Source: Paraspadella gotoi (taxonomy: Eukaryota; Animalia; Chaetognatha). From it: 64,000 nt of DNA. Shown here one piece after another: positions 1 to 64,000 of the stretch. The position numbers and the translations under genes were made by a program. How positions within the stretch are numbered: position 1 is the stretch's first letter; the number at the start of each line of letters is the position of its first letter. Location of the stretch: assembly GCA_051294375.1 (NCBI GenBank), contig CM119267.1, positions 19,667,546 through 19,731,545 on the forward strand, in the 5' to 3' direction. The notes beneath the pieces were generated by a model, which saw only the letters and a program-made list of their open reading frames with translations, had not been told where the DNA came from and ran no database searches.

Positions 1-208
1 AATTTCTGAAGAAGCAGAATTTTTACTTTGACAGTGGATCTTACTATCAATCCTTCAGTTCCCATTAAAACAATTGCGCTATGAAGGCTTACATTGAAGC
101 TGAAACATGTCCGAAATGTGTTTCTTTATAAAACTCGTACGTAAACAATTCATTTTCTACTTCAAACTTAAAAATTATAGTGGACTAAAATCCACCAATC
201 GTTCATCA

Positions 209-280
209 GCGGCCGTTGGTGCCGGAGGCAAGTCATTCGCCTCCCAACCCAAAGGTCCGGGGTTCTAGCCCGGTGGCCGC
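209..280 (+). promoter_or_regulatory. tRNA-derived (Gly-CCC-like) domain / putative Pol III type-2 promoter inside LTR1
   Basis: 72 nt with acceptor-like stem GCGGCCG/TGGCCGC, A-box-like TGGTGCCGGAGG, TCGCCTCCCA resembling the tRNA-Gly anticodon arm, and B-box-like GGTTCTAGCCC. A diverged copy is in LTR2 (~640-711). Confidence 0.65.
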
Positions 281-282
281 CT

Positions 283-368
283 AGCAGTTAAGAGGGACGG
301 GGCGATTAACCCGCCTGTAACAGCCTGTTACAGCCTGTTACAGCCTGATCCGAAGCTCAGGGACTGCT
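283..368 (+). ncRNA. Twister ribozyme, type P5 (LTR1, family A)
   Basis: AGCAGT/ACTGCT (P5); GA-CGG pairing with CCG-AAGC (pseudoknot); U^AAC-CC-GCC; P3 TGTAAC/GTTACA; P4 CCTGA/TCAGG. Predicted cleavage 307^308. P1 is minimal and P2 needs a bulge. Confidence 0.75.
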
Positions 369-713
369 TAAAATTGAACGGTTCTGTCACTAACATATAA
401 CAATTATCACTGTCTCTTCATTGGTGAGCCCGACTTCCGAACACAACAGCAACAACAACACTTTCAGGCGACATGCCTCAACCTGGCGATGCACTTTCCA
501 CCAACAACACATCAGGCAACATGCCTCAACTTGGTGACGCACTTTCCACCAACAACAACAATTCACTGTAGAGACGCAACAGACTTCTCCCTACGGGAGG
601 GGGGATGTATGGTGGACTAAAATCCACCAACCGTTCATCAGTGGCAATTTGTGCCGGAGGCAAGTCATTCGCTCCCAACCCAAAGGTCCAGGGTTCTAGC
701 CCGGTGGCCGCCT

Positions 714-789
714 AGCAGTTAAGAGGGACGGGGCACTTAACCCGCCTGTAACACGGTGTTACAGCCTGATCCGAAGCTCAGGGACTGCT
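714..789 (+). ncRNA. Twister ribozyme, type P5 (LTR2, family A)
   Basis: Same core as 283-368 with a clean P3 TGTAAC-ACGGT-GTTACA. Predicted cleavage 738^739. Confidence 0.75.
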
Positions 790-801
790 TATATTGAACG
801 G

Positions 802-1398
802 TAGAGCGTAGTGAAAGTTAAATACGAAAATTCTAAATGTCAATCAATACCATCAATGGATATTAATTTGTAAACAAAATTTATGTTCTTCAATTTTCGC
901 AGTAGGCTATATTTATATATAGTACTATCCTTATAAAATCGAAAAAATTCAAAATAGGCTTTTCTTAATTTTGATTGCAGATTTGAATTCCTCGTCAAAA
1001 GTTGATAAAAGAAAATATAAATCATTTTTAAATATTTTTTCAATAAGTGGGTTAAAAATTAAAAAAAATTTATTGAATATATAAAATTTTAATTTTCAGC
1101 TTAAAATATAGGTTTTTTTATATTTGATCAACTTAATGAAAGAATTTTTAAAAAAGAGTTATATTTCTTTATATCAACTTTTCATGACGAATCCAAATCT
1201 GCAAAAAAATCTTTAAGAAATAATTTTAGAATTTTAACATTTAGTGGATTAGTACTAGTATAAATATAGCCTACTGCGTAAATTTTAAAATTTATTATAA
1301 AATTTTTTTATACATAAATGTTAATTAGCATAATGTTGTTCATTCCTCACTTTTAGAATTTTAATTAAAGTTAAATTGATAATTTTTACTACGCCTTA
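802..1398. mobile_element. hAT-type MITE nested in LTR2
   Basis: Imperfect TIRs TAGAGCGTAGTGAAA / TTTTACTACGCCTTA. 8-bp TSD TTGAACGG (794-801, 1399-1406), present only once in uninterrupted LTR1. Confidence 0.85.
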
Positions 1399-1679
1399 TT
1401 GAACGGTTCTGTCACTAACATATAACAATTATCACTGTCTCTTCAAAATTTAAATTTATTATAAATTTTAAAATTTATATTACTGAACAAAAAAAATGTT
1501 TATTGCACAAACTGAGACTCGACGCTAGAGGGATAACAAAATTAAATGGATTAACAAAGCACCGACCGGTAGTACCTTAGGTTGTTGCGGACGTCGAATA
1601 GTAAAAGTAAAAAAAATTATAATATGAACACTTGATAATAATCATCACGTTTTCCTTTAAATTATATTAAAAATCAAAA

Positions 1680-1872
1680 GGTTAATTTTTACTTTCGCCG
1701 ACCGCGGTTTTGGCGGATTTTAAAAAACCTCTTGAAAATATTTATATTTTTTTTTTAAATTTAAAAAATATTACTTAATTACCCTAACCCTAAACCTTAA
1801 CCCTAAACCACCCCTAAACCACTTTTAACCCTAACCCTTCCCAAACCCCGGTCGGCGAAAGTAAAAGTAACC
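1680..1872. mobile_element. Small TIR element containing degenerate (CCCTAA)n telomere-like repeats
   Basis: Inverted termini GGTTAATTTTTACTTTCGCCGACC / GGTCGGCGAAAGTAAAAGTAACC; CCCTAA(A) repeats at ~1781-1840; no clear TSD. Confidence 0.55.
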
Positions 1873-3413
1873 CAATAAAAATTTTAGCATACTATTAGGA
1901 AATTTAAAAAAATTTTCAGGTAAAGAAACGTCAAGTAGTTTTCTAACTAATAAAAGTTACAAAAATAATATACAATGAAAGAATTACAAGCTTAATCAAG
2001 TCTTTTCGTATTGCTCCAGATTGAAGTCCCTAAAACTATTTGTTGAATACCGGCAAAGTAATCAAACCAAAAACACGCGAACCGTAGGATGACATTTGGC
2101 AACAGTTGACACTGCAGTGTCATCACTTAAATTACAACACCGTTGAGAATCTCATTAAAAGAAAAATCGTCCAATCATCCATGAAAAAGATAAAATTTAA
2201 AAAATTACTCACTTCCGAACCAAATTCATTTTTTGAAGTTATTGTAGTTTCTCCGTATTTTTTAGTTTGTAATTATCAAAAATATTAATCCGAAAATTAT
2301 CAAATAAATACCGGAAATAAGCTATAATCGGTGCGTTTAGAGCATCTGTACCCTAGCATCTCCAGCGGAATCCAAATAAATATACTCTAATTCGTCTGGA
2401 AATAAAAGATTGAGTCTCTCGAGTCGGACAACAGAGTGGTGTCGAATCCAGCTTCTGGCATTAAACAAAAGATGTTTAAAACAATTCAAGAAACATCCCA
2501 ATGAAAATTTTTGAAAGGGCTATGAACTAATATAAAATTATCCATTCAATCAATAAATAAGCTATCCTATCACTCATTCTGGATAGGATATGGTGGGTTA
2601 AACCTTGCATACTTTTTCACAATTTTACACTACTACAGTGCAGGAAACAAACCAGCTATCTCATATTGTTATTGCGTGATTGGCCCATATTTTCCAGTAT
2701 CTGTCCTTCAAGAATAAACTTGATTGTTGAACAAAATTGTCAATTGATCATGAGAGAGAGAGCTGAACTCGTCTATATATATAAAAATTGTTTTGTAAAT
2801 AAAACAAACAAATGAGTGGAAGAATATGAATATAACAATTTAAAAGACCTCAATGATGAGAAGCCTTATCTAAATGGTTACACACTCGAGCTATTTCTAA
2901 TGTTAAAACAGCGTGACGACTACGACGACACAATATAAAAAAGATCATTTTTCTAACTACCGAATTGGGTGAATTTTAAGTTACACCCTTATATACAAAT
3001 ATATAGTATGGATTATGGACTCAAACTTCAAATATTACTAATTGTAGCAATTTAGTTTTTTTACACTATTGACTATCACTGAGACATTAGACAAATATGA
3101 AAAAATCAGAAAGTAGCTTCAACAACAAGTGGTCTTTGTCAGTTTGTGAGACATCTCTCATTCTCTGATAGTAGCCTCAAAACCATGTCCGATTCTTGAC
3201 CATCCGAGTCCTAGAAACCGAATCTAAACTAACTTTAAACTAGTTTTAACTACCAAATACTCGGCTAAATTCTCAAAATGACTTCTGTATAACTTTTTTT
3301 TATAAAGTCGTAAAAAAAGTCACATCGTAACAGGCAAAAATTTAATTTGATAACAATGAACAAAAAGAATTCAAAGAAAAATAAGGACAACAGTCGAAAC
3401 AGGACCGCTTTAA

Positions 3414-4107
3414 CTAGGTATCTTCATTTTCATCGCGTTCGCCGGAACTGCATCGCGTAACTCGGTCTTTATATTCTTTCTCAGTCAACAGTCCCTGCTT
3501 GCCCGGTTTCCGATCCGACATTCGAGGAAGAACTATGGCGAGAAATCCTTCGCCCTCGGGGTCCGAGGTCAAGAGTTCGGGGCGCGAAACGAGGCGGGCG
3601 TTGGCCTCGACCAAGGCCCCTCTGACGCCGTTCGTTAAGACATGACGAGATCCATCTTCGCAGGTCACCGTCGCCAACGTCTAGCGATAGAGGCAAAACA
3701 TTGGGGCTCGAATGTGACAAGACGTCAGCTAAATCGACGGGCCTTGCGACATTGATTCATTAATCAATCACCTGTTTGTCATCGTGGAAGAACTGGCCTC
3801 CCTTTTTGCCTTTTCCCTTGACGGCGTTTTCGAGTCGATTGACTTTTTTCGAGACTTGAAAGTCGATCTGGACGGCCTTTAATCTATCGGCAAGAATCGG
3901 GTGCGACGGCGCAAGGGTCACCACGCAGATGCCGTTCGAGTGAACAAGGACCTGGACGTGAGCCACTGGCGGGACCCTATCTTTTTCCGGCGTTACTTCA
4001 AGTTTGTAGAAGCGAGTGAAGTATCTCTCGGCAAATGAAGGATATTTCGCAGTTTTAGCAGTCGGTTTGAGGCTTGCCTCTTCTTCGCTTTCTTCTCTTC
4101 GCTTCAT
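3414..4107 (-). CDS. ABITRAM: Abitram/Simiate (FAM206A), glycine cleavage H-like protein; 2 exons, intron 3681-3771
   Basis: YPSFAERYFTRFY, HSNGICVVTLAPSHP, NRLENAVKGKGKKGGQF, GVRGALVEANARL...PEGEGFLAIVLP; canonical GT-AG intron. Confidence 0.9.
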
Positions 4108-5391
4108 GCCGAAAAAATTCTCGTGCGACGTAAATGTTACCCCCACTCGAAGACAAAATCAAGGACATAATTCAAATTTTGTATTTAAAATAATATGTTC
4201 AATGAATGAGTACAATAATTAAAAAATATTACCGGAGGCGAAAACTTGTGAAATTACAAGTTAATTTCTGACAGAAAAAAATCCGTCTAGTGTAATTAAA
4301 AATGTTTTAATTACTAAATGACTAAATCTAAACTGATCAAGAACTGATTATTCTCAAAATTCGAAATGGCCCAGCGCTTAATAATTTAAATTATCAAATC
4401 TTTAAAAATTAAGTTAAAAAAGAACAATATGGAAGGTAAACAATTTAGAAACCTTTCCTAAAAATATTCACTATTTTTTTAAAAAAATTAAAAAATGGTT
4501 CGAATTACTATTTTAAGCCTTAAAATAAATTCATATTCTCAGCTCACGTCTAAAGATAGGGTAGTCTGATGATTTTTTATTTTTATAAAGAAAATTTTTT
4601 TTTCACGTGCTGACATGTGGCAGACAAGGTTAGCTTTCATATGATGCCTCACATGATGCATTAAAGTTGTTTTGTGATAGCATTGTGACATGGAAAGAAA
4701 AAAATTGTGATAATTTTTTTCTGCCAGGCCAACCATTCCACTTTAGGTCCCTTTTTTTATATCAAGATGACCAAATTTTTCTCGCGCTCCACCGGCAACA
4801 GCTTCCCAAGACGCCAAGCTTTCCAAATATGCCCATATTTATACTATTTATTACGGTCTTGTGGTTCGAATCGTGGGGAGACCACAAAAAAAGCCTAAAT
4901 TCAAGGAAACCTGATCCCCCATCTCGTAAAACTCTTAGAAATTGAAGAAAAAATGTAAAGGAAATAATGGAACAAGTTGCTTTCAAGGCATATCGCGTCT
5001 ATGCGCGTCTAAGTAGGTCAATTTTAAAAACATATTTGGAATCCTCAAACGCATATTTACTAGTAACCTGACGACATCAAACGACGGAGGTTCAGTTCTC
5101 TTGTTGTATCAAAAAGAAAAATTAATTCTGATATTTATAGTTGATATCTGTCAATTTCAATGAAAAAAAGGGCACTGGATGTGTTGCATGTGATTGAACA
5201 ATGTTACCACAATAATAATTTTATCAATTTTAGGTATTTTGTAAGTATTTTAAGTATTTTTATTCAGTGAGTAAAATAACGACTTTTTTATTCGCTAATC
5301 TTAATCTCGGACGCTTAACGCCAGACGTCCCTACTAAAGATTAACCTTCCAGCGCGGTTGAACGCCTCGTCGCCAACGAAAAACTAATCTC

Positions 5392-7191
5392 TCATTGACT
5401 CAATTCGTTTATGAGAGCCTCGATTTCAACGATTAACTGTCGCTGATCTTCAGCTAAAATACTCAAGTTTACAAATCTGCTCGAATCGTTCGTTTTCAAA
5501 AGCAAATCTCGTTTTCTTCTAAGTCTCGTCGCCTTGAGTTGAATCAATTCCAAGATATGATAGCGACATTCGACGCATACGACCAGAGGCGCGAGGGTAG
5601 GGGCGACTGGTTTCGCCGGCGATTCCATACCAGCCTCGATGATTGAGCTAGTTTTTATTTTTGTGGTTTCCTGCCGGTCGGTCCGGGTCTCTTCGGTGCT
5701 CGTCTTCGTACTAATAAGATGATTATCGTCCGTCGTTTCGTCGAGACAAATAATCTCGAGTTCGCCGTCGTCATTTCCGTCATCGTCATGGTTGACGTCG
5801 ACTTCGTCGTAGCAAATATCTTCGTTATTTTCTTCGAAGTCGCTCTGAAAAATAGTTTCGTCCATCTCAGGATTAGTTGACGCCTCCGACTCGACGATAG
5901 TTTCCAGGGCGGCCCGATATTCGCGGTAAGGCGAGTCGTCACCGAATATCTCCAAAATGGCGACAATGTCGGACAAATAATAAATCCCGACAACGTTTCC
6001 ATCCTCAAAGGGCTCTCCTTCTCGATAGCCGGCCACGCCACGCTGTGATAAATAGCGCGATAACTCTTTGCCGCTGGGCCCTTCCTCTCGTCGAGAGCGG
6101 ACACCGGCGGAGTCAGCGATCCGCCGCAGGGTTAATAAATCGAAGGTCTTTGTGAGAAGAAAGATTAACTCTGCCTCAGCGAGGAACGATTCGGCGCCCA
6201 ATCGGATCACGTGGGCGGGCGACAAGGGAGAGTCAACGACGGTCTCTCGAACAAGGAAGGAATCTTGGTGATGAAGTTCCGACATGAGGTTCTCTGAAAG
6301 AAAAAGGTCGACTAATGCGAATAACAACGCCTAAAGGAGACAAATGACGTAGTCTTAAAAGTCTTACCGAACTCAGAACCGAGACAACCCTCGGCGAATC
6401 CATTTTCTACCATCGATCGCGCCACGGACCGATAATCTCGTGCGGCGTCTCTCAAATCAAGAGTGGCTTTTCGAGTCTCTTCTTCCATGCTTATCACTTT
6501 GGCCCTGAATTGGGCTCCTTCGTCAAGAGCTTGACGCAGAAAATAATCCACTAAAAATAAATGAATACTTCTTTTTAAGTCTCGAAAGTCTCGAAAATCA
6601 AAATCATACAACAAAATAACCACACCTGCTTCTGCGCCCCAACTTGGTGAATCACCTTTGGGGCGAATGCCGTTCAATCTTGCCTCATAACAATCGACGG
6701 AATGCTTGGAAAACTCTTGCTTGAGAAAGCAGACGTCCGACCTGGAAACCATGGCGACGTTCCCGTAGTCGACGAAATAAATAAGTACAAAATCCGAGTT
6801 AACTTCGATGATTTCCGATCGGTAGAGCTGACCTTCGAACTGATGAAACGGGATTGGGATTGTTTAACTTCGAGAATACCTTCATCGTTAATGTTTCTAA
6901 CGTTACCGGCGCGACGCACATTTGACCCACGCGGAGGAAGCAGTCCGGCATTTTGAGGCGTTCGCCGACTTTTCCGCGGGTGTTCAAGTAGGAAGCGTTT
7001 AATTCTTTGGTCCACTCGTACTCGGGACTGTGGCCCAAGCGTAAATAAATATGATCGGGATCCTGGGCGAAGGTGACGATCACATCGACGATTGATCCGA
7101 CTTCGGGGGGCGGCCGGTAAGTGTAAGAAGCACTGGGACCCTCAACATTGACGACGTCGTCAGAGTTGAAATCTTGGACAAAGCCAAACAT
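5392..7191 (-). CDS. Extended Tudor-domain protein (spliced), C-terminal region not recognised
   Basis: Spliced reading VGQMCVAP|FEGQLYRSEIIEVNSDFVLIYFVDYGN matches the Tudor aromatic-cage signature; preceded by VIVTFAQDPDHIYLR. Confidence 0.7.
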
Positions 7192-7676
7192 GATTTACGA
7201 AGGCAAATATTCAATTCATAATCCATGAATTTTATCTTTTAAAAACGCTCTGGAATTACATAAGATAATAATAAAAACAAAACTCAACGATAACTATAAA
7301 AGTATAACATATAATTATTTATTTTGTTAAATCTCATGATAAAAATAATGTATTTGTATTTTGGGTAAAAATCCCCTTTGCTAAAGGGAATCCTCTCCGC
7401 ACAAGTTAGCACCGCAATCTGAAAATTGGACATGGAACATATAAAAGCGAACAGAACTAAAGACGATTGTCAACTTGTGGCACATAAACTCTCGTTGAAA
7501 CTTGCCTTGAACAAGTACAAAAGTTATTAAGACAAGAACATTCTTTTGGCGCAAAAGAAAACTTGTCATGATTTTTTTTTAATAAAAAATTGAAAAGATG
7601 AAACAATACGGGTTCCATTTCATAGCGTATCTAGTACCCATCAGTAATTATTGGTCATTAGCTTAAGTCCCGCCGT

Positions 7677-8454
7677 TCATGCCAAGGTCTGCCTCTGTCT
7701 CCTATCAAAAACTTCTTCGACGTTTCCATCGTAACCAGCAGCAGCTCCGCGAGATTTCGTCTTTCCCGTAGCAAATTCCTCGTAAATCTCTTCGTATTTC
7801 TCGATGTCCTTCCCGACGACAGAGGGTTTGGTTTGGATCAAGGCTCGATCCAGGTGTCGCCGGCCAACTCGAAGAACCGCCCCGCCGACGCCGACCACCT
7901 CAGCATCGCGGACGTCGTCGAAGGCAGCCAAACGTGCGTTGTGCAACAGACCCTTGAGGTCGGCCCCTGAAAAGCCGGCGCAAAATGTGGCGACCCAGGA
8001 GAGATTGATGTCATCGTCGAGAGCGACGTTCATCCTTCGAGAAAAAATCTCCAAGATCTCGAGCCTCTCCGCTTCGTTCGGCAGCGGGCAGAAGAGCGTT
8101 TGTCCGAGGCGTCCAGGTCGCAGCAGCGCCGGATCAACGAGGTCTGGCCGACTTGTGGCGGCGAGAACGTGCACGGCGTCTCGCGCCTCGACGCCGTCGA
8201 GTTGAGTGAGCAGTTGATTGACGACGCGATCGGCGACGCCCGTGGAATCGCGACCGCGACGAGGCGCCAGCGACTCGAACTCGTCAAAGAACAAAAGGCA
8301 GGGGCGGGCGGCACGGGCACGATCGAACAGGTCGCGAACGGCTCTCTCGCTCTCGCCAACATATTTGGAAAGAAGTTCCGGACCCTGATGTCAAGGAGAA
8401 ACGATTTTGGTAAGAGTAAAAATTATGAAAAATTTGACTCTCACCCCTCCCTCC

Positions 8455-8486
<32 letters not shown>

Positions 8487-11400
8487 TCTTTCTAAAAGGA
8501 TCGAAATATTGGTTTTCAATAAAAAAAAAAAAAAAAAATACTGAAATTGAACCAAAATTTGACGTTTTTAATCAATTATGATAATGGTTTATTAAACGCT
8601 CCTTACCTTAACTGAAATAAATCGCAACCCGCATTCGTTTGCCGCCGCCGCAGCGACGTAGGTTTTTCCAGTTCCCGGGGGCCCGTACAACAAAACGCCC
8701 GTTTTAAGCTGGATGGGGCACTTGGACAAGAGCCGTGGATATTTCGTAGGCCACTCGAGCAATTCTGAGAGTTTTTTCTTGACTTTTCTCAATCCGCCGA
8801 CATTCGCCCAATTCACCGGAGCTGGGGTGTGTAATACAACGCCTTTAAGAGCCGAAGGCGTGAATCCGTCTAATGCCGCTTCAAAGTCTTGTGGTTTTAG
8901 TGCTTCTGTCGCTGCGCCGCCTCCACCGCGCATGCGTCGAGCGTGGATTGCGCGCTCGATGATTCGCTCCAAATCGCGGGCAACGTAACCCTCCGTACGA
9001 CGCACAACGTCATCAAGTGACAAGTTTTCCGCTGTCTCGGGCAATACGGAACCATTCTTCCGCAGCAGGGTTCGCAACAGCGTTCCACGGTGAAGAAGGG
9101 TAGGCGGCTCCAACTGTAACACGCGACCGAAGAAGTGATGGCCACGAGAGTCAGTCAGTGTCCCGTGTAAGGTGTGCTCGGAAATCGCCGTGGCCAATAC
9201 AGCAAGGGACTCGCTCCTGTTAAGCGCCGCAGACAAGATTCGGAACACCGCTTCCGCTAAGCGTCCGTGGTAGGAAACTTCTTGCATGCTGTCTGTTTCT
9301 GGTACCTGTGAAGGAACTAGAACGTCCAAATCATCAAGGACCAGAATTGACGGCGCGTGAAATAACGCCTCTTCCAGTCTCTCCTCGATTTCCTTCTTCA
9401 CAGCGTCCACTTTGCGTCCGCGTAATGGCACGCAGTCAAGCCACGTCACTCGTGCCAAATACGGTGGCGAGGTCAGTTGCGCCACCGTCGATCTAGCAAA
9501 GGAAGTGCGACCAACGCCTCGGCGACCGCAAATAAGTAGACAGCCTCGCGCGCGGGCAGACGAGAGCTTATTCAAATGACGAGAGAGCGGATCCACAGCC
9601 AAAGAAGAAACGATATGTAGGATAGCGTCCTGAAAGGAATTCTGGTAACCGAGTGCGGTCCATGCATTTCTTTTCCAAACGAGGCACCCGGGGTTCTTGG
9701 GCGCGAATGAAATTTGAGAGGAATCCTCAGCCGTGGGGCGGTGAAGTAACAAATTCTCTTCGGGCGATCGAGGCTTCCAGTCAGAGGGGGCGGAGTGACG
9801 AACAAATTCCACCTGCAAATGCGTTAGCTGCGAAGGCGGAATCAAACAGTAACCACCTTTGATCTTTTTCTTATGATCTGGAGACTCGCTCACGCCTTCG
9901 AACTCGACGAAGCACTCGAGGCAAATGTCGGCAGTGAGTGAAAGTTGAACGGCGGTCGGGTTGCACAGAAGGAAGGGGAAGATTTCGCTGGAAATACTGG
10001 AGACCCACTGGCGAAAGCGACATACGACTTCATCGTCCTTCACGTCGTCTACCAGAGGTTTTGATGGACGTATTAGGATCTTTCCCGGGGTGATGGGAAC
10101 TTGTTGAGTAGACGACACGAGAACCTTTTCGGTAGCGGCGCAACGACGATGGCGACGGAAGAGATCTGGGACCATCACGTGACCCGATAAAGGAAATATC
10201 GCACCCGACTCTTGCTCGTCCGTTCGAAGAACGTCGCGGGTTCCGTTATTGCTACTGCTTGCGTTTCCGCCGTTGCCGAAGTCGCCTGCAGAGTCTTCTT
10301 GGTTTTCGTCAATAAGAACGCGAACGAAATGAGTAAACACCAGCCCAGAATACAGAGCCTCTTCTACGGTACCATCTCCTTTTTCCGACGCAGTTGGCGA
10401 ACCGAGAAGATCCGCCTTGTTGGTTGCACGTAGTTTGGTGACAAGTTTTTCTCGCGAATCTTCGCGGTTCTGTTGTGGTGATAGAATTAATGACATTTCA
10501 GCGATAAAAGATCTTGTCTTCGCCGGAAGGTGGCTCGGCAAAGAGTCCCGATGGACGTGGACGGTGTTTGGTTGACGCCAAATAAGTTTAAGGCCGCAAA
10601 AGAGAAACTTCGAGACTGAGGAAAGAACCGAGTCGGCGTCGGTCGATGCTCTCTTGGCGTCGTTAACAGAGGTTGACGCGAAACGCCCCTCCAATGACGC
10701 GTGCCGGGAGAATCGAGTCGCGAGATCCGGTGATCGTTGCCGGGATAAAAGCGTCCCATCGTCCATTGGCTGTATGCGCAGCAAAGCGTCGAAAGAGCTT
10801 CGTAGGATCTCGGCGTTAAATTTTTTGAAGGAAGACAACGAGGAATTGGTCGAAAATAACGACCCGGGGCCAGCAACGGCTTCCAAAGTCTCGACGTTCG
10901 TAGTTCCGGGTAGAGATCCGATGACGGAAGGTGCAACGAAAGACAGGGCGTCCAAAACTTTGCCAAAGACCGAGGATGAACGTTCATCATAAGCGTCATT
11001 GGGTTGCGCTTCTGCAATATGTGGAAAAGTATTCATCACAGAGACGACGCCTTCCTTTTGGTTGGTTACTCCTTTGTTATTCTCCAAAGTTTCGGAACGT
11101 CGGTAAAGTACACTAGAGCAGATATGAACTATACGACTGTAGATGGCATTGCCTGAGGCCGAAGCGGCCGCCGCTGCAGCGGTCGCCGCCGAAACGGGAT
11201 CGATGTTACGGGACAAATCTCTCGACACAGCAGTAAAAAGGTTGGTCAAAAGGGGATCGGGAGACAGTTTTTCCGAGAGCTTCTCGATGAGAGGATGGTG
11301 CCGCTTCGTAGTCGCTAAAAAGTCGTCGTCGAGGTTTTCGTCGTCTAAATCGTCATCGGAATCGTAAGGGAGACTCGGCAGACTCTCCAAAGATCCGACG

Positions 11401-12259
11401 CCGTCGAGTAGCTGAGTCAGCCCGCGATCGAGTGTCCGCTCGTTGACGCTCACGGCTCGATACTGTCCGTTCGCTTTGACCCGAGAGGCAGTTCGAGTTG
11501 GTGGGGCTGGTCGAGGTTGGGGAGCCGACGCGGCAGACCGGATAATGTCGTCAAAAAGCGGAGGAGGGTCCGCGTAATGAGGACTGTGACGGCCGGATAG
11601 GCCTTTTCCCTCCTGACGATAGGGTGGAGGAGATATCAAAACCTCGGTCAAAGTTTCCAATTTAATCGGGCGGACGTTGGGTTGAACGCAGGAGATTAAG
11701 ACAAAGACAACGATGACATCGTTGACCCAGATGGGGATGACCTGGCCCGCCTGGACGATACGGATCTGATCCAACAAGGTCGCTTCAATCTCCTCAGCGT
11801 TCGCCTCGAGAATTTCCCAGTCGTCGACCGAAACTGGTTCTACCGTGATCCTATTTTTTGTTTTTAATTTTGCATAATACAAGATAATATACAAGGTTAT
11901 ACGTAATTTAATAATCATCAATATTATTGATATTATTCAATAAGCAGACTGACCAACCTCCGACAAGGCGTGATCGCCGGCGGTAGAGGTCTCACAATAA
12001 CTTCCTGCCCGTGATAAACTCCGAGCTTCTCGGCATAGAGAGAGTTGATCGTGATGACCTCGCAGTTGGAGGAAACGATGTCGCCCGACCAAGAGACGTA
12101 GATCGGAGTTCTCGTCTTGTCGAACAAAAGCTCGAAGGCAATCACGTCGGCGACGGAAGTCGAGGCCGAAATGAGACGCGCCAAAGACTTGGTGATGCCG
12201 ACAAAGCAGTTCCGGTGTCCCGTAAAGGTCACTTTCGCAAGGGCCACTTTACCGTTCAT
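7677..12259 (-). CDS. PEX1: Peroxisomal AAA ATPase PEX1 (3 exons)
   Basis: PEX1 N-domain motif [26 protein letters not shown]; two AAA modules ([39 protein letters not shown]); ends RQTLA. Confidence 0.95.
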
Positions 12260-12443
12260 GGCGCGGCGTCAGGCGGGAAGTGGATAAGGGGGGAATTTTT
12301 GAAAACGGATCTCGAGGGAGGAAAAAGATAAAACCAAAAATCAACAAAGCATGATAATAAATATTTATTATACGTATTTAAATACGCTTCAACAGGATGG
12401 AATTCGAGGCAAAGGGATCAGCGAGGGGAAGAAAATCGGTCTA

Positions 12444-13246
12444 TCATCGATCATAGACCCAAACAGCATCGACGCCGTCGCCGATGGTCAATTTCGCAGT
12501 CCATTCCTCGATGGGAAATCGACAGGCGACGACTCTGGCTCCTGGTTTCAATTCCGACTCCAGTTTTGTCCGCAGAGGTGGCATCATCTCCTCGACGCCG
12601 AAGACGACCACGTTATCGAAGGAAGAGACGTCGTACTTCCAAAGATCCTATGAGAAAAAGGCGATGAAGTACTTATAATACTCAATATTTAAAAAGGCAC
12701 GAATGTTTAAAAACAAAAAAAAAATACTTTTTTCACGAAATTCGCTCGCGCCGCGAGTCCGGCGCTTCGAGCTTTGGCACGAGCGTAGAAAACAAGCCAA
12801 GGATTTATCTCGACGCCGGTGGAGAGAAATCCGGCTCGCGCTGTTGCCATGACGACGCGTCCGTCGCCGGAACCGATGTCGAGAACGCGAGAAGAGGCGG
12901 AACGAGACGAGAGGCCATTGAGGATGTTGGTGATCTTTTTTTCCCAAAGAGTGATGAGGAAAAATTAACCAGAGGAAAACAAAAGATGAAGAGAAATTAA
13001 AAGAACCAAATCGCGAACCTGAGTGGGAGTCGCTGGGACGTAAGGCAGACAAACTCGCCTCAAAGCCGGACTGATGAACGGCCAAAGCAGCGAGCAGATT
13101 GCGCTGGTGAGGGCGCCGCAAGTGCCAATGACGACCCACTTCCTGCGAGAAGGGGAACACTGGTCGTACAAAGTCTCTGTTGGTTTAGAGGTCATCCAGT
13201 TGGGCAATGAAGAGGATTCCTCTGATCCCTTCCCGCTGTTGCTCAT
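12444..13246 (-). CDS. ATPSCKMT: FAM173-family mitochondrial lysine methyltransferase (ATPSCKMT/ANTKMT-like), 3 exons
   Basis: PALRRVCLPYVPAT; spliced VLDIGSGDGRVV...GVEINPWLV...DLWK...NVVVFGVEEMM...RVVACRFP...DAVWVYD. Confidence 0.88.
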
Positions 13247-13565
13247 GACTGAAAAAAAAAGGTGCTGAACACGGATCGCTAAAATGTTATGAACGCGACG
13301 TACTATTTAAACGTATTGTCATTTATTTTTTAAGAAAGTATTGATTCGTTGATTGGAGCGCGACGCTTGAATGTAAAAAAGTTTTTAAACACACAGCAAA
13401 ACGTAAAACGCTGGTAGTAGAATAAATATTATAAAAACAGTACCTCAACGACTTTAAACATTAAGGAAAAAGAAAGATCAATGTAAGAAAGGAGAAAAAG
13501 ATGGAAGAAAAGAAAGAAATGAAGGAAAGAATAAAAGAATTTTTGTTTCTATTTTCCTAAAGTTT

Positions 13566-15193
13566 TCACGATCCGATCCTCTGCAAGTTTTCTCCCTTGG
13601 CCTTTTTCTCCTTGACGTTCCAGTTGTAGATCCTGGCCATATTGACCTCGGTCGTCGTGATCTGATCTCGTAAATAGTTAATGTCGTCTTCCAGTTTTTC
13701 CAAGCTGGACTTGGCGTCAGTGAGGTTCTTGTCAAGAAGCGCCTCGGCCTCTTCGATGTCGTACTCCAGCATAGTGCAGGCACCGAGCCAAAGGCAGACG
13801 CGCTGGGTCGGTGGCACCTCCGCCTTCGCGAAAACTTGGTCCGATAGGAGAAACTGGAAATTAAGAACGAGATTGTAAAAATTTATAAATTATAAAAACT
13901 AATAAATCCTAACAAGATATGAAAATATCCAGGAACATACTACGTATCAATCGATCAGTTTTCTCCCCTTAAAGCTTAAACAAGTTTGAGCAAACAATGT
14001 CGGATCTGCGGTAATTATTTAATTTATTAATTAATTCAAGTTAATTAATTAGGCAATAAAAAAATTCATCAATTTGATTCGAAATGTTTTTTTTTAAGTC
14101 TTTTCGTAACTGACTACGACAATGACGATGATGACAGCGATGACAACAATAATGCCGATAGATTGATTGATTAAATAATTAATTGATAAATGAATTGGTT
14201 TATTGAATAATAAATTGATTTACTGATTAATTAATTATTGATTAATTAATTGGCTAATTAATTATTTGATTAATTAATATATGTTGCATTTTCATTTAAT
14301 ATAAAAGAAAAAGAAACAATCAATTGATGAAACAGATTTTTTTCATTTAAACTCATTTCCACTTAAACGATTCCATCGAAACTTAATTTCCAGCTTAATC
14401 ACATACTTTCCTACCCACATAAATTCAAGTCAATTGCCCCATCAAATAGTAAAAATAGTAAAATAGTAAAATAGATTTTTTTGTATTTTCCATTTGAACT
14501 CAAATGATTTCATCGAAACTTGATTTCCAGCTCAATCACCCACTTTCCCACCCACACACAAAATTTCATTTCAATCCATCCATCCAATCTCAAGTAATTG
14601 GAGTTTAATGCTAAGGGGGGATGGACGGACGGACATTTTTTTTTTTTGCATAATTTATGTTCTGATATGATGAAAATGATTTACCCATAAAAGGGGGTGA
14701 ACCGACGGACCGACAAAGTGAATTATAGAGTCGGAATCTGCTGATAAGCAGATCCGACTAAAAACTAGGCATCCCGCTTTATCTTATTAGTTAAAAACAG
14801 TCATAAATAACAAATTATCTAATAAAATCGCACAAATAAACAAACAAACAAACAAGCATAGATAAGTTGTTTTTTGTTTTTTAATCAATCTACCTGCGTT
14901 TCAATCGGGCCGTCCTCCCGCTTGGCCTTGAGGTGTTTGACCGCCTCGAGCGTGGTCGTGATTTCGGGAATCTGGGATTTGAGCCGCTTCTTCTTGGCGT
15001 CGAAATTGGCAAGCATAAATTTAAACTTTTGATGCTGCTCGTCGAGGCGTTTGAGGACCTCCTCGGGCGTCTCTCCCTTCACGCTCTTCATGAAGGCATC
15101 AACATCCTCCAAAAAGACGGCCTCCGGAATCCCCGAGTGGACACCTTTCTCGCCAGGAATAAGAAGACGATTTGGATTTTCGGTCGAAGTCAT
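13566..15193 (-). CDS. VBP1: Prefoldin subunit 3 (VHL-binding protein 1)
   Basis: GIPEAVFLEDVDAFMK...LDEQHQKFKFM; VCLWLGACTMLEYDIEEA...DQITTTEVNMARIYNWNVK. Confidence 0.95.
13978..14764 (+). mobile_element. Helentron-associated (HINE/DINE-1-like) non-autonomous element in the VBP1 intron
   Basis: Begins AAACAAG...GTCGGATCTGC; contains (GGAC)n microsatellite; 3' palindrome AGTCGGAATCTGC-TGATAA-GCAGATCCGACT followed by an A-run. Boundaries approximate. Confidence 0.55.
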
Positions 15194-15297
15194 CGTTTGT
15201 GTTAAAAATCGGAGGTACGAATAGAGAGCGAAATGACCAAAATTTGGTTAGGCTGCTTGGATCTTAAAAGATAACAAAATAAATAACAATGTAACGA

Positions 15298-17331
15298 TTA
15301 ACCGCTGTTAGAATTCACATGAACAGACTTTTCTGCCTCCTGCAAATCCCACAAGGTTGCACCAGGAGCCAAAATTCGCGCGGAGCCGAGACACTCTTCT
15401 CCGCGATAAAAGGTGGCAAACTGTCCCGGAGTTAAAGCTCTCGTGGGTTCCTTAAGCCGCACGAAAAATCGACCGTTTCGACGCGAAAGGGCGCAGGGAT
15501 CGACGAGGCCTTGATTGTTATGTTGGAAGCGGAAGCCGAGTTTCGAAAAGTCAACATCGTCACCGTCGTCGTCGACGTAGAGATGCGGATCGCCGGCGAT
15601 CCAATGAGGAGCTTCTACTTCCATTGTGCAAGAAAATAAAGAGGGGTGGTGAGTTCCTAGAAAGGGGGGTGATGAACGGTCATTCAAATTCGTATCACGC
15701 CAGGTCAGTGGTCAGTGAAAAACCTGGAGCAACCAAAATGTCGTTAGTATCGACGTTCCGCTTGGCGACAAAGAAGGCTTTACGCTGACCCCCTAATCCA
15801 ATTCGTTGCCCGATCGTCCATTGATGAATTCCGGAATGGGTTCCAATAACTTTGCCATTCTCGACGTGAATAAAGTTGCCTTTTTTTATGGAAATATTGA
15901 TTAGCTGTCGATCACAAATTAAATTTCCTATTTGAGCTTACCAGGAGTAGGCGCAATGTAACCATCGATGAACTTTTGGAAACGTCGACTGCCGATAAAG
16001 CAGATCCCCATGGACTCCCGCTTGGAGGCAAACTTGCCCAAACCGATATCTATGGCCAGTTGCTTAACTTCTCTCTTGGTCAAGTTTCCAACGGGAAAAA
16101 TTACTCTACGAAGAGCCGACTAATTTAAAGTAAAATGACGGTTCATTTCAATTAAGAAATTGACAGTAAAAATATCAACTTTATGATTTCTTACTTGAGA
16201 TATTCTACTGAGAAAAAAAGACTGATCCTTAATTAGATCGACGCCCCTTAAAAGTCTAACGGGTTCGCCGGCAGCGTCAAGACCCTTCAGCAATTCGAGG
16301 CGCCGCCCAGCGCTGGTCCGCGCATAATGACCGGTCGCCAAAGCGTCCAAGCCCAAAACATTACTGGAATTTGACCAATAATTAATACAGACCACATTAT
16401 ATAATTTGATATTTTTGTTGGACAAACTCTCGTCGGAATTTGTTACTCCTGGTTTCATTTTGTAATAATAATAATAATAGTAATAATAACAATCAATATT
16501 TGTTGTCAAACATTGCTGTTTGTTATTATTTCATTAATATGTTCTAACTATGATTTTCATTCATACAGATTGTAATAATAATAATAGCCATCGTCGGGGT
16601 TTTGTATGTTTTATATGTTCATATGTTCCGTGCGTATAATTTATAATATAACTTATAATTATAAATTACTTCTATTATCATTATTTTAGTTAATTCTTTT
16701 GCCAAACTCTAAGCAACTGAGGAAAGGCTTTCTGTTGACATTCAGAGTTGTCCCATGTGAATGAAATTTTACACACAAACTTTACACACACTTACAACAT
16801 TTTCGTTTATCATATTGTTTGGTTTGTTTTTAATTTAATTTTAATACTAAAGTTTAAAAACGAACCTCGTATAGTTTAGAAAAGTGCGAAATTTGATGAG
16901 TTCATTGCAAACGATATCGGGATTCGGCGTTCTTCCGTTTTCGTAGTCGTCAACGACGTAAGAGAACACATGATTCCAGTATTCCTTGGTGAAATTCACT
17001 TCCTTCAATTCGACGCCCAAAGCGGACGCCGCCGTCTTGGCGTAGTTCAGGTCTTCGTCCGCCCCGCAAACGCCTACAATAACGACATCAATCACTTTTC
17101 TTTAGAACTTAAAAATAATAACATCTGACTTTTACTGATACCCGTCTCGTCTTGCGCGTCCCAGTTCCGCATGAAGACGCCGGTGACGCAGTGCCCTTCT
17201 GATTTGAGAAGGTGGGCGGCGATGGTGGAGTCGACGCCGCCGCTCATTCCCACGGCCACGTGAAGACGACGAAAAAGATGGCGCAGGGGCTCCGGGGCAA
17301 CCAACCTCTCTCCGAACCGCGCCGCCCGCAT
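15298..17331 (-). CDS. TRMU: Mitochondrial tRNA 2-thiouridylase (MnmA homolog)
   Basis: [62 protein letters not shown]...CLGSARI. Confidence 0.95.
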
Positions 17332-18030
17332 TTCACCAGAAGTTTTTTAATCTTTTTAAAAATGAGCTCATAATCCCGAACTTAGGATTAGGAAATTTAG
17401 GTCCAAACTTCCGAACTGGAATCGGGGAAAAAATTAATCAAATTGCAAAAACATTGAGTTACGCGAAAGCAACATCATTTTTAAATCCATTGGCGATATC
17501 ATCGGACCGAAAACGATAACAATTACAGGGCGATACGGGTAAACAGGAATTTAAACCTGGCTTGATCAAGTGTAAATTAAAAAAAAATATGGGATAAACG
17601 TTAAAAACTGTCTTGTTGGAATGATAACGATTTAAAAACAATGGAGAGAGAAAGAGAGCTAAGTCAACGCGAACATTAACTGCTAATCTGATAACGAATA
17701 TATGTAAATAAAGCGATAAAAATAATGAGTAAATTAAAAATTAAATAAGTTAAAACACTACGCTTATTGCTAAAATACTGAAAGAAGGCACGAACGATGA
17801 GAAAAGGTGTTTTTAATAATAGATTTGTAAAACATACTCGCGTCATGGATCCAGGTTATTGCAAATTATTCGTTAAAGCTCGTAATTCGTCCCAGTGGAG
17901 GGTAATTAATTTCATTGGTACGGCGTTCTTTGGTTATGATTGGATAAAAACATGATCGGTATCCGCTAAATTCTCCCCAGATTAAAAAAAAAATAGACAC
18001 GCATGCCACTAACATCGTAGACTTTCGTTT

Positions 18031-20469
18031 TTACCAGAGTTGTTCATACATTTCGTCAATGTACTGTCGATACTTCGTGAGCACCAGGCCTCGTTTGACT
18101 TTAAAGGTTGGCGTGAGTAAATCATTCTCGGGCGTCCACATCTCGGCTTCGAGGTAAATGTCCTTAACCTGTTCGAAAGAGGCGAGCTTAGCCTCTTTAC
18201 CCACCCGGACCATGTCTTCGAGGATTGCCGCTTTGAGGGCGGGGTCGGCGACCAGGTCGGCCAATGAGGACTCCCCATCCGCACCGTTGTTGTTGTTCTT
18301 GGCAGCCCACTTCCGCGTCGCATCCTCGTCCGGAACGACGACGGCCACGAGGACGGATTTGAGCGATTCTCCATGGACAAACACTTGACCGACGAGGGCG
18401 CTGCGGGCGTAAACCGTTTCAATCTTTTCCGGAGCCACGTATTCTCCCTGCGCCAGTTTGAAAATGTTCTTTTTCCTGTCTATAATCTTGAGAGATCCGC
18501 TTGGCGACCAGAGGCCGATGTCGCCGGTGTGCAGCCAGCCGTCTTCGTCGAGGGCTTCCTGCGTCCTCTGAGGATCCTTGTAGTAACCCTTGAAAACGTT
18601 GGTCCCCTTCATGCAGATCTCGCCCTTGTTGTCCCGGGCAAAGTATCCCATTTCAGGAACATCGACCAATTTGATCTTTTGACAGGGAAGCGGAGGGCCT
18701 ACTTCGCCGGTAGTGCGTTCGCCTTTTGAAATAGCGATGTAAATATTCCATATCCGTCAACCATTTCTCACTTTCCCGCTTTGTTCCTCACCTATGAGTT
18801 GAACCGTAGCGACCCCGGCGCATTCGGTCTGACCGTAACCTTCCATCATGTACGCCCCCATGCCCGCACGGGCGAACTCCATGACGTTGGGATCCAGCGG
18901 CGCGGAACCGCTGAAAATGGCCTTTACGCAACCGCCGAGAGTTTGATGGATTTTCTTAAACGCTGAAAGGAAATGATGTTGATTCAAAAAAGAGTCATTT
19001 TTTATTTAAGAAACAGGCTGATGTGGCGAATCCTAAATTCACCTCCCATATAGCTTGGTGAAACTCAGCTTGTCCAACCGTGAGTTCCAGGTTTAATCCC
19101 CTCATGGTCACGCTGGTTAAGTGTGATGGTGTCAGCATAAATACGCCAGTGACATGGGGTAGTCACTGCAGGTACAAAGCCCTGAGCGCCAGCTGTCGGT
19201 AGATGTCATCACAAATATTTCCCCGTCGTCATACTGATTAACTTTCTTTATTAAGTCACGACACATCTACACAACCAACTTACCGATATAATCCCAAAGG
19301 GTGTCCCTCTTGAAAATTCCTTGCTCGATGTCACTCTTCTTTTTCTTTAACGCCCAGTTGAATACGAAAGACTTTATGCGTGAGCCGCTGACGTTTCCGC
19401 GCACCGTATCGTACATCCGATTGAGTAAACGCGGGACGGTGGGAAACACCGTGGGTCCAAGCGCCTGCATGTCCGAGGTAAGAAGTTTAATGTCGCCCTG
19501 ATAAAACCCGATTCTGCCGCCGAGCGTGATGATGGTAAGCAGGACGCTCTGTTCGAAAACGTGGGCCAGGGGCAAATAGCTAATGTGGGCCTCCGCGGGA
19601 GTGAGGTTGAGCGGCTTGCACCACTCCAAGACGCCGGCCACTGTTCCGCAATAGTTGGCGTGGGTCAGCATAGCGCCCTTGGGATTCCCCGTGGTCCCGC
19701 TAGTGTAGCAAATGATGGCAAGGTCGTCAGGTTTCGGTAATGAGAGCTCCACCGGATTTTCCTTTCCCTTGGCCAGGACGTCGTTCCAAGAAATGAGAAC
19801 AATGCCGCCTCGTTCTGCCGTCGCCTTTACTTCCTCTCCTACGGTCTCGATGACGACGAGCTTCTTCAACGAGGGCGTGTCCGAGAGTCTTCCTAACAAA
19901 CTCTTCGCCTTAGCCTCCGTATCGCAGAGAACGCAAGAAGTTTCAGTCTGGTTAAGGATAAAACTACAGGATTCGGGTCCGAGAGTGTCGTACAAAGGCA
20001 CGATGCTAGTGGTATACATCCAACACCCAAACGCCGCCACCATCCATTCGACGCGGTTTTGCGAGTAAATGCCAAGAAAAGACTCTGGGTTGCCAGGCTC
20101 CAACACGCCGAGATCTACGAGGCCAGAGATTAAATCCTTGGCTCGCTGCTCGGTCTCAGAGAAGGAAAAAAAAGTATAAGGGGCCTCCTTCTCGGGTCGC
20201 CAGCCGAGGCAGGGCCCGTCCTCGGACACCCGCTTGCCGTGAAAAAACATTTCGGCGAGAGTGGAGCAACATCCGAAGGGTTGCGACGACATCGGGGCGT
20301 TCTTGTTCAAGAGGACAGACTTGCGTGGAACGTCAGCCCGGTCCCCATCGTGGCCGCCATACGTTTCCGGCGTCGAGACACGTCGAATATCGAGGTAGGA
20401 TAGGTCGACGTTCATCTCACCATAAGGTCCGGCTTTGGCAGGAATAGAAAGAGAGGTTGAAGTGGACAT
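18031..20469 (-). CDS. ACSL1: Long-chain acyl-CoA synthetase (ACSL1/5/6 type), 3 exons
   Basis: ICYTSGTTGNPKGAMLTH, SYLPLAHVFE, EGYGQTEC, GWLHTGDIG, IIDRKKNIFKLAQGEYVAPEKIE, LLTPTFKVKR. The exact paralog cannot be determined. Confidence 0.9.
19022..19233 (+). mobile_element. Solo LTR related to family B twister element, in an ACSL intron
   Basis: TGTGGC...GTCATA termini like the family B LTRs; 4-bp TSD CTGA (19018-19021 / 19234-19237); degenerate B box GGTTTAATCCC. Confidence 0.75.
19112..19193 (+). ncRNA. Twister ribozyme, type P5 (solo LTR), one pseudoknot mismatch
   Basis: P5 GCTGGT/GCCAGC; P2 GTGT/ATAC; GA-TGG vs ACA-AAGC; U^AA at 19138^19139; P3 AGTGAC/GTCACT; P4 CAGG/CCTG. Confidence 0.7.
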
Positions 20470-20885
20470 TGGACACGGAGTGAGTACTTGATGTAAATTT
20501 GAGTTTCGGTATGATTTTCAATGAGTATTGATTAGAATGGCCCACATTCGTAGATATGATTTGATATGTAGTCCAAAGATTTAATTAATTGGACTAAAAA
20601 ATAAAACAAAGTTTTGTAAAGAAATAAATTCAACAATGTCATCGCCAATCCAAAGTCGGGGGCAAGATAGCTTGTTTATTGAATTTATGAATAATTTTTA
20701 AATGGGTTGTACCAATTTCACAAAATTATAAATTTCTATAAAAATAAGATGAACAGATTATCTGTCAGAAGGGGAATATCGTGATAAATAAAAATATTCA
20801 GAGCGGCTTCTGTCTTCATAGTTTTTGAGTTGCTATTCTATAATCATAATACATTTATCGGTTATATAAATTTCATTAAAACGTA

Positions 20886-23220
20886 TCACATATGGGCGAC
20901 ATGATCAGCAAAAAGAACGCCTAGATCTAAAATTAAAAGATCGACATCTATGACGGATTCTGAGAATAGTGCGATTGTCTCCGCCTTGTTACTGGAAGCG
21001 ACCGGATTCCCAGACAAGACTAGCCTATCTAGCGGCCGGCCTCCGGCCAATGCCTCCGCCAACGATGCCATTGAATCTTCAGGGATAAAATTGAAGCTCA
21101 AGTCCAACTCGGAGAGATCGGGAAAAGGATAAATCGTCGTTCCCTCCGAGGGAGCGAGGAGTTTACACATCAGATCGACGGCTCCGGACTTGAGCCGATT
21201 TCCGGAGAAAGAGATGTACTTCAGTCTATCGTTTCGTCGCAATCCGTCGACGAAGGCGTCAAGGCTCCCGTTGAGTATCAAGCCCGATAGAAAGCAGGTG
21301 GCCAATGAGAGTTCGACGAGGGAACATTGATTGGCCTTGAGATATTTGCAGAAAGCGCGACCGGCATCGCCGTCGAGAATGTTGAAGCCGATGTCTAGGT
21401 TTCTTAATCTGGGAGCTCGATGAAGGGTCGACAAAAGTGACTCAAGAAAAGTCGCCGACAGGCTGCAGTCCCTAAAATTTTAAGAGCAAAGATGATTTCA
21501 ATTCGGTGAACCCAAAACAAATCAATGCCCCGTTCGTGATCAACAAATACCTAAGCCTGAGCGTCGTTAGGTGCTGGGATCCTCCGTTGAGCCAAACGAC
21601 GAGTTTGGCGATCCCGTCAGCAGAAAACTTGTTACGACTCAGGTCGAGGGAAGCGACGGGTCGACGCCGAAACGACGAAAACAGATCGGCGTCAAAAGAG
21701 GCGCCGCCAGTGATCGTCTGAGAGGGAAAAGAATGAACGATTTGTGTCTTCAAGCAAATTTACAGCTTCGAGGAATCTAATTCTTTTGCGTAAGTCCAGA
21801 CTGTCACAATTCTAACCTGCAACAGGCCAAACATCTTCAGATGCAGCGGCGGTGGCTCCTCGATCTCTTCTTCTTGTTTAAAGTCCTCATCTAGGCTCTC
21901 GAGTCCCCACATCTCCAACTCTCTCCGCTCCTTCTCCGGAGTCGAAGTTGACTGCACGGCAAAGAGAAAGTCGAGCGCCGAGGGAAAGAAGACGACCTCC
22001 ATCAAGAGGTGAGTAAGACGCTCCAAGTAACCGCATCGTCGAAGGTGTTTCAGCACTCGCTCCACGTCAACGTTGGACTCGGACAAACGCAGCTTTTTCA
22101 GCGCCCTCCATCGCGTCAATTCTGGCGTCGGAGCGGGAAATATAACGTCGAGATCCTCTACAAACTCGTCGAGCTTGACGTCGAGCTCGAGCGTATCTAC
22201 GCCTCCGTCGTTGTCAGCTTCGTCGGTGGAGATGATTTGAAAAAACTTAAGAACGGCTTCTCGATCTAGCTGGAAAACGCCTCGGAGTAAAACATTACGA
22301 AGCTGTCCTCCTTTCTTCACGGCCTCGACGACGGTGAGAACGTCGTCCTTGCAGAGCGAGTCCAATCTGCTGATGGTCATCGATTCGACGCCGCCGCGGG
22401 CGAGTGCTTTGTAAAACCAAGATTTACTTGCCGCAGCGTCAGAATCGCTAGATGTATCAAGAGGAAACTCGGCAGCAGCAGCAGCGGCAAGGTCCGGGTC
22501 CTCGGCGAGCATTCGCAGTTTCGTACTTAACGTACCAATAAGGGCAAATTTTCGCAGTTGGCGGCAAAAGCGACAAAGATCTCGAATTTGTTCCTCAGAA
22601 AGGATTTTATTGTAGTCGTGCAAATTCATTGGATGGCCTATAGAATCACGTAGCTTCGGTAAAGTAAAATTAAATATAACCGCGGTCTGATAAGAATTGA
22701 ACTTTCGGTGGAAGAGCGGGTCATTGTAGTTGTGGAGAAGTTCGCAAAAATGCCTCTCCAAATAGGCGCGTCGAAAAGAAAAGCGATCATCGGGTAACAA
22801 ATTGGAATTGAAAGGCGCCACGTGACTGGCAAAGAATGACAAAATTAAAATACTACAGTTGAAAAAAAAATAGTCGTATTTTAATTACCCCAAACTCTCG
22901 AAGCTCGTCGGTTTCATCAACCGTTTCCTTGTTACTCCCCACCTCGTCTTCAGCAGCTCCTCCCAAACCAACTCTGTTTCCACGCCGCGTTTCTCGAAAT
23001 ACGCGTTAAATTCTTCCAACAAGCGCGCGCTCGAGCAGAAGAGAATAGGCACGAAAGCGTGAATGGGAATGGAGTCCAGAGTCCGAGTAATAACTCTTAT
23101 TCTGGTCTCTAAGTTCCACCTTGATTCAAATTGTGCGTTTTTGCCGAGGATCGATTCGGATAACATATCTCCGACTCTTAAGTTGCATAATTCCTGCAAC
23201 GCCCGCGGATTTGAGCACAT
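20886..23220 (-). CDS. Leucine-rich repeat protein, LRRC41-like
   Basis: N-terminal BC-box-like RALQELC, KRGVETELVWEELLKTRW, and RI-type LRRs (LDLSRNKF, LDIGFNIL, ISFSGNRL, LDLSFNFI, LVLSGNPV). Confidence 0.6.
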
Positions 23221-23366
23221 TTTTAAACTAGAAATTTTTTAGATAGTTCTTTAAAATCACCAATAACACGTACCACGTTAATTAAAACGCTCGCGCAAGG
23301 AAATAAATAGCGAAAAACCAATTTTAGTAATTTGTTTCCGTTTCTGCTTCGTTTTTTTTTTTTTAA

Positions 23367-26300
23367 CTAATCGAATGTTTGTTCAAAGTTAAGTACCCCT
23401 ACAGATCTCGGCGGAAAAGAAAATTCTTCGGAAGTGCTCACGTCTTGGGCGTTCGTTGTTTTGAAAAGGGTCAAGAATTTGTTAACGAGCCGAATCTCTG
23501 CAGCTTCTTCGTCGTCCTTTTGATCTTCTTCCTCTCCTCTCTTCAGCGACGTCTTCAAAACGCTGAGGTTTGTCTCGGCGTTGGCCATCGCCATCATCTT
23601 GTCGTTGATCTCGGCCCGATTGGCGTCGAGAACCGAGGCGCCGGAGATGCGTCGACCGTGCTGCCGGAAGGATGGCAGCAGAGCCGCGTCGTAGTGGGCG
23701 TCGAGGATTGCGCCGAGGGGCGACGACGCGATTGAAAGATCGTCGATGGTCAAAAGGTCGACGAGGTGAACTAACGTCATGCAGATTTGATCGATGAGAA
23801 CCTAGTGGGTAAGGTGGGCGAAAACGAGACTAAATGAGCATTAGGATGAAGAAATTAAATGAAAAGAAAGAAGAGAAAAATAAAATATACATGGTGACAA
23901 TTTTACAAGCGCCGGTAGAAATACGCTGTCATTTGCAAACCAGTGGTTATTTCATTGATTTTAAAAATTAGTTGAGGAGAAAATATTAAAATCATTTAGG
24001 TGTTCAAATTTTATATTGATCAGTTAAGATATGCCTTGACAATGAGTGGAGAAAGTTGGCTTGTAAAATCGGGTTTCATTTTCCAACTCAGTTTTTAAAT
24101 TCAATTTTTTTTCACTTTTAGCACTTTTTTAAACAAAGTATTTATTAAGATATTAAAAATATTAATATCTTTAGAAAGCCCTTAAAAATATGAAGAGAAT
24201 GATATACTTACGAAAGCTCTAACATAATAATTAAGCTGCCCGGTGTTGGTTCAATTAAGAGTGTCAAAAGTGAATTATCTAAAATTTTAAATCTTTTTTT
24301 AAAATATATGACCTGTTTAAATTATTATAACATAAAATATTATTATTTATATAAGTATCATAAAAGAGCCTGAGAAAAAAAAGATTTAAGATAGCCAATC
24401 ACAATTTGATAAAAATCTAAAATTTACCCTCCAACTATTTATTTTTAGAAAGATGACTCGTTTTTGAGTTTCCTAATTAAATTAAAGCTTGGCCGGTTAA
24501 ATTTTATATTATAGTATTTGTAAGTACGTCATTCTCTTTAGATTTGAAAGGGCTTTCAGAAGATATTAATATGAATATTATTTTATTTCNNNNNNNNNNC
24601 ACTTTTTTAAACAAATTATTTATTAAGATATTAAAAATATTAATATCTTCAGAAAGCCCTTAAAAATATGAAGAGAATATACTTACGAAAGCTCTAACAT
24701 AATAATTAAGCTGCCCGGTCTTGGTTCAATTAAGAGTGTCAAAAGTGAATTATCTAAAATTTTAAATTTTTTTAAAAAATATATGACCGGTTTAAATTAT
24801 TATAACATAAAATATTATTATTTATATAAGTATCATGAAAGAGCCTGAGAAAAAAAAGATTTAAGATAGCCAATCACAATTTGATAAAAATCTAAAATTT
24901 ACCCTCCAGCTATTTATTTTTGGAAAGATGACTCGTTTTTGAGTTTCTTAATTAAATTAAAGCTTGGCCGGTTAAATTTTATATTATAGTATTTGTAAGT
25001 ACGTCATTCTCTTTAGATTTGAAAGAGCTTTCAGAAGATATTAATATGAATATTATTTAATTTCAAATTTCTTCAGAAAACTTACTGAAAGTAAGATAAA
25101 AAAATTAAATCTAAAAAAGTGAGTTTAAAAATCAGAGACAATTTTCAAATCCATCTTCCAGCTATCATTGCTGAGGCATATCAATGTCAATTCTGATAAA
25201 ATTTGCATATATAAATAGTTTGGGTTTTTACTTTTAAATTCATATTTAACATGGGTTTGCAAATGACAGCTTTTTTTTACCGGCGCTTGTAAAATTGTCA
25301 CCATGTACAAAGCAAACAAAACCGACCACCAAAAAAATTTTACAGTATTTTTTGTATATTTCAATTTTCCAACAACACACCTCTCGATATTTGACTTCGG
25401 AAAAATCGGAGACGATCTCGGCGTTCTGCAGACCGACGAAAAGGCTTTCCCAAACGGTAGCAAACTCAGTAGCGCTCCCGTAAAACCGGCGCTCCTTGGG
25501 AACTCCGAGCGCCAAAGCGGCGTTTATTCGAACTTTGAAGTTCTTGCATTCCTTGACGGCAGTGCAAAGGGCGATGACCATGTCGCGGATCCACGAGGCT
25601 CCCAGCGCGTCCACCAATAAAGGTGCGTTGCGTAACATGTTGGCCAGCGCGTAGCAGGCGTTCCAGCGTACCTTGAGGGAGCGCCCAACAACAGTGAAAG
25701 AATTTTTAAAAAAAGATTTCTTAAGGACCATCAAAAAATAACTACTGAGGCGGTGTGAGATTACTTTCATCAATCCAGTAGCGATATTTTCTATGAGAGA
25801 GTAAACGGCCTTAGCAGAGGCATCCTTAAATGGAGTGACGGCATAAGTGGCTTCGGGAAGATACCGAAGAAGGTTGCCAACGGCCCGAACGGCATTAGCG
25901 CGAACTTTGTCGGTGTCGCCCGCAGCGGCTATGGCACTTAACAACAGCTTTAGCAAGAGACGGGCGTCCAATTCGTTAACGAAGGAAGCTCCAAGCGTCT
26001 CGCGGTTCACGAACCTGAAAGTCGGAAAATTCGTTTTGAATTACTAATTATTTTTACACGGATAATTTTGACGATTCTCACAGCGATTCGCTCAAATTTC
26101 CAAAGGCCCAGGCCGCCTTGATGCGAACCGCTTGCTGTCCCATCGCGTTGTTAGGATAAGAAGAAGAGGAGGAGTCGAGGCAGGCGACGACCGCATGTCC
26201 TACGTCGGAGATGAAGTTGACGTCCTCTCGAAGAGTAGGGTATTGAATATAAACGCCTAAATTTTTTTAATGCGGAACAAAATTTATTCTTTCTACCAAT

Positions 26301-28951
26301 TCCAGTTTCTCAACCTTTTGCCAAATATTACCCAGAGTCCTAATCGCTGCCGCACGGACCAAGGGATCCACTTCAGGCTGGGCCAGCCCCAGAGGAATAG
26401 TCATGCAGAGAACGACCTTGTCCCTGGGCAGCATCTGGAACACCTGGGGCCCCATAGTGGCGATGGCGTCACAGGCCGACGCTTGGATGAGCGCCTCGTT
26501 CATGTTCTGTAGCGCGGAGATGAGAGCGACGTCGCCAAGCATAGAGACCCATATGTCTTTGATCTCCGCCAGAGAGACACGCCTCATCGAAGGCTTTCTC
26601 TCCGTCTTTAAATCGCCGCAACCGCTGTTAGCCGTCTCCAGTTCCGTCAGAAGTGCCCGACCAAATTCCTCGAGGAGCTTGGCGCTGTGCAGCTGGACGG
26701 ATGTTTCCGCGTCGACGAGACCGGCCTTGATGATCGAGACGAGATCGGGAATGCCCACGCGCAGAACGGGCAAATGCGAACGAACCATATAGCCGAGCAG
26801 TTGCAAAGCTTCGATGCGGAGTGGAGCGACTCTGGATTCGTGATCGACGGCCGGTTTGACGATGTTGAAGCAGTGGCGTGCCAACCAAGAGACGGAGGGA
26901 GCGGCCGCGGGGGTCGGTTCGGAGGGGGACTCGACTGCTCCGTCTCTTCCGACCGGAGAATGTTCCGAGCTTTCCTTCTCCATCAAAACGCTGTGAACTT
27001 CATCGACGACGTTTTGCGCGCAAAGGACTGAACCCAGACACGTCAGCGACGCAATTTTCACGCCAACTTCTTTGTGGTTAACGAAGTGACGAACTTTCCG
27101 TACCACCTTAGTTAAAAGGCCTTCGGTCAATTTGTAATATGGAACGTTGACGACCAAAGAGGCGATGCATTTGAGTATTTGCGTCAAGGCAATGTGATTG
27201 GTTTCTGAAGCGAGCGCTTGTAGCAAGGCCCGGTGAAGCTCGTGAATTGTCCCCGACAACGTTTGAGACAAAGGCGTAAACGCGAGTTGAGGCGCGGCAT
27301 TGCTCGCGCTTCGACGTTTCGGGTTGTCATCAGCGATTGCTAGGTACTGCTTGGAGCCTTCGAGGAGGTAGCTGAGGACGGAGACGGCCGTTGCGCGAAC
27401 CTTTGTGGAGGGATCCTTCAAGATTGAGACTAAGAGATTAGACTCTAGAGCGGCGTTTCCCGCGGGCCCCGTGGGAAGCGCGTGGTCGGGCAAAAACGCC
27501 GACCAATATCCAAGAATCACTCGGCGATCCGTGCATTTTATGACCGAGTAGAGGGTGGCATGGCATTGCTGGCGAAGCGCGCTCGAGGCTCCACGAAGCT
27601 TACTCAACGTTCCTCCCTCCGTATCGGAAAACTCTGATTCCGAAGAAGTTAATTTGAATTGCCTATGAGCGAAAGCGGAAGAATTGGCATTGTAGTTAGG
27701 GTGCCGATAAATTGCACCTTCGCCGTAACCGGCCCCAGGGAAAAAATCCGGTGCATGCGGATTAAGTCCGCGTTTGACCAGCCGCTGGGACGATCCGTCG
27801 CTTGTTTCTATAGGAGAACATAACGCCTGCTCCGGTTTGAAATCCCCGGCGCCACTTTTTTCATCTCCGGTGGCCACAGCGTATTGACTTTTGTTGTTCT
27901 TCTTCCCACGACGCCGGTTTTTCTTGTTTGGCGACGGCGCCACCTTCCCGGGCAAAATTCCGATTTCTTTCATGGTAAGCGGCGCGTCGGGAATACTGAG
28001 CGGAGTCGGGAAGAGTCGCGACGAAAAGTTGAGCCCCGGCGGCGGAGAGTAAGAGCCGGAAATGCCGAAAAACATGAAAGACTTGAGTGAGGCCAAGAGA
28101 TGGCCGATAGTCTCGGCGTGGACCCCGTGATGCAGCAGCAGGCAATTCTCGAGACCGTTCACACAGGCCAACATGCGTTGGGCGAAAGCGATTGAGGCGT
28201 CGATAGCGCCGGAAGAGGATGAAGGTAGCGGTGAAGAGGAAGAGATGGGGGGCAAACTAATCGGAGTTAAAAGAAGGTTAAGGAAAAGATCGTAGCACCG
28301 AGCGGCGTGATCCACGCCGATCGACATCTCGTTGGCCACACGGGCTGAAGTTTTCATTAAGATGTTCCGAAGGCACTTTAAGGCGGCAAGGCGGATCGTC
28401 GCCGGCCGAGGTTCAAGGCACAGCGGCGGAAGAATACCCCCGACGTTTAGGGCCTGGACGTGTGCGAAATTGACTCGCGGCGCCTTGGAAGACCCGAGCA
28501 GAGAATCGCGAAGATCGGCAGTGAGTCGCGAACCATTTTCGAAAAGCAAGGCACCTAAGGCCGTCAGAATAAGCTCAACTGAGGGGGAAGTCTCGGAGGA
28601 ATAGTAGCGCGACAAGAGGCGGGTCAGAAAACCGACGAGAACGTTCAAGCCTCGATCGCTCAGTGTCAGATGGCTTTTCAGAGTCAACCTTTCGGTCAAT
28701 TGACAGGATTTTAAAAAGAGGCGTTCATGACATTCAAAGTCGAGACGTTCACAAAGATCGAAACAAGCAATCAATCCATCCTCGTTAGCGGCGTTGTTGG
28801 CTGGACCGGAAACGTCACTAGCAAGCAAAAGGTCCAAGCGCTGCTCGAAAAGAGCCGACCAATCGGATTCTTGGCGGCTCAAACATAACTTCGTTATAAA
28901 ATCTAAGTCATTTTGATAAGTCTGATGATTAGGGGCGAAAAAGTGGGCCAT
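23367..28951 (-). CDS. HEATR6: HEAT repeat-containing protein 6
   Basis: SSESEFSDTEGG, ILKDPSTKVRA, AFTPLSQTL, DKVRANAVRAVGNLLRY, KVRWNACYALANM, NFKVRINAALAL. Confidence 0.9.
23890..25305. mobile_element. TA-targeting (Tc1/mariner-type) MITE in the last HEATR6 intron; length inflated by a duplication across the N gap
   Basis: ~50-bp TIRs CATGGTGACAATTTTACAAGCGCCGGTA..., TA on both sides; same family as 46405-47321 in opposite orientation. Confidence 0.9.
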
Positions 28952-29165
28952 AATTTATTCACTGTTGGGTTTCATCATTTTCATTCTTAAGGAAAAAAAA
29001 TTTAATTTAAATTATTAATAAATAAGTATTCAGATCAGAATTATTTAATATTTGGCGATGCAACAAGATACAAAGAGAAATTAAAATTAAGATATTCTTG
29101 AAATAAAACTTTGATTTACAACTTCAGCTTACTTCGAAATTTGATGTTATTCTTTTTATTTCGAA

Positions 29166-30053
29166 ATGGATAACCTTTTCGGATCTAATTCAATTACTTT
29201 GAGCGTTCATCAAACCACATTGATAACCGACGTCCGATTGTGTCGAAAACTTTACGAAGTAAGGACTAAATAAATTGAAAGGTGTGCCACTTTTGATAAG
29301 AATTTATTGACTGGTAAATTCGGGTACTTTTTAAACACTATTTTTTTTATTAGAAAAAGAGGGATTAATTCGGTGAGTCATAAACTTGGCAGTCGTAACT
29401 AATTACATCTTTGTAGATCTTAATCAAATGACCCCTTTGAAGCGGCTTCAACGGACAGGGAAATCAACCACCAGAAAACGCTCTTTATATCTTTTATCAA
29501 AATTCTGCCTAGAGAGTCGCCACGCCTTATTTTATTCTTAGGAGTTGCTAGATCAGGCGAAGAGGCGAAAGTTCGCCACATCGGTGAGCATTCGTCGCAA
29601 AATGATCTCACTTGGATTCCAAATGACAAGAGAAGAACTCGAGAAGGTTTCTTAATACTTACGTCATGAAAGTTAAAATAAACTTAAAATCACAGCGATT
29701 CTCTACCTAAAGCTCGCCAAAGACATCCGCGTCCGGCAGGAAACGTCCAAATTAACGTGGAAGGATTTTGTTGACATCATCGAAAGGGCCGAGATCAACC
29801 AACACTTCGTCGTTCTCTTTCAAAAAGCGGACAAGGACGAAGATGGGTACGTCTTTGGCATTAGCGGTAGTCATGACTAGACATGTGAAGATGGATTTAA
29901 ATCTTATTCGCCAACAGACTGGTTACGGGCAACGAGCTGACAGTCGCCTTCGATGAGTTGTGCGACGAAGGCTCTTACTACATTGTCCCTAAGTTTCGAA
30001 TGTTGGCTAAATTGGTCCAAACGACCATCGGAAGCACGGTGATTTTAGTGTAA
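29166..30053 (+). CDS. EF-hand (calmodulin-like) protein; exons 29166-29258, 29542-29646, 29713-29846, 29918-30053; 3' end uncertain
   Basis: Manual splicing with GT-AG sites in consistent phase gives RKLYE|ELLDQAK...KMISLGFQMTREELEK|LAKDI...LTWKDFVDII...LFQKADKDEDG|LVTGNELTVAF, which includes a canonical EF loop. Confidence 0.65.
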
Positions 30054-30445
30054 TAATTTCATATAAGTGAAAAACATTTGTTTAATTTTATGAAACTATT
30101 TTTGAACAACAACAACAAGGTTGAGCCCACAATAATTTAATTTATTATTCCATTCGCTCTACTTCTACTCCCAAAACCCAAAACTCAGCAAGCGGACTTG
30201 ACCGAAGTGAAGGAATCCGCTGATGTATATCTCTTGATGATCGACGAAGTGACTAACCTCGAAGCGAACGAGACACGCCGCACGGGCGACGACGAAATCG
30301 ACGACGACGCAGTGCATTACAACAACGATCACGCCGAAGACGCGTGGTTTGCGGACAATGATCGTGACGGTTGCGTCGTCAGCTGAAATCAACTCGTTTC
30401 AAAGAAAACTTCTTGATCAATTTTCGTCTTATATTTAGTTGGTTT

Positions 30446-32894
30446 TTATGCATCGTCGCTTTGTTTCCTTTTTCTATAAAATACAACGAAGACGTCGAAA
30501 TTAACCTGAAGGTTCGACCCTTCTCCGTTCAAACGGGCGACTTCTGTCTTTAACTCTTCCAATAGTGAGACGTTGTCGGGATCTCTTTTCAGCAAGCGGC
30601 GATACCCGGACCAGGTGTCCACGTAGTTAAAAAAGTCGTCGAGAGGCCATTCATAGTTAAGGGTCAGTGCCTTTGCCTCGCGCCATGAGTCAAGGCCGAG
30701 CGCTAAGTCCGGGAGCTCCAAACCTTCGTAGCGTGTCTCCACATGACGTCTGTCCGCGGGCCAATCGAGTCGCCTGTAAAACCGATATAGCGTTGCGTTC
30801 AACGCATTAGTCTCATCGGAGACGTCGAATTTGTGACGGGAGCCGATAACAGGGGTGGAGTAGCCGAAAATGGCCGCCAAACCACCAGGAAAAAGAATTC
30901 TCCGACATTCCTTCAAGAAACCGGCCATGTCGAACCAATGTGCCGCCTGTATAGTATAAGAACAAAAAAAAATGTCCTTGGGGAAGGTATCGCTGTATGC
31001 CTATTGCCTAACCTGTCCGGCGATGACCAAATCTACGCTGGAATCCTCGACGTTGACTTTTTCGGCCACGCCGACCTCGAACCGCAGCTCCTCCGTCTCC
31101 GAAGAGATTTTTTTTATCGCTTCTGCGATTTGATTGGCTGAGGGATCGGTTGCCAAAGCTCGGCGAAAGTAAGTCAAAAAGGGTAAGGTGCTTTGCCCAC
31201 TACCGCATCCGAGATCGACCAGTTGATTCCATTTGCCGTCATACTTAAAAGCAAATATTCTTAGGCATTTTTTAAAATCTTATAGCCATCTTATGAAAGT
31301 TACAAAATTACTTATCTTGTTATCTTTATTTTTTAGATTTAAAATAACTTATTTATAATTTCATTTATTTGTTAAAATATTTTTGTGTTAAATATTTAAA
31401 TATAATATTATTTATGTTTGGGATGGGGACGTTTTCTGGAAATAGAGGGTGCATCTACACAACACAAGGTTAGATTACTTTCTGTTCCAGTTTTCTAATA
31501 GATATCGTACATCATTCCTGTCGGAAAATCATTAATGAAAAACTCATAATATCTATAAGGCCGAACAAAAAGGGGGAATGTATGGCAACGGAAGGATAGC
31601 CTGTGATACCCGGGGCGCGGGGTATCTCACCAACTGGCGTAGGGGCTGCGGACCCTCAGTGACCGCCTCCTGTCACTGGCATGTTTATACCGGCACCGTC
31701 ACATTTAAGCCAGAACCGGGATACCCAGGGATTGAACCCGGGACGCACGGATGGAATGAGATGATTTAGCCTGCTCAGCCATTGAGACGAGGCTGAGGAC
31801 GGACAGCAGTGAGGCAGCTTTAAGTCTTGCTGCCACAGGATCCCCCCACCAGACTTCTCCACAGGGGCCTCAATCCTGAGGAGATGTCTGAGAGAAGGTT
31901 TTGATCTCATTGCCATAGTGAGAGCGAGCGGGCGAGCGAGCGAGTCTGGAGCGTTACCAGAGAAGTAGGGCATAGGCGTGATATGCATACCCTAAGCGAC
32001 GTAAGCATGGGCGCACGGTGCGCAGCGGTTGCGTGTTCGAGAGTAGGGCTCACCACTTATGGCAACGGAAGGATAGCCTGTGATACCTGGGGCGCGGGGT
32101 ATCTCACCAACTGGCGTAGGGGCTGCGGACCCTCAGTGACCGCCTCCGTCACTGGCATGTTTATACCGGCACCGTCACATTTAAGCCAGAACCGGGATAC
32201 CCAGGGATTGAACCCGGGACGCACGGATGGAATGAGATGATTTAGCCTGCTCAGCCATTGAGACGAGGCTGAGGACGGACAGCAGTGATGCAGCTTTAAG
32301 TCTTGCTGCCACAAATGTATAATTTTTGGGGGGATTAATGTTGTGTAATAATCCTTTCTTTTTTGTTATGATGTAAATTAGGGATAAAGTTTGAAAGTTT
32401 CAAACTTTATCCCTAATCTACATCACAACAAAAAAAGAAAGGGATTAAGGTTATATGGTATGATTATTTTTATCTTAAGGATAAGACTACATGGTAGAAT
32501 TGTATGCTCTGATAGGGATACATACTGGGGAAATTTTTTAGGGGCAACTTTATATTTCGAATGTAATTTTAATTTTTATATATATATATATATATATATT
32601 TCTATATCGTTTTTTAAGTCAAATATAAAGGTCATCAGTCGGGAACCTATACCCTTCATGGATTTCGGCTCTTTAATCCCAATATCCAGGTATAGGCGAG
32701 CCATCACCAAATTATGTGATAATTATTTCCTTATCTTATTCCTGAATTTTTTAAATTGTTTTAGCCCTTACATCAGAAGGTCGTTTGTGACTCAAAGTTT
32801 CCATGATGTGCCGAACCAATTCCTTGGAGTAACTTGGGCGGTAAATTGCGTACGCGGCGGCATGCGACGCTTCTTCAAAAAACGACTTCGACAT
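30446..32894 (-). CDS. Class I SAM-dependent methyltransferase (Methyltransf_11 type), 3 exons
   Basis: MSKSFFEEASHAAAYAIYRPSY; LVDLGCGSGQST; TDPSANQIAEA; SVDLVIAGQ|AAHWFD; YVDTWSGYR. Confidence 0.85.
31634..31713 (-). ncRNA. Twister ribozyme, type P5 (3' LTR, family B)
   Basis: Same core as 32111-32189; predicted cleavage 31687^31686. Confidence 0.8.
32111..32189 (-). ncRNA. Twister ribozyme, type P5 (5' LTR, family B)
   Basis: P5 CTGGC/GCCAG; P2 ATGT/ACAT; GA-CGG vs CCG-CAGC; U^AA (32163^32162); GCC; P3 AGTGAC/GTCACT; P4 AGGG/CCCT. Confidence 0.8.
32204..32257 (-). promoter_or_regulatory. Pol III A box / B box pair in the 5' LTR of family B
   Basis: A box TGGCTGAGCAGG and B box GGGTTCAATCCC at tRNA-like spacing; repeated in the 3' LTR. 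Confidence 0.7.
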
Positions 32895-33316
32895 TTCCGT
32901 TTTTTTTTCTTCTTTATGTACTTCTATCTGTGATCATCTTGCGCGCTATTTATATTAACAGTTTCGACAACGTTAGAATCAAAGTGAACACCCAAGAAAA
33001 ATTTGGGGGTTGAACCCTATGTATTTAAAGTATGACACCGACACCGGCGATACCCTAAAGCGACACGTACAGATGAACCGGCTAATACACCTACAGTACC
33101 AGCATTTGGCCGATAAAATAAGTTTCAAAATAATATGAAAGACATTTTTAAAACGAATAAACTAGTAAAAATAGAGACAGTTTTGACAGCGGGGAAAACA
33201 TTAAAAAAAAAGCTAGATGATGTGATGCAAGTACTAAAAAAATATGCAACAAATTCATGGAAAGTTTACGTTTTTTTTTAGCATCGACAAAGTTTATCTT
33301 GATTAATTTCAGTAAG

Positions 33317-36300
33317 TTAGGAAATTCGAAGTTTGCTAGAACCGAGAAAGAAAAGCAAAACCCTATCCACTGCGAGAGTCCCGAAAAAGTCCACGCCCAA
33401 GATCTGCGTAAAGATCACAAAATGAAAATCAAACACAGGGCATTGAAATTTATTAAAATCAATATCGTCAAACCTTGAGCACGTTCATCTTGTACTCGTG
33501 GTCCAGATCGACGAGTTCAAACCACTTGGTTAAATCTGTCGGGTAGCCGAGCACTAGGCAAAGGAGCGTCACGCCGGGAATGAGTAGGCTGTAGAAGAAC
33601 GGCTTGTTCTGGGTGATCGACTCCATAAAGGGGTGACCGCGGTAGTTGACGGCGAAGTTGGCCGTCTGTGAAAATTTCGAACCAGAATAAACTTTGATAA
33701 TTGGGTAACTGCGACTGAGAGAGAAAAGCTTTCACTTGCCTGTAAGGCCATCTGCATGATCCAGACAGAGGTGTTGAGCAAAGAGGGTTCAAATTCCTTT
33801 TCTTTATCGACGACCGCATCCCAAGAACCAGGAGCTCCCGGGGGTGTTGCGTCTTTAGCCATTTTAACGATGCTAAGAAGGCAACCTGAATAGAATAGCA
33901 ATACATGCACGTTTAATCAAGTTGAGAATGAAAACAAAAAAAATATGACGAAAATACATGCAATTGCAAAGAAACTACATATTTAAAGGCATAGAATATA
34001 GCGTGAAATTAAGAAAAAGGTGACACGTGACAATGAGGGCGGAGGGGAATTATAGACTTCCGTTTTTTTCTCACCTAGATGAATAGCAAACTGGCAAAAA
34101 ACAGAGAGGATAGTGTAGAGATTAAAGATGTTCCTGAGAGGGCGCTGCTTGGACAGAGTGTCGAGGGACTTGGCCTTCGTGATAAAAAGAAAGAGGCCGG
34201 CGAGGAGGAGCGCCTGGAAGGTCGCCTGTGAGTCGGACGCCTTGACTCCGTCGAGGTAGAGCACCGACTGACAGTAGGCCCACACCAAAGAATTGATGCC
34301 CAAGATTTTAAACATCTGCGAAGAAACAAAGGATCTAATCGAGCTGTTCCGCGAAGAGGCGAGAAAAGAGCTGCGTTTTTCCTTTACCAGTAAAGTTGTG
34401 ACGAGTGTGCAGCGGCCCTGTTTGATAATGTGACAGACGCACTCGATGCTGGACAGCTTGGACGTAAAGGGGGCGGCGATGGAAGCATCCCCGAACTGAA
34501 CGATCGAAGCGCGCGCCTCCGCTTCCATCTCCTCCTTCATTTGCTGCAGCGCGAGTTGGGCTAAGGTAAAAAGGTAAATTATTACCAAGTTAACTTTTTA
34601 ACGCAAACCAAAAATTATTACTCGGCGTAAGCGCTTCCTTGGGCTTTTGCTGTTGTTGCTGCTGTTGCTGTTGTTTTAACTGTTTCTGAGAATTCTGGTG
34701 CTCTAACTGCCTTCCCTTTGGAGGCCGGCCCTTGATTGCACGCGCGCCGTGACCGCGGGGCTGGAAATGAAAAACATGACTAGTACAGTAAAGATACAAA
34801 TCTTAAGATGACGATGGGACAGAATCTTGAGACACGAACCCCGTTCTGTTGAGGACCTCCCGAAGAGGCGCCGTGACCGTTGGCCGTGGGCGGAGGCTCT
34901 GGTTTGGCGAGAGAGGACGAAGACAATAACGCCACCCCGACATCGGCGTGTTTCAAGGCGCCGACGTCGTTGGTTCCGTCGCCGCACATGAGCACTGTCC
35001 ACCCAAGAGCTTTGTAGCTGTTGACGACCTTCGAAGAGAGGGGGGAGGGGGTAAACGTAAAGAAAGCTTGAAAAATATAAAGAGAATACGCGGGATTCTT
35101 CAAAAATTACTTGTTCTTTCTGTTTCGGCGACATTCTAGCGAAAACCTTGACGTGCGGCAGGAGAGTCCTGAAATCGGGAAGGAAAAAAAAATAGGGCGT
35201 TAATTCTAAATAAAAAAAAACAAGAAATACATACTGGTGATCTTCAAATCGCACCTGAACATTTTCGGGTCCTCCAGCGATATGTGTTGGAAGGAGGGTC
35301 CAACGAGGCAGAGATCATACTGATCGGTTTTCGGAACCGAATTCATCACTGTTTTTCCATCTATCGACTGAATGAAATAAAATTTTAAAGAAATAAGTAA
35401 CCAGGATTTCGTAGGTGAGGGTAATTTTCTGACAAACTTACCTCCCAATGATACCTCTGCGGATCGATATCGTTCGGAGGATAATAAACTAGAGTTTCTT
35501 TTTTTGTGAACCTTAACTCTTTCGCCACGTGACATGCCGTCAATGCATTGTCGCCGGTGATCATAACGACGTGGTGTGAAGATTGAATGATGTCCTGATA
35601 TCAAAGTTAATTTAAAATGAAAAAAATATAAAATTAATAATTTAATGCCGAACGACTTACCTTTATAACTGATTTTGAATGAGGTTTAAGTGGACACGAA
35701 ACAATGAGGAAACCCGCAAAAGTGAGATCATTTTCTGCCTCATCGCGGCCGAAATCGCGAACCTAAAACCGAATAAACATGAAATCCCTTTCACGATCTT
35801 TTTTTATTTTTTACGAAATTTGAGTAAACCTCGTACCTCTTGATGCGACAACTTCCCGAGGTCTCTGTAACCAAGGGCCAAAACTCTGGCCCCCTTTCGG
35901 GCGAAAGTTAGATAAGTGGATTCGTAGTCGAGGGGCAGTGAAGAAAAGCGAGACTGCAGCACTTCCGGGGCTCCCTTTACAGACACCATGTAATCTGACG
36001 AAACAAGAAATACGTTACCAGTTTCTTTATATAAAAATTAAAGGCGTTGCGCGGACTTACTCGTGTCAGAAGATCCCGACTGGGTGTGGCCGGCGATGAC
36101 GGACATTCTCTTCAGCGTGCTGTTAAAGTGAAACCGTTGAAAGATTTTGAGACCGTGCGACTTTGACTTGTTGGGCACGACGCATTGACCTCGCGTCAGC
36201 GTCCAGTCTAGGGAGGCAAGCGTGGCCTTCTCCAACGGATCGCCGATAATGTCGTCGTCGAGTGGGGCAAGGGAATGACAAGTCGCCAGGGCGTGGATCG

Positions 36301-38665
36301 TCGTGAGGGGTGCCGACTGCGGCGGTACGACGGTGAGAGGACCCTCGGCCGATTCAAGGCCGGCGACTCCTGAACGAGGGTAAGGTTGACGAGACAAAAG
36401 AATTAGGTTTTTAAAAAAAATCAATAGTTTCGAAATCGCTTTTTACCAAACGACAAATTACCTTCGATGATGATCTTGTCTGCGGTGAGAGTACCCGTCT
36501 TATCAAAGCAACAAACTTCCGCTTTTCCAGCCAGGGGCATACGAAACGCTTCCGTACAATAGATACTCAACCTAAAAATGTCGAACATCAAATAGGAGTC
36601 AAAATTTGTCAAACCTAAACGAGCCTGCTTACAATTTTGAAAACGACTTACTCCCTCAAGTAGTTGACCGACGTGGTAACGGCCAGGGAAAGTTCTATAG
36701 GCAACTCTGGCGGTATCACAGTCGTAATAATGAGGGCACACTCGACGAACAGCTTGTACCTAAAATAAGATCTATCCTCAAATCCTCAATCAGAGCAGAG
36801 AGAAAAAATGCTTTTCTCCGCACCTGCTTCTGTCTGGCTCCTTGGTACCTTCCCGCCACACGTAGCTGGCGGCGGCGACGGCGAAGGTGAGGAGAAAGAG
36901 AATGAAGCCGAATGCCTCCTTGTTATTTGCCGTCTCGCGAGTCACGCTGAAAAGAATCGTGCGGAGCAACCGACCTGAAACGATGAGAGAAAAAGGTAAG
37001 GACTAAGAAGTGGGGCAACTAAAACTGAGATTAGTGGTCCGATATTCATCAGATTATCACCTTGCGAGGTGTTGAATCCCGTCCTTACGACGTAGGCGAG
37101 GCATCCGTTGTCGGTGGCCGTTAGGCCGGCACACTCCTTGGGGGGCGGGTTGTGCTGAACAATCTTGGTGCCGCCGGAAAGAATGTGGAGTTTATCCGTT
37201 TGAAGATCGAGTTCTCGATCGAATTCGGTTATGCCTTTAGAGAATTGGAAATAAAATAATCGTTAAAAATCAAGAGAATTATTTTGAGCATTCTCTTCGC
37301 TTACTTTCGATAGATTCTTTCATGACGGGTATGCTTTCGCCGGTTAGCAACGACTCGTCGACGATGCAAGATCCGCGAACAAGAACGAGATCGCATGGGA
37401 CCAGCTCCTGAGATCTCGTCACGGAAACCAAATCTCCTGTGGCGAGATAAGTCAAATCGTTAACCAAAACTTTGCGATGATGAAGCGACAAAAATGACAC
37501 TAACCTGGACACAATTCCGACGACAATATGTGCCGCCATTTTCGGTTTCGGTACACGTTGATATTGTAAGGCTTGGAACCCATTTCCCGGATGTCGTAGA
37601 AACTTCGCATCGTCATCTTGACTTGCATCGCTTCGAAAACGACGAGCATTCCCAATGTAAAGAGGCTGTAATAAGCATAGTCGTCGAGCAACCAAAGACC
37701 GACGCAAAACACTGTAGAGCAGAAAAGGATTGTAATATGAAAAAAAAGAGAAGGCGATAAGACAAATTAGTAAGACAAAAAAAAAAAAAACCAAAAAACG
37801 AACGAGAACGATATGAAATAGTAATTAGTACCTTGAAAAACGAAGAAGGGAGCGATGGCCCTCTCCTTGAAGAGCTCGAGAAATTGAGGGACCTCCATCT
37901 GCGTCAGGTTTTTTCCAAAATAATCTACGGCGTTCTTGACCTGGACGTCGTCCGAGAATCCTTTACTTTTCGAGTACTCGGCGAGCAAGAGAGAATCGGG
38001 GAAAGCGATGGGGACGAACTGTTTCTTCTCGTCGCCGTCGTAGACGTATTTAAGTTTTTGAAAGATGAACCAGAGGGTGAACGTCTTGTCCTCGCTGTCG
38101 GTTTGACGGTGGAGGCGGACGAGCTCGGGAGATCCGTTATTGGGAAGGGGGACAACCTGGAGAGAGAGAAGGATGAGAATGAAGGCAAGGGGAATGAAAA
38201 GTGAACGATATATATTTTTTTTAAAACTAGCAAAAACTACTAGAATTTCCACATTCACAGCCTATACAATGGAATCGAATGGTTTTCTACCTTCACAAAT
38301 TCCGCCTTGTAGGGATCAGCCTCTGAGGAGCAAGTGAGCGCGCAACGGAAATGCACGCTCCACTGGCACGAGAGAAAGACGAGCATCTGCAAGACCGCGG
38401 CTACCGAGGTTAAAATAAGACCCGCGTCCTTGAACTCTTCGAAACCCGCCACAAAAAACCAGACGTAGGCGATCGCACCATAAACGAGCACCCATGGGCC
38501 TAAAAAAATTCAATCAAGATTCAATAAGGAAGACAAGTTGAGCCACAGAACATTGATACAGTTCAGCGCATTACCTAGATATGCGTGTAAAACAAGAGGG
38601 TTTATATTGTAGAGGCGGATGTAATCCAGTTCGTCGTCCTTGCCCAAAAGCTTCGCGGGGGCCAT
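33317..38665 (-). CDS. ATP13A1: P5A-type ATPase (ER transmembrane helix dislocase), many short introns
   Basis: [93 protein letters not shown]. Confidence 0.95.
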
Positions 38666-38970
38666 TTTTATCAAAATAAATAAGAGTCAGACGTTGACTA
38701 GGTTTTTTTTTTTTGTAGATCAGATCAACAATAGTTTTTTAAGTCCATAATCAAAAAATTTTTTCGTTCCTAACTGTCGAAATCTCGATGTCTAAAAAAA
38801 TTATCAGTATCTTAAGTATTCAACAAAATATTTCAACATCATTTTAGCGAAAACATTACAGAACAATTTTAAAAAAGCTTTAAACTTAAAAAAAATCACA
38901 GAAATAGCAGAGATCTTTTGATTTTCAAAATTTATGAGAGTGAAATGAAAAACTTAAAATGTAATTCTCG

Positions 38971-41865
38971 TCAGGATTCGTAATCTTCCATAAATTCGAT
39001 AATGGTGGCGTTGTCCAAAGAAATTGTCAAATACTCCACGCCGTCATTTGATTTCTTGACGCGAATTAATTTGTGATCTTTGAATTCCGTCAGCTGCCGA
39101 AAAAAAGGAAATTAAATGTGAAGTCGACGGAATATTGAAAGAAAAGTTCGAAAACACCTGCTTTTAAGTTTTTTTTGCACTTTTTTTAAATTTTGAGAAA
39201 AAGTTGAGACTCGTAGACATAAATCATTCCCTCGCCGAAACCCTCTTGCCTCTTGGATCTTCTTCTCGCATAACAAAATAATCGTCTGGCTAACCTGAGC
39301 CCGAAGCGTAAGATCGGAATTTACGAGAAACTCGGCCCGACAACGTTGGTAAAGGTCGTGAAAAGACATTCCCTGGTACCTGTAAATTAAATGATGTACA
39401 ACTAAAGAGAGGTTTTATAAGTAATTATATTTGACAAAAATAAAATAAATTTAAAAAGCAATGAATGTTTCTTTTTTTGCGGAAGAAACGTTTTGCGAGT
39501 GCATCCCCAAGCAAAAAGTATCTTTCCGCTGAAAAAATTTTTATCAAAATTAATATAATTAATCGTATAAAGGATTCTCACATGGGCGTATCCCCAAGCG
39601 CCAGCTGCTCCGTAGCCAAGAGGACAAAAATCTTTTTGGCGTTGGGCGTAAGAGACTTGATGACGTGCAGCAGCGAAGAAAGCGCGAGTTGTCCTGTCTG
39701 TTGGATCATCAGCGACGTCTCGTAGCTCGTCTCGTCAATGTAAGGACAAAACGTGGTCGCGTCGTGCCACAACCAACTGGGAAAAATAAATCACGTGACT
39801 GATAAACTTCGATGGATTCCGTAACCGAAAGAATGTATGTATAATTTTTATATTGGTTGTATCAATTTCATACGAATTTTGACAAGCACCAACGCCCCGT
39901 TACCGAAATTGCGACAGCTTCGCTTGGTCCCAAAGCATGGGGGAGTTGATGTGATCGATGGAAGCAACAAGATGACAACAAGGCAAAGACGCCATTTGAG
40001 ATAAGGCCTGTTGAGTCTTTTCCTTTCGCAGATTCGCTCCGTCGATATTATGGATGATGACGAAAAAGTCCCGCGGTTCAGAGAGCAGATGTTTGCGGAG
40101 GAAATCCAATTGGTCCGTGGCGTTTTTAAATGACCGATATCCGTGATCGAAAAGCTCTTCTAATTTAGAAATGGATGAAAAAGATGATTGCTGTCATCCT
40201 ATGTGATCGCCATCTATAATACTTAGTATTTCGATTGAAGTCTCATGTGGGCTAAAACAAATGTTTTCGATGACCAAAATTTTCTCACCCAAAATGCAGT
40301 TGAAGATCTGTTTAACAGTAAGGCCCGGAAAGTATCCGTTGATGGTCACGTGATGGTACTCGCCCTCGAGAAAGGCCATTCGGAACATCTCCAACAGCTG
40401 ACGCTTAGAACCCAAACCGTAGAGTAGCACGGAAAAACCTGAGGCTAACTGAACCATCCACTTGCGGAACAAGCTCGCATGGCTTTGAAGCAGTTCCTGT
40501 AACGGGAAGAAGTTGAAGAAAAAAAAAAAAAATCTTTAACACCGTTAATATCTAGGAGTAGCGAAATAACTCGGTAAAGGTCGACCCGACCTGAATTTGC
40601 TCGGCGTGGTGGGAAGGAGAATCGGCGAGGAGAGAAGCGACTTGTTCGGGGGAAAGTTTCGGCGTCTCCAACTTGCTCAGGGTTCGATCGGAGGTCATCG
40701 CCTGACTCGACTTGTGAGCCTCGAAGTAGGATTCCGCCTCCTCCGCCTGTTGCGACGCTGAAAAATTAAATAACAATCAATGAACATAGCGGCTCCCGCA
40801 AGAGGAAATAACTTTGCCCCCACCCCACCCCCCCCAAAAAAAAAAGTTAAATTAAAGAAAAAATCGAAGAAAATTAAATAAAATTAATGTGCGATGAAAG
40901 GCACGATGATAAACTTTTATGAATGCGATGAGAGAGAGGAGAGAAGATAGAGAGATAAGCCAAACATTCACGAAAAGTCTAAATTTTCATACTTATACAA
41001 AACTAAATTAACGGAACAAACAAGGAGCTCACCCGTTTTATCCTCTTGCACGTTAAGTTTTCTCCTCGAAAGAGACCGAGTTCTTTTCACTTTGAGCGGC
41101 GTCGCTCTTTTGTTTAAAGTCGGCGTGGCCGGAGCACCCGGTATTTTGTTTCGGTTTTTCGTTTCGTTGTTGTTAATTTTCCGAGAGGACTTATCGCTTT
41201 CGTCGCTGTCGTAGTCATCATCGTCGTCGTCGTCATCGTCGGAGCCTTCGGAGAAAGAGTGATCGGAATCGGACTCGTCGACTACCTGGTCCATTCGGCG
41301 ACGGAGTCTGTGTGGAGTTTTGGCGAGGTGACTCTTGGGAGCGCGGCCTCTCTTGTCGCGAGAGGGGGTTTTCAAGACGTCATCCTCAGATAAATATTTT
41401 TATATATTTATAAATACGACTGATATTAAAAAAAAAAAAAGCGAGGGCTCTCACTTTTTTTATGGTTTTCGACGGAGTGTTTGCTCCCTCTTCCTCCATT
41501 CCGGTTGAGTAAGAAACTGATTTGGCCAGCGCCCCTTTTCTCTTCGACATCTTGAAGCCGAAAACGCTTTGGCCTCGTACGTCGGCCCCGCTTTGGGAGC
41601 CGCTATCCGTCTCATCCGCCCACAATTCTAGCGGCTGTCGACGTGCTTCATCGTCGACGTCTTCGTCGTCCAGGTCGAGGGGTTTGAGATCGTCGTCGTC
41701 GTCGTCACTGTCAGTGGAGGCGCGTTTAATAAGTTCCTTTTCGTTATAAACGACCTTCTTTCTGTCTCTCAAAGAACGAGGAGCACAAGATTCTTCTTGT
41801 GAAGTGGCGGTGTCTGCGTCGTCCATCGGCGCCTCGTTGGCTCGAGTAACAACCTCACAAGACAT
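38971..41865 (-). CDS. ORC2: Origin recognition complex subunit 2
   Basis: [73 protein letters not shown]|[10 protein letters not shown]. Confidence 0.95.
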
Positions 41866-41950
41866 TAGTCTATCGCGCGACTTTCTAAATTTATTTCATT
41901 TTTTTCATAATTTAAAACAAAAGACAATCCTACATGTACATATGTTCCGT

Positions 41951-42900
41951 TTAGGAAAAATTCATTTTTTGGGAAAATCCCAGCAAGACTTTTTCGACGT
42001 CCTTTAGCGACGCATCGTAGTTCAACGAGTCACCCTCGAAGGGTAAGAATGTAACGATTCCGTGGTTCAGCATTGTGTCTGATCTCTGGTGGTCCAAGTG
42101 CGACGCCTGTTTGCGGACGTAAAGAACTATTTTAGTCAGTTTGATAGGATCGGAGAGGTTTTTTGAGAAGAGGGTTCGCCAGAGGGCGCCGGCCAGAACC
42201 GTGTCGTCGCCGAGAATTCCCTCGTCGTAAGAAAAGAGCATCGCCGAGAAATGCGTCATCAACTCGGTGAAGTTCTGCTTACGATTCGCGACGAGTTCCG
42301 GAGCAAGCTTCTTAGACTTTTCGTCGATGTCGGCCCACATATTGTTGACGAGTTCTTTCTAAATAAGCAACGTAAAGATTATTAAGAGCAACAAGCAAAA
42401 ACGAGATTAACCCCGACCTTAACGAAGGCGCCCTCGTCGCCGTCTTGTGCTATCCTCGACAAAACGAGCCACACGTGCAGCTGCAGCAGCAGAAAATAGG
42501 AGAAGAAAGTATCCGGCAGTTCGAGGTAATCGAAGAGTTCGTCATAATTCACGAGTTCGCAGCAGCAAAAGTAGAGTTTGAGAGCTGCAAATCTCATTTT
42601 TCTTTTCGGATATCGGTACGAGAGACCGGCTCGTTTTTTCATCCTCCGCCACAAAGAATCTGCCAGGGTGGCGGAGGTGCTGAATGGGCGGAATGTCGAA
42701 ACGTCGATCCGGGGTGTGAAAACTGTTGATTCTTGCCGAAAGTCTGAGCTCGAGCTTGGCGCCGCGAAGAGATTCGGAGAACCGCGATTAAGTCCCGGAA
42801 GCTGACGAAAGGCGAAAAGCGTAGAATAGCTACGGTAGCAGCATCGTCGCGCGGGCGTCGCTCGGAGGGAACCCGAGATGGCGGGTAGATATAAAGTCAT
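41951..42900 (-). CDS. UQCC1: Ubiquinol-cytochrome c reductase complex assembly factor 1 (Cbp3 homolog); start codon uncertain
   Basis: LPDTFFSYFLLLQLHVWLVLSR, MWADIDEK, YDEGILGDDTVLAGALWRTLF, YVRKQ. Confidence 0.92.
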
Positions 42901-43029
42901 GATCAAGAGTTGGAAACACCTCAGCTGATTAACGTAAAAAAAAACAAAAAAAACAACATAACGATGTAATTTAACGAACAACCAAGCAACGGGCGAAGCA
43001 ATGAGCGAGCTATTTCTATTTCTTCGGTA

Positions 43030-45712
43030 TTAACTTATCAACAAGTCCCTCCTCCTTCCCACAGACTTTGGTCCAGTCTCCCGAAAAGGCGCTTTGTGCG
43101 TGTTTCCCAATCCGGCCGAGCCAATAGACACTTTGTGGTCTCTGGTCAAATAAGGCGCCGTCGATGACTTTGACGCCGTCGCATAATCGTCCGCTTTGCA
43201 CTGGAGACCGACGCTTGTCGATGACGTAGGCAGCGACTCTCCGTGGACCGTGGCCACTTTTATCTCTTTCGGCAACTCCATGTCACCCATGAGGATCGTG
43301 TTGATGCGCGACACCATATTTTTCGGCAGAGCGGTGGCGAGATAGAGCACGTGATCGGTCAGATCGACGGCCCTAACGATTCCCAGGCCGAAGGCTTCGA
43401 TCGGCGGCAAGGAGCCTCTGGTGAAGAAACGAGGCCCCAAATACGACGGATCTTGGGGAGATGTCGCTGATGACCTTTTTGGCGAAGATGTCGGCGAAGA
43501 TTTCGACGAACGAGGAGTGGACGAGCTCGACATGGCGTGAATACCCAGTGCCACCATACTTCCGTTCAACGCAAACAGAATCTGTGAGTTTTTCACTTTG
43601 GCGTGAACGACGGCCACGGCCAAGTGACTCATGGGAATCTTGTATGGCGCCATGGCGAGCGCTTTGGTAATTCCTAGATGTTTCTCCGAGAGGGCGCCCG
43701 AAGACCAATGAGCGATGAGCGTCATGAGTCTGATGTTAGGGGCGCGGTATTTGTTGTGGAGTTCGATCATGAGGTCGCCGACGGGAGAAAAGACGGATAC
43801 TAGTTTGTGCTCGCAATTACCTTTCCCATCTACTCCGCCTCCGCTCCGTCGCCGTCGAGATCGCCCTCGCCAACCCAAGTTCGATTCGATAAATTCGGTG
43901 GTAATGGGCGGAAAGTTTTTCGCCGGCGCCGCAGCGTCCAACTGAATCACGTGACTCGGGCTCACGAGACGTAATAAATCGACCATCAGGGCGACTCCGA
44001 GCCCCTTGTTCCAGCCCATAGTGTTGACGATCAAGGGGCAAGGTGTTCGCCCGTCGGCGACGGCGTTCCTGATTAGAGGGAGGCCGCGGTAAGCGTCCAA
44101 GAGCCGCTTAAGTCCGTCCAGATAAAGCGAGGGGGTAAGGGCGGGAGAATTTCCGCCCCCGAAAACGGCGCTTATCAGCGCGGGTCGGTTCTCGTCCGCC
44201 TCGTCAAAACCGGCCAAGTGAGTAAAAGGAGGCCCGAACACTGGATGCCTCACTCGCACTAGACCCATTAACGATGGCGGGATGAATTCGGACTGACCGA
44301 CGTCGGCGTCGAGATAGAGAACGCCCTCGGGGAACATGCGAACGCCCGAGTCTTTGTCTACGGCCGAGAGGAGGGCGTTAAGAGTGGTCCGGGCGAACGT
44401 GGACTTGCCGGTGTTCTTTCCACCGACGACGACGATTTTCAAAGGATCCTTGGAATCGACGCCGTCGAGCACAGTCTCGATGGCCTTCCAGTGAGCGGCC
44501 GGAATCATCATGGGCCGCTGCCACGGTGGCGGCGAATACTCGGCCTCCTCGTCGAAGTTCAACACGTAAGAGCCGAGAGGAGCCAGTGGCGTGTCCAAAG
44601 CCGGTTCTTGGCCCGCGTACTTTTCCAAGAAGAGATAGCGAAAGAGCCCCGTCGCCGAGGTGACGGCGTCGCAAAGGTCGCTATCGAGACGCTCCAAAAC
44701 GGCGACGGTGGGAGCGACGCTGACTCCGTCCTCGGCGTTGACGATCAATCGCGTATAAGTTTCTTTCAGTTCTTTAGAGAAAGATTCGATCGAGATCCCT
44801 TTCGGCTTCAAAATCTCTTCGAGGCGCTCGACCAGTTCCGCATCCGTGGCATCATCCAGGCCGTCGTTAAAATCTTCCACAGTCAAGAGGCTGCAAGAGT
44901 CGGGCGAGAAGAGATCGTGGGAGTCGGAGTCTCGCCGGCCGAAGACGAAGCCCATGCAGTGGAGGCGACCCGCGACGCGTGTCAGTCTCAATTTGCCCTT
45001 AAAGGTGAAGCTCGCGCCGTAAGGAAGAAAGAGGACAATGACTGGCGAGTCGAAGCCCGTGATCGAAACAAAAGACGCTTGCAGTGCGCGAAATGGAGAA
45101 GTTTCGGGCTCATCGAATTCGTCCTCTAAATAGGCGGGTCGAAGCATGCCCCCCGGGGAAGACGCCGCGGATTCTGAATAAGGAACGACTTCATCGGGTT
45201 CGGCTTCAACGACTGTTTTTCCGGTTGAAGACGACGGATCTTCGGTCTTATCAACGGAAGATTCGGACGGATCTTCAGCCGATTGGATACCGTCCATTTG
45301 CTTGAAAAGTGATTAAAACAATTGACAAAATTTAAGAGATTTCACTTTACTACGCTTGTTCTTTTTAAGATTACTTAAATACCTTCATCCTATTTTTCTT
45401 GCTTTTTCTGTTTCTTTTTCTCCTCACGTCCACGTCTTCTTTCGACCTATTTTTAGGCACCAACGCTTTCTCCCGCGAATCTAGTTTTCCCGTTTTCCTT
45501 TCTTCCATTCTTTTCCCGCTTTCGTCACCGTTGCTCTTCTTTCTTTCCGCTTCCATTTTGATTTTAGCACGTTTCGCTTTGGGCGAAGTCTCGTGTTCGG
45601 ACGCGGCGTTTCCCGCGACGTCTCCGACAACGGCGGCTGCTTTCGGCTGTGCTACGTTTGCCAATATTGCTTCAGTTAAACTTTTACTACGCTTGGAGTA
45701 TTTTTCAGACAT
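43030..45712 (-). CDS. NOL9: Polynucleotide 5'-kinase NOL9; exon 1 45383-45712 joined by intron 45301-45382
   Basis: GGKNTGKSTFARTTLNALL, YLDADVGQSEFIPP, FGPPFTHL, PLIVNTMGWNKGLG, GLGIVRAVD. The Lys-rich ORF 45371-45712 splices in phase (RMK|QMD). Confidence 0.9.
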
Positions 45713-45796
45713 GTTGCAAAAATGCAGAGCGAGATATTTGCTGTTTTAAAAACTGTTATGGAGTAATAGACAACAACAAAGCGATTTTATTTTGGC

Positions 45797-47426
45797 TTAA
45801 ACAATCTTTTTCAAAGAAACAATGTCGTAGTCGCTGTCGCCAAACTCCCTCGGATGAGAGTCGCGATCAATACAGGAAATTTTAAAGTTAAACTCTTCTT
45901 GGACGATTCGAAAAAACTCGACTTCGCCGAGACCACGGGGTTTGTAGGAGAAGAGGACGAGAGACTCCGGATGCGAGAGACAATCGACGGTCCGCGCCAG
46001 CGCCCTCAACACATCCGGGTCCGAGGAATATATGACGTCGGATCCGAGTACGACGTCGACGGAGCCGCGAGGGATGTCCGCCCAAACTGACGCTTCGTCG
46101 TCGGTCCAGTTGAGCGGCCGACAGGACACACGGTGGAGGCGGTCGCCGATTTGAGCTCGATTACCTTCCAAGCATCGACCGGTGTGGTCGACGGCGTCTG
46201 AATGATCAGTGAGAACGACCTCGGCAGCCCCCAACAGGCCCGCCACCATGCCAACCAGCCCGCAACCCGCGCCAAGTTCCACCGCTTTTTTATTTGACCA
46301 AAAACGAGGGTTGGGGTGACTGGTTTCCAGATATTTCGCCAAAAGATAGGAACCGTCCCAAAGCTTCAAATGGGTATTACGATTTACAGATATTTCTTTC
46401 TCTACATGGTGACAATTTTACAAGCGCCGGTAGAAAAACGCTGTCATTTTCAAACCCATGAAGATTTTTTCAATATTAAATATAAATTTAAAAATAAAAA
46501 CCCAATCTATTTATATATGCAAATTTTATCAGAATCGACTTTGATATGCCTCAGCATTCAGCAATGATAGCAGGAAGATGGATTTGAAAATCGTCTCAAA
46601 TTTTTAAACTCATTTTTTTTAGATTTAATTTTTTTCTCTTACTTTCAATAAGTTTTCTGAAAAAATTTGAAATAAAATAATATTAATATTTTCTGAAAGC
46701 CCTTTCAAATCTAAAGAGAATGACGTACTTACGAATACTGTAGTATAAAATTTAACTGGCCCAGCTTTAATTTAATTAAGATACTCAAAAACGAGACATC
46801 TTTTTAAAAATCAATAGCTGGAGAATAAATTTATGATTTTTATCAAATTGTGATTGGCTATCTTAAATCCTTTTTTCTCAGGCTCTCTCATGATACTTAT
46901 ATAAATAATAATATTTTATGTTATAATAATTTAAACAGGTCATATATTTTGAAAAAAGATTTAAAATTTTAAATAATTCACTTTTAACACTCTTAATTGA
47001 ACCAAGGCTGGGCAGCTTACTTTTTACGTTAGAGCTTTCGTAAGTATATCATTCTCTTAATATTTTTAAGGGCTTTAATAAAGTGCTAAAAGTTCCAACA
47101 AAAAAATTGAATTTAAAAACAGTGAGTTGGAAAATGAAACCCGATTTGAAAAGCCAACTTTCTCCACTCATTGTCAAGGCATATCTTAACTGATCAATAT
47201 AAAATTTTAACATAAACAGTTTTAGTATTTTCTATTTAACCAATTTTTAAAATCAATGAAATAACCACTGGTTTGCAAATGATATCGTATTTCTACCGGC
47301 GCTTGTAAAATTGTCACCAAGTAAGTTTTGATAGGCTGTTAGAGAAGCTCCACAAAAAGAAAAGATTCTTTGTTCTGATTTGGTGTCCAACCGTGGATTG
47401 TTATATCGCCAAAGAACTAACGCCAT
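45797..47426 (-). CDS. METTL21-family protein-lysine methyltransferase, coding sequence interrupted by a MITE (candidate new intron 46402-47317)
   Basis: MALVLWRY...IFSFCG N-terminus resembles METTL21A; LWDGSYLLAKYL, VELGAGCGLVG, VVLTD, DVVLGSDVIY. Confidence 0.85.
46405..47321. mobile_element. TA-targeting MITE (917 bp) inserted in coding sequence
   Basis: TIRs CATGGTGACAATTTTACAAGCGCCGGTAGAAA / TTTCTACCGGCGCTTGTAAAATTGTCACCAAG; TA at 46403-46404 and 47322-47323. Confidence 0.92.
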
Positions 47427-47660
47427 AATTTCATAATAAATTGTAATCTTAAAAAAAATTTTGATCAACAAAAAATACAATCAAAAGCTCAAACGAAAAC
47501 TATAAAAAAATAAGTGATTAATTTTCAGAGTGTAATTTCTTTCGTTTCGTTGTAGTGGGTAAGTTTTAGAAGCAAAACTTTTTATTGTTTAAACAATATT
47601 TAACTTTCATAAAAAATAAATCGTCAACTTTTTTTTCACAAAGTTTTTTTCTAAAATTTG

Positions 47661-49327
47661 TTATTTTTCGGTCTCTCCCCAAAGTCTCATGACTTTCAAG
47701 CTTTCCTCTTGTAGTTTCACCATCTTCAAAAAAACTTCGTATTTGGCATCGTGAAATTTTTTCACCTCAAGTCTCGGCTTAATCTCTGTGCCATCGCCAC
47801 CCATTTTGTTCATGACGTCAATCATGCTCTCTTTCCCCGCGGCTTTGGCGCCCAGCATGGCGGCACCGAGCAGAACCGATTCGCTCGTATCCGGCAAAAT
47901 GACCGGAAGGCCCACGACGTCGGCGTGAGTCTGAACGAAGAGATCGTTTTTGCTCAACCCTCCGCACATTGGAAGCACCTGCCGCCGATGATATGAAACG
48001 AGCTAGTAGTATTATATTGTCAGAAAATTTAGCTCACCGACAATCAGATAGCGACTACCTTGATTTTGTGTCCGCTTTTTTCTAAAGCAGCTATGATATG
48101 TTTGGTGCCATAAGCGAGGGACTGAATAGTTGCCAGGTATTGAAGAGCGAGATCGTCGAGGTCGGACGAGAGATTTAGCCCCATTATCATTCCTTTAAGA
48201 GCGGGATTGGCAAGCGGGGATCGGTTTCCGTGAAAATCAGGCCAAAAATGAAGATGCTTTACAGGAAGAAAAACTGTCAAAAATTTGTAAACTCGGTCAA
48301 AACAGCAGCGATACAAACCTTCACCTACTTGTGTCAAATACTCGACGTGTTCCAAATTATGATCATTCCTTAATTTCCTCAAAATCCGGTTCAACTCGTC
48401 GTGAGGGTGAGAGCCCGATTCCTTGCTAATTTTTAGGAGTCCTTCACTTGCGGAGTGACCTTGGACAATCCGATCTAACAAGGAACCCGCTGCGCTTTGT
48501 CCGGCTTCGTTGGTCCAAAACCCGGACACAATCGACGAAAAATACGGGCCCCAAACGCCAGGAACGAAAATCGGGTCGCGTGATATCGCCATCTGAGTTT
48601 AACATTAATTTCATTGTTGCTTTGAACATATCACATTTTCAAAACCAGTAGTTATGTACTCACATGGCATGACGAAGTTCCGGTAATTAACGGTAATCTC
48701 TCCGCCATTTTAAAACGGGATAATGCTTTGCATCCAAAAAGCCCGAGGCCGCCTGCATGAGCGTCGATGAGACTTGTTGCCACCGCCGTCCCTTCGTTTA
48801 ATCCCAGGGCTTCGGCAGCACGCAAAGTCAACCCTGAGCGGCGAAAAGAGAAAGTTCAACGGTTTTTTACATCACATGACAAAAGAACAATTGTAGTTGA
48901 CCAGAGCCGGAGGGCGTTCCAGGTTCTTTCGCGTTCGACCCGATCTTCTGCGCGTTTTCTGACAATAGTTCTTCCAAACCCAATTCTTTCAGAAAATTCT
49001 TGTCCCAAAATCCCGGCAGTCCTTCCGTCAGTTGATAATTCCATTTGCAAACGACGGAGCATGTAGATCTAACGTCAAAGTTGACGAAGATAACCTATTT
49101 TTTTTCTTACGATTTTATTATTTTTTTTCTCGCGAAGAATCTCCACCTAACACCACCTGCTTTCATCCCCCGTTGCTTTCCAACTAAGGAAGTCAGGAAG
49201 TTCAAAGAGGTGACCGATTTTGTTCCATTTCTCTCTCGCCAAATTTCTTTTCAACCACAATAATTTTGGCATAGCCATTTCCGGAGATATTTTCCCGCCC
49301 ACGTACCGGAGGACCTCGTGACAGGTT
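47661..49327 (-). CDS. FGGY: FGGY carbohydrate kinase (D-ribulokinase); 5' exons not found in the window
   Basis: [49 protein letters not shown]|[45 protein letters not shown]. Confidence 0.92.
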
Positions 49328-49505
49328 CTGCGTGGTCAAAAAAATTCTTGAAAATATGATCTCGCCTGACGTTACTATCAAAGAAAATTACTGCAAAAAT
49401 CCGAGAAAAAAAACCGAATGATTGATGCGATAACGAAGTATTGATGTAATAGTAATTGATTATTGATGTAATAGTAATTTATTATTGATATAATAGTAAT
49501 TGTGA

Positions 49506-49676
49506 TGATGCAATGATAGTCATTCACTGATGCGATGATAGTCATTCACTGATGCAAAGATAGTCATTCACTGATGCAAAGATAGTCATTCACTGATGCA
49601 AAGATAGTCATTTACTGATGCGAAGATAGTCATTTACTGATGCGAAGATAGTCATTCACCGATGCGAAGATAGTCA
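49506..49676. repeat. 22-bp minisatellite (TGATGCRAAGATAGTCATTYAC), about 8 copies
   Basis: Direct tandem units visible; related units near 59011 and inverted near 61690-61727. Confidence 0.85.
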
Positions 49677-50881
49677 ATGTGAAAACGTAAGAAAAAATGC
49701 GAAATCGAATCGGTGAGAACCAAACTCGAAGAGCGCGAAAAAAGAATTGACGGCCAAGGCGGTCAATAGGCCATAGCGGTAGCGGTAGCCATAGCGGTAG
49801 CCGACCAAATTCAAATTTTAATGGGAACAGCATTAAACTAGAGATGCGCATCGTTCGAATCGAAGCTCCTATCAAGATTCTTTTATATTTTACTTCTATT
49901 CAAAACTGCATAGTCAAGGCTAAAACAAATTATGTCAATATGGGCAGATTTCGAAAGCTTGGCGTCTTGGGAAGCCAATGTAGGTAGAGCGCGATCGAAA
50001 TTCCCATTTTATCATGCCCAAAATGGTATTTAAATGGATTGGTCAGACCGTTTTGTCCCTATTCCAGAAAACCTCCTGGCTCTTGAGTAAAAAAGACTAA
50101 ATCATACATATCAGTACAGTTTCCGAAACCTTATTGTCTTCTCTACATGATGAAAAAAAGCCAAATTAAAATTCTTGCAATATTAATTGCTTGATAAAGC
50201 AATCAAATGAACTGGTTTTTTAAGTGAAAACTGCATAGTCAAGCCTTCATTTTTTTCAATTTTAAACACAATTGACAGAAACTGTATTGATTTTACTATT
50301 CAAATCAGGTAGAGCGCAGGCTTAATTCAAAAGCGTTTCTCAATATAATGCAAAATTTTAAAAAAGTTCAATAAAAACTTATTAAAAACAAAAATCGTCG
50401 CACAGTGTTGCTTGTGAGTCCTAAATGCTAGAAAAATATTTTTAAAAATTTTTTATATTACTATATAATATATAAAAATATTTATATAATATAATTATAA
50501 TGTTAAGAATAAATTTTTTTATTCAATCCGAGAAAAGTAGTATTATATAATAAAAAAAAATATATATATAAAAAATTATATTTTACAATAAAATTAACTA
50601 ATTTTTCCAAACTGCGACAATTTTTTGTTATTATAGTATAATTAAAAAATATAAGATTAAAATAAAATTTTAATTTTAATAAAATATAATAATCATATTA
50701 AATATAAAAAATCAAAAAAAATTTTAATTTTTTATTTTAATAATAATAACAATAATAATAATAATAAAAATAAAATAATAATAATAATAAATAAAATATA
50801 AATATTTTATTTTTTAATTTTATTTTTTTAATTATAATCATTATTTTATTATTATTATTATTTTATTATTATTATATAATC

Positions 50882-53800
50882 TGTAGAGATATGTCCCCCA
50901 TTTATTTGTTTGCCTTTTATTATTACCGTTTCTGCCGATAGATGTCTTTTTCCTTTTCTTTAAGAGATTACACTCCTCTTTCCTTTTCTTACCAGATATT
51001 CTAGGCCATGTAGATTTTTAAGACTTTTCCGCCCGTCACCAAACTGCCTTTTACGAGGTTCTAGGACACCCTCATGTCACCATTAGTCACCTTTGATACC
51101 GTTCACAGACAGTGATGCCACGGCCATAGAGCTTGTGGCGAGACCACACTCCAAGAGACTCGTGGGCTTACTCGTGGTCAGACTTTAGGCCCCGTCATAG
51201 ACTGGTGGACGGACTCGTGGCCCACTACATTCGGCCACACTCGGGTGACAATAGCCTCGCCGATTACTCCTTCATCACGGCGAGCCGACGGTTTCGGCGC
51301 AAGCACAACGGCGCTGGACGCGGCCACGCCCACTTCCGGAGGCGTCAGCGGGGGACCTGGGGGACAGCGGTCCTCCGTAACAGCACGACGGCGGTGAAGC
51401 GGAGGCGGCTACACGAGCCACACAGGCAATCGTGTTCGTACAGTAAAAGGCAGAATTTAGTCTCCTCTGGCCTAAGCATCTATTTTGTGTAAAAGATGTA
51501 GAGCTAAAGACGATATTAGTAAAAGATGTTGGGATAAAGATTTTGTATTGTATTACGAAATACTGTCATAAAAAATTGATTTTTTCTCTCTCTTTACATG
51601 TCTCGCACGATGGCATCGGTCTCTCAGAAAAGCGGCGCCCCTCAGAACGGAGCAGATGGAGTCAGTCCGGACGAATTTGCCGAACAGCTTGAGTGTCTTC
51701 CGCATACCTTCGAAGGCCTCTTTTAACCGGGCCGTCGAGACAGGAACGTCAGCGGACCGCACGTCTGCCAACAGCATGAGGGAGGCGCTGTTCAACAAGA
51801 GACAGGAGGCGATGCGTCTGGCGGGAGGCTGGAGAGTGAAAACAACTGATCCTCTGGACGAGGAATTGAAAGAGTAAGATAATTTTTATTGGCAAATCCC
51901 GCTTTCCCGCCACTTTTGGTGGCTACGGGAGACGATACGATTATTGCTAATCCCGCTTCCGATTCCGGCTCTCGAACCGGATCCCCGTTGCTCTTTCCCC
52001 CGATGCCCGTCGGTCGCGGGAAGAGGACGAGTACAGGTAGTGGAAGAACGATGGTTGTGGGAGGAACGGCGACGACGACATCGCGGAAGATCAAAACCCG
52101 ATTGCCCGTCGCTTGAGATCCTCTGTATCGGCGCGCTCCGCTGTTCCAGACGGCCTTCATGACTCCGCCCACCTCTGATTTACCTGTACGGTCGCCGCGG
52201 CAGGGCACTTATACGAGCGCTTTCGCGCCGGTCCTGCCCACGAACACCGACTTCCGGGGCGACGACCATGCCGATGGTGAAACGATAGCCACAGTGGCGA
52301 CGGCGACCGCGACTTCTACCGTGGTCACCTCCACAATTGTACACACTACCTCTGCAGCAACGACAGCTCTACCTCCCGTCAGCTTTGCTGATGAGCAGCA
52401 ACGAGCGTTTGAAGAGGCAGTGCAGAGTAGACACATTTTTTCCGCAACAAATTGTCATAGAAACTTCGGAAAACCACCATTCGATTCGAAATAAAATTCT
52501 CTCTTCGAATGATGTGCTATATGATTAACTTATTGAAAGATTTCGCTTGACCCACGCGCGCGTCAAAGTTCCACATGCGTCAGATTCATTGATTTACGTA
52601 TATTTTGAAACGTTGAAGGGATCCTTATGTGATGTTTTTAATCATTATAGATTGAAATGAATGTAAAAATCCGATGTAGTTGTAATTTATTAAAAATTAA
52701 TAAAAAAGTATTAAGCAAAATATACCGGAAGTGTAATTTTAATATTTTTAAACCAATTTATCTTCTCTCATGAAAAGTGACGGCAAGAGGCAAACAATTC
52801 TTGCGTTGTTATTGTTAACTGAATCTTTAAACTTGAAGTTCATAAGACACTTTGTTTGGCTTAGGGTGAGATCGACGATGTTCTTCAACGCCCTGAAGCA
52901 TTGCTTCATGTTGCATTTTATTACGGGTATTGAACCATTGTAATCACTTGCAAATTTAACCACCCTCTCTGCAGCATCATTGAGTGGCGAAAAATCCATT
53001 TACAAGCTTGCAGAATGAGTGGTAGTTGACGTTATCATTACATTCTTCACAGGTTTCGACAAAAAAAGATGGCTCAAAGTGACAAAGCTGTGTAATAAAT
53101 TATAATAGTCATTGAAATTAGATATAATTAATATAAAAATTATTGATAAAATATTGCAAATTGAACCTGAAAAAAATAAACCATGAATCAGCCGAAACGT
53201 AATCTTCTAATTTGGCTGTTTTCATATACGCATGGTATTTCCGGCTTTCCCATTTCTACTTGGACCTTTTCAGAGCTCAAGAGGGCTTCAGCCATCGACA
53301 TTCTAGTTGAGTTTTGAGACTTTTTTTGAAGCCAAAGCGAGAATAACCGAGTGGCCAGAAAGATATTCGGTGTATGTAAATCAATCTTTCTTAGTCCAGC
53401 ATGGGCCCCATCGCGATCCCTTGATCGCCACGCCATTAGATCTTCATAAAGGGAGAGAGTAAGGAATGGAGCATCTCGCCATGAATGGACAGCAGAACCA
53501 GTAATAAAATTGAAATGTACAAGATGTAATAAGACATCACGAAGACATCCATTTTCTGCTGGTGACTCAAAACGAAAGAATCACCAACGATCAGCATTTT
53601 GAGAATGTAGAGGCAGCTACCATCCAACGAGCGTGATGTATCGTGCTTAGCCTTTTTGTCATGTGAAGTTGAGCTTCTTTGCCAAGAAAAAGAGACGAGA
53701 TCAACTAGATTCATATTAATATTATTATATGAGTGTGCTTTTGGCAATATAATGATAATTGATTTCTAAAATCTAAATAAATCTGCAAACTACAAAGCAT

Positions 53801-56240
53801 TTTGTGCATAATTATTTATCTAATTTTACTCTACTCATATTCTACTAAAAATATGACATTGTAATCTTTTTCCTTAGTTCTTCCTTAGTTCTTCCGAATT
53901 GTTTTCAGGTGAAGCAAAGGGATTCGCGCGTCACCCAGTTTCCAAAGGTTAATTCTAGAGCTACGACATAAGCAGTCTCATTTTTATCTCGTTGGTTTTT
54001 GGGATGAGTGTAAAAAATGTCAAAGAACTGTTCCAATACTGCTGCCCCTTTTGGTGGTTCTGCCGGCGGTGGTCGAAAGTTCGCTAAGCGCTTGCAAATA
54101 CCAAATTCGGCAAACAGAGGAAACTCGCCCCTGTAGCAGAACGAGGTGTTCATGATTAATGGACTGTCTGTAAAAAAATATTATTCTGTAAATAAAATTA
54201 AACAAAGAATAACTATCTATCAGTCACAGAAATTTAATAATTAATACTAAATTATATCGAAAAATAATAAATATTTGTAACTGAGAAAGAGTTTCCAATT
54301 TGGATGTTGTTACCTAGTTGCTTTCAACTCGCCTGGGTCAAGCGAAATATTTTAGAAATTAATTAAATTATATACCAAACGAAAGAGAATTTTATTTCGA
54401 ATCAAATGGTGGTTTTCCGAAGTTTCTTATGACCATTTGTTGCGGAAAAAAAATGTGTCTAGTGCAGAGGGCAGTTAACGATAGAAACTATAAAGCTGCA
54501 CGAACCGAAGAAGATTTTGAGAGAGAGAGATGGCGATGCTGCAGGAAGAAAATGATCGATTAAGACAAGCTGCCGAGAGGCAGTCGGCTCGACGACGTCT
54601 TCGAGCTGCAAGGGAATCTGCAGCCGATCGATTAGCGAAGAGAACACGCGCTCAACGAGTTCCAAATGCTTCGCAAGCGCCGGCGGTCATCTCGGGACCG
54701 GGCGCCGATCTTCCCGCGTTGCGGCGCCCATCCCGATTTCCGCTGAGGTTGGCGCGGACGTCGCGCCTCGGCCGAGAGGTCTGGTCGAGTTAGCAACGGG
54801 TCTGAACGCCTTGCCTGCGAGAAGAGCCGGACCTTCAGCCGAAAACAGCCCGTCGGCGGCGAATCTGACGACTTTGACCGAGAGATTAGTCCGCAATAGA
54901 GATTGTCGCCCAACAACAGGTTGCCGCACACGAGATCGAACGAGAACAGTGGAGACTCGAAAGGGAAAATCTTCAGAGAAATTTCGAGGCCACGGTAATG
55001 AGAATGGTTACATGATTCTAGGCCGCCCAGGCGGCCCAGGCGAGAATGCAGCCCCACGGATAGAAACCCGCCTTCGCCACCTCGGGCACCGCTTCCTCGG
55101 ACCCTCTCATCAGCCCCACGCTTCGACTCTCCACGATTCTTTACCTCAAAGAAACAATCTCAGAGAGATCCAGTGATCGACGCACAACAGGCGCAAATTG
55201 CTCAACTATTCAGAAAACTACGACAAGTACAAGAGAATTTGCGAATCTTTCAGCACACGAGAAATGGTGGGGCGGCTTCCGGGAGGCGTCTCGCTCCTGA
55301 GGCTCTCCCCGCTAGAGACGATCGACTACAACAGTATTTACACTCTCAATCGATAGAGTCGACGATCCGCAATGCTCAAAGATTTACGCCCGGAGAAATG
55401 TTTAGAAACGAAGGTGCGTCAAATAAAGGTTGTCTCGAGATTCACATGAGACAGTGGGAGGCGGCGATGACTCAGCTGGCGTCACACCACAGATGCGTCA
55501 TCAGGAACTACGCCATTGGTTCACGGGCCTCGCCCGTCTCAAACTACAGAAGTACTTCCATCGTACAGACTATTCGGCGGCAGTGGACGAAGCCATCGCG
55601 ATGCTTCACAACGGAATTTGGACGACCCGATGCCTCGCCTCACGAAATGTTTAAAAAGACTGGCTTATCCGGCGGCAAGGCAACGGACGCAACAGAGATC
55701 GACGAGATTACGCGCCTCGAAAACATCGCCGGCATCGCGGAGGCTAAAGGAAGATTACGTGATTTGAATCGCGACACGGTAATTTCGGAGATCCTCGACG
55801 CGAAATTTCCTCAGTGGAAAGACAAATTCGCCGAAGAAAACTCTCAATCAATCTTTAGAAACGGCCGAAAACTCACGCTTCACGAACTGATCGAATTCCT
55901 CAAAATTCACCTAGTCGCGGTGAAGTCGGTATACCATAAAAAGAAAAAGACGACGACGACGACCTTGTAGCGGCGGTTGCGGCGAACGCCGGCCCACCCC
56001 CCCCGTCGACGAACGGTGGGGGCGTAGTGGAGCAACAGAAAGAAACAAAGGCTACAGATTCATTCGATTCGTCCGACGCAGCTGACCCCGCTTTACCAGA
56101 GCCGCAAAAGAAAAAGAAAAAGAGACAGCGAAAAGCGAGCGTAACAGAAGCGGCGCCCCCGGCGCCTCCCCCGGAAGCTGGATGTGCCTACGTCACAGCA
56201 CAACGGCCGATTTATCTGGCCGTTTCAGAGGTCACCCTTT
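50882..56240 (+). mobile_element. Degenerate LTR retrotransposon relic: candidate LTR 50882-51598 plus frameshifted gag-like region
   Basis: TGTAGAGA...TCTTTACA inverted termini; GC-rich broken ORFs; ILDAKFPQWK...LTLHELIEFLK is reminiscent of BEL/Pao-type Gag. No pol and no matching second LTR seen. Confidence 0.4.
52428..54461 (-). mobile_element. hAT-superfamily DNA transposon deletion derivative nested in the gag-like region
   Basis: ~75-bp TIRs TAGACACATTTTTTCCGCAACAAAT...; 8-bp TSD GTGCAGAG (52420-52427 / 54462-54469); transposase C-terminal-like remnant NDAAERVVKFASDYN (52748-52999). Confidence 0.85.
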
Positions 56241-58412
56241 TCCTTAGGTTCGGTTGTAGGGACTATCCCGTTAACAGTTCTATCATAACCTGTAACAGAG
56301 GACTAGTATACCTATGAATTTATAAACAAAACCAGCGCTTGCTATCCTGTCTCCGTCACAGACTACCACGTGAATAGTCAGCGAGGATTATCATATATTA
56401 ATGGGGAATGAACCGTTCCTGTCTATTATGACATAGTCCCGTCATTAGAACATTTCACCAACATAGTCCAATTAGTTAATAAATGTACATTCGTATTCTT
56501 CACACCGTATCTGCGTGTCTCATCCTATACTCATATCGTTACTCCACGACAATCGCTACATGAGCCTCCATCTTTTTGTCTCATGTTTTTATGATTCGCC
56601 TTCTAGCTAGAGCTCTTACTCACGGTCGTGAGCTGGCTGTAGTTGATGTCATTCTACAGGAATCTCAGGAGCACACTTCGGGACGAGAATATGAGAGACT
56701 ATACCGAGACGCCCTGGGCAACTCCAGGGAAGGAAAAAAGAGGCAGGATTCGCAATATCTCCCTCAGACTTTATGCTCTCTTAATAATGTCTTGACCTCG
56801 CCTCTAAATCCCATCTAGCGATAAGATGGCCGAGAAGCGAGGTGTACATCCACTATCGCTCGCAGGGGAAATCAATCATACCACGCTGCATCGGCGCGGC
56901 CGCCTGGATCGCGCAGACAGAAACGTTCCGGTATAATCAGGTGTGTCACAATCTTCAGTCACAACCGGTCTTTTATGTTCAATCCCTACTCCTGCTCTCT
57001 CTCTCTCTCTCTCCTCGTCCTCATGCCTCTATCTCACTTCTCTCTCTCTTCCCTTCTCTCTCTCTTGCCTTCTCTTCCTCCAATTCTCCCTCTGCACCCG
57101 ACTCTCTCCTCCTCCTTATTGCTATCTTTTTCCTCTCTTCGCAGCCCTTCCTCTCTTGTACATGCGTACCCTCTTCGGGATCGCGAGTCCAATCGCCACT
57201 GGTTTACTACGTATCTTCGAGTTGTCTGCTAAGGAGACGGAGCCTCTGCTACGCATCTAGTACTGAAACAGACCTACTATAACACTGCCTGGCTGCTCTT
57301 GCCTTCCCCCTCCCACCTGGCACGCCACGCCGTTGCCCGACTGTCTCAGCTAGCTCCACCGACCCTTCTAATCACATCTCCTGTCTAGGTTGTTGCGCGG
57401 GGAACCTGGTCAACATAGTTGACTAGCGATGGCGTCCGCTCTCCAGGAGAGGCGACCTTTCGTCCGTCGTGCCGGTCGTCGTCGAGCTGAACGGGCGCAA
57501 ACGACATCAACTTAACGCAATGATCGATACGCGGCTGTAATCGCTTGGCGTATTGAAAGAGAACATTGCTAATGATCTTAGTATAATATTTGTGCCTGAT
57601 GTAAAAATGCGATTAGAGACATTAGATAGTATGTTGTTGTTAAATAAAAAAGTCGCAGACTTTAACATTGAACACATTGATGAACTTTTTCTCTTTCTAT
57701 CAGAAAGCGATTGTGGATGTTTACTGACATCGGAAGGACGACCTCCCCCCAAGCGATGCAGATGTGGTCGACAAGGCCTCATTCGAGGGGGTAACGTTCC
57801 CCAATCTCCCTAATCCTGATAATAATATATATTTTATTATAAATAATTTTATTTTATTCATTTAAAATTATACAAAATTATTTTTTAATTATTTTAACAT
57901 TCAAATAAATTTTTTAAAAAAATTATTCTTAATAATTAATATATAATAAAATTATTTTAACTGAACGGGATTTTTCTGGAAAATAAGGCTCAGGATCTCA
58001 ACTGGTGCGCCGGTTCTAAAGCTTAGTACTACGCATAGTACTAATCTTTGTTGGATCAAAACGAGCTCGATATTAAGCGAAAGTTGATCGATTTTGAAGA
58101 GCGATTTTTTTGCGATTGCTTTTTGGCGATTATTTTTTGAACGGATTGTCGGATTATGGATGAAATTATGCATGTAGATAATGTTTGCAATTGTCTATCG
58201 AACGCTACAAATTTGATATAAAAGCAATGGAGTTGTTTTAGAAACGATGCTCATCCCCAATTAAACTAATCCATTATTGGTATTAATTAGTGTGTTGTAT
58301 TATTGTTGTATATATTTCACTTAACTATTAACTTATCTATCATTCAAAATCTCAGCTTATTTCTAAGTTTTTCTAAATTTATCTTTGTTGTACATTGTAA
58401 AATGTAATTATT

Positions 58413-58444
<32 letters not shown>

Positions 58445-60072
58445 TCTATTTCACTTTTCACCATTTCAAAATTATCTTCTTCTCTGTTCTTACCTTCACC
58501 TGTCCTCTCATCTGGCCACTGTCCTTTACTCAGCCCTTTGTTGGAAACTCTCCCTCAATCTCTCTCACTCTCTCTCTCTCTCTCTAACTTAATGTGTAGA
58601 GCATTTTGATAATGTTTTTTCAAAGCTGATGAAGACTCGAATCAACAGAGTCGAAACATGTACTATGACAATAAAAATCGTTGTATTGGCAAACAAACAA
58701 TTCCTACTAATTATTGTGTTAAAATATTTTTTTGCAAAAATGTTCCGAACCATGAGTAATTCGCTAATTAATATTATTATATTGCTATATAATATCAAAA
58801 TTTTTTTTTGGATATTTTAAGTTTTTTTAATTGATTCTGATAGAGCTTAAAATGAACAAAGAAGCAAATGATATAAAAACGAATGAATGAAAAAATTTAA
58901 TAAAAAATCGAATAAAAAAATTATTATAAAAAATTTAAAAATTGATAATAGAAAGAACGAATCTTAAAAAAGACAAGGCTAACTAAAAACTAAAACTACT
59001 TTTTAATTAACTGATGCGAAGATAGTCTATAAAAAAATTGAATTGACGGCTTTTTAAGTATTATTCATACAGTAAAATATATTTGAAAAAGTCCTTGTAT
59101 TGTATTGGATAAATTCCCTTATTATTGTTCAGCGCTGATAGAAAAATAAAAATTCGCGTCAATACTCCTAATACCCTACCAACAAATAATCGACTTAGGA
59201 ATGCAGGAAGGATTGTGTAATAAAAATAAAAGCAGAAAGATAAATGGGCAGGAAAGGAAAGTGATTGAGGGGATAATCAAATCATTTAGTAGTTTTATTG
59301 GATAAGCAAAAAAAGTTTTTATGACACAAATAATAAATGAAATATGGCTTTTCTGTTCAATTTAACGTTGATTCTATACGCCAAACCTGTATAAAAAAAG
59401 GTAGGGAAATAAATCTTTAAAACCTCTCTCTAACTCGTAATAGGCATTTTATCTAGAAAAAATCAGAAAAGTCTTTACGCCACAGTAATTATATCATATA
59501 TAAACGGTTTTACTCTTCATTTTACGCCAAAATTATTTTCCAAATTTTAATATAAACCTTTACAATTATGTTAAGCTTGATATATTTAAAATTTTTGGAA
59601 AAATCATATTAACGGCCAAGCATGTAAATTAAGTGGAAATAATATCGTCTTTGCGCGTAGTTTGTTTACGCACCTCGGCGCGCCAACAAACAGCTGTTAA
59701 AAAAAAAATCAAAATCTGAAATCCAATATCTACAATGACTATATCTTAATTAGAAAAAGCGTTTTCCAAATTTTGTATTGAATATCCCTTGAAAGAAGTA
59801 AGGACGCGAGAAACGCCTTACTCTCAAATTGCACATAAATCAGTTGGGGCGTGACTAATCAAATATTTAAAAGGTCAAAACATTTAAAAGAAACATGGAA
59901 TTAACGCATTAAAGTACACTTCAGTTAGCTCCTCAATATATAGATCTAAAACATCGACTAGAAAAAAATCAGTATTTTAAAAGTTTTTTGTGCAATACCC
60001 TAGATTTTTAATATTATATATATTATTTCCTAATATTCTATTACCACTTTGACGATTTGATGTCTGACCAAG

Positions 60073-60787
60073 NNNNNNNNNNNNNNNNNNNNNNNNNNNN
60101 NNNNNNNNNNNNNNNNNNNNNNNNNNNNNNNNNNNNNNNNNNNNNNNNNNNNNNNNNNNNNNNNNNNNNNNNNNNNNNNNNNNNNNNNNNNNNNNNNNNN
60201 NNNNNNNNNNNNNNNNNNNNNNNNNNNNNNNNNNNNNNNNNNNNNNNNNNNNNNNNNNNNNNNNNNNNNNNNNNNNNNNNNNNNNNNNNNNNNNNNNNNN
60301 NNNNNNNNNNNNNNNNNNNNNNNNNNNNNNNNNNNNNNNNNNNNNNNNNNNNNNNNNNNNNNNNNNNNNNNNNNNNNNNNNNNNNNNNNNNNNNNNNNNN
60401 NNNNNNNNNNNNNNNNNNNNNNNNNNNNNNNNNNNNNNNNNNNNNNNNNNNNNNNNNNNNNNNNNNNNNNNNNNNNNNNNNNNNNNNNNNNNNNNNNNNN
60501 NNNNNNNNNNNNNNNNNNNNNNNNNNNNNNNNNNNNNNNNNNNNNNNNNNNNNNNNNNNNNNNNNNNNNNNNNNNNNNNNNNNNNNNNNNNNNNNNNNNN
60601 NNNNNNNNNNNNNNNNNNNNNNNNNNNNNNNNNNNNNNNNNNNNNNNNNNNNNNNNNNNNNNNNNNNNNNNNNNNNNNNNNNNNNNNNNNNNNNNNNNNN
60701 NNNNNNNNNNNNNNNNNNNNNNNNNNNNNNNNNNNNNNNNNNNNNNNNNNNNNNNNNNNNNNNNNNNNNNNNNNNNNNNNNNNNNNN
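60073..60787. other. Assembly gap (N run)
   Basis: Run of N bases. Confidence 1.
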
Positions 60788-63700
60788 CTTTTGTTAGCGC
60801 GTAATCAATAGATCGACGCGCGTGTTTATCAGAGTCAAAAAAAGAACAAAATAATACGCATTTAAGATTGGAAAAAAAAAATAGCCATCATGTGAACCGG
60901 CGCTTGACCAATGGAAGGCCAAGCAAAATCCAAGTCGGCTTCCTTCATCCAGGAATACTTGGCCGAAAAATTTTATTTTTTAAATCCAGGTACTTTAAGG
61001 GTAAGACTAACCAAAAACTGAAAAAGAATCTATCAAATAAGAAAAATATTGGAATAGTACAGAAAGCAATATTTCTTTTTATTGTTGCGCAAAAACTAGG
61101 CTTTCCTCACAAAACCTCTGTTTACAGGATATGCAAATGGATTTTCTCTGAACAAATTGATCATTCTTGATTCCCAAAAATGATGCACAAAAATGCGCCA
61201 GCAGCAGTTCTGGCGATAGAAGAAAATACAAATCAATAATAATATTCATATAAAATAGGAAATTTTCAAAATAATAATAATAATTGTATTTTGGCTTTCT
61301 TTTTGTTGCGTTTGAAATTTAAGGAAAACAAAAGTTTTTATAATTTATTTTTTTACAAACAACTACTTTTTTGTTTCAAACACCAGACATGATTCGAATC
61401 TATGGTTGCGAGTCTTCATCAGCCAAAACTAAAAATACAGAGAGAGAAAAGAGAGAGGGGGAGAGAGTGAGATAAAGGTTTTTAACAAAGAACAGAGAAT
61501 GGAGAGTGTGTTGAAAGAAAAATGACGGACGTACGACCTTCAGTGTCCGATCTCTATTCCGTTCTGACTCTCTATCTCTCTCTCTCGTCATGTGAATACC
61601 TCTCTCTCTCTCTTCTCTCTCTCCTGCTTTCACTCATACACGCATTTGTTTGTTTTTATGTTACGATGAATGAATATCATCGCGTCAATGATGACTATCA
61701 TCCGCATCAATGAATGACTATCATCAATGGCTTGATCCTTATGCTTTTAGATTTTTTTTTTTTATTTTTTAATGAGAATTTTATTTCCTATCATAGATGA
61801 TTACCAGTAGAATACATCAGGCAAGCAAAATAAACCAAATAAATAAAAATATATTAATTATATTTTCACTGTTTTAATATTTTTTTTTTCAACTTTGCCT
61901 GCTTTAGAATCGAGACATCAATTCAGTGATATATAGATTCTCTTGGGCTAGCGGCCGAGGCGTCTCAGTGGGGATGCCTTTTCACGTTGATTTGCCGCTT
62001 TGTCTGGGGCACTCGCACGCCTACAGCCGCGCGCCGCCAGCCTTGCCAGCCGCCGCCGCCCGCCGACATGATCCGGACCGCCAACCATCTTAACTTAACC
62101 CCAATTTTAATGAGAAAAAAAAAGTTTGATCGTAGCTTTGGCCCTGCACTCGTCGAATCCGCGATGAATGTGAAGACACCTAGCCACGAAAGAAAAAAAA
62201 AGTGTGGGAGGATGCAAATGATGTGAAAGGAGCTTCGTCCACAAAAGGGGTTTATAATCAAAATGGTGAAGCGACGCGCGAATAATGACTCCCTCTCTAT
62301 ATGTCAACACGAAAAAAAAAAATTCTCTCCTCATTTCCAAGTTTTTTTTTTCTATTTTTCAAATGATGGAAGATCATGCTTTCGCGTCTTCCAGAATTCT
62401 TCGGATTCGAAATATTTCGACCGTACCTCCCATCTCAATATGCATAGTAGAAGGGTTAGATTTTCTAATCATCGTGGCTCCATGGATCCCAAAGGGCAAG
62501 ACGTCTCTCTCTCAATAAAAAGATTCGGGGAGATGGGACGACTCTCTCACTCGCTACGCATACAAGAATCAAAGGTTTATTCCTCCAAATCACAATACAA
62601 ATCATAAAGGGCATCAATCTCGATCGTGCTCTTCTTCGTCTCATAAATTTTCTGGTCGTCGTTATCTCTGCTCTCTCTCCGATCTCTCCTTTCTCATACT
62701 CTCTCTCTCTCTCTCAGTATAGTGAGTAGATGAACCACCGTTAGTTCGCGCAAACCTGGCCAAAACAAAAAACACCGGAAGACCGAAAACCCAGAAAGGA
62801 GAATTGTCTCTATTTATTCACTCATCTTTTTTCTTATGAATTTTTTTCTAAAGAACTACAAGAGAAGAAATTTTTACTGACTGGTTGGAGTTTTTATACA
62901 TGGCTGGTTTTCTTTTTGAGAGAAAAAAAAAAGAAGACACTAAAAAACGAGAAATCCTCTCAAAATCTAGAAATTACGTTTTCGGTTCATTAAATTCGAG
63001 TTAATATACACTTTTTCCAATCTAGTTTTCGCGACTTTTTTTGGTGTTGACTAAGCTTAAAGATTTCTGGCAGAACTGATAAAAATATATTAAAACATCT
63101 ATAAGTCTATGGCAAATTTAACAAATTTGTCATCAAAATTCCATTTTGGAATGTCACATAAGTTGGAGAAAAAAATTCTGATCTTCTATGATAATTTAAG
63201 CGAAAAGCAGCTTAATCAGAAGATATTTTCTATAATAATTAATCTAATTTTATTTTAATTAATTGTCAGTTTTATCTAATAAATTAATTAAATGATAATG
63301 ATTAATATAATTATTAATAATAACCAATATAATTATTAATATATAAATGTTCCGTATGATTAAATAAATTTATTAATAAGTTAATTAATTATAAAAAACA
63401 AGAGATATATTTTAATATTTGTTTTTATAGTGAATTAAAATACGAATGAATTTAAATGATTAACCTATTTTAATTATTAACTGTACTGTTTAATGAATTG
63501 GTACAACCTATAAAAAATATTTTCTAAAAAAAAATCGGAAAGTAAAACGATTTTTTGTTTTGTCAAAACTAATTCAAATGTCTCTCTAATTGTCTCAACA
63601 ACGAAAAGAAGATGTTATATCATAATATTTTTATATAATTTTAAAGACCGACGCCTAAATAATGTGAATGATAGAGCCGGGGATCTGCGATAATCAGATC

Positions 63701-64000
63701 CGCTAAAATTATTGGATAATCGAGTACTTTGTTGGGCGAAGCGCCCCAAAAGAAAAAATTTTTCCCGGTCTTTTAAAAAATATTTTCAAGCCCACGAAAA
63801 GAACGTGGCGTGGAAGTAAAATAAGTTTTTCATTTCAAACGCGTTTTTTTTATTTGAACGAGTCCGTGACAGTTGCTCGCTTGATGCATAGCGAGAAATG
63901 CCGCGCCATTGAGGAATGTGTAATTTCGGAATCTTCGGATGGCACTTACTCTTATCGTGCTTATATAGAAAAAATAAGGATAAGGTTTCGAGAAGGAGAA

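Follow-up and report, generated by a model that had tools for sequence, protein, structure and literature searches.

Helenus (TRIMp3) elements, described by Kojima in 2024, are TRIMs whose LTR has a tRNA-like head, made of an A box and a B box, and which in animals have a 4-bp duplication of the target site (TSD) (PMC10886601). Animal Helenus elements depend on Gypsy, and Kojima proposed that the insertion of a SINE into an LTR gave rise to them; Pol III transcription is unvalidated for Helenus itself (PMC10886601). The word twister has no occurrence in that paper, which mentions no ribozyme in Helenus (PMC10886601). Published accounts place LTR retrozymes, equipped with hammerheads, in plants, and give animal retrozymes no LTRs, no primer-binding site (PBS) and no polypurine tract (PPT). 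The plant LTR retrozymes have 4-bp TSDs, a PBS and a PPT, retain no R after cleavage and are explained by a circle model (PMC4918200). The SINE-like hammerhead repeats of Schistosoma carry a Pol III promoter followed by the ribozyme (PMC6765202), and RtcB circularizes animal retrozyme RNA. In the literature searched, we found no description of a twister within a true LTR element or of an LTR-type retrozyme in an animal.

The window, the whole 64,000-nt stretch of Paraspadella gotoi DNA analyzed here, contains two TRIM-like elements and, from a third family, a solo LTR. As the initial annotation had claimed, all three insertions have a 4-bp TSD, with AAAT, AATG and CTGA found on both sides. Element 1 lies on the plus strand at 176–1445. 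Its 5′ LTR (176–420, ends TA…CA) is followed by the PBS (422–431), the PPT (595–605) and a 3′ LTR that a later insertion splits into a first part (608–802) and a last part (1408–1445). The LTR pair is identical at 184 of 195 aligned bases before the insertion and at 38/38 after it. The AAAT duplication (172–175, partner 1446–1449) has an AT-rich flank and is thus the weakest of the three TSDs, and from its sequence this copy looks decayed. Element 2, on the minus strand at 31581–32313, is bordered by AATG (31577–31580, partner 32314–32317) and consists of a 5′ LTR (32058–32313), a PBS (32046–32055), a short PPT (31841–31850) and a 3′ LTR (31581–31837), the LTRs being identical at 254 of 256 positions. 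Within each element, LTRs, PBS, PPT, B box and fold share one strand. Both have a noncoding center between their LTRs and contain no ORF of 130 aa, at lengths of 675 bp (element 1 without the insertion) and 733 bp (element 2). The solo LTR (19022–19233, plus strand) ends TG…TA and also has a decayed appearance. A profile search with the five LTRs found no additional copies in the 64-kb window.

The tRNA-like head is only partly as first annotated. A B box is present in all five LTRs, 46 to 51 nt upstream of the predicted twister cut (14 further such boxes occur in 128 kb): at 261–271 and 692–702 in element 1, at 32204–32214 and 31728–31738 in element 2 and at 19090–19100 in the solo LTR, with one mismatch in element 1 and in the solo LTR. 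A clean A box, however, is confined to element 2 (32246–32257 and 31770–31781), whose 5′ LTR has no mismatch in either box; the A boxes of the other three LTRs have two to three mismatches, which is the background level, and a clean one is absent upstream of the B box in the element 1 5′ LTR. ARAGORN found no tRNA. The two complete elements do share the PBS, the same 10-mer, and both have the G-rich purine run that had been reported. The primer is likely tRNA-Trp, because the element 1 PBS differs by one mismatch over 13 nt from a tRNA-Trp PBS in Kojima's Fig. S2; the 10-mer itself is missing from the supplement of that paper (PMC10886601). In many published Helenus LTRs, inspected by eye, a T run directly follows the B box. 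None of the three families here has a T run after the tRNA-like head, which is weak evidence (P ∼ 0.075 for the three together).

A tRNA-headed TRIM is not new in itself: it is a Helenus. The elements share with Helenus the noncoding TRIM format of <1.3 kb, PBS, PPT, 4-bp TSD, solo LTRs and several families per genome, and tRNA-like sequence in the LTR, with both boxes in element 2 and a B box alone in element 1 and the solo LTR; some of the published Helenus LTRs also begin or end with TA. They differ in that the B box is followed by ∼100 to 150 nt with a twister fold and no T run.

Analysis of the sequence confirmed a type-P5 twister fold in all five LTRs, with cleavage predicted. In element 1 the folds span 283–368 (predicted cut 307/308) and 714–789 (738/739), in element 2 they span 32111–32189 (32163/32162) and 31634–31713 (31687/31686), and in the solo LTR 19113–19192 (19138/19139). 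A descriptor search recovered five sites in 128 kb, exactly these five folds, and 0.02 sites per shuffled window (100 shuffles); the folds used to shape the descriptor had been seen beforehand, and P3 and P5 were left out of it. P3 (6 to 8 bp; chance 0.004 per site) and P5 (5 to 6 bp; chance 0.09 per site) are nevertheless present in 5/5 folds, as are the P2 and P4 stems and a permuted order opening at P5. Like the Rfam type-P5 twister (RF02684), the folds have the order P2′-GA-T1′-P1-U^AA-P2-GC-P4-L4, both pseudoknots and the invariant bases (Roth et al. 2014, as described in PMC5408937), and the order of parts agrees with the Rfam Twister-P5 consensus in all five. The core U^AA, the catalytic G and G13, G30, A46 and G48 are kept throughout; in the rice twister, the last four are the bases that tolerate no change (PMC5113685). 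Pseudoknot T2 is intact in every fold, and T1 has 3/3 pairs in four folds and 2/3 in the solo LTR, where one pair is broken.

P2 through P5 are retained in all five folds with helix sequences that differ by family. The helices quoted initially are present: ACAT/ATGT versus ATAC/GTGT in P2, TGTAAC/GTTACA versus AGTGAC/GTCACT in P3, CCTGA/TCAGG versus AGGG/CCCT versus CAGG/CCTG in P4, and AGCAGT/ACTGCT versus CTGGC/GCCAG in P5. The element 1 folds pair a 3-nt P2 strand opposite 4 nt; P2 comprises 3 bp and a bulge, and in the 5′ LTR a 10-nt duplication lengthens P3. A covariance model trained on families 2 and 3, with family 1 left out, recovered family 1 at E 4.9e-6 (3′ LTR) and 2.5e-4 (5′ LTR), the next background match being at E 0.27, whereas the same alignment without structure placed family 1 at E 2.3 and 3.4 only. 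Structure thus links family 1 to the others, and sequence alone does not.

At one T1 pair the Rfam consensus has C-G, whereas families 1 and 2 have G-C and the solo LTR has A-U. In a published twister mutant matrix, with columns assigned by counting, these swaps keep relative activities of 0.86 and 0.83, and the A28C change of element 2 has a relative activity of 1.00; as judged by that scan, the core changes of element 2 are tolerated. The broken T1 pair of the solo LTR, taken alone, corresponds to 0.20, and the short P2 of element 1 lies outside the matrix. Minimum-energy folding, which considers nested helices and no pseudoknots, recovered all nested helices in the solo LTR, P3, P4 and P5 in element 1, where an alternative pairing replaces P2, and just P3 and P5 in element 2. 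Folding z-scores range from −0.2 to −3.1, those of element 2 and of the solo LTR being weak.

The Rfam twister models, which the initial annotation had named as a check, gave no match in the window at the gathering score, and none at E ≤ 10 over the whole window; the absence of a twister match at threshold is one half of the refuting clause stated there, the predicted cleavage being the other. Scans of small stretches returned weak twister-P1 matches in element 2 (16.6 bits, E 1.7) and the solo LTR (17 bits, E 0.21) and no twister match in element 1. The Rfam alignment points to a type-P1 reading of element 2, which we discarded because it disrupts P2 and leaves no T1. No LTR fold reaches the RF02684 threshold of 37.6 bits, which the controls L010, L012 and L013 pass, and no Rfam hammerhead was found in the window. 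In the Rfam P5 consensus, P1 is 8 bp long and P3 is absent, whereas the LTR folds, below threshold, have a closed P5, a P3 of 6 to 8 bp and a P1 of 1 to 2 bp, its segment self-complementary in family 2; published twister work found P1 dispensable in vitro or able to be short. The descriptor, in turn, finds 0/4 bacterial Rfam P5 hits, and with the model built from the LTR folds the top-scoring one of these reaches no better than E 1.1, so the LTR folds are a distinct subtype. An exact-pattern scan for relatives gave 0 matches in viral contigs; its nine matches elsewhere (three in metagenomes, six in prokaryote genomes) all lacked the helices, gave no twister hits and served as negative controls.

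Taken together, these data make it reasonably probable, in our judgment, that the elements are Helenus-type noncoding mini LTR retrotransposons with a twister fold behind a tRNA-like promoter box, likely moving as retrozymes; as far as sequence can tell, animal LTR retrozymes, likely Pol III-driven, are the best reading. Pol III transcription would start from the 5′ LTR, and predicted twister self-cleavage in both LTRs would free monomers of 476 and 431 nt. A freed monomer would likely be ligated into a circle, and a putative helper Gypsy reverse transcriptase would copy it; with the promoter inside the circle, every new copy would be able to drive its own transcription. At the ends of the element 2 LTR, 44 and 37 contigs of sequencing run X1 diverge exactly, with unlike flanks, and 26 and 26 contigs of run X5, from another study, depart from the reference at the same positions; both are DNA-like runs. 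Element-free paralogues of the repeat hosting element 2 carry a single AATG, as empty sites would. These junctions indicate many independent insertions of family 2; over this LTR the contig depths add up to thousands of times the depth of a single contig, a sum that is not a copy number. Runs X9 and X10, which may be RNA, did not count as evidence of expression, nor did the small share of X10 count as a sign of a second host. The predicted circles are only mildly structured (z −2.0 and −1.5), and most Helenus families spread without a ribozyme, so a Helenus-type element does not require one. Similar to plant LTR retrozymes, each element is a noncoding LTR element with one ribozyme per LTR, a PBS, a PPT and a 4-bp TSD, and the predicted cut-to-cut monomer lacks a terminal repeat (PMC4918200). 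The plant elements, in contrast, have a type III hammerhead, a tRNA-Met PBS, monomers of ∼700 nt and no described Pol III head (PMC4918200), whereas those here are animal elements with a twister, likely tRNA-Trp and shorter predicted monomers. By our comparison the elements work like LTR retrozymes rather than being LTR retrozymes, since the published definition needs a type III hammerhead. The Schistosoma repeats share the Pol III promoter upstream of the ribozyme (PMC6765202), but they and other animal non-LTR retrozymes are tandem repeats with no LTR, PBS or PPT, with type I hammerheads and Penelope-like helpers (PMC6765202, PMC7229834). The twister T-variants of Perere-3 likewise serve an animal retrotransposon, but they are of type P1, sit at the 5′ end of a non-LTR element that is autonomous, and make one cut, the target site completing P1 (PMC8501958). 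Of the initial interpretation, the twister fold, the anatomy of the LTRs and the analogy to retrozymes are supported; its label of a candidate new system was an overstatement, given the Helenus and Schistosoma precedents.

Alternatively, the twister could be active while a linear RNA moves, the ribozyme forming the 3′ end where a Pol III terminator is missing or trimming a 5′ leader; a transcript cut in a single LTR would still have the same ∼100 nt at its two ends, which suffices for ordinary strand transfer. The tRNA-like head without a T run, unlike many published Helenus LTRs, is consistent with this, and the RNAs of Cassandra and of most Helenus elements are linear and terminally repeated. 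P1 also bears on the question: as a hairpin it has only 1 to 2 bp and is unstable (+2.9 to +5.6 kcal/mol), which could slow cleavage enough to yield single cuts. However, with ribozyme copies that match fully or almost fully, and with the 5′ one transcribed before the other, fast cleavage would be expected at both, and circles accumulate in known ribozyme-bearing LTR elements. We consider a linear intermediate rather unlikely.

We give distinctly less credence to the idea that the twister is a passenger, brought in when a SINE-like tRNA head with a twister, from a Penelope-like or RTE-type source, landed in a TRIM LTR in which only the promoter now matters. Kojima's proposed origin of Helenus would fit, twisters occur in the RTE-clade Perere-3, and two of the three families are damaged in the copies seen. 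Against this, three families, one of them unlinkable by the sequence-only model, keep all helices and both pseudoknots by compensatory change, which requires selection on the fold after the families diverged. Family 2 is also young and high-copy, with a complete core. We hold it very improbable that the fold arises by chance from GC-rich hairpins in the LTRs or is another, noncleaving structured RNA: the missing Rfam match at threshold and the weak z-scores of element 2 and the solo LTR would suit it, but the shuffled windows, the helices outside the descriptor, the nine helix-less pattern matches and the consensus order of parts speak against it.

Returning to the retrozyme reading, two published LTRs, of Helenus-2_SyJa and Helenus-2_SyUm from gall wasps, appear on visual inspection to carry a type III hammerhead behind the B box, at the same LTR place as the twister here and unremarked in the publication; both have a tRNA-Trp PBS. 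In family 2, the P1 segment (32164–32171 in element 2) is self-complementary at 8/8 positions, so up to 8 bp could form between two copies; axolotl non-LTR retrozymes similarly have a weak closing helix and ribozymes that cut as dimers (PMC6765202, PMC7229834). We tentatively suggest, as an idea that could well be wrong, that the ribozyme is a swappable part of overlooked Pol III-driven animal LTR retrozymes and that the twister cuts as a dimer, the P1 palindrome pairing the 5′-LTR with the 3′-LTR copy so that only full-length transcripts would be cut and their ends held for circularization.

A dimer-dependent twister, if real, would be new ribozyme biochemistry. If the retrozyme reading is correct, cut-and-circularize retrotransposition would have arisen once more, using a different class of ribozyme and a different type of promoter, the circle model would become testable outside plants, and twister ribozymes, whose roles in nature are largely obscure, would gain a second concrete job. 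Engineered Pol III-plus-twister cassettes for circular RNA expression exist, and the elements would then be their natural counterpart. Published TRIM libraries deserve rescanning for ribozymes missed by Rfam models.

The insertion that splits the element 1 3′ LTR (803–1397) is a MITE-like, 595-bp AT-rich inverted-repeat element flanked by a 10- to 11-bp duplication (793–802 and 1398–1407) and lies outside the twister-LTR system. On either side of the solo LTR is an exon-like ORF that belongs to an acyl-CoA ligase gene of the opposite strand; the ligase is of metazoan type, most of its named matches being at ∼60% identity.

Self-comparison of the window revealed two sets of direct repeats, 176-382/608-802 together with 373-420/1398-1445, and 31581-31837/32058-32313, and showed that 19073-19195 matches the second set at 71%. 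As the initial annotation had proposed, these are two TRIM-like elements and a solo LTR with 4-bp target site duplications: element 1 (176-1445, + strand, AAAT at either side), element 2 (31581-32313, - strand, AATG at either side) and the solo LTR of a third family (19022-19233, CTGA at either side). The LTRs of element 2 are identical at 254/256 positions, and the 3′ LTR of element 1 is interrupted at 803-1397 by a 595-bp AT-rich insertion. Its inverted repeats are long but imperfect, its target duplication is 10-11 bp, and it resembles a Mutator-type MITE. The claim of a common PBS also held, the same 10-mer occurring exactly twice in the window, each time 1-2 nt behind a 5′ LTR; allowing one mismatch added a single window site, which is chance level. 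Contigs of four sequencing runs were aligned on element 2. In run X1, which may be the source sample, 44 and 37 contigs depart from the reference precisely at positions 31581 and 31837, respectively, into unlike flanks, as do 26 and 26 in run X5 from another study, and contigs of paralogues of the repeat hosting element 2 skip the element, which shows that element 2 is a dispersed family. The host is itself a second high-copy repeat (about 31434-32533) and contains a near-perfect 99-nt palindrome (32349-32447) that attracts spurious microRNA-family hits.

One type-P5 twister had been predicted in each of the five LTRs. Rfam searches called no twister at threshold and none at E ≤ 10 over the whole window; in small stretches, a twister-P1 model was the sub-threshold top match for element 2 (16.6 bits, E 1.7) and likewise for the third-family LTR (17 bits, E 0.21), and element 1 had no twister-P1 match. 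To see why Rfam misses the five folds, we fetched bacterial type-P5 controls (4 matches among 301 genomes scored, 3 above cut-off). The 58-position Rfam P5 model has a P1 of 8 bp and no P3; the five folds have a P3 of 6-8 bp and a P1 of 1-2 bp, with the parts in the same order. A descriptor combining core, P2, P4 and the T1 pseudoknot, written after the sequences had been seen, found 5 sites on both strands of the window, exactly the five LTR folds (0.02 sites per shuffled window), and recovered 0/4 bacterial controls. Thus, independent tests were sought. P3 and P5, which lie outside the descriptor, were present in 5/5 folds. Moreover, a roughly calibrated covariance model trained only on the folds of element 2 and of the solo LTR detected the two folds of element 1 at E 4.9e-6 and 2.5e-4 (next match, E 0.27), whereas the same alignment without structure left them at background (E 2.3 and 3.4). 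The bacterial controls were not significant under this model (best E 1.1), and intact helices were found in 0/9 sequence-only pattern matches from large collections. The predicted twister fold of these LTRs is a real feature.

We next compared the folds with a complete mutant scan of the rice twister, a different scaffold whose values would not prove cleavage in the five folds (PMC5113685). The four positions at which the rice ribozyme allows no substitution keep their bases in 5/5 folds, and T2 is intact in all five. One T1 pair departs from the C-G of the Rfam consensus: families 1 and 2 have G-C there, and the solo LTR has A-U. In the scan values consulted, the corresponding double changes retain relative activities of 0.86 and 0.83, and single changes only 0.13 and 0.37. 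A C at position 28, as in element 2, gives 1.00. The other T1 change in the solo LTR scores 0.20, which makes impairment of this copy's predicted ribozyme probable. The P2 strand of element 1 is 3 nt long, a shortening outside the range of the rice scan and shared by an Rfam-positive bacterial P5 twister (L010:1501-1562), which parallels element 1 in also having an additional small hairpin where P3 would sit. Twisters can have a short P1 or lack it (PMC5408937, PMC8501958). Energy folding without pseudoknots gave full nested helices for the solo LTR only.

The P1 segment of element 2 is self-complementary at 8/8 positions (−10.9 kcal/mol as a two-copy duplex, +5.0 as a hairpin). The corresponding counts are 6/8 for the solo LTR and 4/6 for each of the two element-1 LTRs, with differing mismatch positions. 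Because 2 of 4 independent pairs are expected from the hairpin anyway, this is no more than suggestive of pairing between copies. Weak-helix hammerheads of axolotl retrozymes are described as cleaving better as dimers (PMC7229834).

As to the proposed A box-B box head, 5/5 LTRs have a B box upstream of the predicted cut, at a distance of 46-51 nt; elsewhere in the 128 kb of both strands, 14 further B-box matches occur at ≤1 mismatch. Only element 2 has a perfect A box, the remaining LTRs matching no better than background, and no tRNA was called in the window. The sense strand of each element, insertion excluded, contains no run of four T, which weakly suits read-through (P about 0.075).

The predicted cuts are 476 nt apart in element 2 and 431 nt in element 1, one LTR plus the internal part. 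Cutting in both LTRs would yield a monomer RNA without terminal repeat, the case for which the plant retrozyme model, as outlined in PMC4918200, invokes circularisation, followed by tRNA-primed copying that proceeds around the circle; the monomer predicted here may take the same course. In the portions consulted, animal retrozyme RNAs are closed by RtcB in vitro (PMC7229834) and the LTR of a plant retrozyme carries a promoter of its own, located 5′ of the ribozyme (PMC9695139). We infer transcription, cleavage, circles and a helper, and somewhat favor movement by this circularisation route. A linear route, with single cuts in place of two, is unlikely though the strongest competitor; that the ribozyme is a mere passenger is more doubtful still, and a non-ribozyme role for the fold is very improbable.

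This combination had been put forward as a candidate novelty, subject to a check of literature and databases. Animal TRIMs with tRNA-like LTRs and 4-bp target site duplications are already described as Helenus (PMC10886601), so what stands is the twister, unreported for an LTR element in the literature found. A term search of that paper returned no "twister"; in the accessible supplement, four exact twister-loop strings gave 2 matches, both in internal regions (line breaks may conceal others), and the published animal Helenus LTR consensus sequences showed no twister by eye. Two gall-wasp sequences in its DataS1, Helenus-2_SyJa-LTR and Helenus-2_SyUm-LTR, have a type III hammerhead-like fold 3′ of the B box, on which the text available makes no remark. 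By eye, the listed sequences show a hammerhead core, cleavage triplet and complementary loops. On this visual reading, both would qualify as LTR retrozymes of animals under the strict definition. They use a tRNA-Trp PBS, from which that of element 1 differs by one mismatch over 13 nt. In the excerpts consulted, reviews and a preprint of 2026 present LTR retrozymes as plant hammerhead elements and animal retrozymes as devoid of LTR, PBS and PPT (PMC7761336, PMC7229834, 10.64898/2026.07.22.740005), insect elements with type III hammerheads are mentioned as work in preparation (PMC7761336), Schistosoma repeats combine a Pol III promoter with a hammerhead (PMC6765202), metatranscriptomes have yielded circular RNAs that bear twisters and whose genomic origin is unknown (10.1101/2022.07.19.500677), and PMC13570524 adds nothing further on ribozymes. 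Literature searches, mostly at the level of titles and abstract openings, listed neither a twister-bearing LTR element nor an LTR retrozyme from an animal; subscription papers, Repbase, Dfam and the original twister paper's supplementary hit lists lay outside their scope. The elements join Helenus and retrozymes via a predicted ribozyme of a different class.

The window is gene-dense animal sequence with very long single-exon-like ORFs at 8592-11936 (1114 aa), 26267-28954 (895 aa) and 43030-45312 (760 aa), presumably PEX1-like, HEAT-repeat-like and NOL9-like, respectively; its acyl-CoA ligase gene is without close named relative, and the genome is compact. A MITE-like family is represented twice, at 23882-25307 and 46403-47329, by copies that are 85-88% alike and have long inverted repeats; the former contains a 468-bp direct repeat that extends across a gap of 10 N and probably arose in assembly. 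About nine 22-nt units form a tandem array at 49484-49698, with related short stretches on the other strand at 61667-61725.

Follow-up and report, generated by a model that had tools for sequence, protein, structure and literature searches.

A candidate LTR retrozyme with a predicted P5-open twister ribozyme on a Helenus-type element of the chaetognath Paraspadella gotoi

Our analysis of a 64-kb window of the Paraspadella gotoi genome (the whole stretch of 64,000 nucleotides under study) revealed two families of short LTR elements, A and B, with a predicted twister ribozyme in each LTR. The explanation that we favor, and judge slightly better than even, is an LTR retrozyme on a Helenus-type element in which a twister replaces the hammerhead, a Pol III transcript is cut twice and a circle is the template. 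RNA polymerase III likely starts near position 209, in the tRNA-like segment of the 5' LTR of family A; the twisters in both LTRs would cut the transcript, releasing a monomer of about 420–431 nt with 5'-OH and cyclic phosphate ends; a host RtcB-type ligase would close it; and the circle would be copied by a helper reverse transcriptase, probably of Gypsy, primed by tRNA-Trp. The ribozyme motif sits where ordinary Helenus LTRs have a T-run terminator. What was read in the sequence is the pair of LTRs, the primer site, the purine tract, the twister core with its pseudoknots and a second family with covarying stems; promoter use, cleavage, ligation and the helper are what we infer from them.

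The twister motifs were located with a descriptor written after they had been seen, following the Rfam twister-P1 consensus and ordered as a form open at P5 (P5, 3' strand of P2, GA, T1, short linker, UAA, 5' strand of P2, GC, P3, P4 with loop 4, P5). It matched four times on the two strands of the window, with the U of UAA at 307 and 738 (family A) and, on the minus strand, at 32163 and 31687 (family B). All four matches lie in the LTRs of the two elements, and 40 dinucleotide shuffles of the window gave none. The first motif of family A (284–367, plus strand) is open at P5, with G296 as the general base and a predicted cut at U307^A308; its P2 has three pairs with a bulged A293, and the pseudoknots T1 (three pairs and an A.A) and T2 (two pairs) are intact. 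The second (715–788, plus strand) has its predicted cut at U738^A739. On the minus strand, the family B twister of the 5' LTR (32111–32189) has a perfect 4-bp P2 and a predicted cut after U32163, and that of the 3' LTR (31634–31713) a predicted cut after U31687. The U^A cut site, the general base G and the general acid A are present in all four copies, and so are both pseudoknots, the UAA and loop 4 of P4.

Comparison of the two families indicates that the stems have been maintained. Among 19 comparable pairs in P2, P3, P4 and P5, 11 were changed on both sides, eight were unchanged and none was broken, as counted by hand between two independent families only and in registers chosen by the analyst; the MAFFT alignment of the families, being out of register in P4, was left out of the pair counts. 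The double-sided changes are strong comparative evidence for a twister fold, resting on two families. Thus, the twister assignment and the cut sites proposed in the initial annotation are backed both by structure and by compensatory changes between the families. Where the Rfam consensus has CCC/GGG at T1, these elements have CCG/CGG. In family B, P2 has 4 bp and P1 two pairs; in family A, P2 has three pairs plus the bulge, and P1 one wobble pair. The P2 of family A lacks one nucleotide on its 5' strand; since no insertion there is listed among the contigs of run X1 (contigs of a sequencing run of unspecified type, which give no RNA ends, strand or circles and whose depth is not copy number), the lack is apparently family-wide. 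Both the twister and the promoter are cleaner in family B than in family A.

Searches with Rfam models gave nothing at gathering score. No twister model matched family A at E ≤ 10, and family B matched twister-P1 weakly (16.6 bits, E 0.23 on 106 bases; gathering score 67.2). There was no Rfam hammerhead match; the motif is a twister. A type-P1 reading of family B, as in the Rfam alignment, was rejected: it leaves P2 with two non-standard pairs and T1 with no partner, and pairing is complete in the P5-open reading. Two other readings, as an HDV-like or a pistol ribozyme, were judged by consensus features and dropped once the twister elements fitted. A search for relatives in contig collections, which hold little animal DNA, gave 0 and 3 matches among metagenome contigs, 2 among genome contigs, and 114 and at least 120 among viral contigs (about 2600 estimated). 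None of the 239 listed loci passed the full descriptor, and they are therefore chance matches.

The energy of the fold bears on whether the ribozyme is active. Without the pseudoknot terms, which are worth about 9 kcal/mol at most, the core-compatible fold lies above the minimum-energy fold by 7.8 kcal/mol in family A and 3.4 kcal/mol in family B; in family A, the competitor is a hairpin formed locally across the cut site and predicted to form first. The 7.8 kcal/mol competing fold, the one-nucleotide loss in P2 across the family, the lack of an Rfam match in family A and its degenerate boxes A and B are what would be expected if its twister were a decayed passenger and the family moved as an ordinary Helenus-type TRIM via uncut linear RNA. 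We consider this quite unlikely: the catalytic and pseudoknot letters and perfect P3, P4 and P5 stems have been kept despite the double-sided divergence from family B, and P2 bulges are tolerated in tested twisters (PMC11662667). Flaws in P1, P2 and P4 left cleavage undiminished among about 1,950 tested natural type-P1 twisters, which also tolerated an A-to-C change at the A.A pair, the state of family B (PMC11662667). Those CHiTA cleavage data cover type-P1 forms, not the P5-open permutation, which was itself already known (PMC10085705, PMC6765202).

The family A element is a non-coding LTR element of the TRIM type at 174–1445 (plus strand), ordered LTR, tRNA-primer site, purine tract, LTR. 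The 5' LTR (174–420, plus strand; 247 bp) matches 606–802 at 184 of 197 aligned positions and has an additional 10-nt duplication. It begins with AT, and the terminal TG is found in the 3' LTR and in other copies; its edges are marked by unrelated flanks before 176 in 17 contigs of run X1 and after 420 in 33. The non-coding internal region (421–605, plus strand; 185 bp) contains a 48-bp tandem pair at 464–557 (repeat family D19). At its start lies a primer-binding site of the tRNA-Trp type (422–434, plus strand), common to families A and B and sharing 12 of 13 letters with the tRNA-Trp site of Helenus-2_SyJa and Gypsy-32_NVi (PMC10886601 Fig. S2A); at its end, the polypurine tract (595–605, plus strand) abuts the 3' LTR. 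The two families also share letters past the 13-nt primer site (422–444 in A; 32055–32028, minus strand, in B), with a second block about 4 nt further, and this additional block suggests a possible two-part pairing with the primer tRNA. The first part of the 3' LTR (606–802, plus strand) starts with TG and contains a second tRNA-like segment; the remainder (1398–1445, plus strand) ends with CA and is identical to 373–420 at 48 of 48 positions. Between them lies a 595-bp, AT-rich, palindromic MITE-like insertion (803–1397, no strand assigned), flanked by a 10-bp target duplication (793–802 and 1398–1407); run X1 contains many contigs related to it. No ORF of at least 110 aa occurs before position 3760, and the element, with its two LTRs, is under about 1.3 kb.

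This copy of family A is aged, as its LTRs are 93% alike, the terminal TG has been lost and the 3' LTR is disrupted. A putative target duplication, the 4-bp match AAAT, requires that the first two bases of the LTR were lost, and the flanks are AT-rich. The family is dispersed and multi-copy, because 775 pieces of run X1 match 165–445 with unrelated flanks. A few low-depth run X1 contigs join position 295 or 296 to about 373 (window 295–373), so that some copies are without most of the ribozyme core. The family B element (31581–32313, minus strand) has the same layout, with LTRs identical at 254 of 256 positions, a 4-bp CATT target duplication and LTRs that align colinearly with those of family A. 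It is younger than the family A element, young and intact.

Upstream of the first ribozyme, a tRNA-like segment (209–281, plus strand) is a predicted Pol III internal promoter, with a box A-like motif at 217–228 and a box B-like motif at 261–271. Each has one mismatch to the consensus. With the threshold relaxed to 85%, ARAGORN called a tRNA-Gly(CCC) at 209–281, its only call in family A; there was no ARAGORN call for this segment at default settings and none by Rfam at E ≤ 10. The tRNA-like head of family A is thus degenerate. The boxes are 45 nt apart in family A and, in clean form, 44 nt apart in family B, and the ribozyme starts 23 nt (A) or 25 nt (B) after the start of box B. One alternative is that the monomer and circle come from Pol II or read-through transcripts and that the tRNA-like segment is not a working promoter in family A, which would accord with boxes that each carry a mismatch and fall below default tRNA thresholds. 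Two ribozymes would also free the monomer from dependence on start and stop sites, and, for a plant retrozyme, a promoter has been mapped in the LTR itself (PMC12029980). This origin of the transcript seems very unlikely to us, given the clean boxes A and B of family B at nearly the spacing seen in family A and the wide conservation of both boxes in Helenus (PMC10886601), for which Pol III transcription is itself unvalidated (PMC10886601).

The absence of a T4 terminator between 209 and the second ribozyme had been offered in the initial annotation in favor of a Pol III transcript. The observation holds, since the first T4 after 209 on the plus strand is at 894 and is supplied by the MITE-like insertion; as an argument it is weak and within chance, because T4 was also missing from 15% of the dinucleotide shuffles of 209–788 and from 49% of the mononucleotide ones (2000 each). 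No T4 occurs on the sense strand of the whole family B element. In our analysis, the position of the ribozyme at the T-run site of Helenus is more telling than the absence of T4.

That position emerges from the Helenus sequences described in PMC10886601. By eye, 39 of the 41 hymenopteran LTR records in its supplement have T4 or a longer run just after the tRNA part. The two without it, Helenus-2_SyJa and Helenus-2_SyUm, have a complete type III hammerhead there instead (by eye) and are the tRNA-Trp-primed ones, SyUm starting with the same site. In the Synergus gall-wasp hammerhead, loops 1 and 2 are complementary over about 12 nt (by eye, DataS1.fa), and the Synergus hammerhead families have T4 runs in the internal region. 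The available portion of the PMC10886601 text names no ribozyme in Helenus. Several mollusc Helenus LTRs have neither a T-run nor a visible ribozyme. Of five family A motifs sought in the Helenus sequence file, four were not found and the fifth matched only Ajax LTRs.

These data also bear on a different role for the ribozyme, in which cleavage is slow or conditional and stands in for the Pol III terminator. The template would then be cut only in the 3' LTR, giving an RNA from 209 to 738 (530 nt) with a 99-nt terminal repeat that is reverse-transcribed by ordinary strand transfer, and circles would be by-products or absent. The T-run site occupied by the ribozyme is what such a role would require, as the 39 of 41 wasp elements must pass the first T-run and stop at the second, and the competing hairpin could make the first cut inefficient. 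However, the core is the same in both LTRs and nothing favors the second cut, and the Synergus hammerhead loops suggest efficient cleavage, under which a linear template would not survive. We regard this role as rather unlikely.

Under the favored reading, two cuts would release a unit carrying the retrotransposon signals. The predicted cut sites at 307^308 and 738^739 were recovered by the descriptor (U307 and U738) and are 431 nt apart, as proposed initially (738 − 308 + 1 = 431). The predicted monomer (308–738, plus strand) indeed contains the primer site (422–434), the purine tract (595–605) and one permuted LTR (308–420 plus 606–738). The size of 431 nt applies to this copy; for the family, a unit of about 420 nt is expected, without the 10-nt duplication, which lies in P3 of the 5' LTR and is included in the 431 nt. 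Because run X1 pieces are gapped at the duplication (six of the eight listed have 9–12 gap letters across this region), most family A copies would give about 420 nt. The family B predicted monomer is 476 nt. The 5'-OH terminus, the 2',3'-cyclic phosphate terminus and RtcB ligation invoked in the initial annotation are established for other ribozyme monomers (PMC7229834) and predicted for this one. RtcB circularized animal retrozyme monomers in vitro at over 80%, compared with 3% for self-ligation (PMC7229834). The predicted monomer fold brings its two ends together in a mutual pairing, which in this model would favor ligation and prevent re-cutting. The predicted circles of the two families are only modestly, not unusually, structured: their pairing is 55% and 63%, with z values of −1.25 and −1.89 relative to 40 shuffles. 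The doubly cut RNA is without a terminal repeat, so two LTRs could be rebuilt by reverse transcription only from a circle.

The linker between T1 and the UAA is 6 nt in family A and 8 nt in family B. It is self-complementary in family B and in nearly all of the run X1 depth for family A (C at position 305 in 63902 of 63952), with duplex energies of −10.9 and −8.3 kcal/mol; both linkers of the present family A copy have lost self-complementarity (−2.3 versus −8.3 kcal/mol). Metazoan hammerheads whose helix III is short and palindromic cleave as dimers, and this is believed to leave monomeric circles uncut (PMC4209133). By analogy, and speculatively, self-complementary P1 linkers might allow the two ribozymes of one transcript to cut as a dimer and leave the circle whole. 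This idea is treated here as a hypothesis, since P1 is dispensable in the twister. Taken together with the Helenus comparison, it leads to a more tentative proposal, which we hold to be possible rather than probable: a tRNA-Trp-primed animal branch of Helenus would have exchanged its Pol III terminator for a ribozyme and become LTR retrozymes independently of plants, with one ribozyme class able to stand in for another (a twister in the present elements, a type III hammerhead in those of Synergus), and the P1-less twister would cut as a domain-swapped dimer via palindromic linkers, sparing the circle.

The remainder of the window contains compact genes for PEX1, an acyl-CoA synthetase, a DUF4042/HEAT protein, NOL9, a lysine methyltransferase, a Tudor protein and ORC2. 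An AT-rich element that has internal palindromes and is bounded by terminal inverted repeats occurs twice, in opposite orientations, at 23882–25307 and 46403–47329. A 1.9-kb element (52459–54427), whose terminal inverted repeats are 44 bp long, interrupts a decayed gag-like sequence at 52400–56300 with ESM Atlas look-alikes in DUF1759 and Retrotrans_gag (score 0.92, a lead only). In the segment 59977–60887, which lies in a very AT-rich region, each of the six frames runs for about 250 codons without a stop; the segment is probably a simple tandem repeat.

If the favored explanation is correct, the twister, which has been assigned few roles so far, gains one in making circular retrotransposon templates, and the ribozyme class is interchangeable in the work of a retrozyme. 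The element would also provide a small natural system for testing LTR-type reverse transcription on a circle. Because Rfam misses the P5-open twister form, counts of elements of this kind may be too low.

This study also provides a comparison with known ribozyme-bearing and tRNA-like elements. On the testable features, the family A element appears to fit Helenus. Like Helenus/TRIMp3, it is a TRIM under 1 kb with a box A/B tRNA-like segment in the LTR, a primer-binding site and a polypurine tract (PMC10886601); the tRNA segment with boxes is weak in family A and clear in family B, and the 4-bp target duplication of animal Helenus and Gypsy is seen in family B (PMC10886601). Unlike Helenus, it has no T-run after the tRNA part and has a predicted ribozyme in its place (PMC10886601).

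With plant LTR retrozymes (PMC4918200), it shares a non-coding body, LTRs, a primer-binding site, a polypurine tract, a 4-bp target duplication (in family B) and one predicted ribozyme per LTR, as well as a predicted released unit without the R region, for which a circle was proposed as template. In those elements, where circles were detected, the same geometry led to the circle-template model (PMC4918200); here, circles are predicted from sequence. In contrast to the type III hammerhead, the tRNA-Met primer site, the unit of 600–1000 nt and the pairing of about 70% described for plant LTR retrozymes (PMC4918200), we found a P5-open twister, a tRNA-Trp-type site, a unit of 420–480 nt and pairing of 55% and 63%; a tRNA-like promoter segment lies in the LTR here and not in the plant elements, as far as PMC4918200 was available. 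In its predicted mode of action the element resembles an LTR retrozyme, and it departs from that class in two defining features, the hammerhead and high self-pairing.

The ribozyme itself resembles type-P5 twisters and the T-variants of Schistosoma in its UAA cut site, GA plus T1, and GC T2 (PMC6765202, PMC8501958, PMC11662667), and likewise in a U-NNN-A-A-G-C loop 4, and its P3 resembles the Rfam twister-P1 consensus. P1 is reduced, as in active Schistosoma T-variants (PMC8501958). It differs from these in being open at P5 with P1 shrunk to a 6–8-nt self-complementary linker, and in lying in LTRs as two copies, whereas known variants lie at the 5' end of a LINE (PMC8501958). Animal non-LTR retrozymes also produce small ribozyme-released RNAs, which are circularized by RtcB in vitro and some of which are cut as dimers (PMC7229834; bioRxiv 10.64898/2026.07.22.740005); unlike the present elements, they are described as tandem repeats with type I hammerheads, without LTR, primer-binding site or polypurine tract, and are tied to Penelope-like elements.

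In a preprint of July 2026, retrozymes still fall into two groups, the LTR forms, which carry type III hammerheads and come mainly from plants, and the non-LTR forms of animals, and the twister is absent from its available portion (bioRxiv 10.64898/2026.07.22.740005). Twisters in mobile elements have been reported at the 5' end of LINEs (PMC8501958, PMC7761336), and also in viroid-like circles (bioRxiv 2022.07.19.500677). The full-text literature searched, a scope that excludes most subscription papers and the Repbase annotations, contained no twister in an LTR and no ribozyme in a TRIM with a tRNA-like LTR. Within that literature, the LTR retrozyme design and the P5 permutation are known, and a twister in an LTR retrozyme with a tRNA-like promoter would be new.

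Follow-up and report, generated by a model that had tools for sequence, protein, structure and literature searches.

In the chaetognath Paraspadella gotoi, a TA-targeting MITE interrupts a methyltransferase gene within its coding sequence. It leaves the RNA as a GT-AG intron of 916 nt, most likely cut out by the ordinary spliceosome, and the gene likely still works with one added residue. This reading is held here at a probability of roughly 0.88. The window, that is, the whole 64,000-nt stretch of DNA analysed, had previously been annotated from its letters, and this initial annotation proposed that the element leaves the coding sequence as an in-frame intron at the price of one extra codon, which is borne out by RNA contigs and by an open frame of 237 aa. 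The splice junction it predicted, from 47318 to 46401, was looked for in RNA and is found at exactly that joint in the runs X5-X8, and its positions for the TAs, the 917-nt element, the GT at 47317-47316 and the TAG at 46404-46402 all hold (Table 1).

Table 1. Features of the methyltransferase locus and of the sister element, in window positions
Feature	Position	Strand	Description and basis
Trans-splice acceptor	47448..47457	-	T-run + AG, for chaetognath SL2-type leader; contig ends; PMC2481426 Table 3
Exon 1, methyltransferase mRNA	47318..47447	-	21-nt 5' UTR, ATG at 47426; sequence and RNA contigs
TA target site, upstream copy	47322..47323	-	Sequence
MITE (non-autonomous TIR element)	46405..47321	-	917 nt, 26% GC
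5' TIR	47290..47321	-	32 nt, holds donor GT 47317-47316; one change relative to the window's other three TIR copies
3' TIR	46405..46436	-	TIR pair 31/32 identical
TA target site, second copy	46403..46404	-	Sequence
Acceptor TAG	46402..46404	-	Duplicated TA + next host G; sequence and RNA contigs
Intron as removed	46402..47317	-	916 nt, GT-AG; joint 46401/47318 in X5, X6, X7, X8
Exon 2	45753..46401	-	Stop 45799-45797, poly(A) ~45753; Pfam Methyltransf_16, E 4e-25
Sister MITE copy with TA duplication	23890..25305	+	Over-long: 10-N assembly gap with overlap
HEATR6 intron hosting sister copy	25380-23802	-	Predicted from sequence; 161 nt when empty

The element interrupts the methyltransferase frame after 35 codons. 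When the element and one TA are taken away, the empty site encodes 236 aa, whereas the spliced form encodes 237 aa and the unspliced form stops after 57 aa. The element brings the donor as a GT five bases into its TIR, and the duplicated TA and the adjoining host G make up the acceptor TAG. The exon keeps four element bases, so that exon 1 ends with the four letters with which the element begins; the second TA and the G leave with the intron, for a net gain of 3 nt. The residue added by this copy is Leu, while the other three TIR ends in the window would give His in the same phase. Mobilization is attributed to an unseen Tc1/mariner-type transposase, and cutting would be the work of the spliceosome rather than of another pathway. 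Six nearby ordinary introns have six different donor hexamers, and the weak-looking donor GTGACA is therefore not out of place. The 3' end of the intron has little pyrimidine tract, and no clear one beside the AG; further AGs near this end (46441, 46400 and 46396) take part in no listed joint. At 916 nt, the MITE intron is approximately ten times longer than the neighbouring introns of 62-88 nt. Its predicted fold is one long hairpin with both splice sites at the base of the stem (-266 kcal/mol, z -10.5, 0/20 shuffles), as opposed to z-scores of -1.6 to +1.3 for five ordinary introns by the same measure.

Both copies in the window show the features expected of Tc1/mariner-type MITEs, namely a TA duplication, TIRs, an absence of coding capacity (the longest stop-free frame of the methyltransferase-gene copy is 60 codons) and high copy number. 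The likeness is to the non-autonomous members of that group, here with no autonomous partner in view, and placement in the Tc1/mariner superfamily is provisional, with the TA duplication as its sole basis. Beyond the TIRs, the arms decay to approximately 70% complementarity over about 220 nt. The TIR pattern has four matches in the 64-kb window, all from the two copies, and none in 100 shuffles; metagenome contigs gave 0 matches to the pattern. On the TIR side, depth amounts to 840-1420 times the single-copy depth across three DNA runs, a rough ratio of summed contig depth that is not a copy number, and this points to a family of hundreds of copies or more, again as a rough figure only. The copy in the methyltransferase gene differs from its sister by 7.2% substitutions. 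Moreover, among the 38 element positions listed, at least 17 carry a letter from which at least 90% of the depth of other copies departs, and at 16 of those 17 the sister copy agrees with the majority. To judge from these two comparisons, the copy is not fresh but aged by about 2% or more. It appears to be old and is probably fixed.

The RNA evidence comes from public sequencing runs, of which 11 are listed and nine, from three studies, contain the stretch. Eight were compared, all as contigs; X3 was left out as the same sample as X1, and X10 and X11 as other organisms with no shared words. X5-X8 are four samples from one study, X9 belongs to a second study, and X1, X2 and X4 represent one DNA sample, which is possibly the source of the window. 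The assignment of X5-X8 to RNA was made from spliced ordinary GT-AG introns of neighbouring genes and from poly(T) ends, not from the run records (labelled 'DNA?'). The joint 46401/47318, which skips 916 nt bounded by GT and AG, is present in four of the five RNA-type runs (X5, X6, X7 and X8), on contigs with depths of 198, 594, 541 and 158.5, respectively, whose shorter side at the joint measures 130-140 letters. In all four junction-bearing runs it is the only joint listed at the MITE site, although contigs drop rare forms and minor isoforms. All three DNA runs (X1, X2 and X4, one sample) lack a joint of any kind at the site; these runs also contain no empty allele, and their contigs continue unbroken across both edges of the element. 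An origin of the RNA from an empty allele was ruled out, as the joined form retains element bases.

In the fifth RNA-type run, X9, the joint is absent, although six ordinary introns are spliced. One contig (45383-46429) continues past exon 2 into the TIR, and no contig covers exon 1, a gap that was not counted as evidence of absence. This sample carries the insertion too, and unspliced sequence is present in the run. Of the 952 contigs that X9 places on the stretch, nearly all fall on the element, and the run therefore likely includes unprocessed RNA or DNA. The result does not support the splice reading. Nor does it show that splicing is absent, as short branches go missing from contigs.

In each of X5 and X6, one contig (801 and 793 nt, respectively) links the poly(A) near 45753, by way of the joint, to a leader-bearing 5' end. 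The leader-bearing 5' ends carry 12 loose letters that match chaetognath SL2.0 (PMC2481426, Table 3), and two further differences in the leader piece are probably the leader's last ten letters set against the genomic acceptor. A spliced leader and a poly(A) tail on one contig therefore mark these molecules as mature mRNAs. The FGGY kinase, methyltransferase and NOL9 genes are arranged head to tail and closely packed (43030-49200, minus strand). The poly(A) of the upstream FGGY transcript, at ~47447, roughly coincides with the methyltransferase leader acceptor, and the NOL9 frame starts within ~100 nt of the methyltransferase stop. This array is operon-like, as described for chaetognaths, and operons and trans-splicing have been reported in a chaetognath (PMC12460157). 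One FGGY intron on the minus strand uses alternative 3' splice sites, giving 49069-49156 (88 nt) in X5 and X6 versus 49095-49156 (62 nt) in X9, and a 22-nt tandem repeat (49484-49698) lies just upstream of the FGGY region.

Among the other ways of accounting for the joint, the best placed, though improbable, is SOS-type splicing, in which pairing of inverted repeats would drive removal independently of the spliceosome, or a hybrid of the two pathways, the GT-AG joint being only the dominant or decay-surviving isoform. SOS splicing of Tc1, Tc3, Tc4 and HSMAR2 resembles the present case in that exonic TIR transposons are removed at the RNA level, with cuts in or near the repeats and a small indel (PMC12779559). 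Dependence on AKAP17A, CAAP1 and RTCB, together with resistance to a spliceosome inhibitor, would mark this route. According to the same source, in animal mRNAs ITR pairing sets off the excision of Tc1/mariner elements, and some of the resulting isoforms are GU-AG; the long predicted hairpin with both sites at its base fits such a trigger, and minor isoforms would be hidden in contigs. However, the joints described there are multiple, imprecise, heterogeneous and rarely GU-AG, and GU-AG isoforms that are independent of AKAP-17 are assigned to the spliceosome, whereas here an identical GT-AG joint is the sole one listed in four of four junction-bearing runs. Exonic alleles are also described as rare and likely purged, in contrast to the aged copy seen here (PMC12779559).

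Less probable still is a DNA allele, carried by the animals that supplied the RNA, from which the element has been excised with a 3-nt in-frame footprint, in which case the RNA would be colinear with the DNA and no splicing would take place. The RNA runs with the joint (samples S2-S5) come without matching DNA, and the sole RNA run of the other study lacks the joint, which leaves some room for such an allele. However, the joint falls exactly on a GT..AG pair, and it retains the private TIR change of this copy, so that excision would need to have struck the aged copy itself. Tc1/mariner excision footprints usually retain the second TA, which the joint lacks, and no excision allele occurs in the three DNA runs (one sample). 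Equally hard to credit is a disruptive insertion, with the MITE retained in most transcripts and splicing no more than a leak. In its favour, X9 has only the unspliced boundary between exon 2 and the TIR, and a transcript retaining the MITE would have its frame end at 57 aa. Against it, X9 likely contains unprocessed RNA or DNA, the X5-X8 contigs cross the joint without a break, at depths of 158-594, which makes the spliced form the dominant assembled one, and both exons are intact in frame with family motifs even though the element has aged by ~2% or more.

Among solved structures, METTL21A/B/C/D are matched by a full-length homologue of the host protein. The host protein itself is a member of a METTL21-like subfamily that is distinct, largely unnamed and rich in invariant positions (P0001-P0019, 38-51% identity), in which its sole named close match is an uncharacterised annelid protein; a cluster look-up for ten of the homologues yielded neither names nor accessions. 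Of the 19 closest homologues, P0010 is without the motif and was excluded. A conserved Q precedes the WDG motif by 17 residues in 18/18 of the remaining homologues and in the protein of the empty site, and by 18 residues in the spliced protein. Because the homologues all share the spacing of the empty site, that site would be ancestral and the intron would have been gained. As to the intron-free site suggested for a check among orthologues or other haplotypes, the homologue spacing agrees with one, and the DNA runs (one sample) show no empty allele. A search of metagenome contigs for orthologous loci yielded five from 129 candidate stretches, the best being 43% identical, and no true DNA-level orthologue from another chaetognath was identified. 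One of these loci, L001, has an open frame through the site and the homologue spacing; it was not taken as an empty-site orthologue, being distant and possibly either DNA or RNA.

The position of the added residue corresponds to a coil after the strand formed by residues 27-32 in the predicted model of homologue P0001 (mean pLDDT 87.5), and alignments to the solved METTL21 structures are gapped in the same segment. Because of these two features, one extra residue is plausibly tolerated in what the model presents as a loop. Modelling of exon 2 alone was uninformative for the site, with pLDDT below 50 at residues 1-13.

Of the two MITE copies in the window, one acts as an intron and the other sits in an older one. 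The GT and AG of the HEATR6 intron fall 73 and 86 nt outside the sister element, and when the sequence is joined at the predicted intron borders the frame stays open and the product aligns to HEATR6 homologues. The sister copy is thus best placed as nested in a pre-existing HEATR6 intron, as the initial annotation had it, and not as an intron itself. It contains a 475-nt direct repeat (24202-24976) straddling the 10-N gap, which probably arose where the assembly overlapped two different copies or alleles.

The potential of the family to form introns was gauged in five of the window's long coding frames, where 41 of 309 TA sites read TAG. Simulated insertion and splicing of the MITE leaves the frame open at 40 of these 41 sites and produces a stop at one, so the earlier assertion that any insertion at an exonic TAG would behave in the same way stands for frame retention at nearly all sites and fails at one. 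The family could create introns at approximately 1 in 8 coding TA targets. Splicing at other TAG sites is plausible, and so is splicing in reverse orientation, because the two ends of the sister copy share nearly the same terminal 50 nt. A further TIR element, of 2034 nt and unrelated to the MITE, lies at 52428-54461 on the plus strand; it has an 8-bp target duplication and is presumably hAT-like, given the length of that duplication. The last base of its duplication and the first of the element form GT, and the element's last two bases and the next form TAG. Judged by its letters, it could also be spliceable in frame, adding two codons; it is flanked by a degraded frame with no Pfam match. 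Elsewhere in the window, near-identical direct repeats occur at 31581-32313 and 241-768, with spacings of ~476 nt and ~431 nt, respectively.

The mechanism itself has already been published. Introners carry a donor and take an acceptor from the target duplication, and some of them add codons (Gozashti et al., 2022; PMC9860276, Fig. 2F-G). The element described here shares with introners that "carry 5-prime, co-opt 3-prime" an exonic insertion, a non-autonomous TIR structure, a carried donor and an acceptor drawn from the target duplication. Among them is a fungal mariner family that targets TA, since the Mariner introners of Colletotrichum scovillei are given as 'TA 2bp TSD' with gt/ag borders, carrying the 5' site and co-opting the 3' site (PMC12130899, 2025, supplement 8). 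Seven Mariner-classed families are reported in that work, from fungi, a dinoflagellate, wheat and stramenopiles, and the urchin and tunicate rows consulted in it are non-LTR, hAT and LTR (PMC12130899). A 2022 survey of 835 animal and land-plant genomes detected introners in no more than two groups (PMC9860276). By definition, introners form families of several similar introns, the smallest listed having 4-5 members, whereas the MITE in the methyltransferase gene accounts for one intron, of 916 nt, in a chaetognath host. The term introner-like, as first applied to it, holds at this locus as regards exonic insertion, GT-AG removal and the combination of carried and co-opted sites; a family of such introns is not demonstrated.

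MITE-derived introns of the tunicate Fritillaria borealis, an animal case like the chaetognath one, and the hairpin introns of euglenids likewise bear TIRs, occupy lineage-specific positions and have paired ends (PMC11282704). In contrast to the canonical and so far single intron described here, they have non-canonical borders and number in the thousands (PMC11282704). Single transposon-derived introns are on record from numerous eukaryotes (PMC11282704). A literature search of titles and abstract openings found no chaetognath introner or transposon-derived intron in print, the names Spadella, Paraspadella and Chaetognatha have no match in the supplements of PMC12130899 (files 13 and 14 apart), and neither 'MITE' nor 'mariner' occurs in the main text of PMC12460157.

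Few intron gains in animals can be traced to a source, and the MITE route is known but rarely documented there. For the methyltransferase MITE intron, the source element, the target site, a reconstructed empty site and the RNA junction are all available. A single locus leaves views on intron evolution unchanged, and a wider reading is doubtful. Under it, the family would be a genome-scale arrow-worm introner and the first TA-target mariner-type one in an animal, with symmetric ends that furnish an intron in either orientation at nearly every TAG in an exon, a hairpin holding the splice sites together and several fixed introns seeded, each with a one-codon scar. As the splice sites lie at the base of the predicted TIR stem, the locus offers a natural test of the spliceosome versus SOS splicing on a long-standing exonic transposon. 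If the family were indeed such an introner, it would show exonic insertions that are buffered at the RNA level turning into permanent introns.
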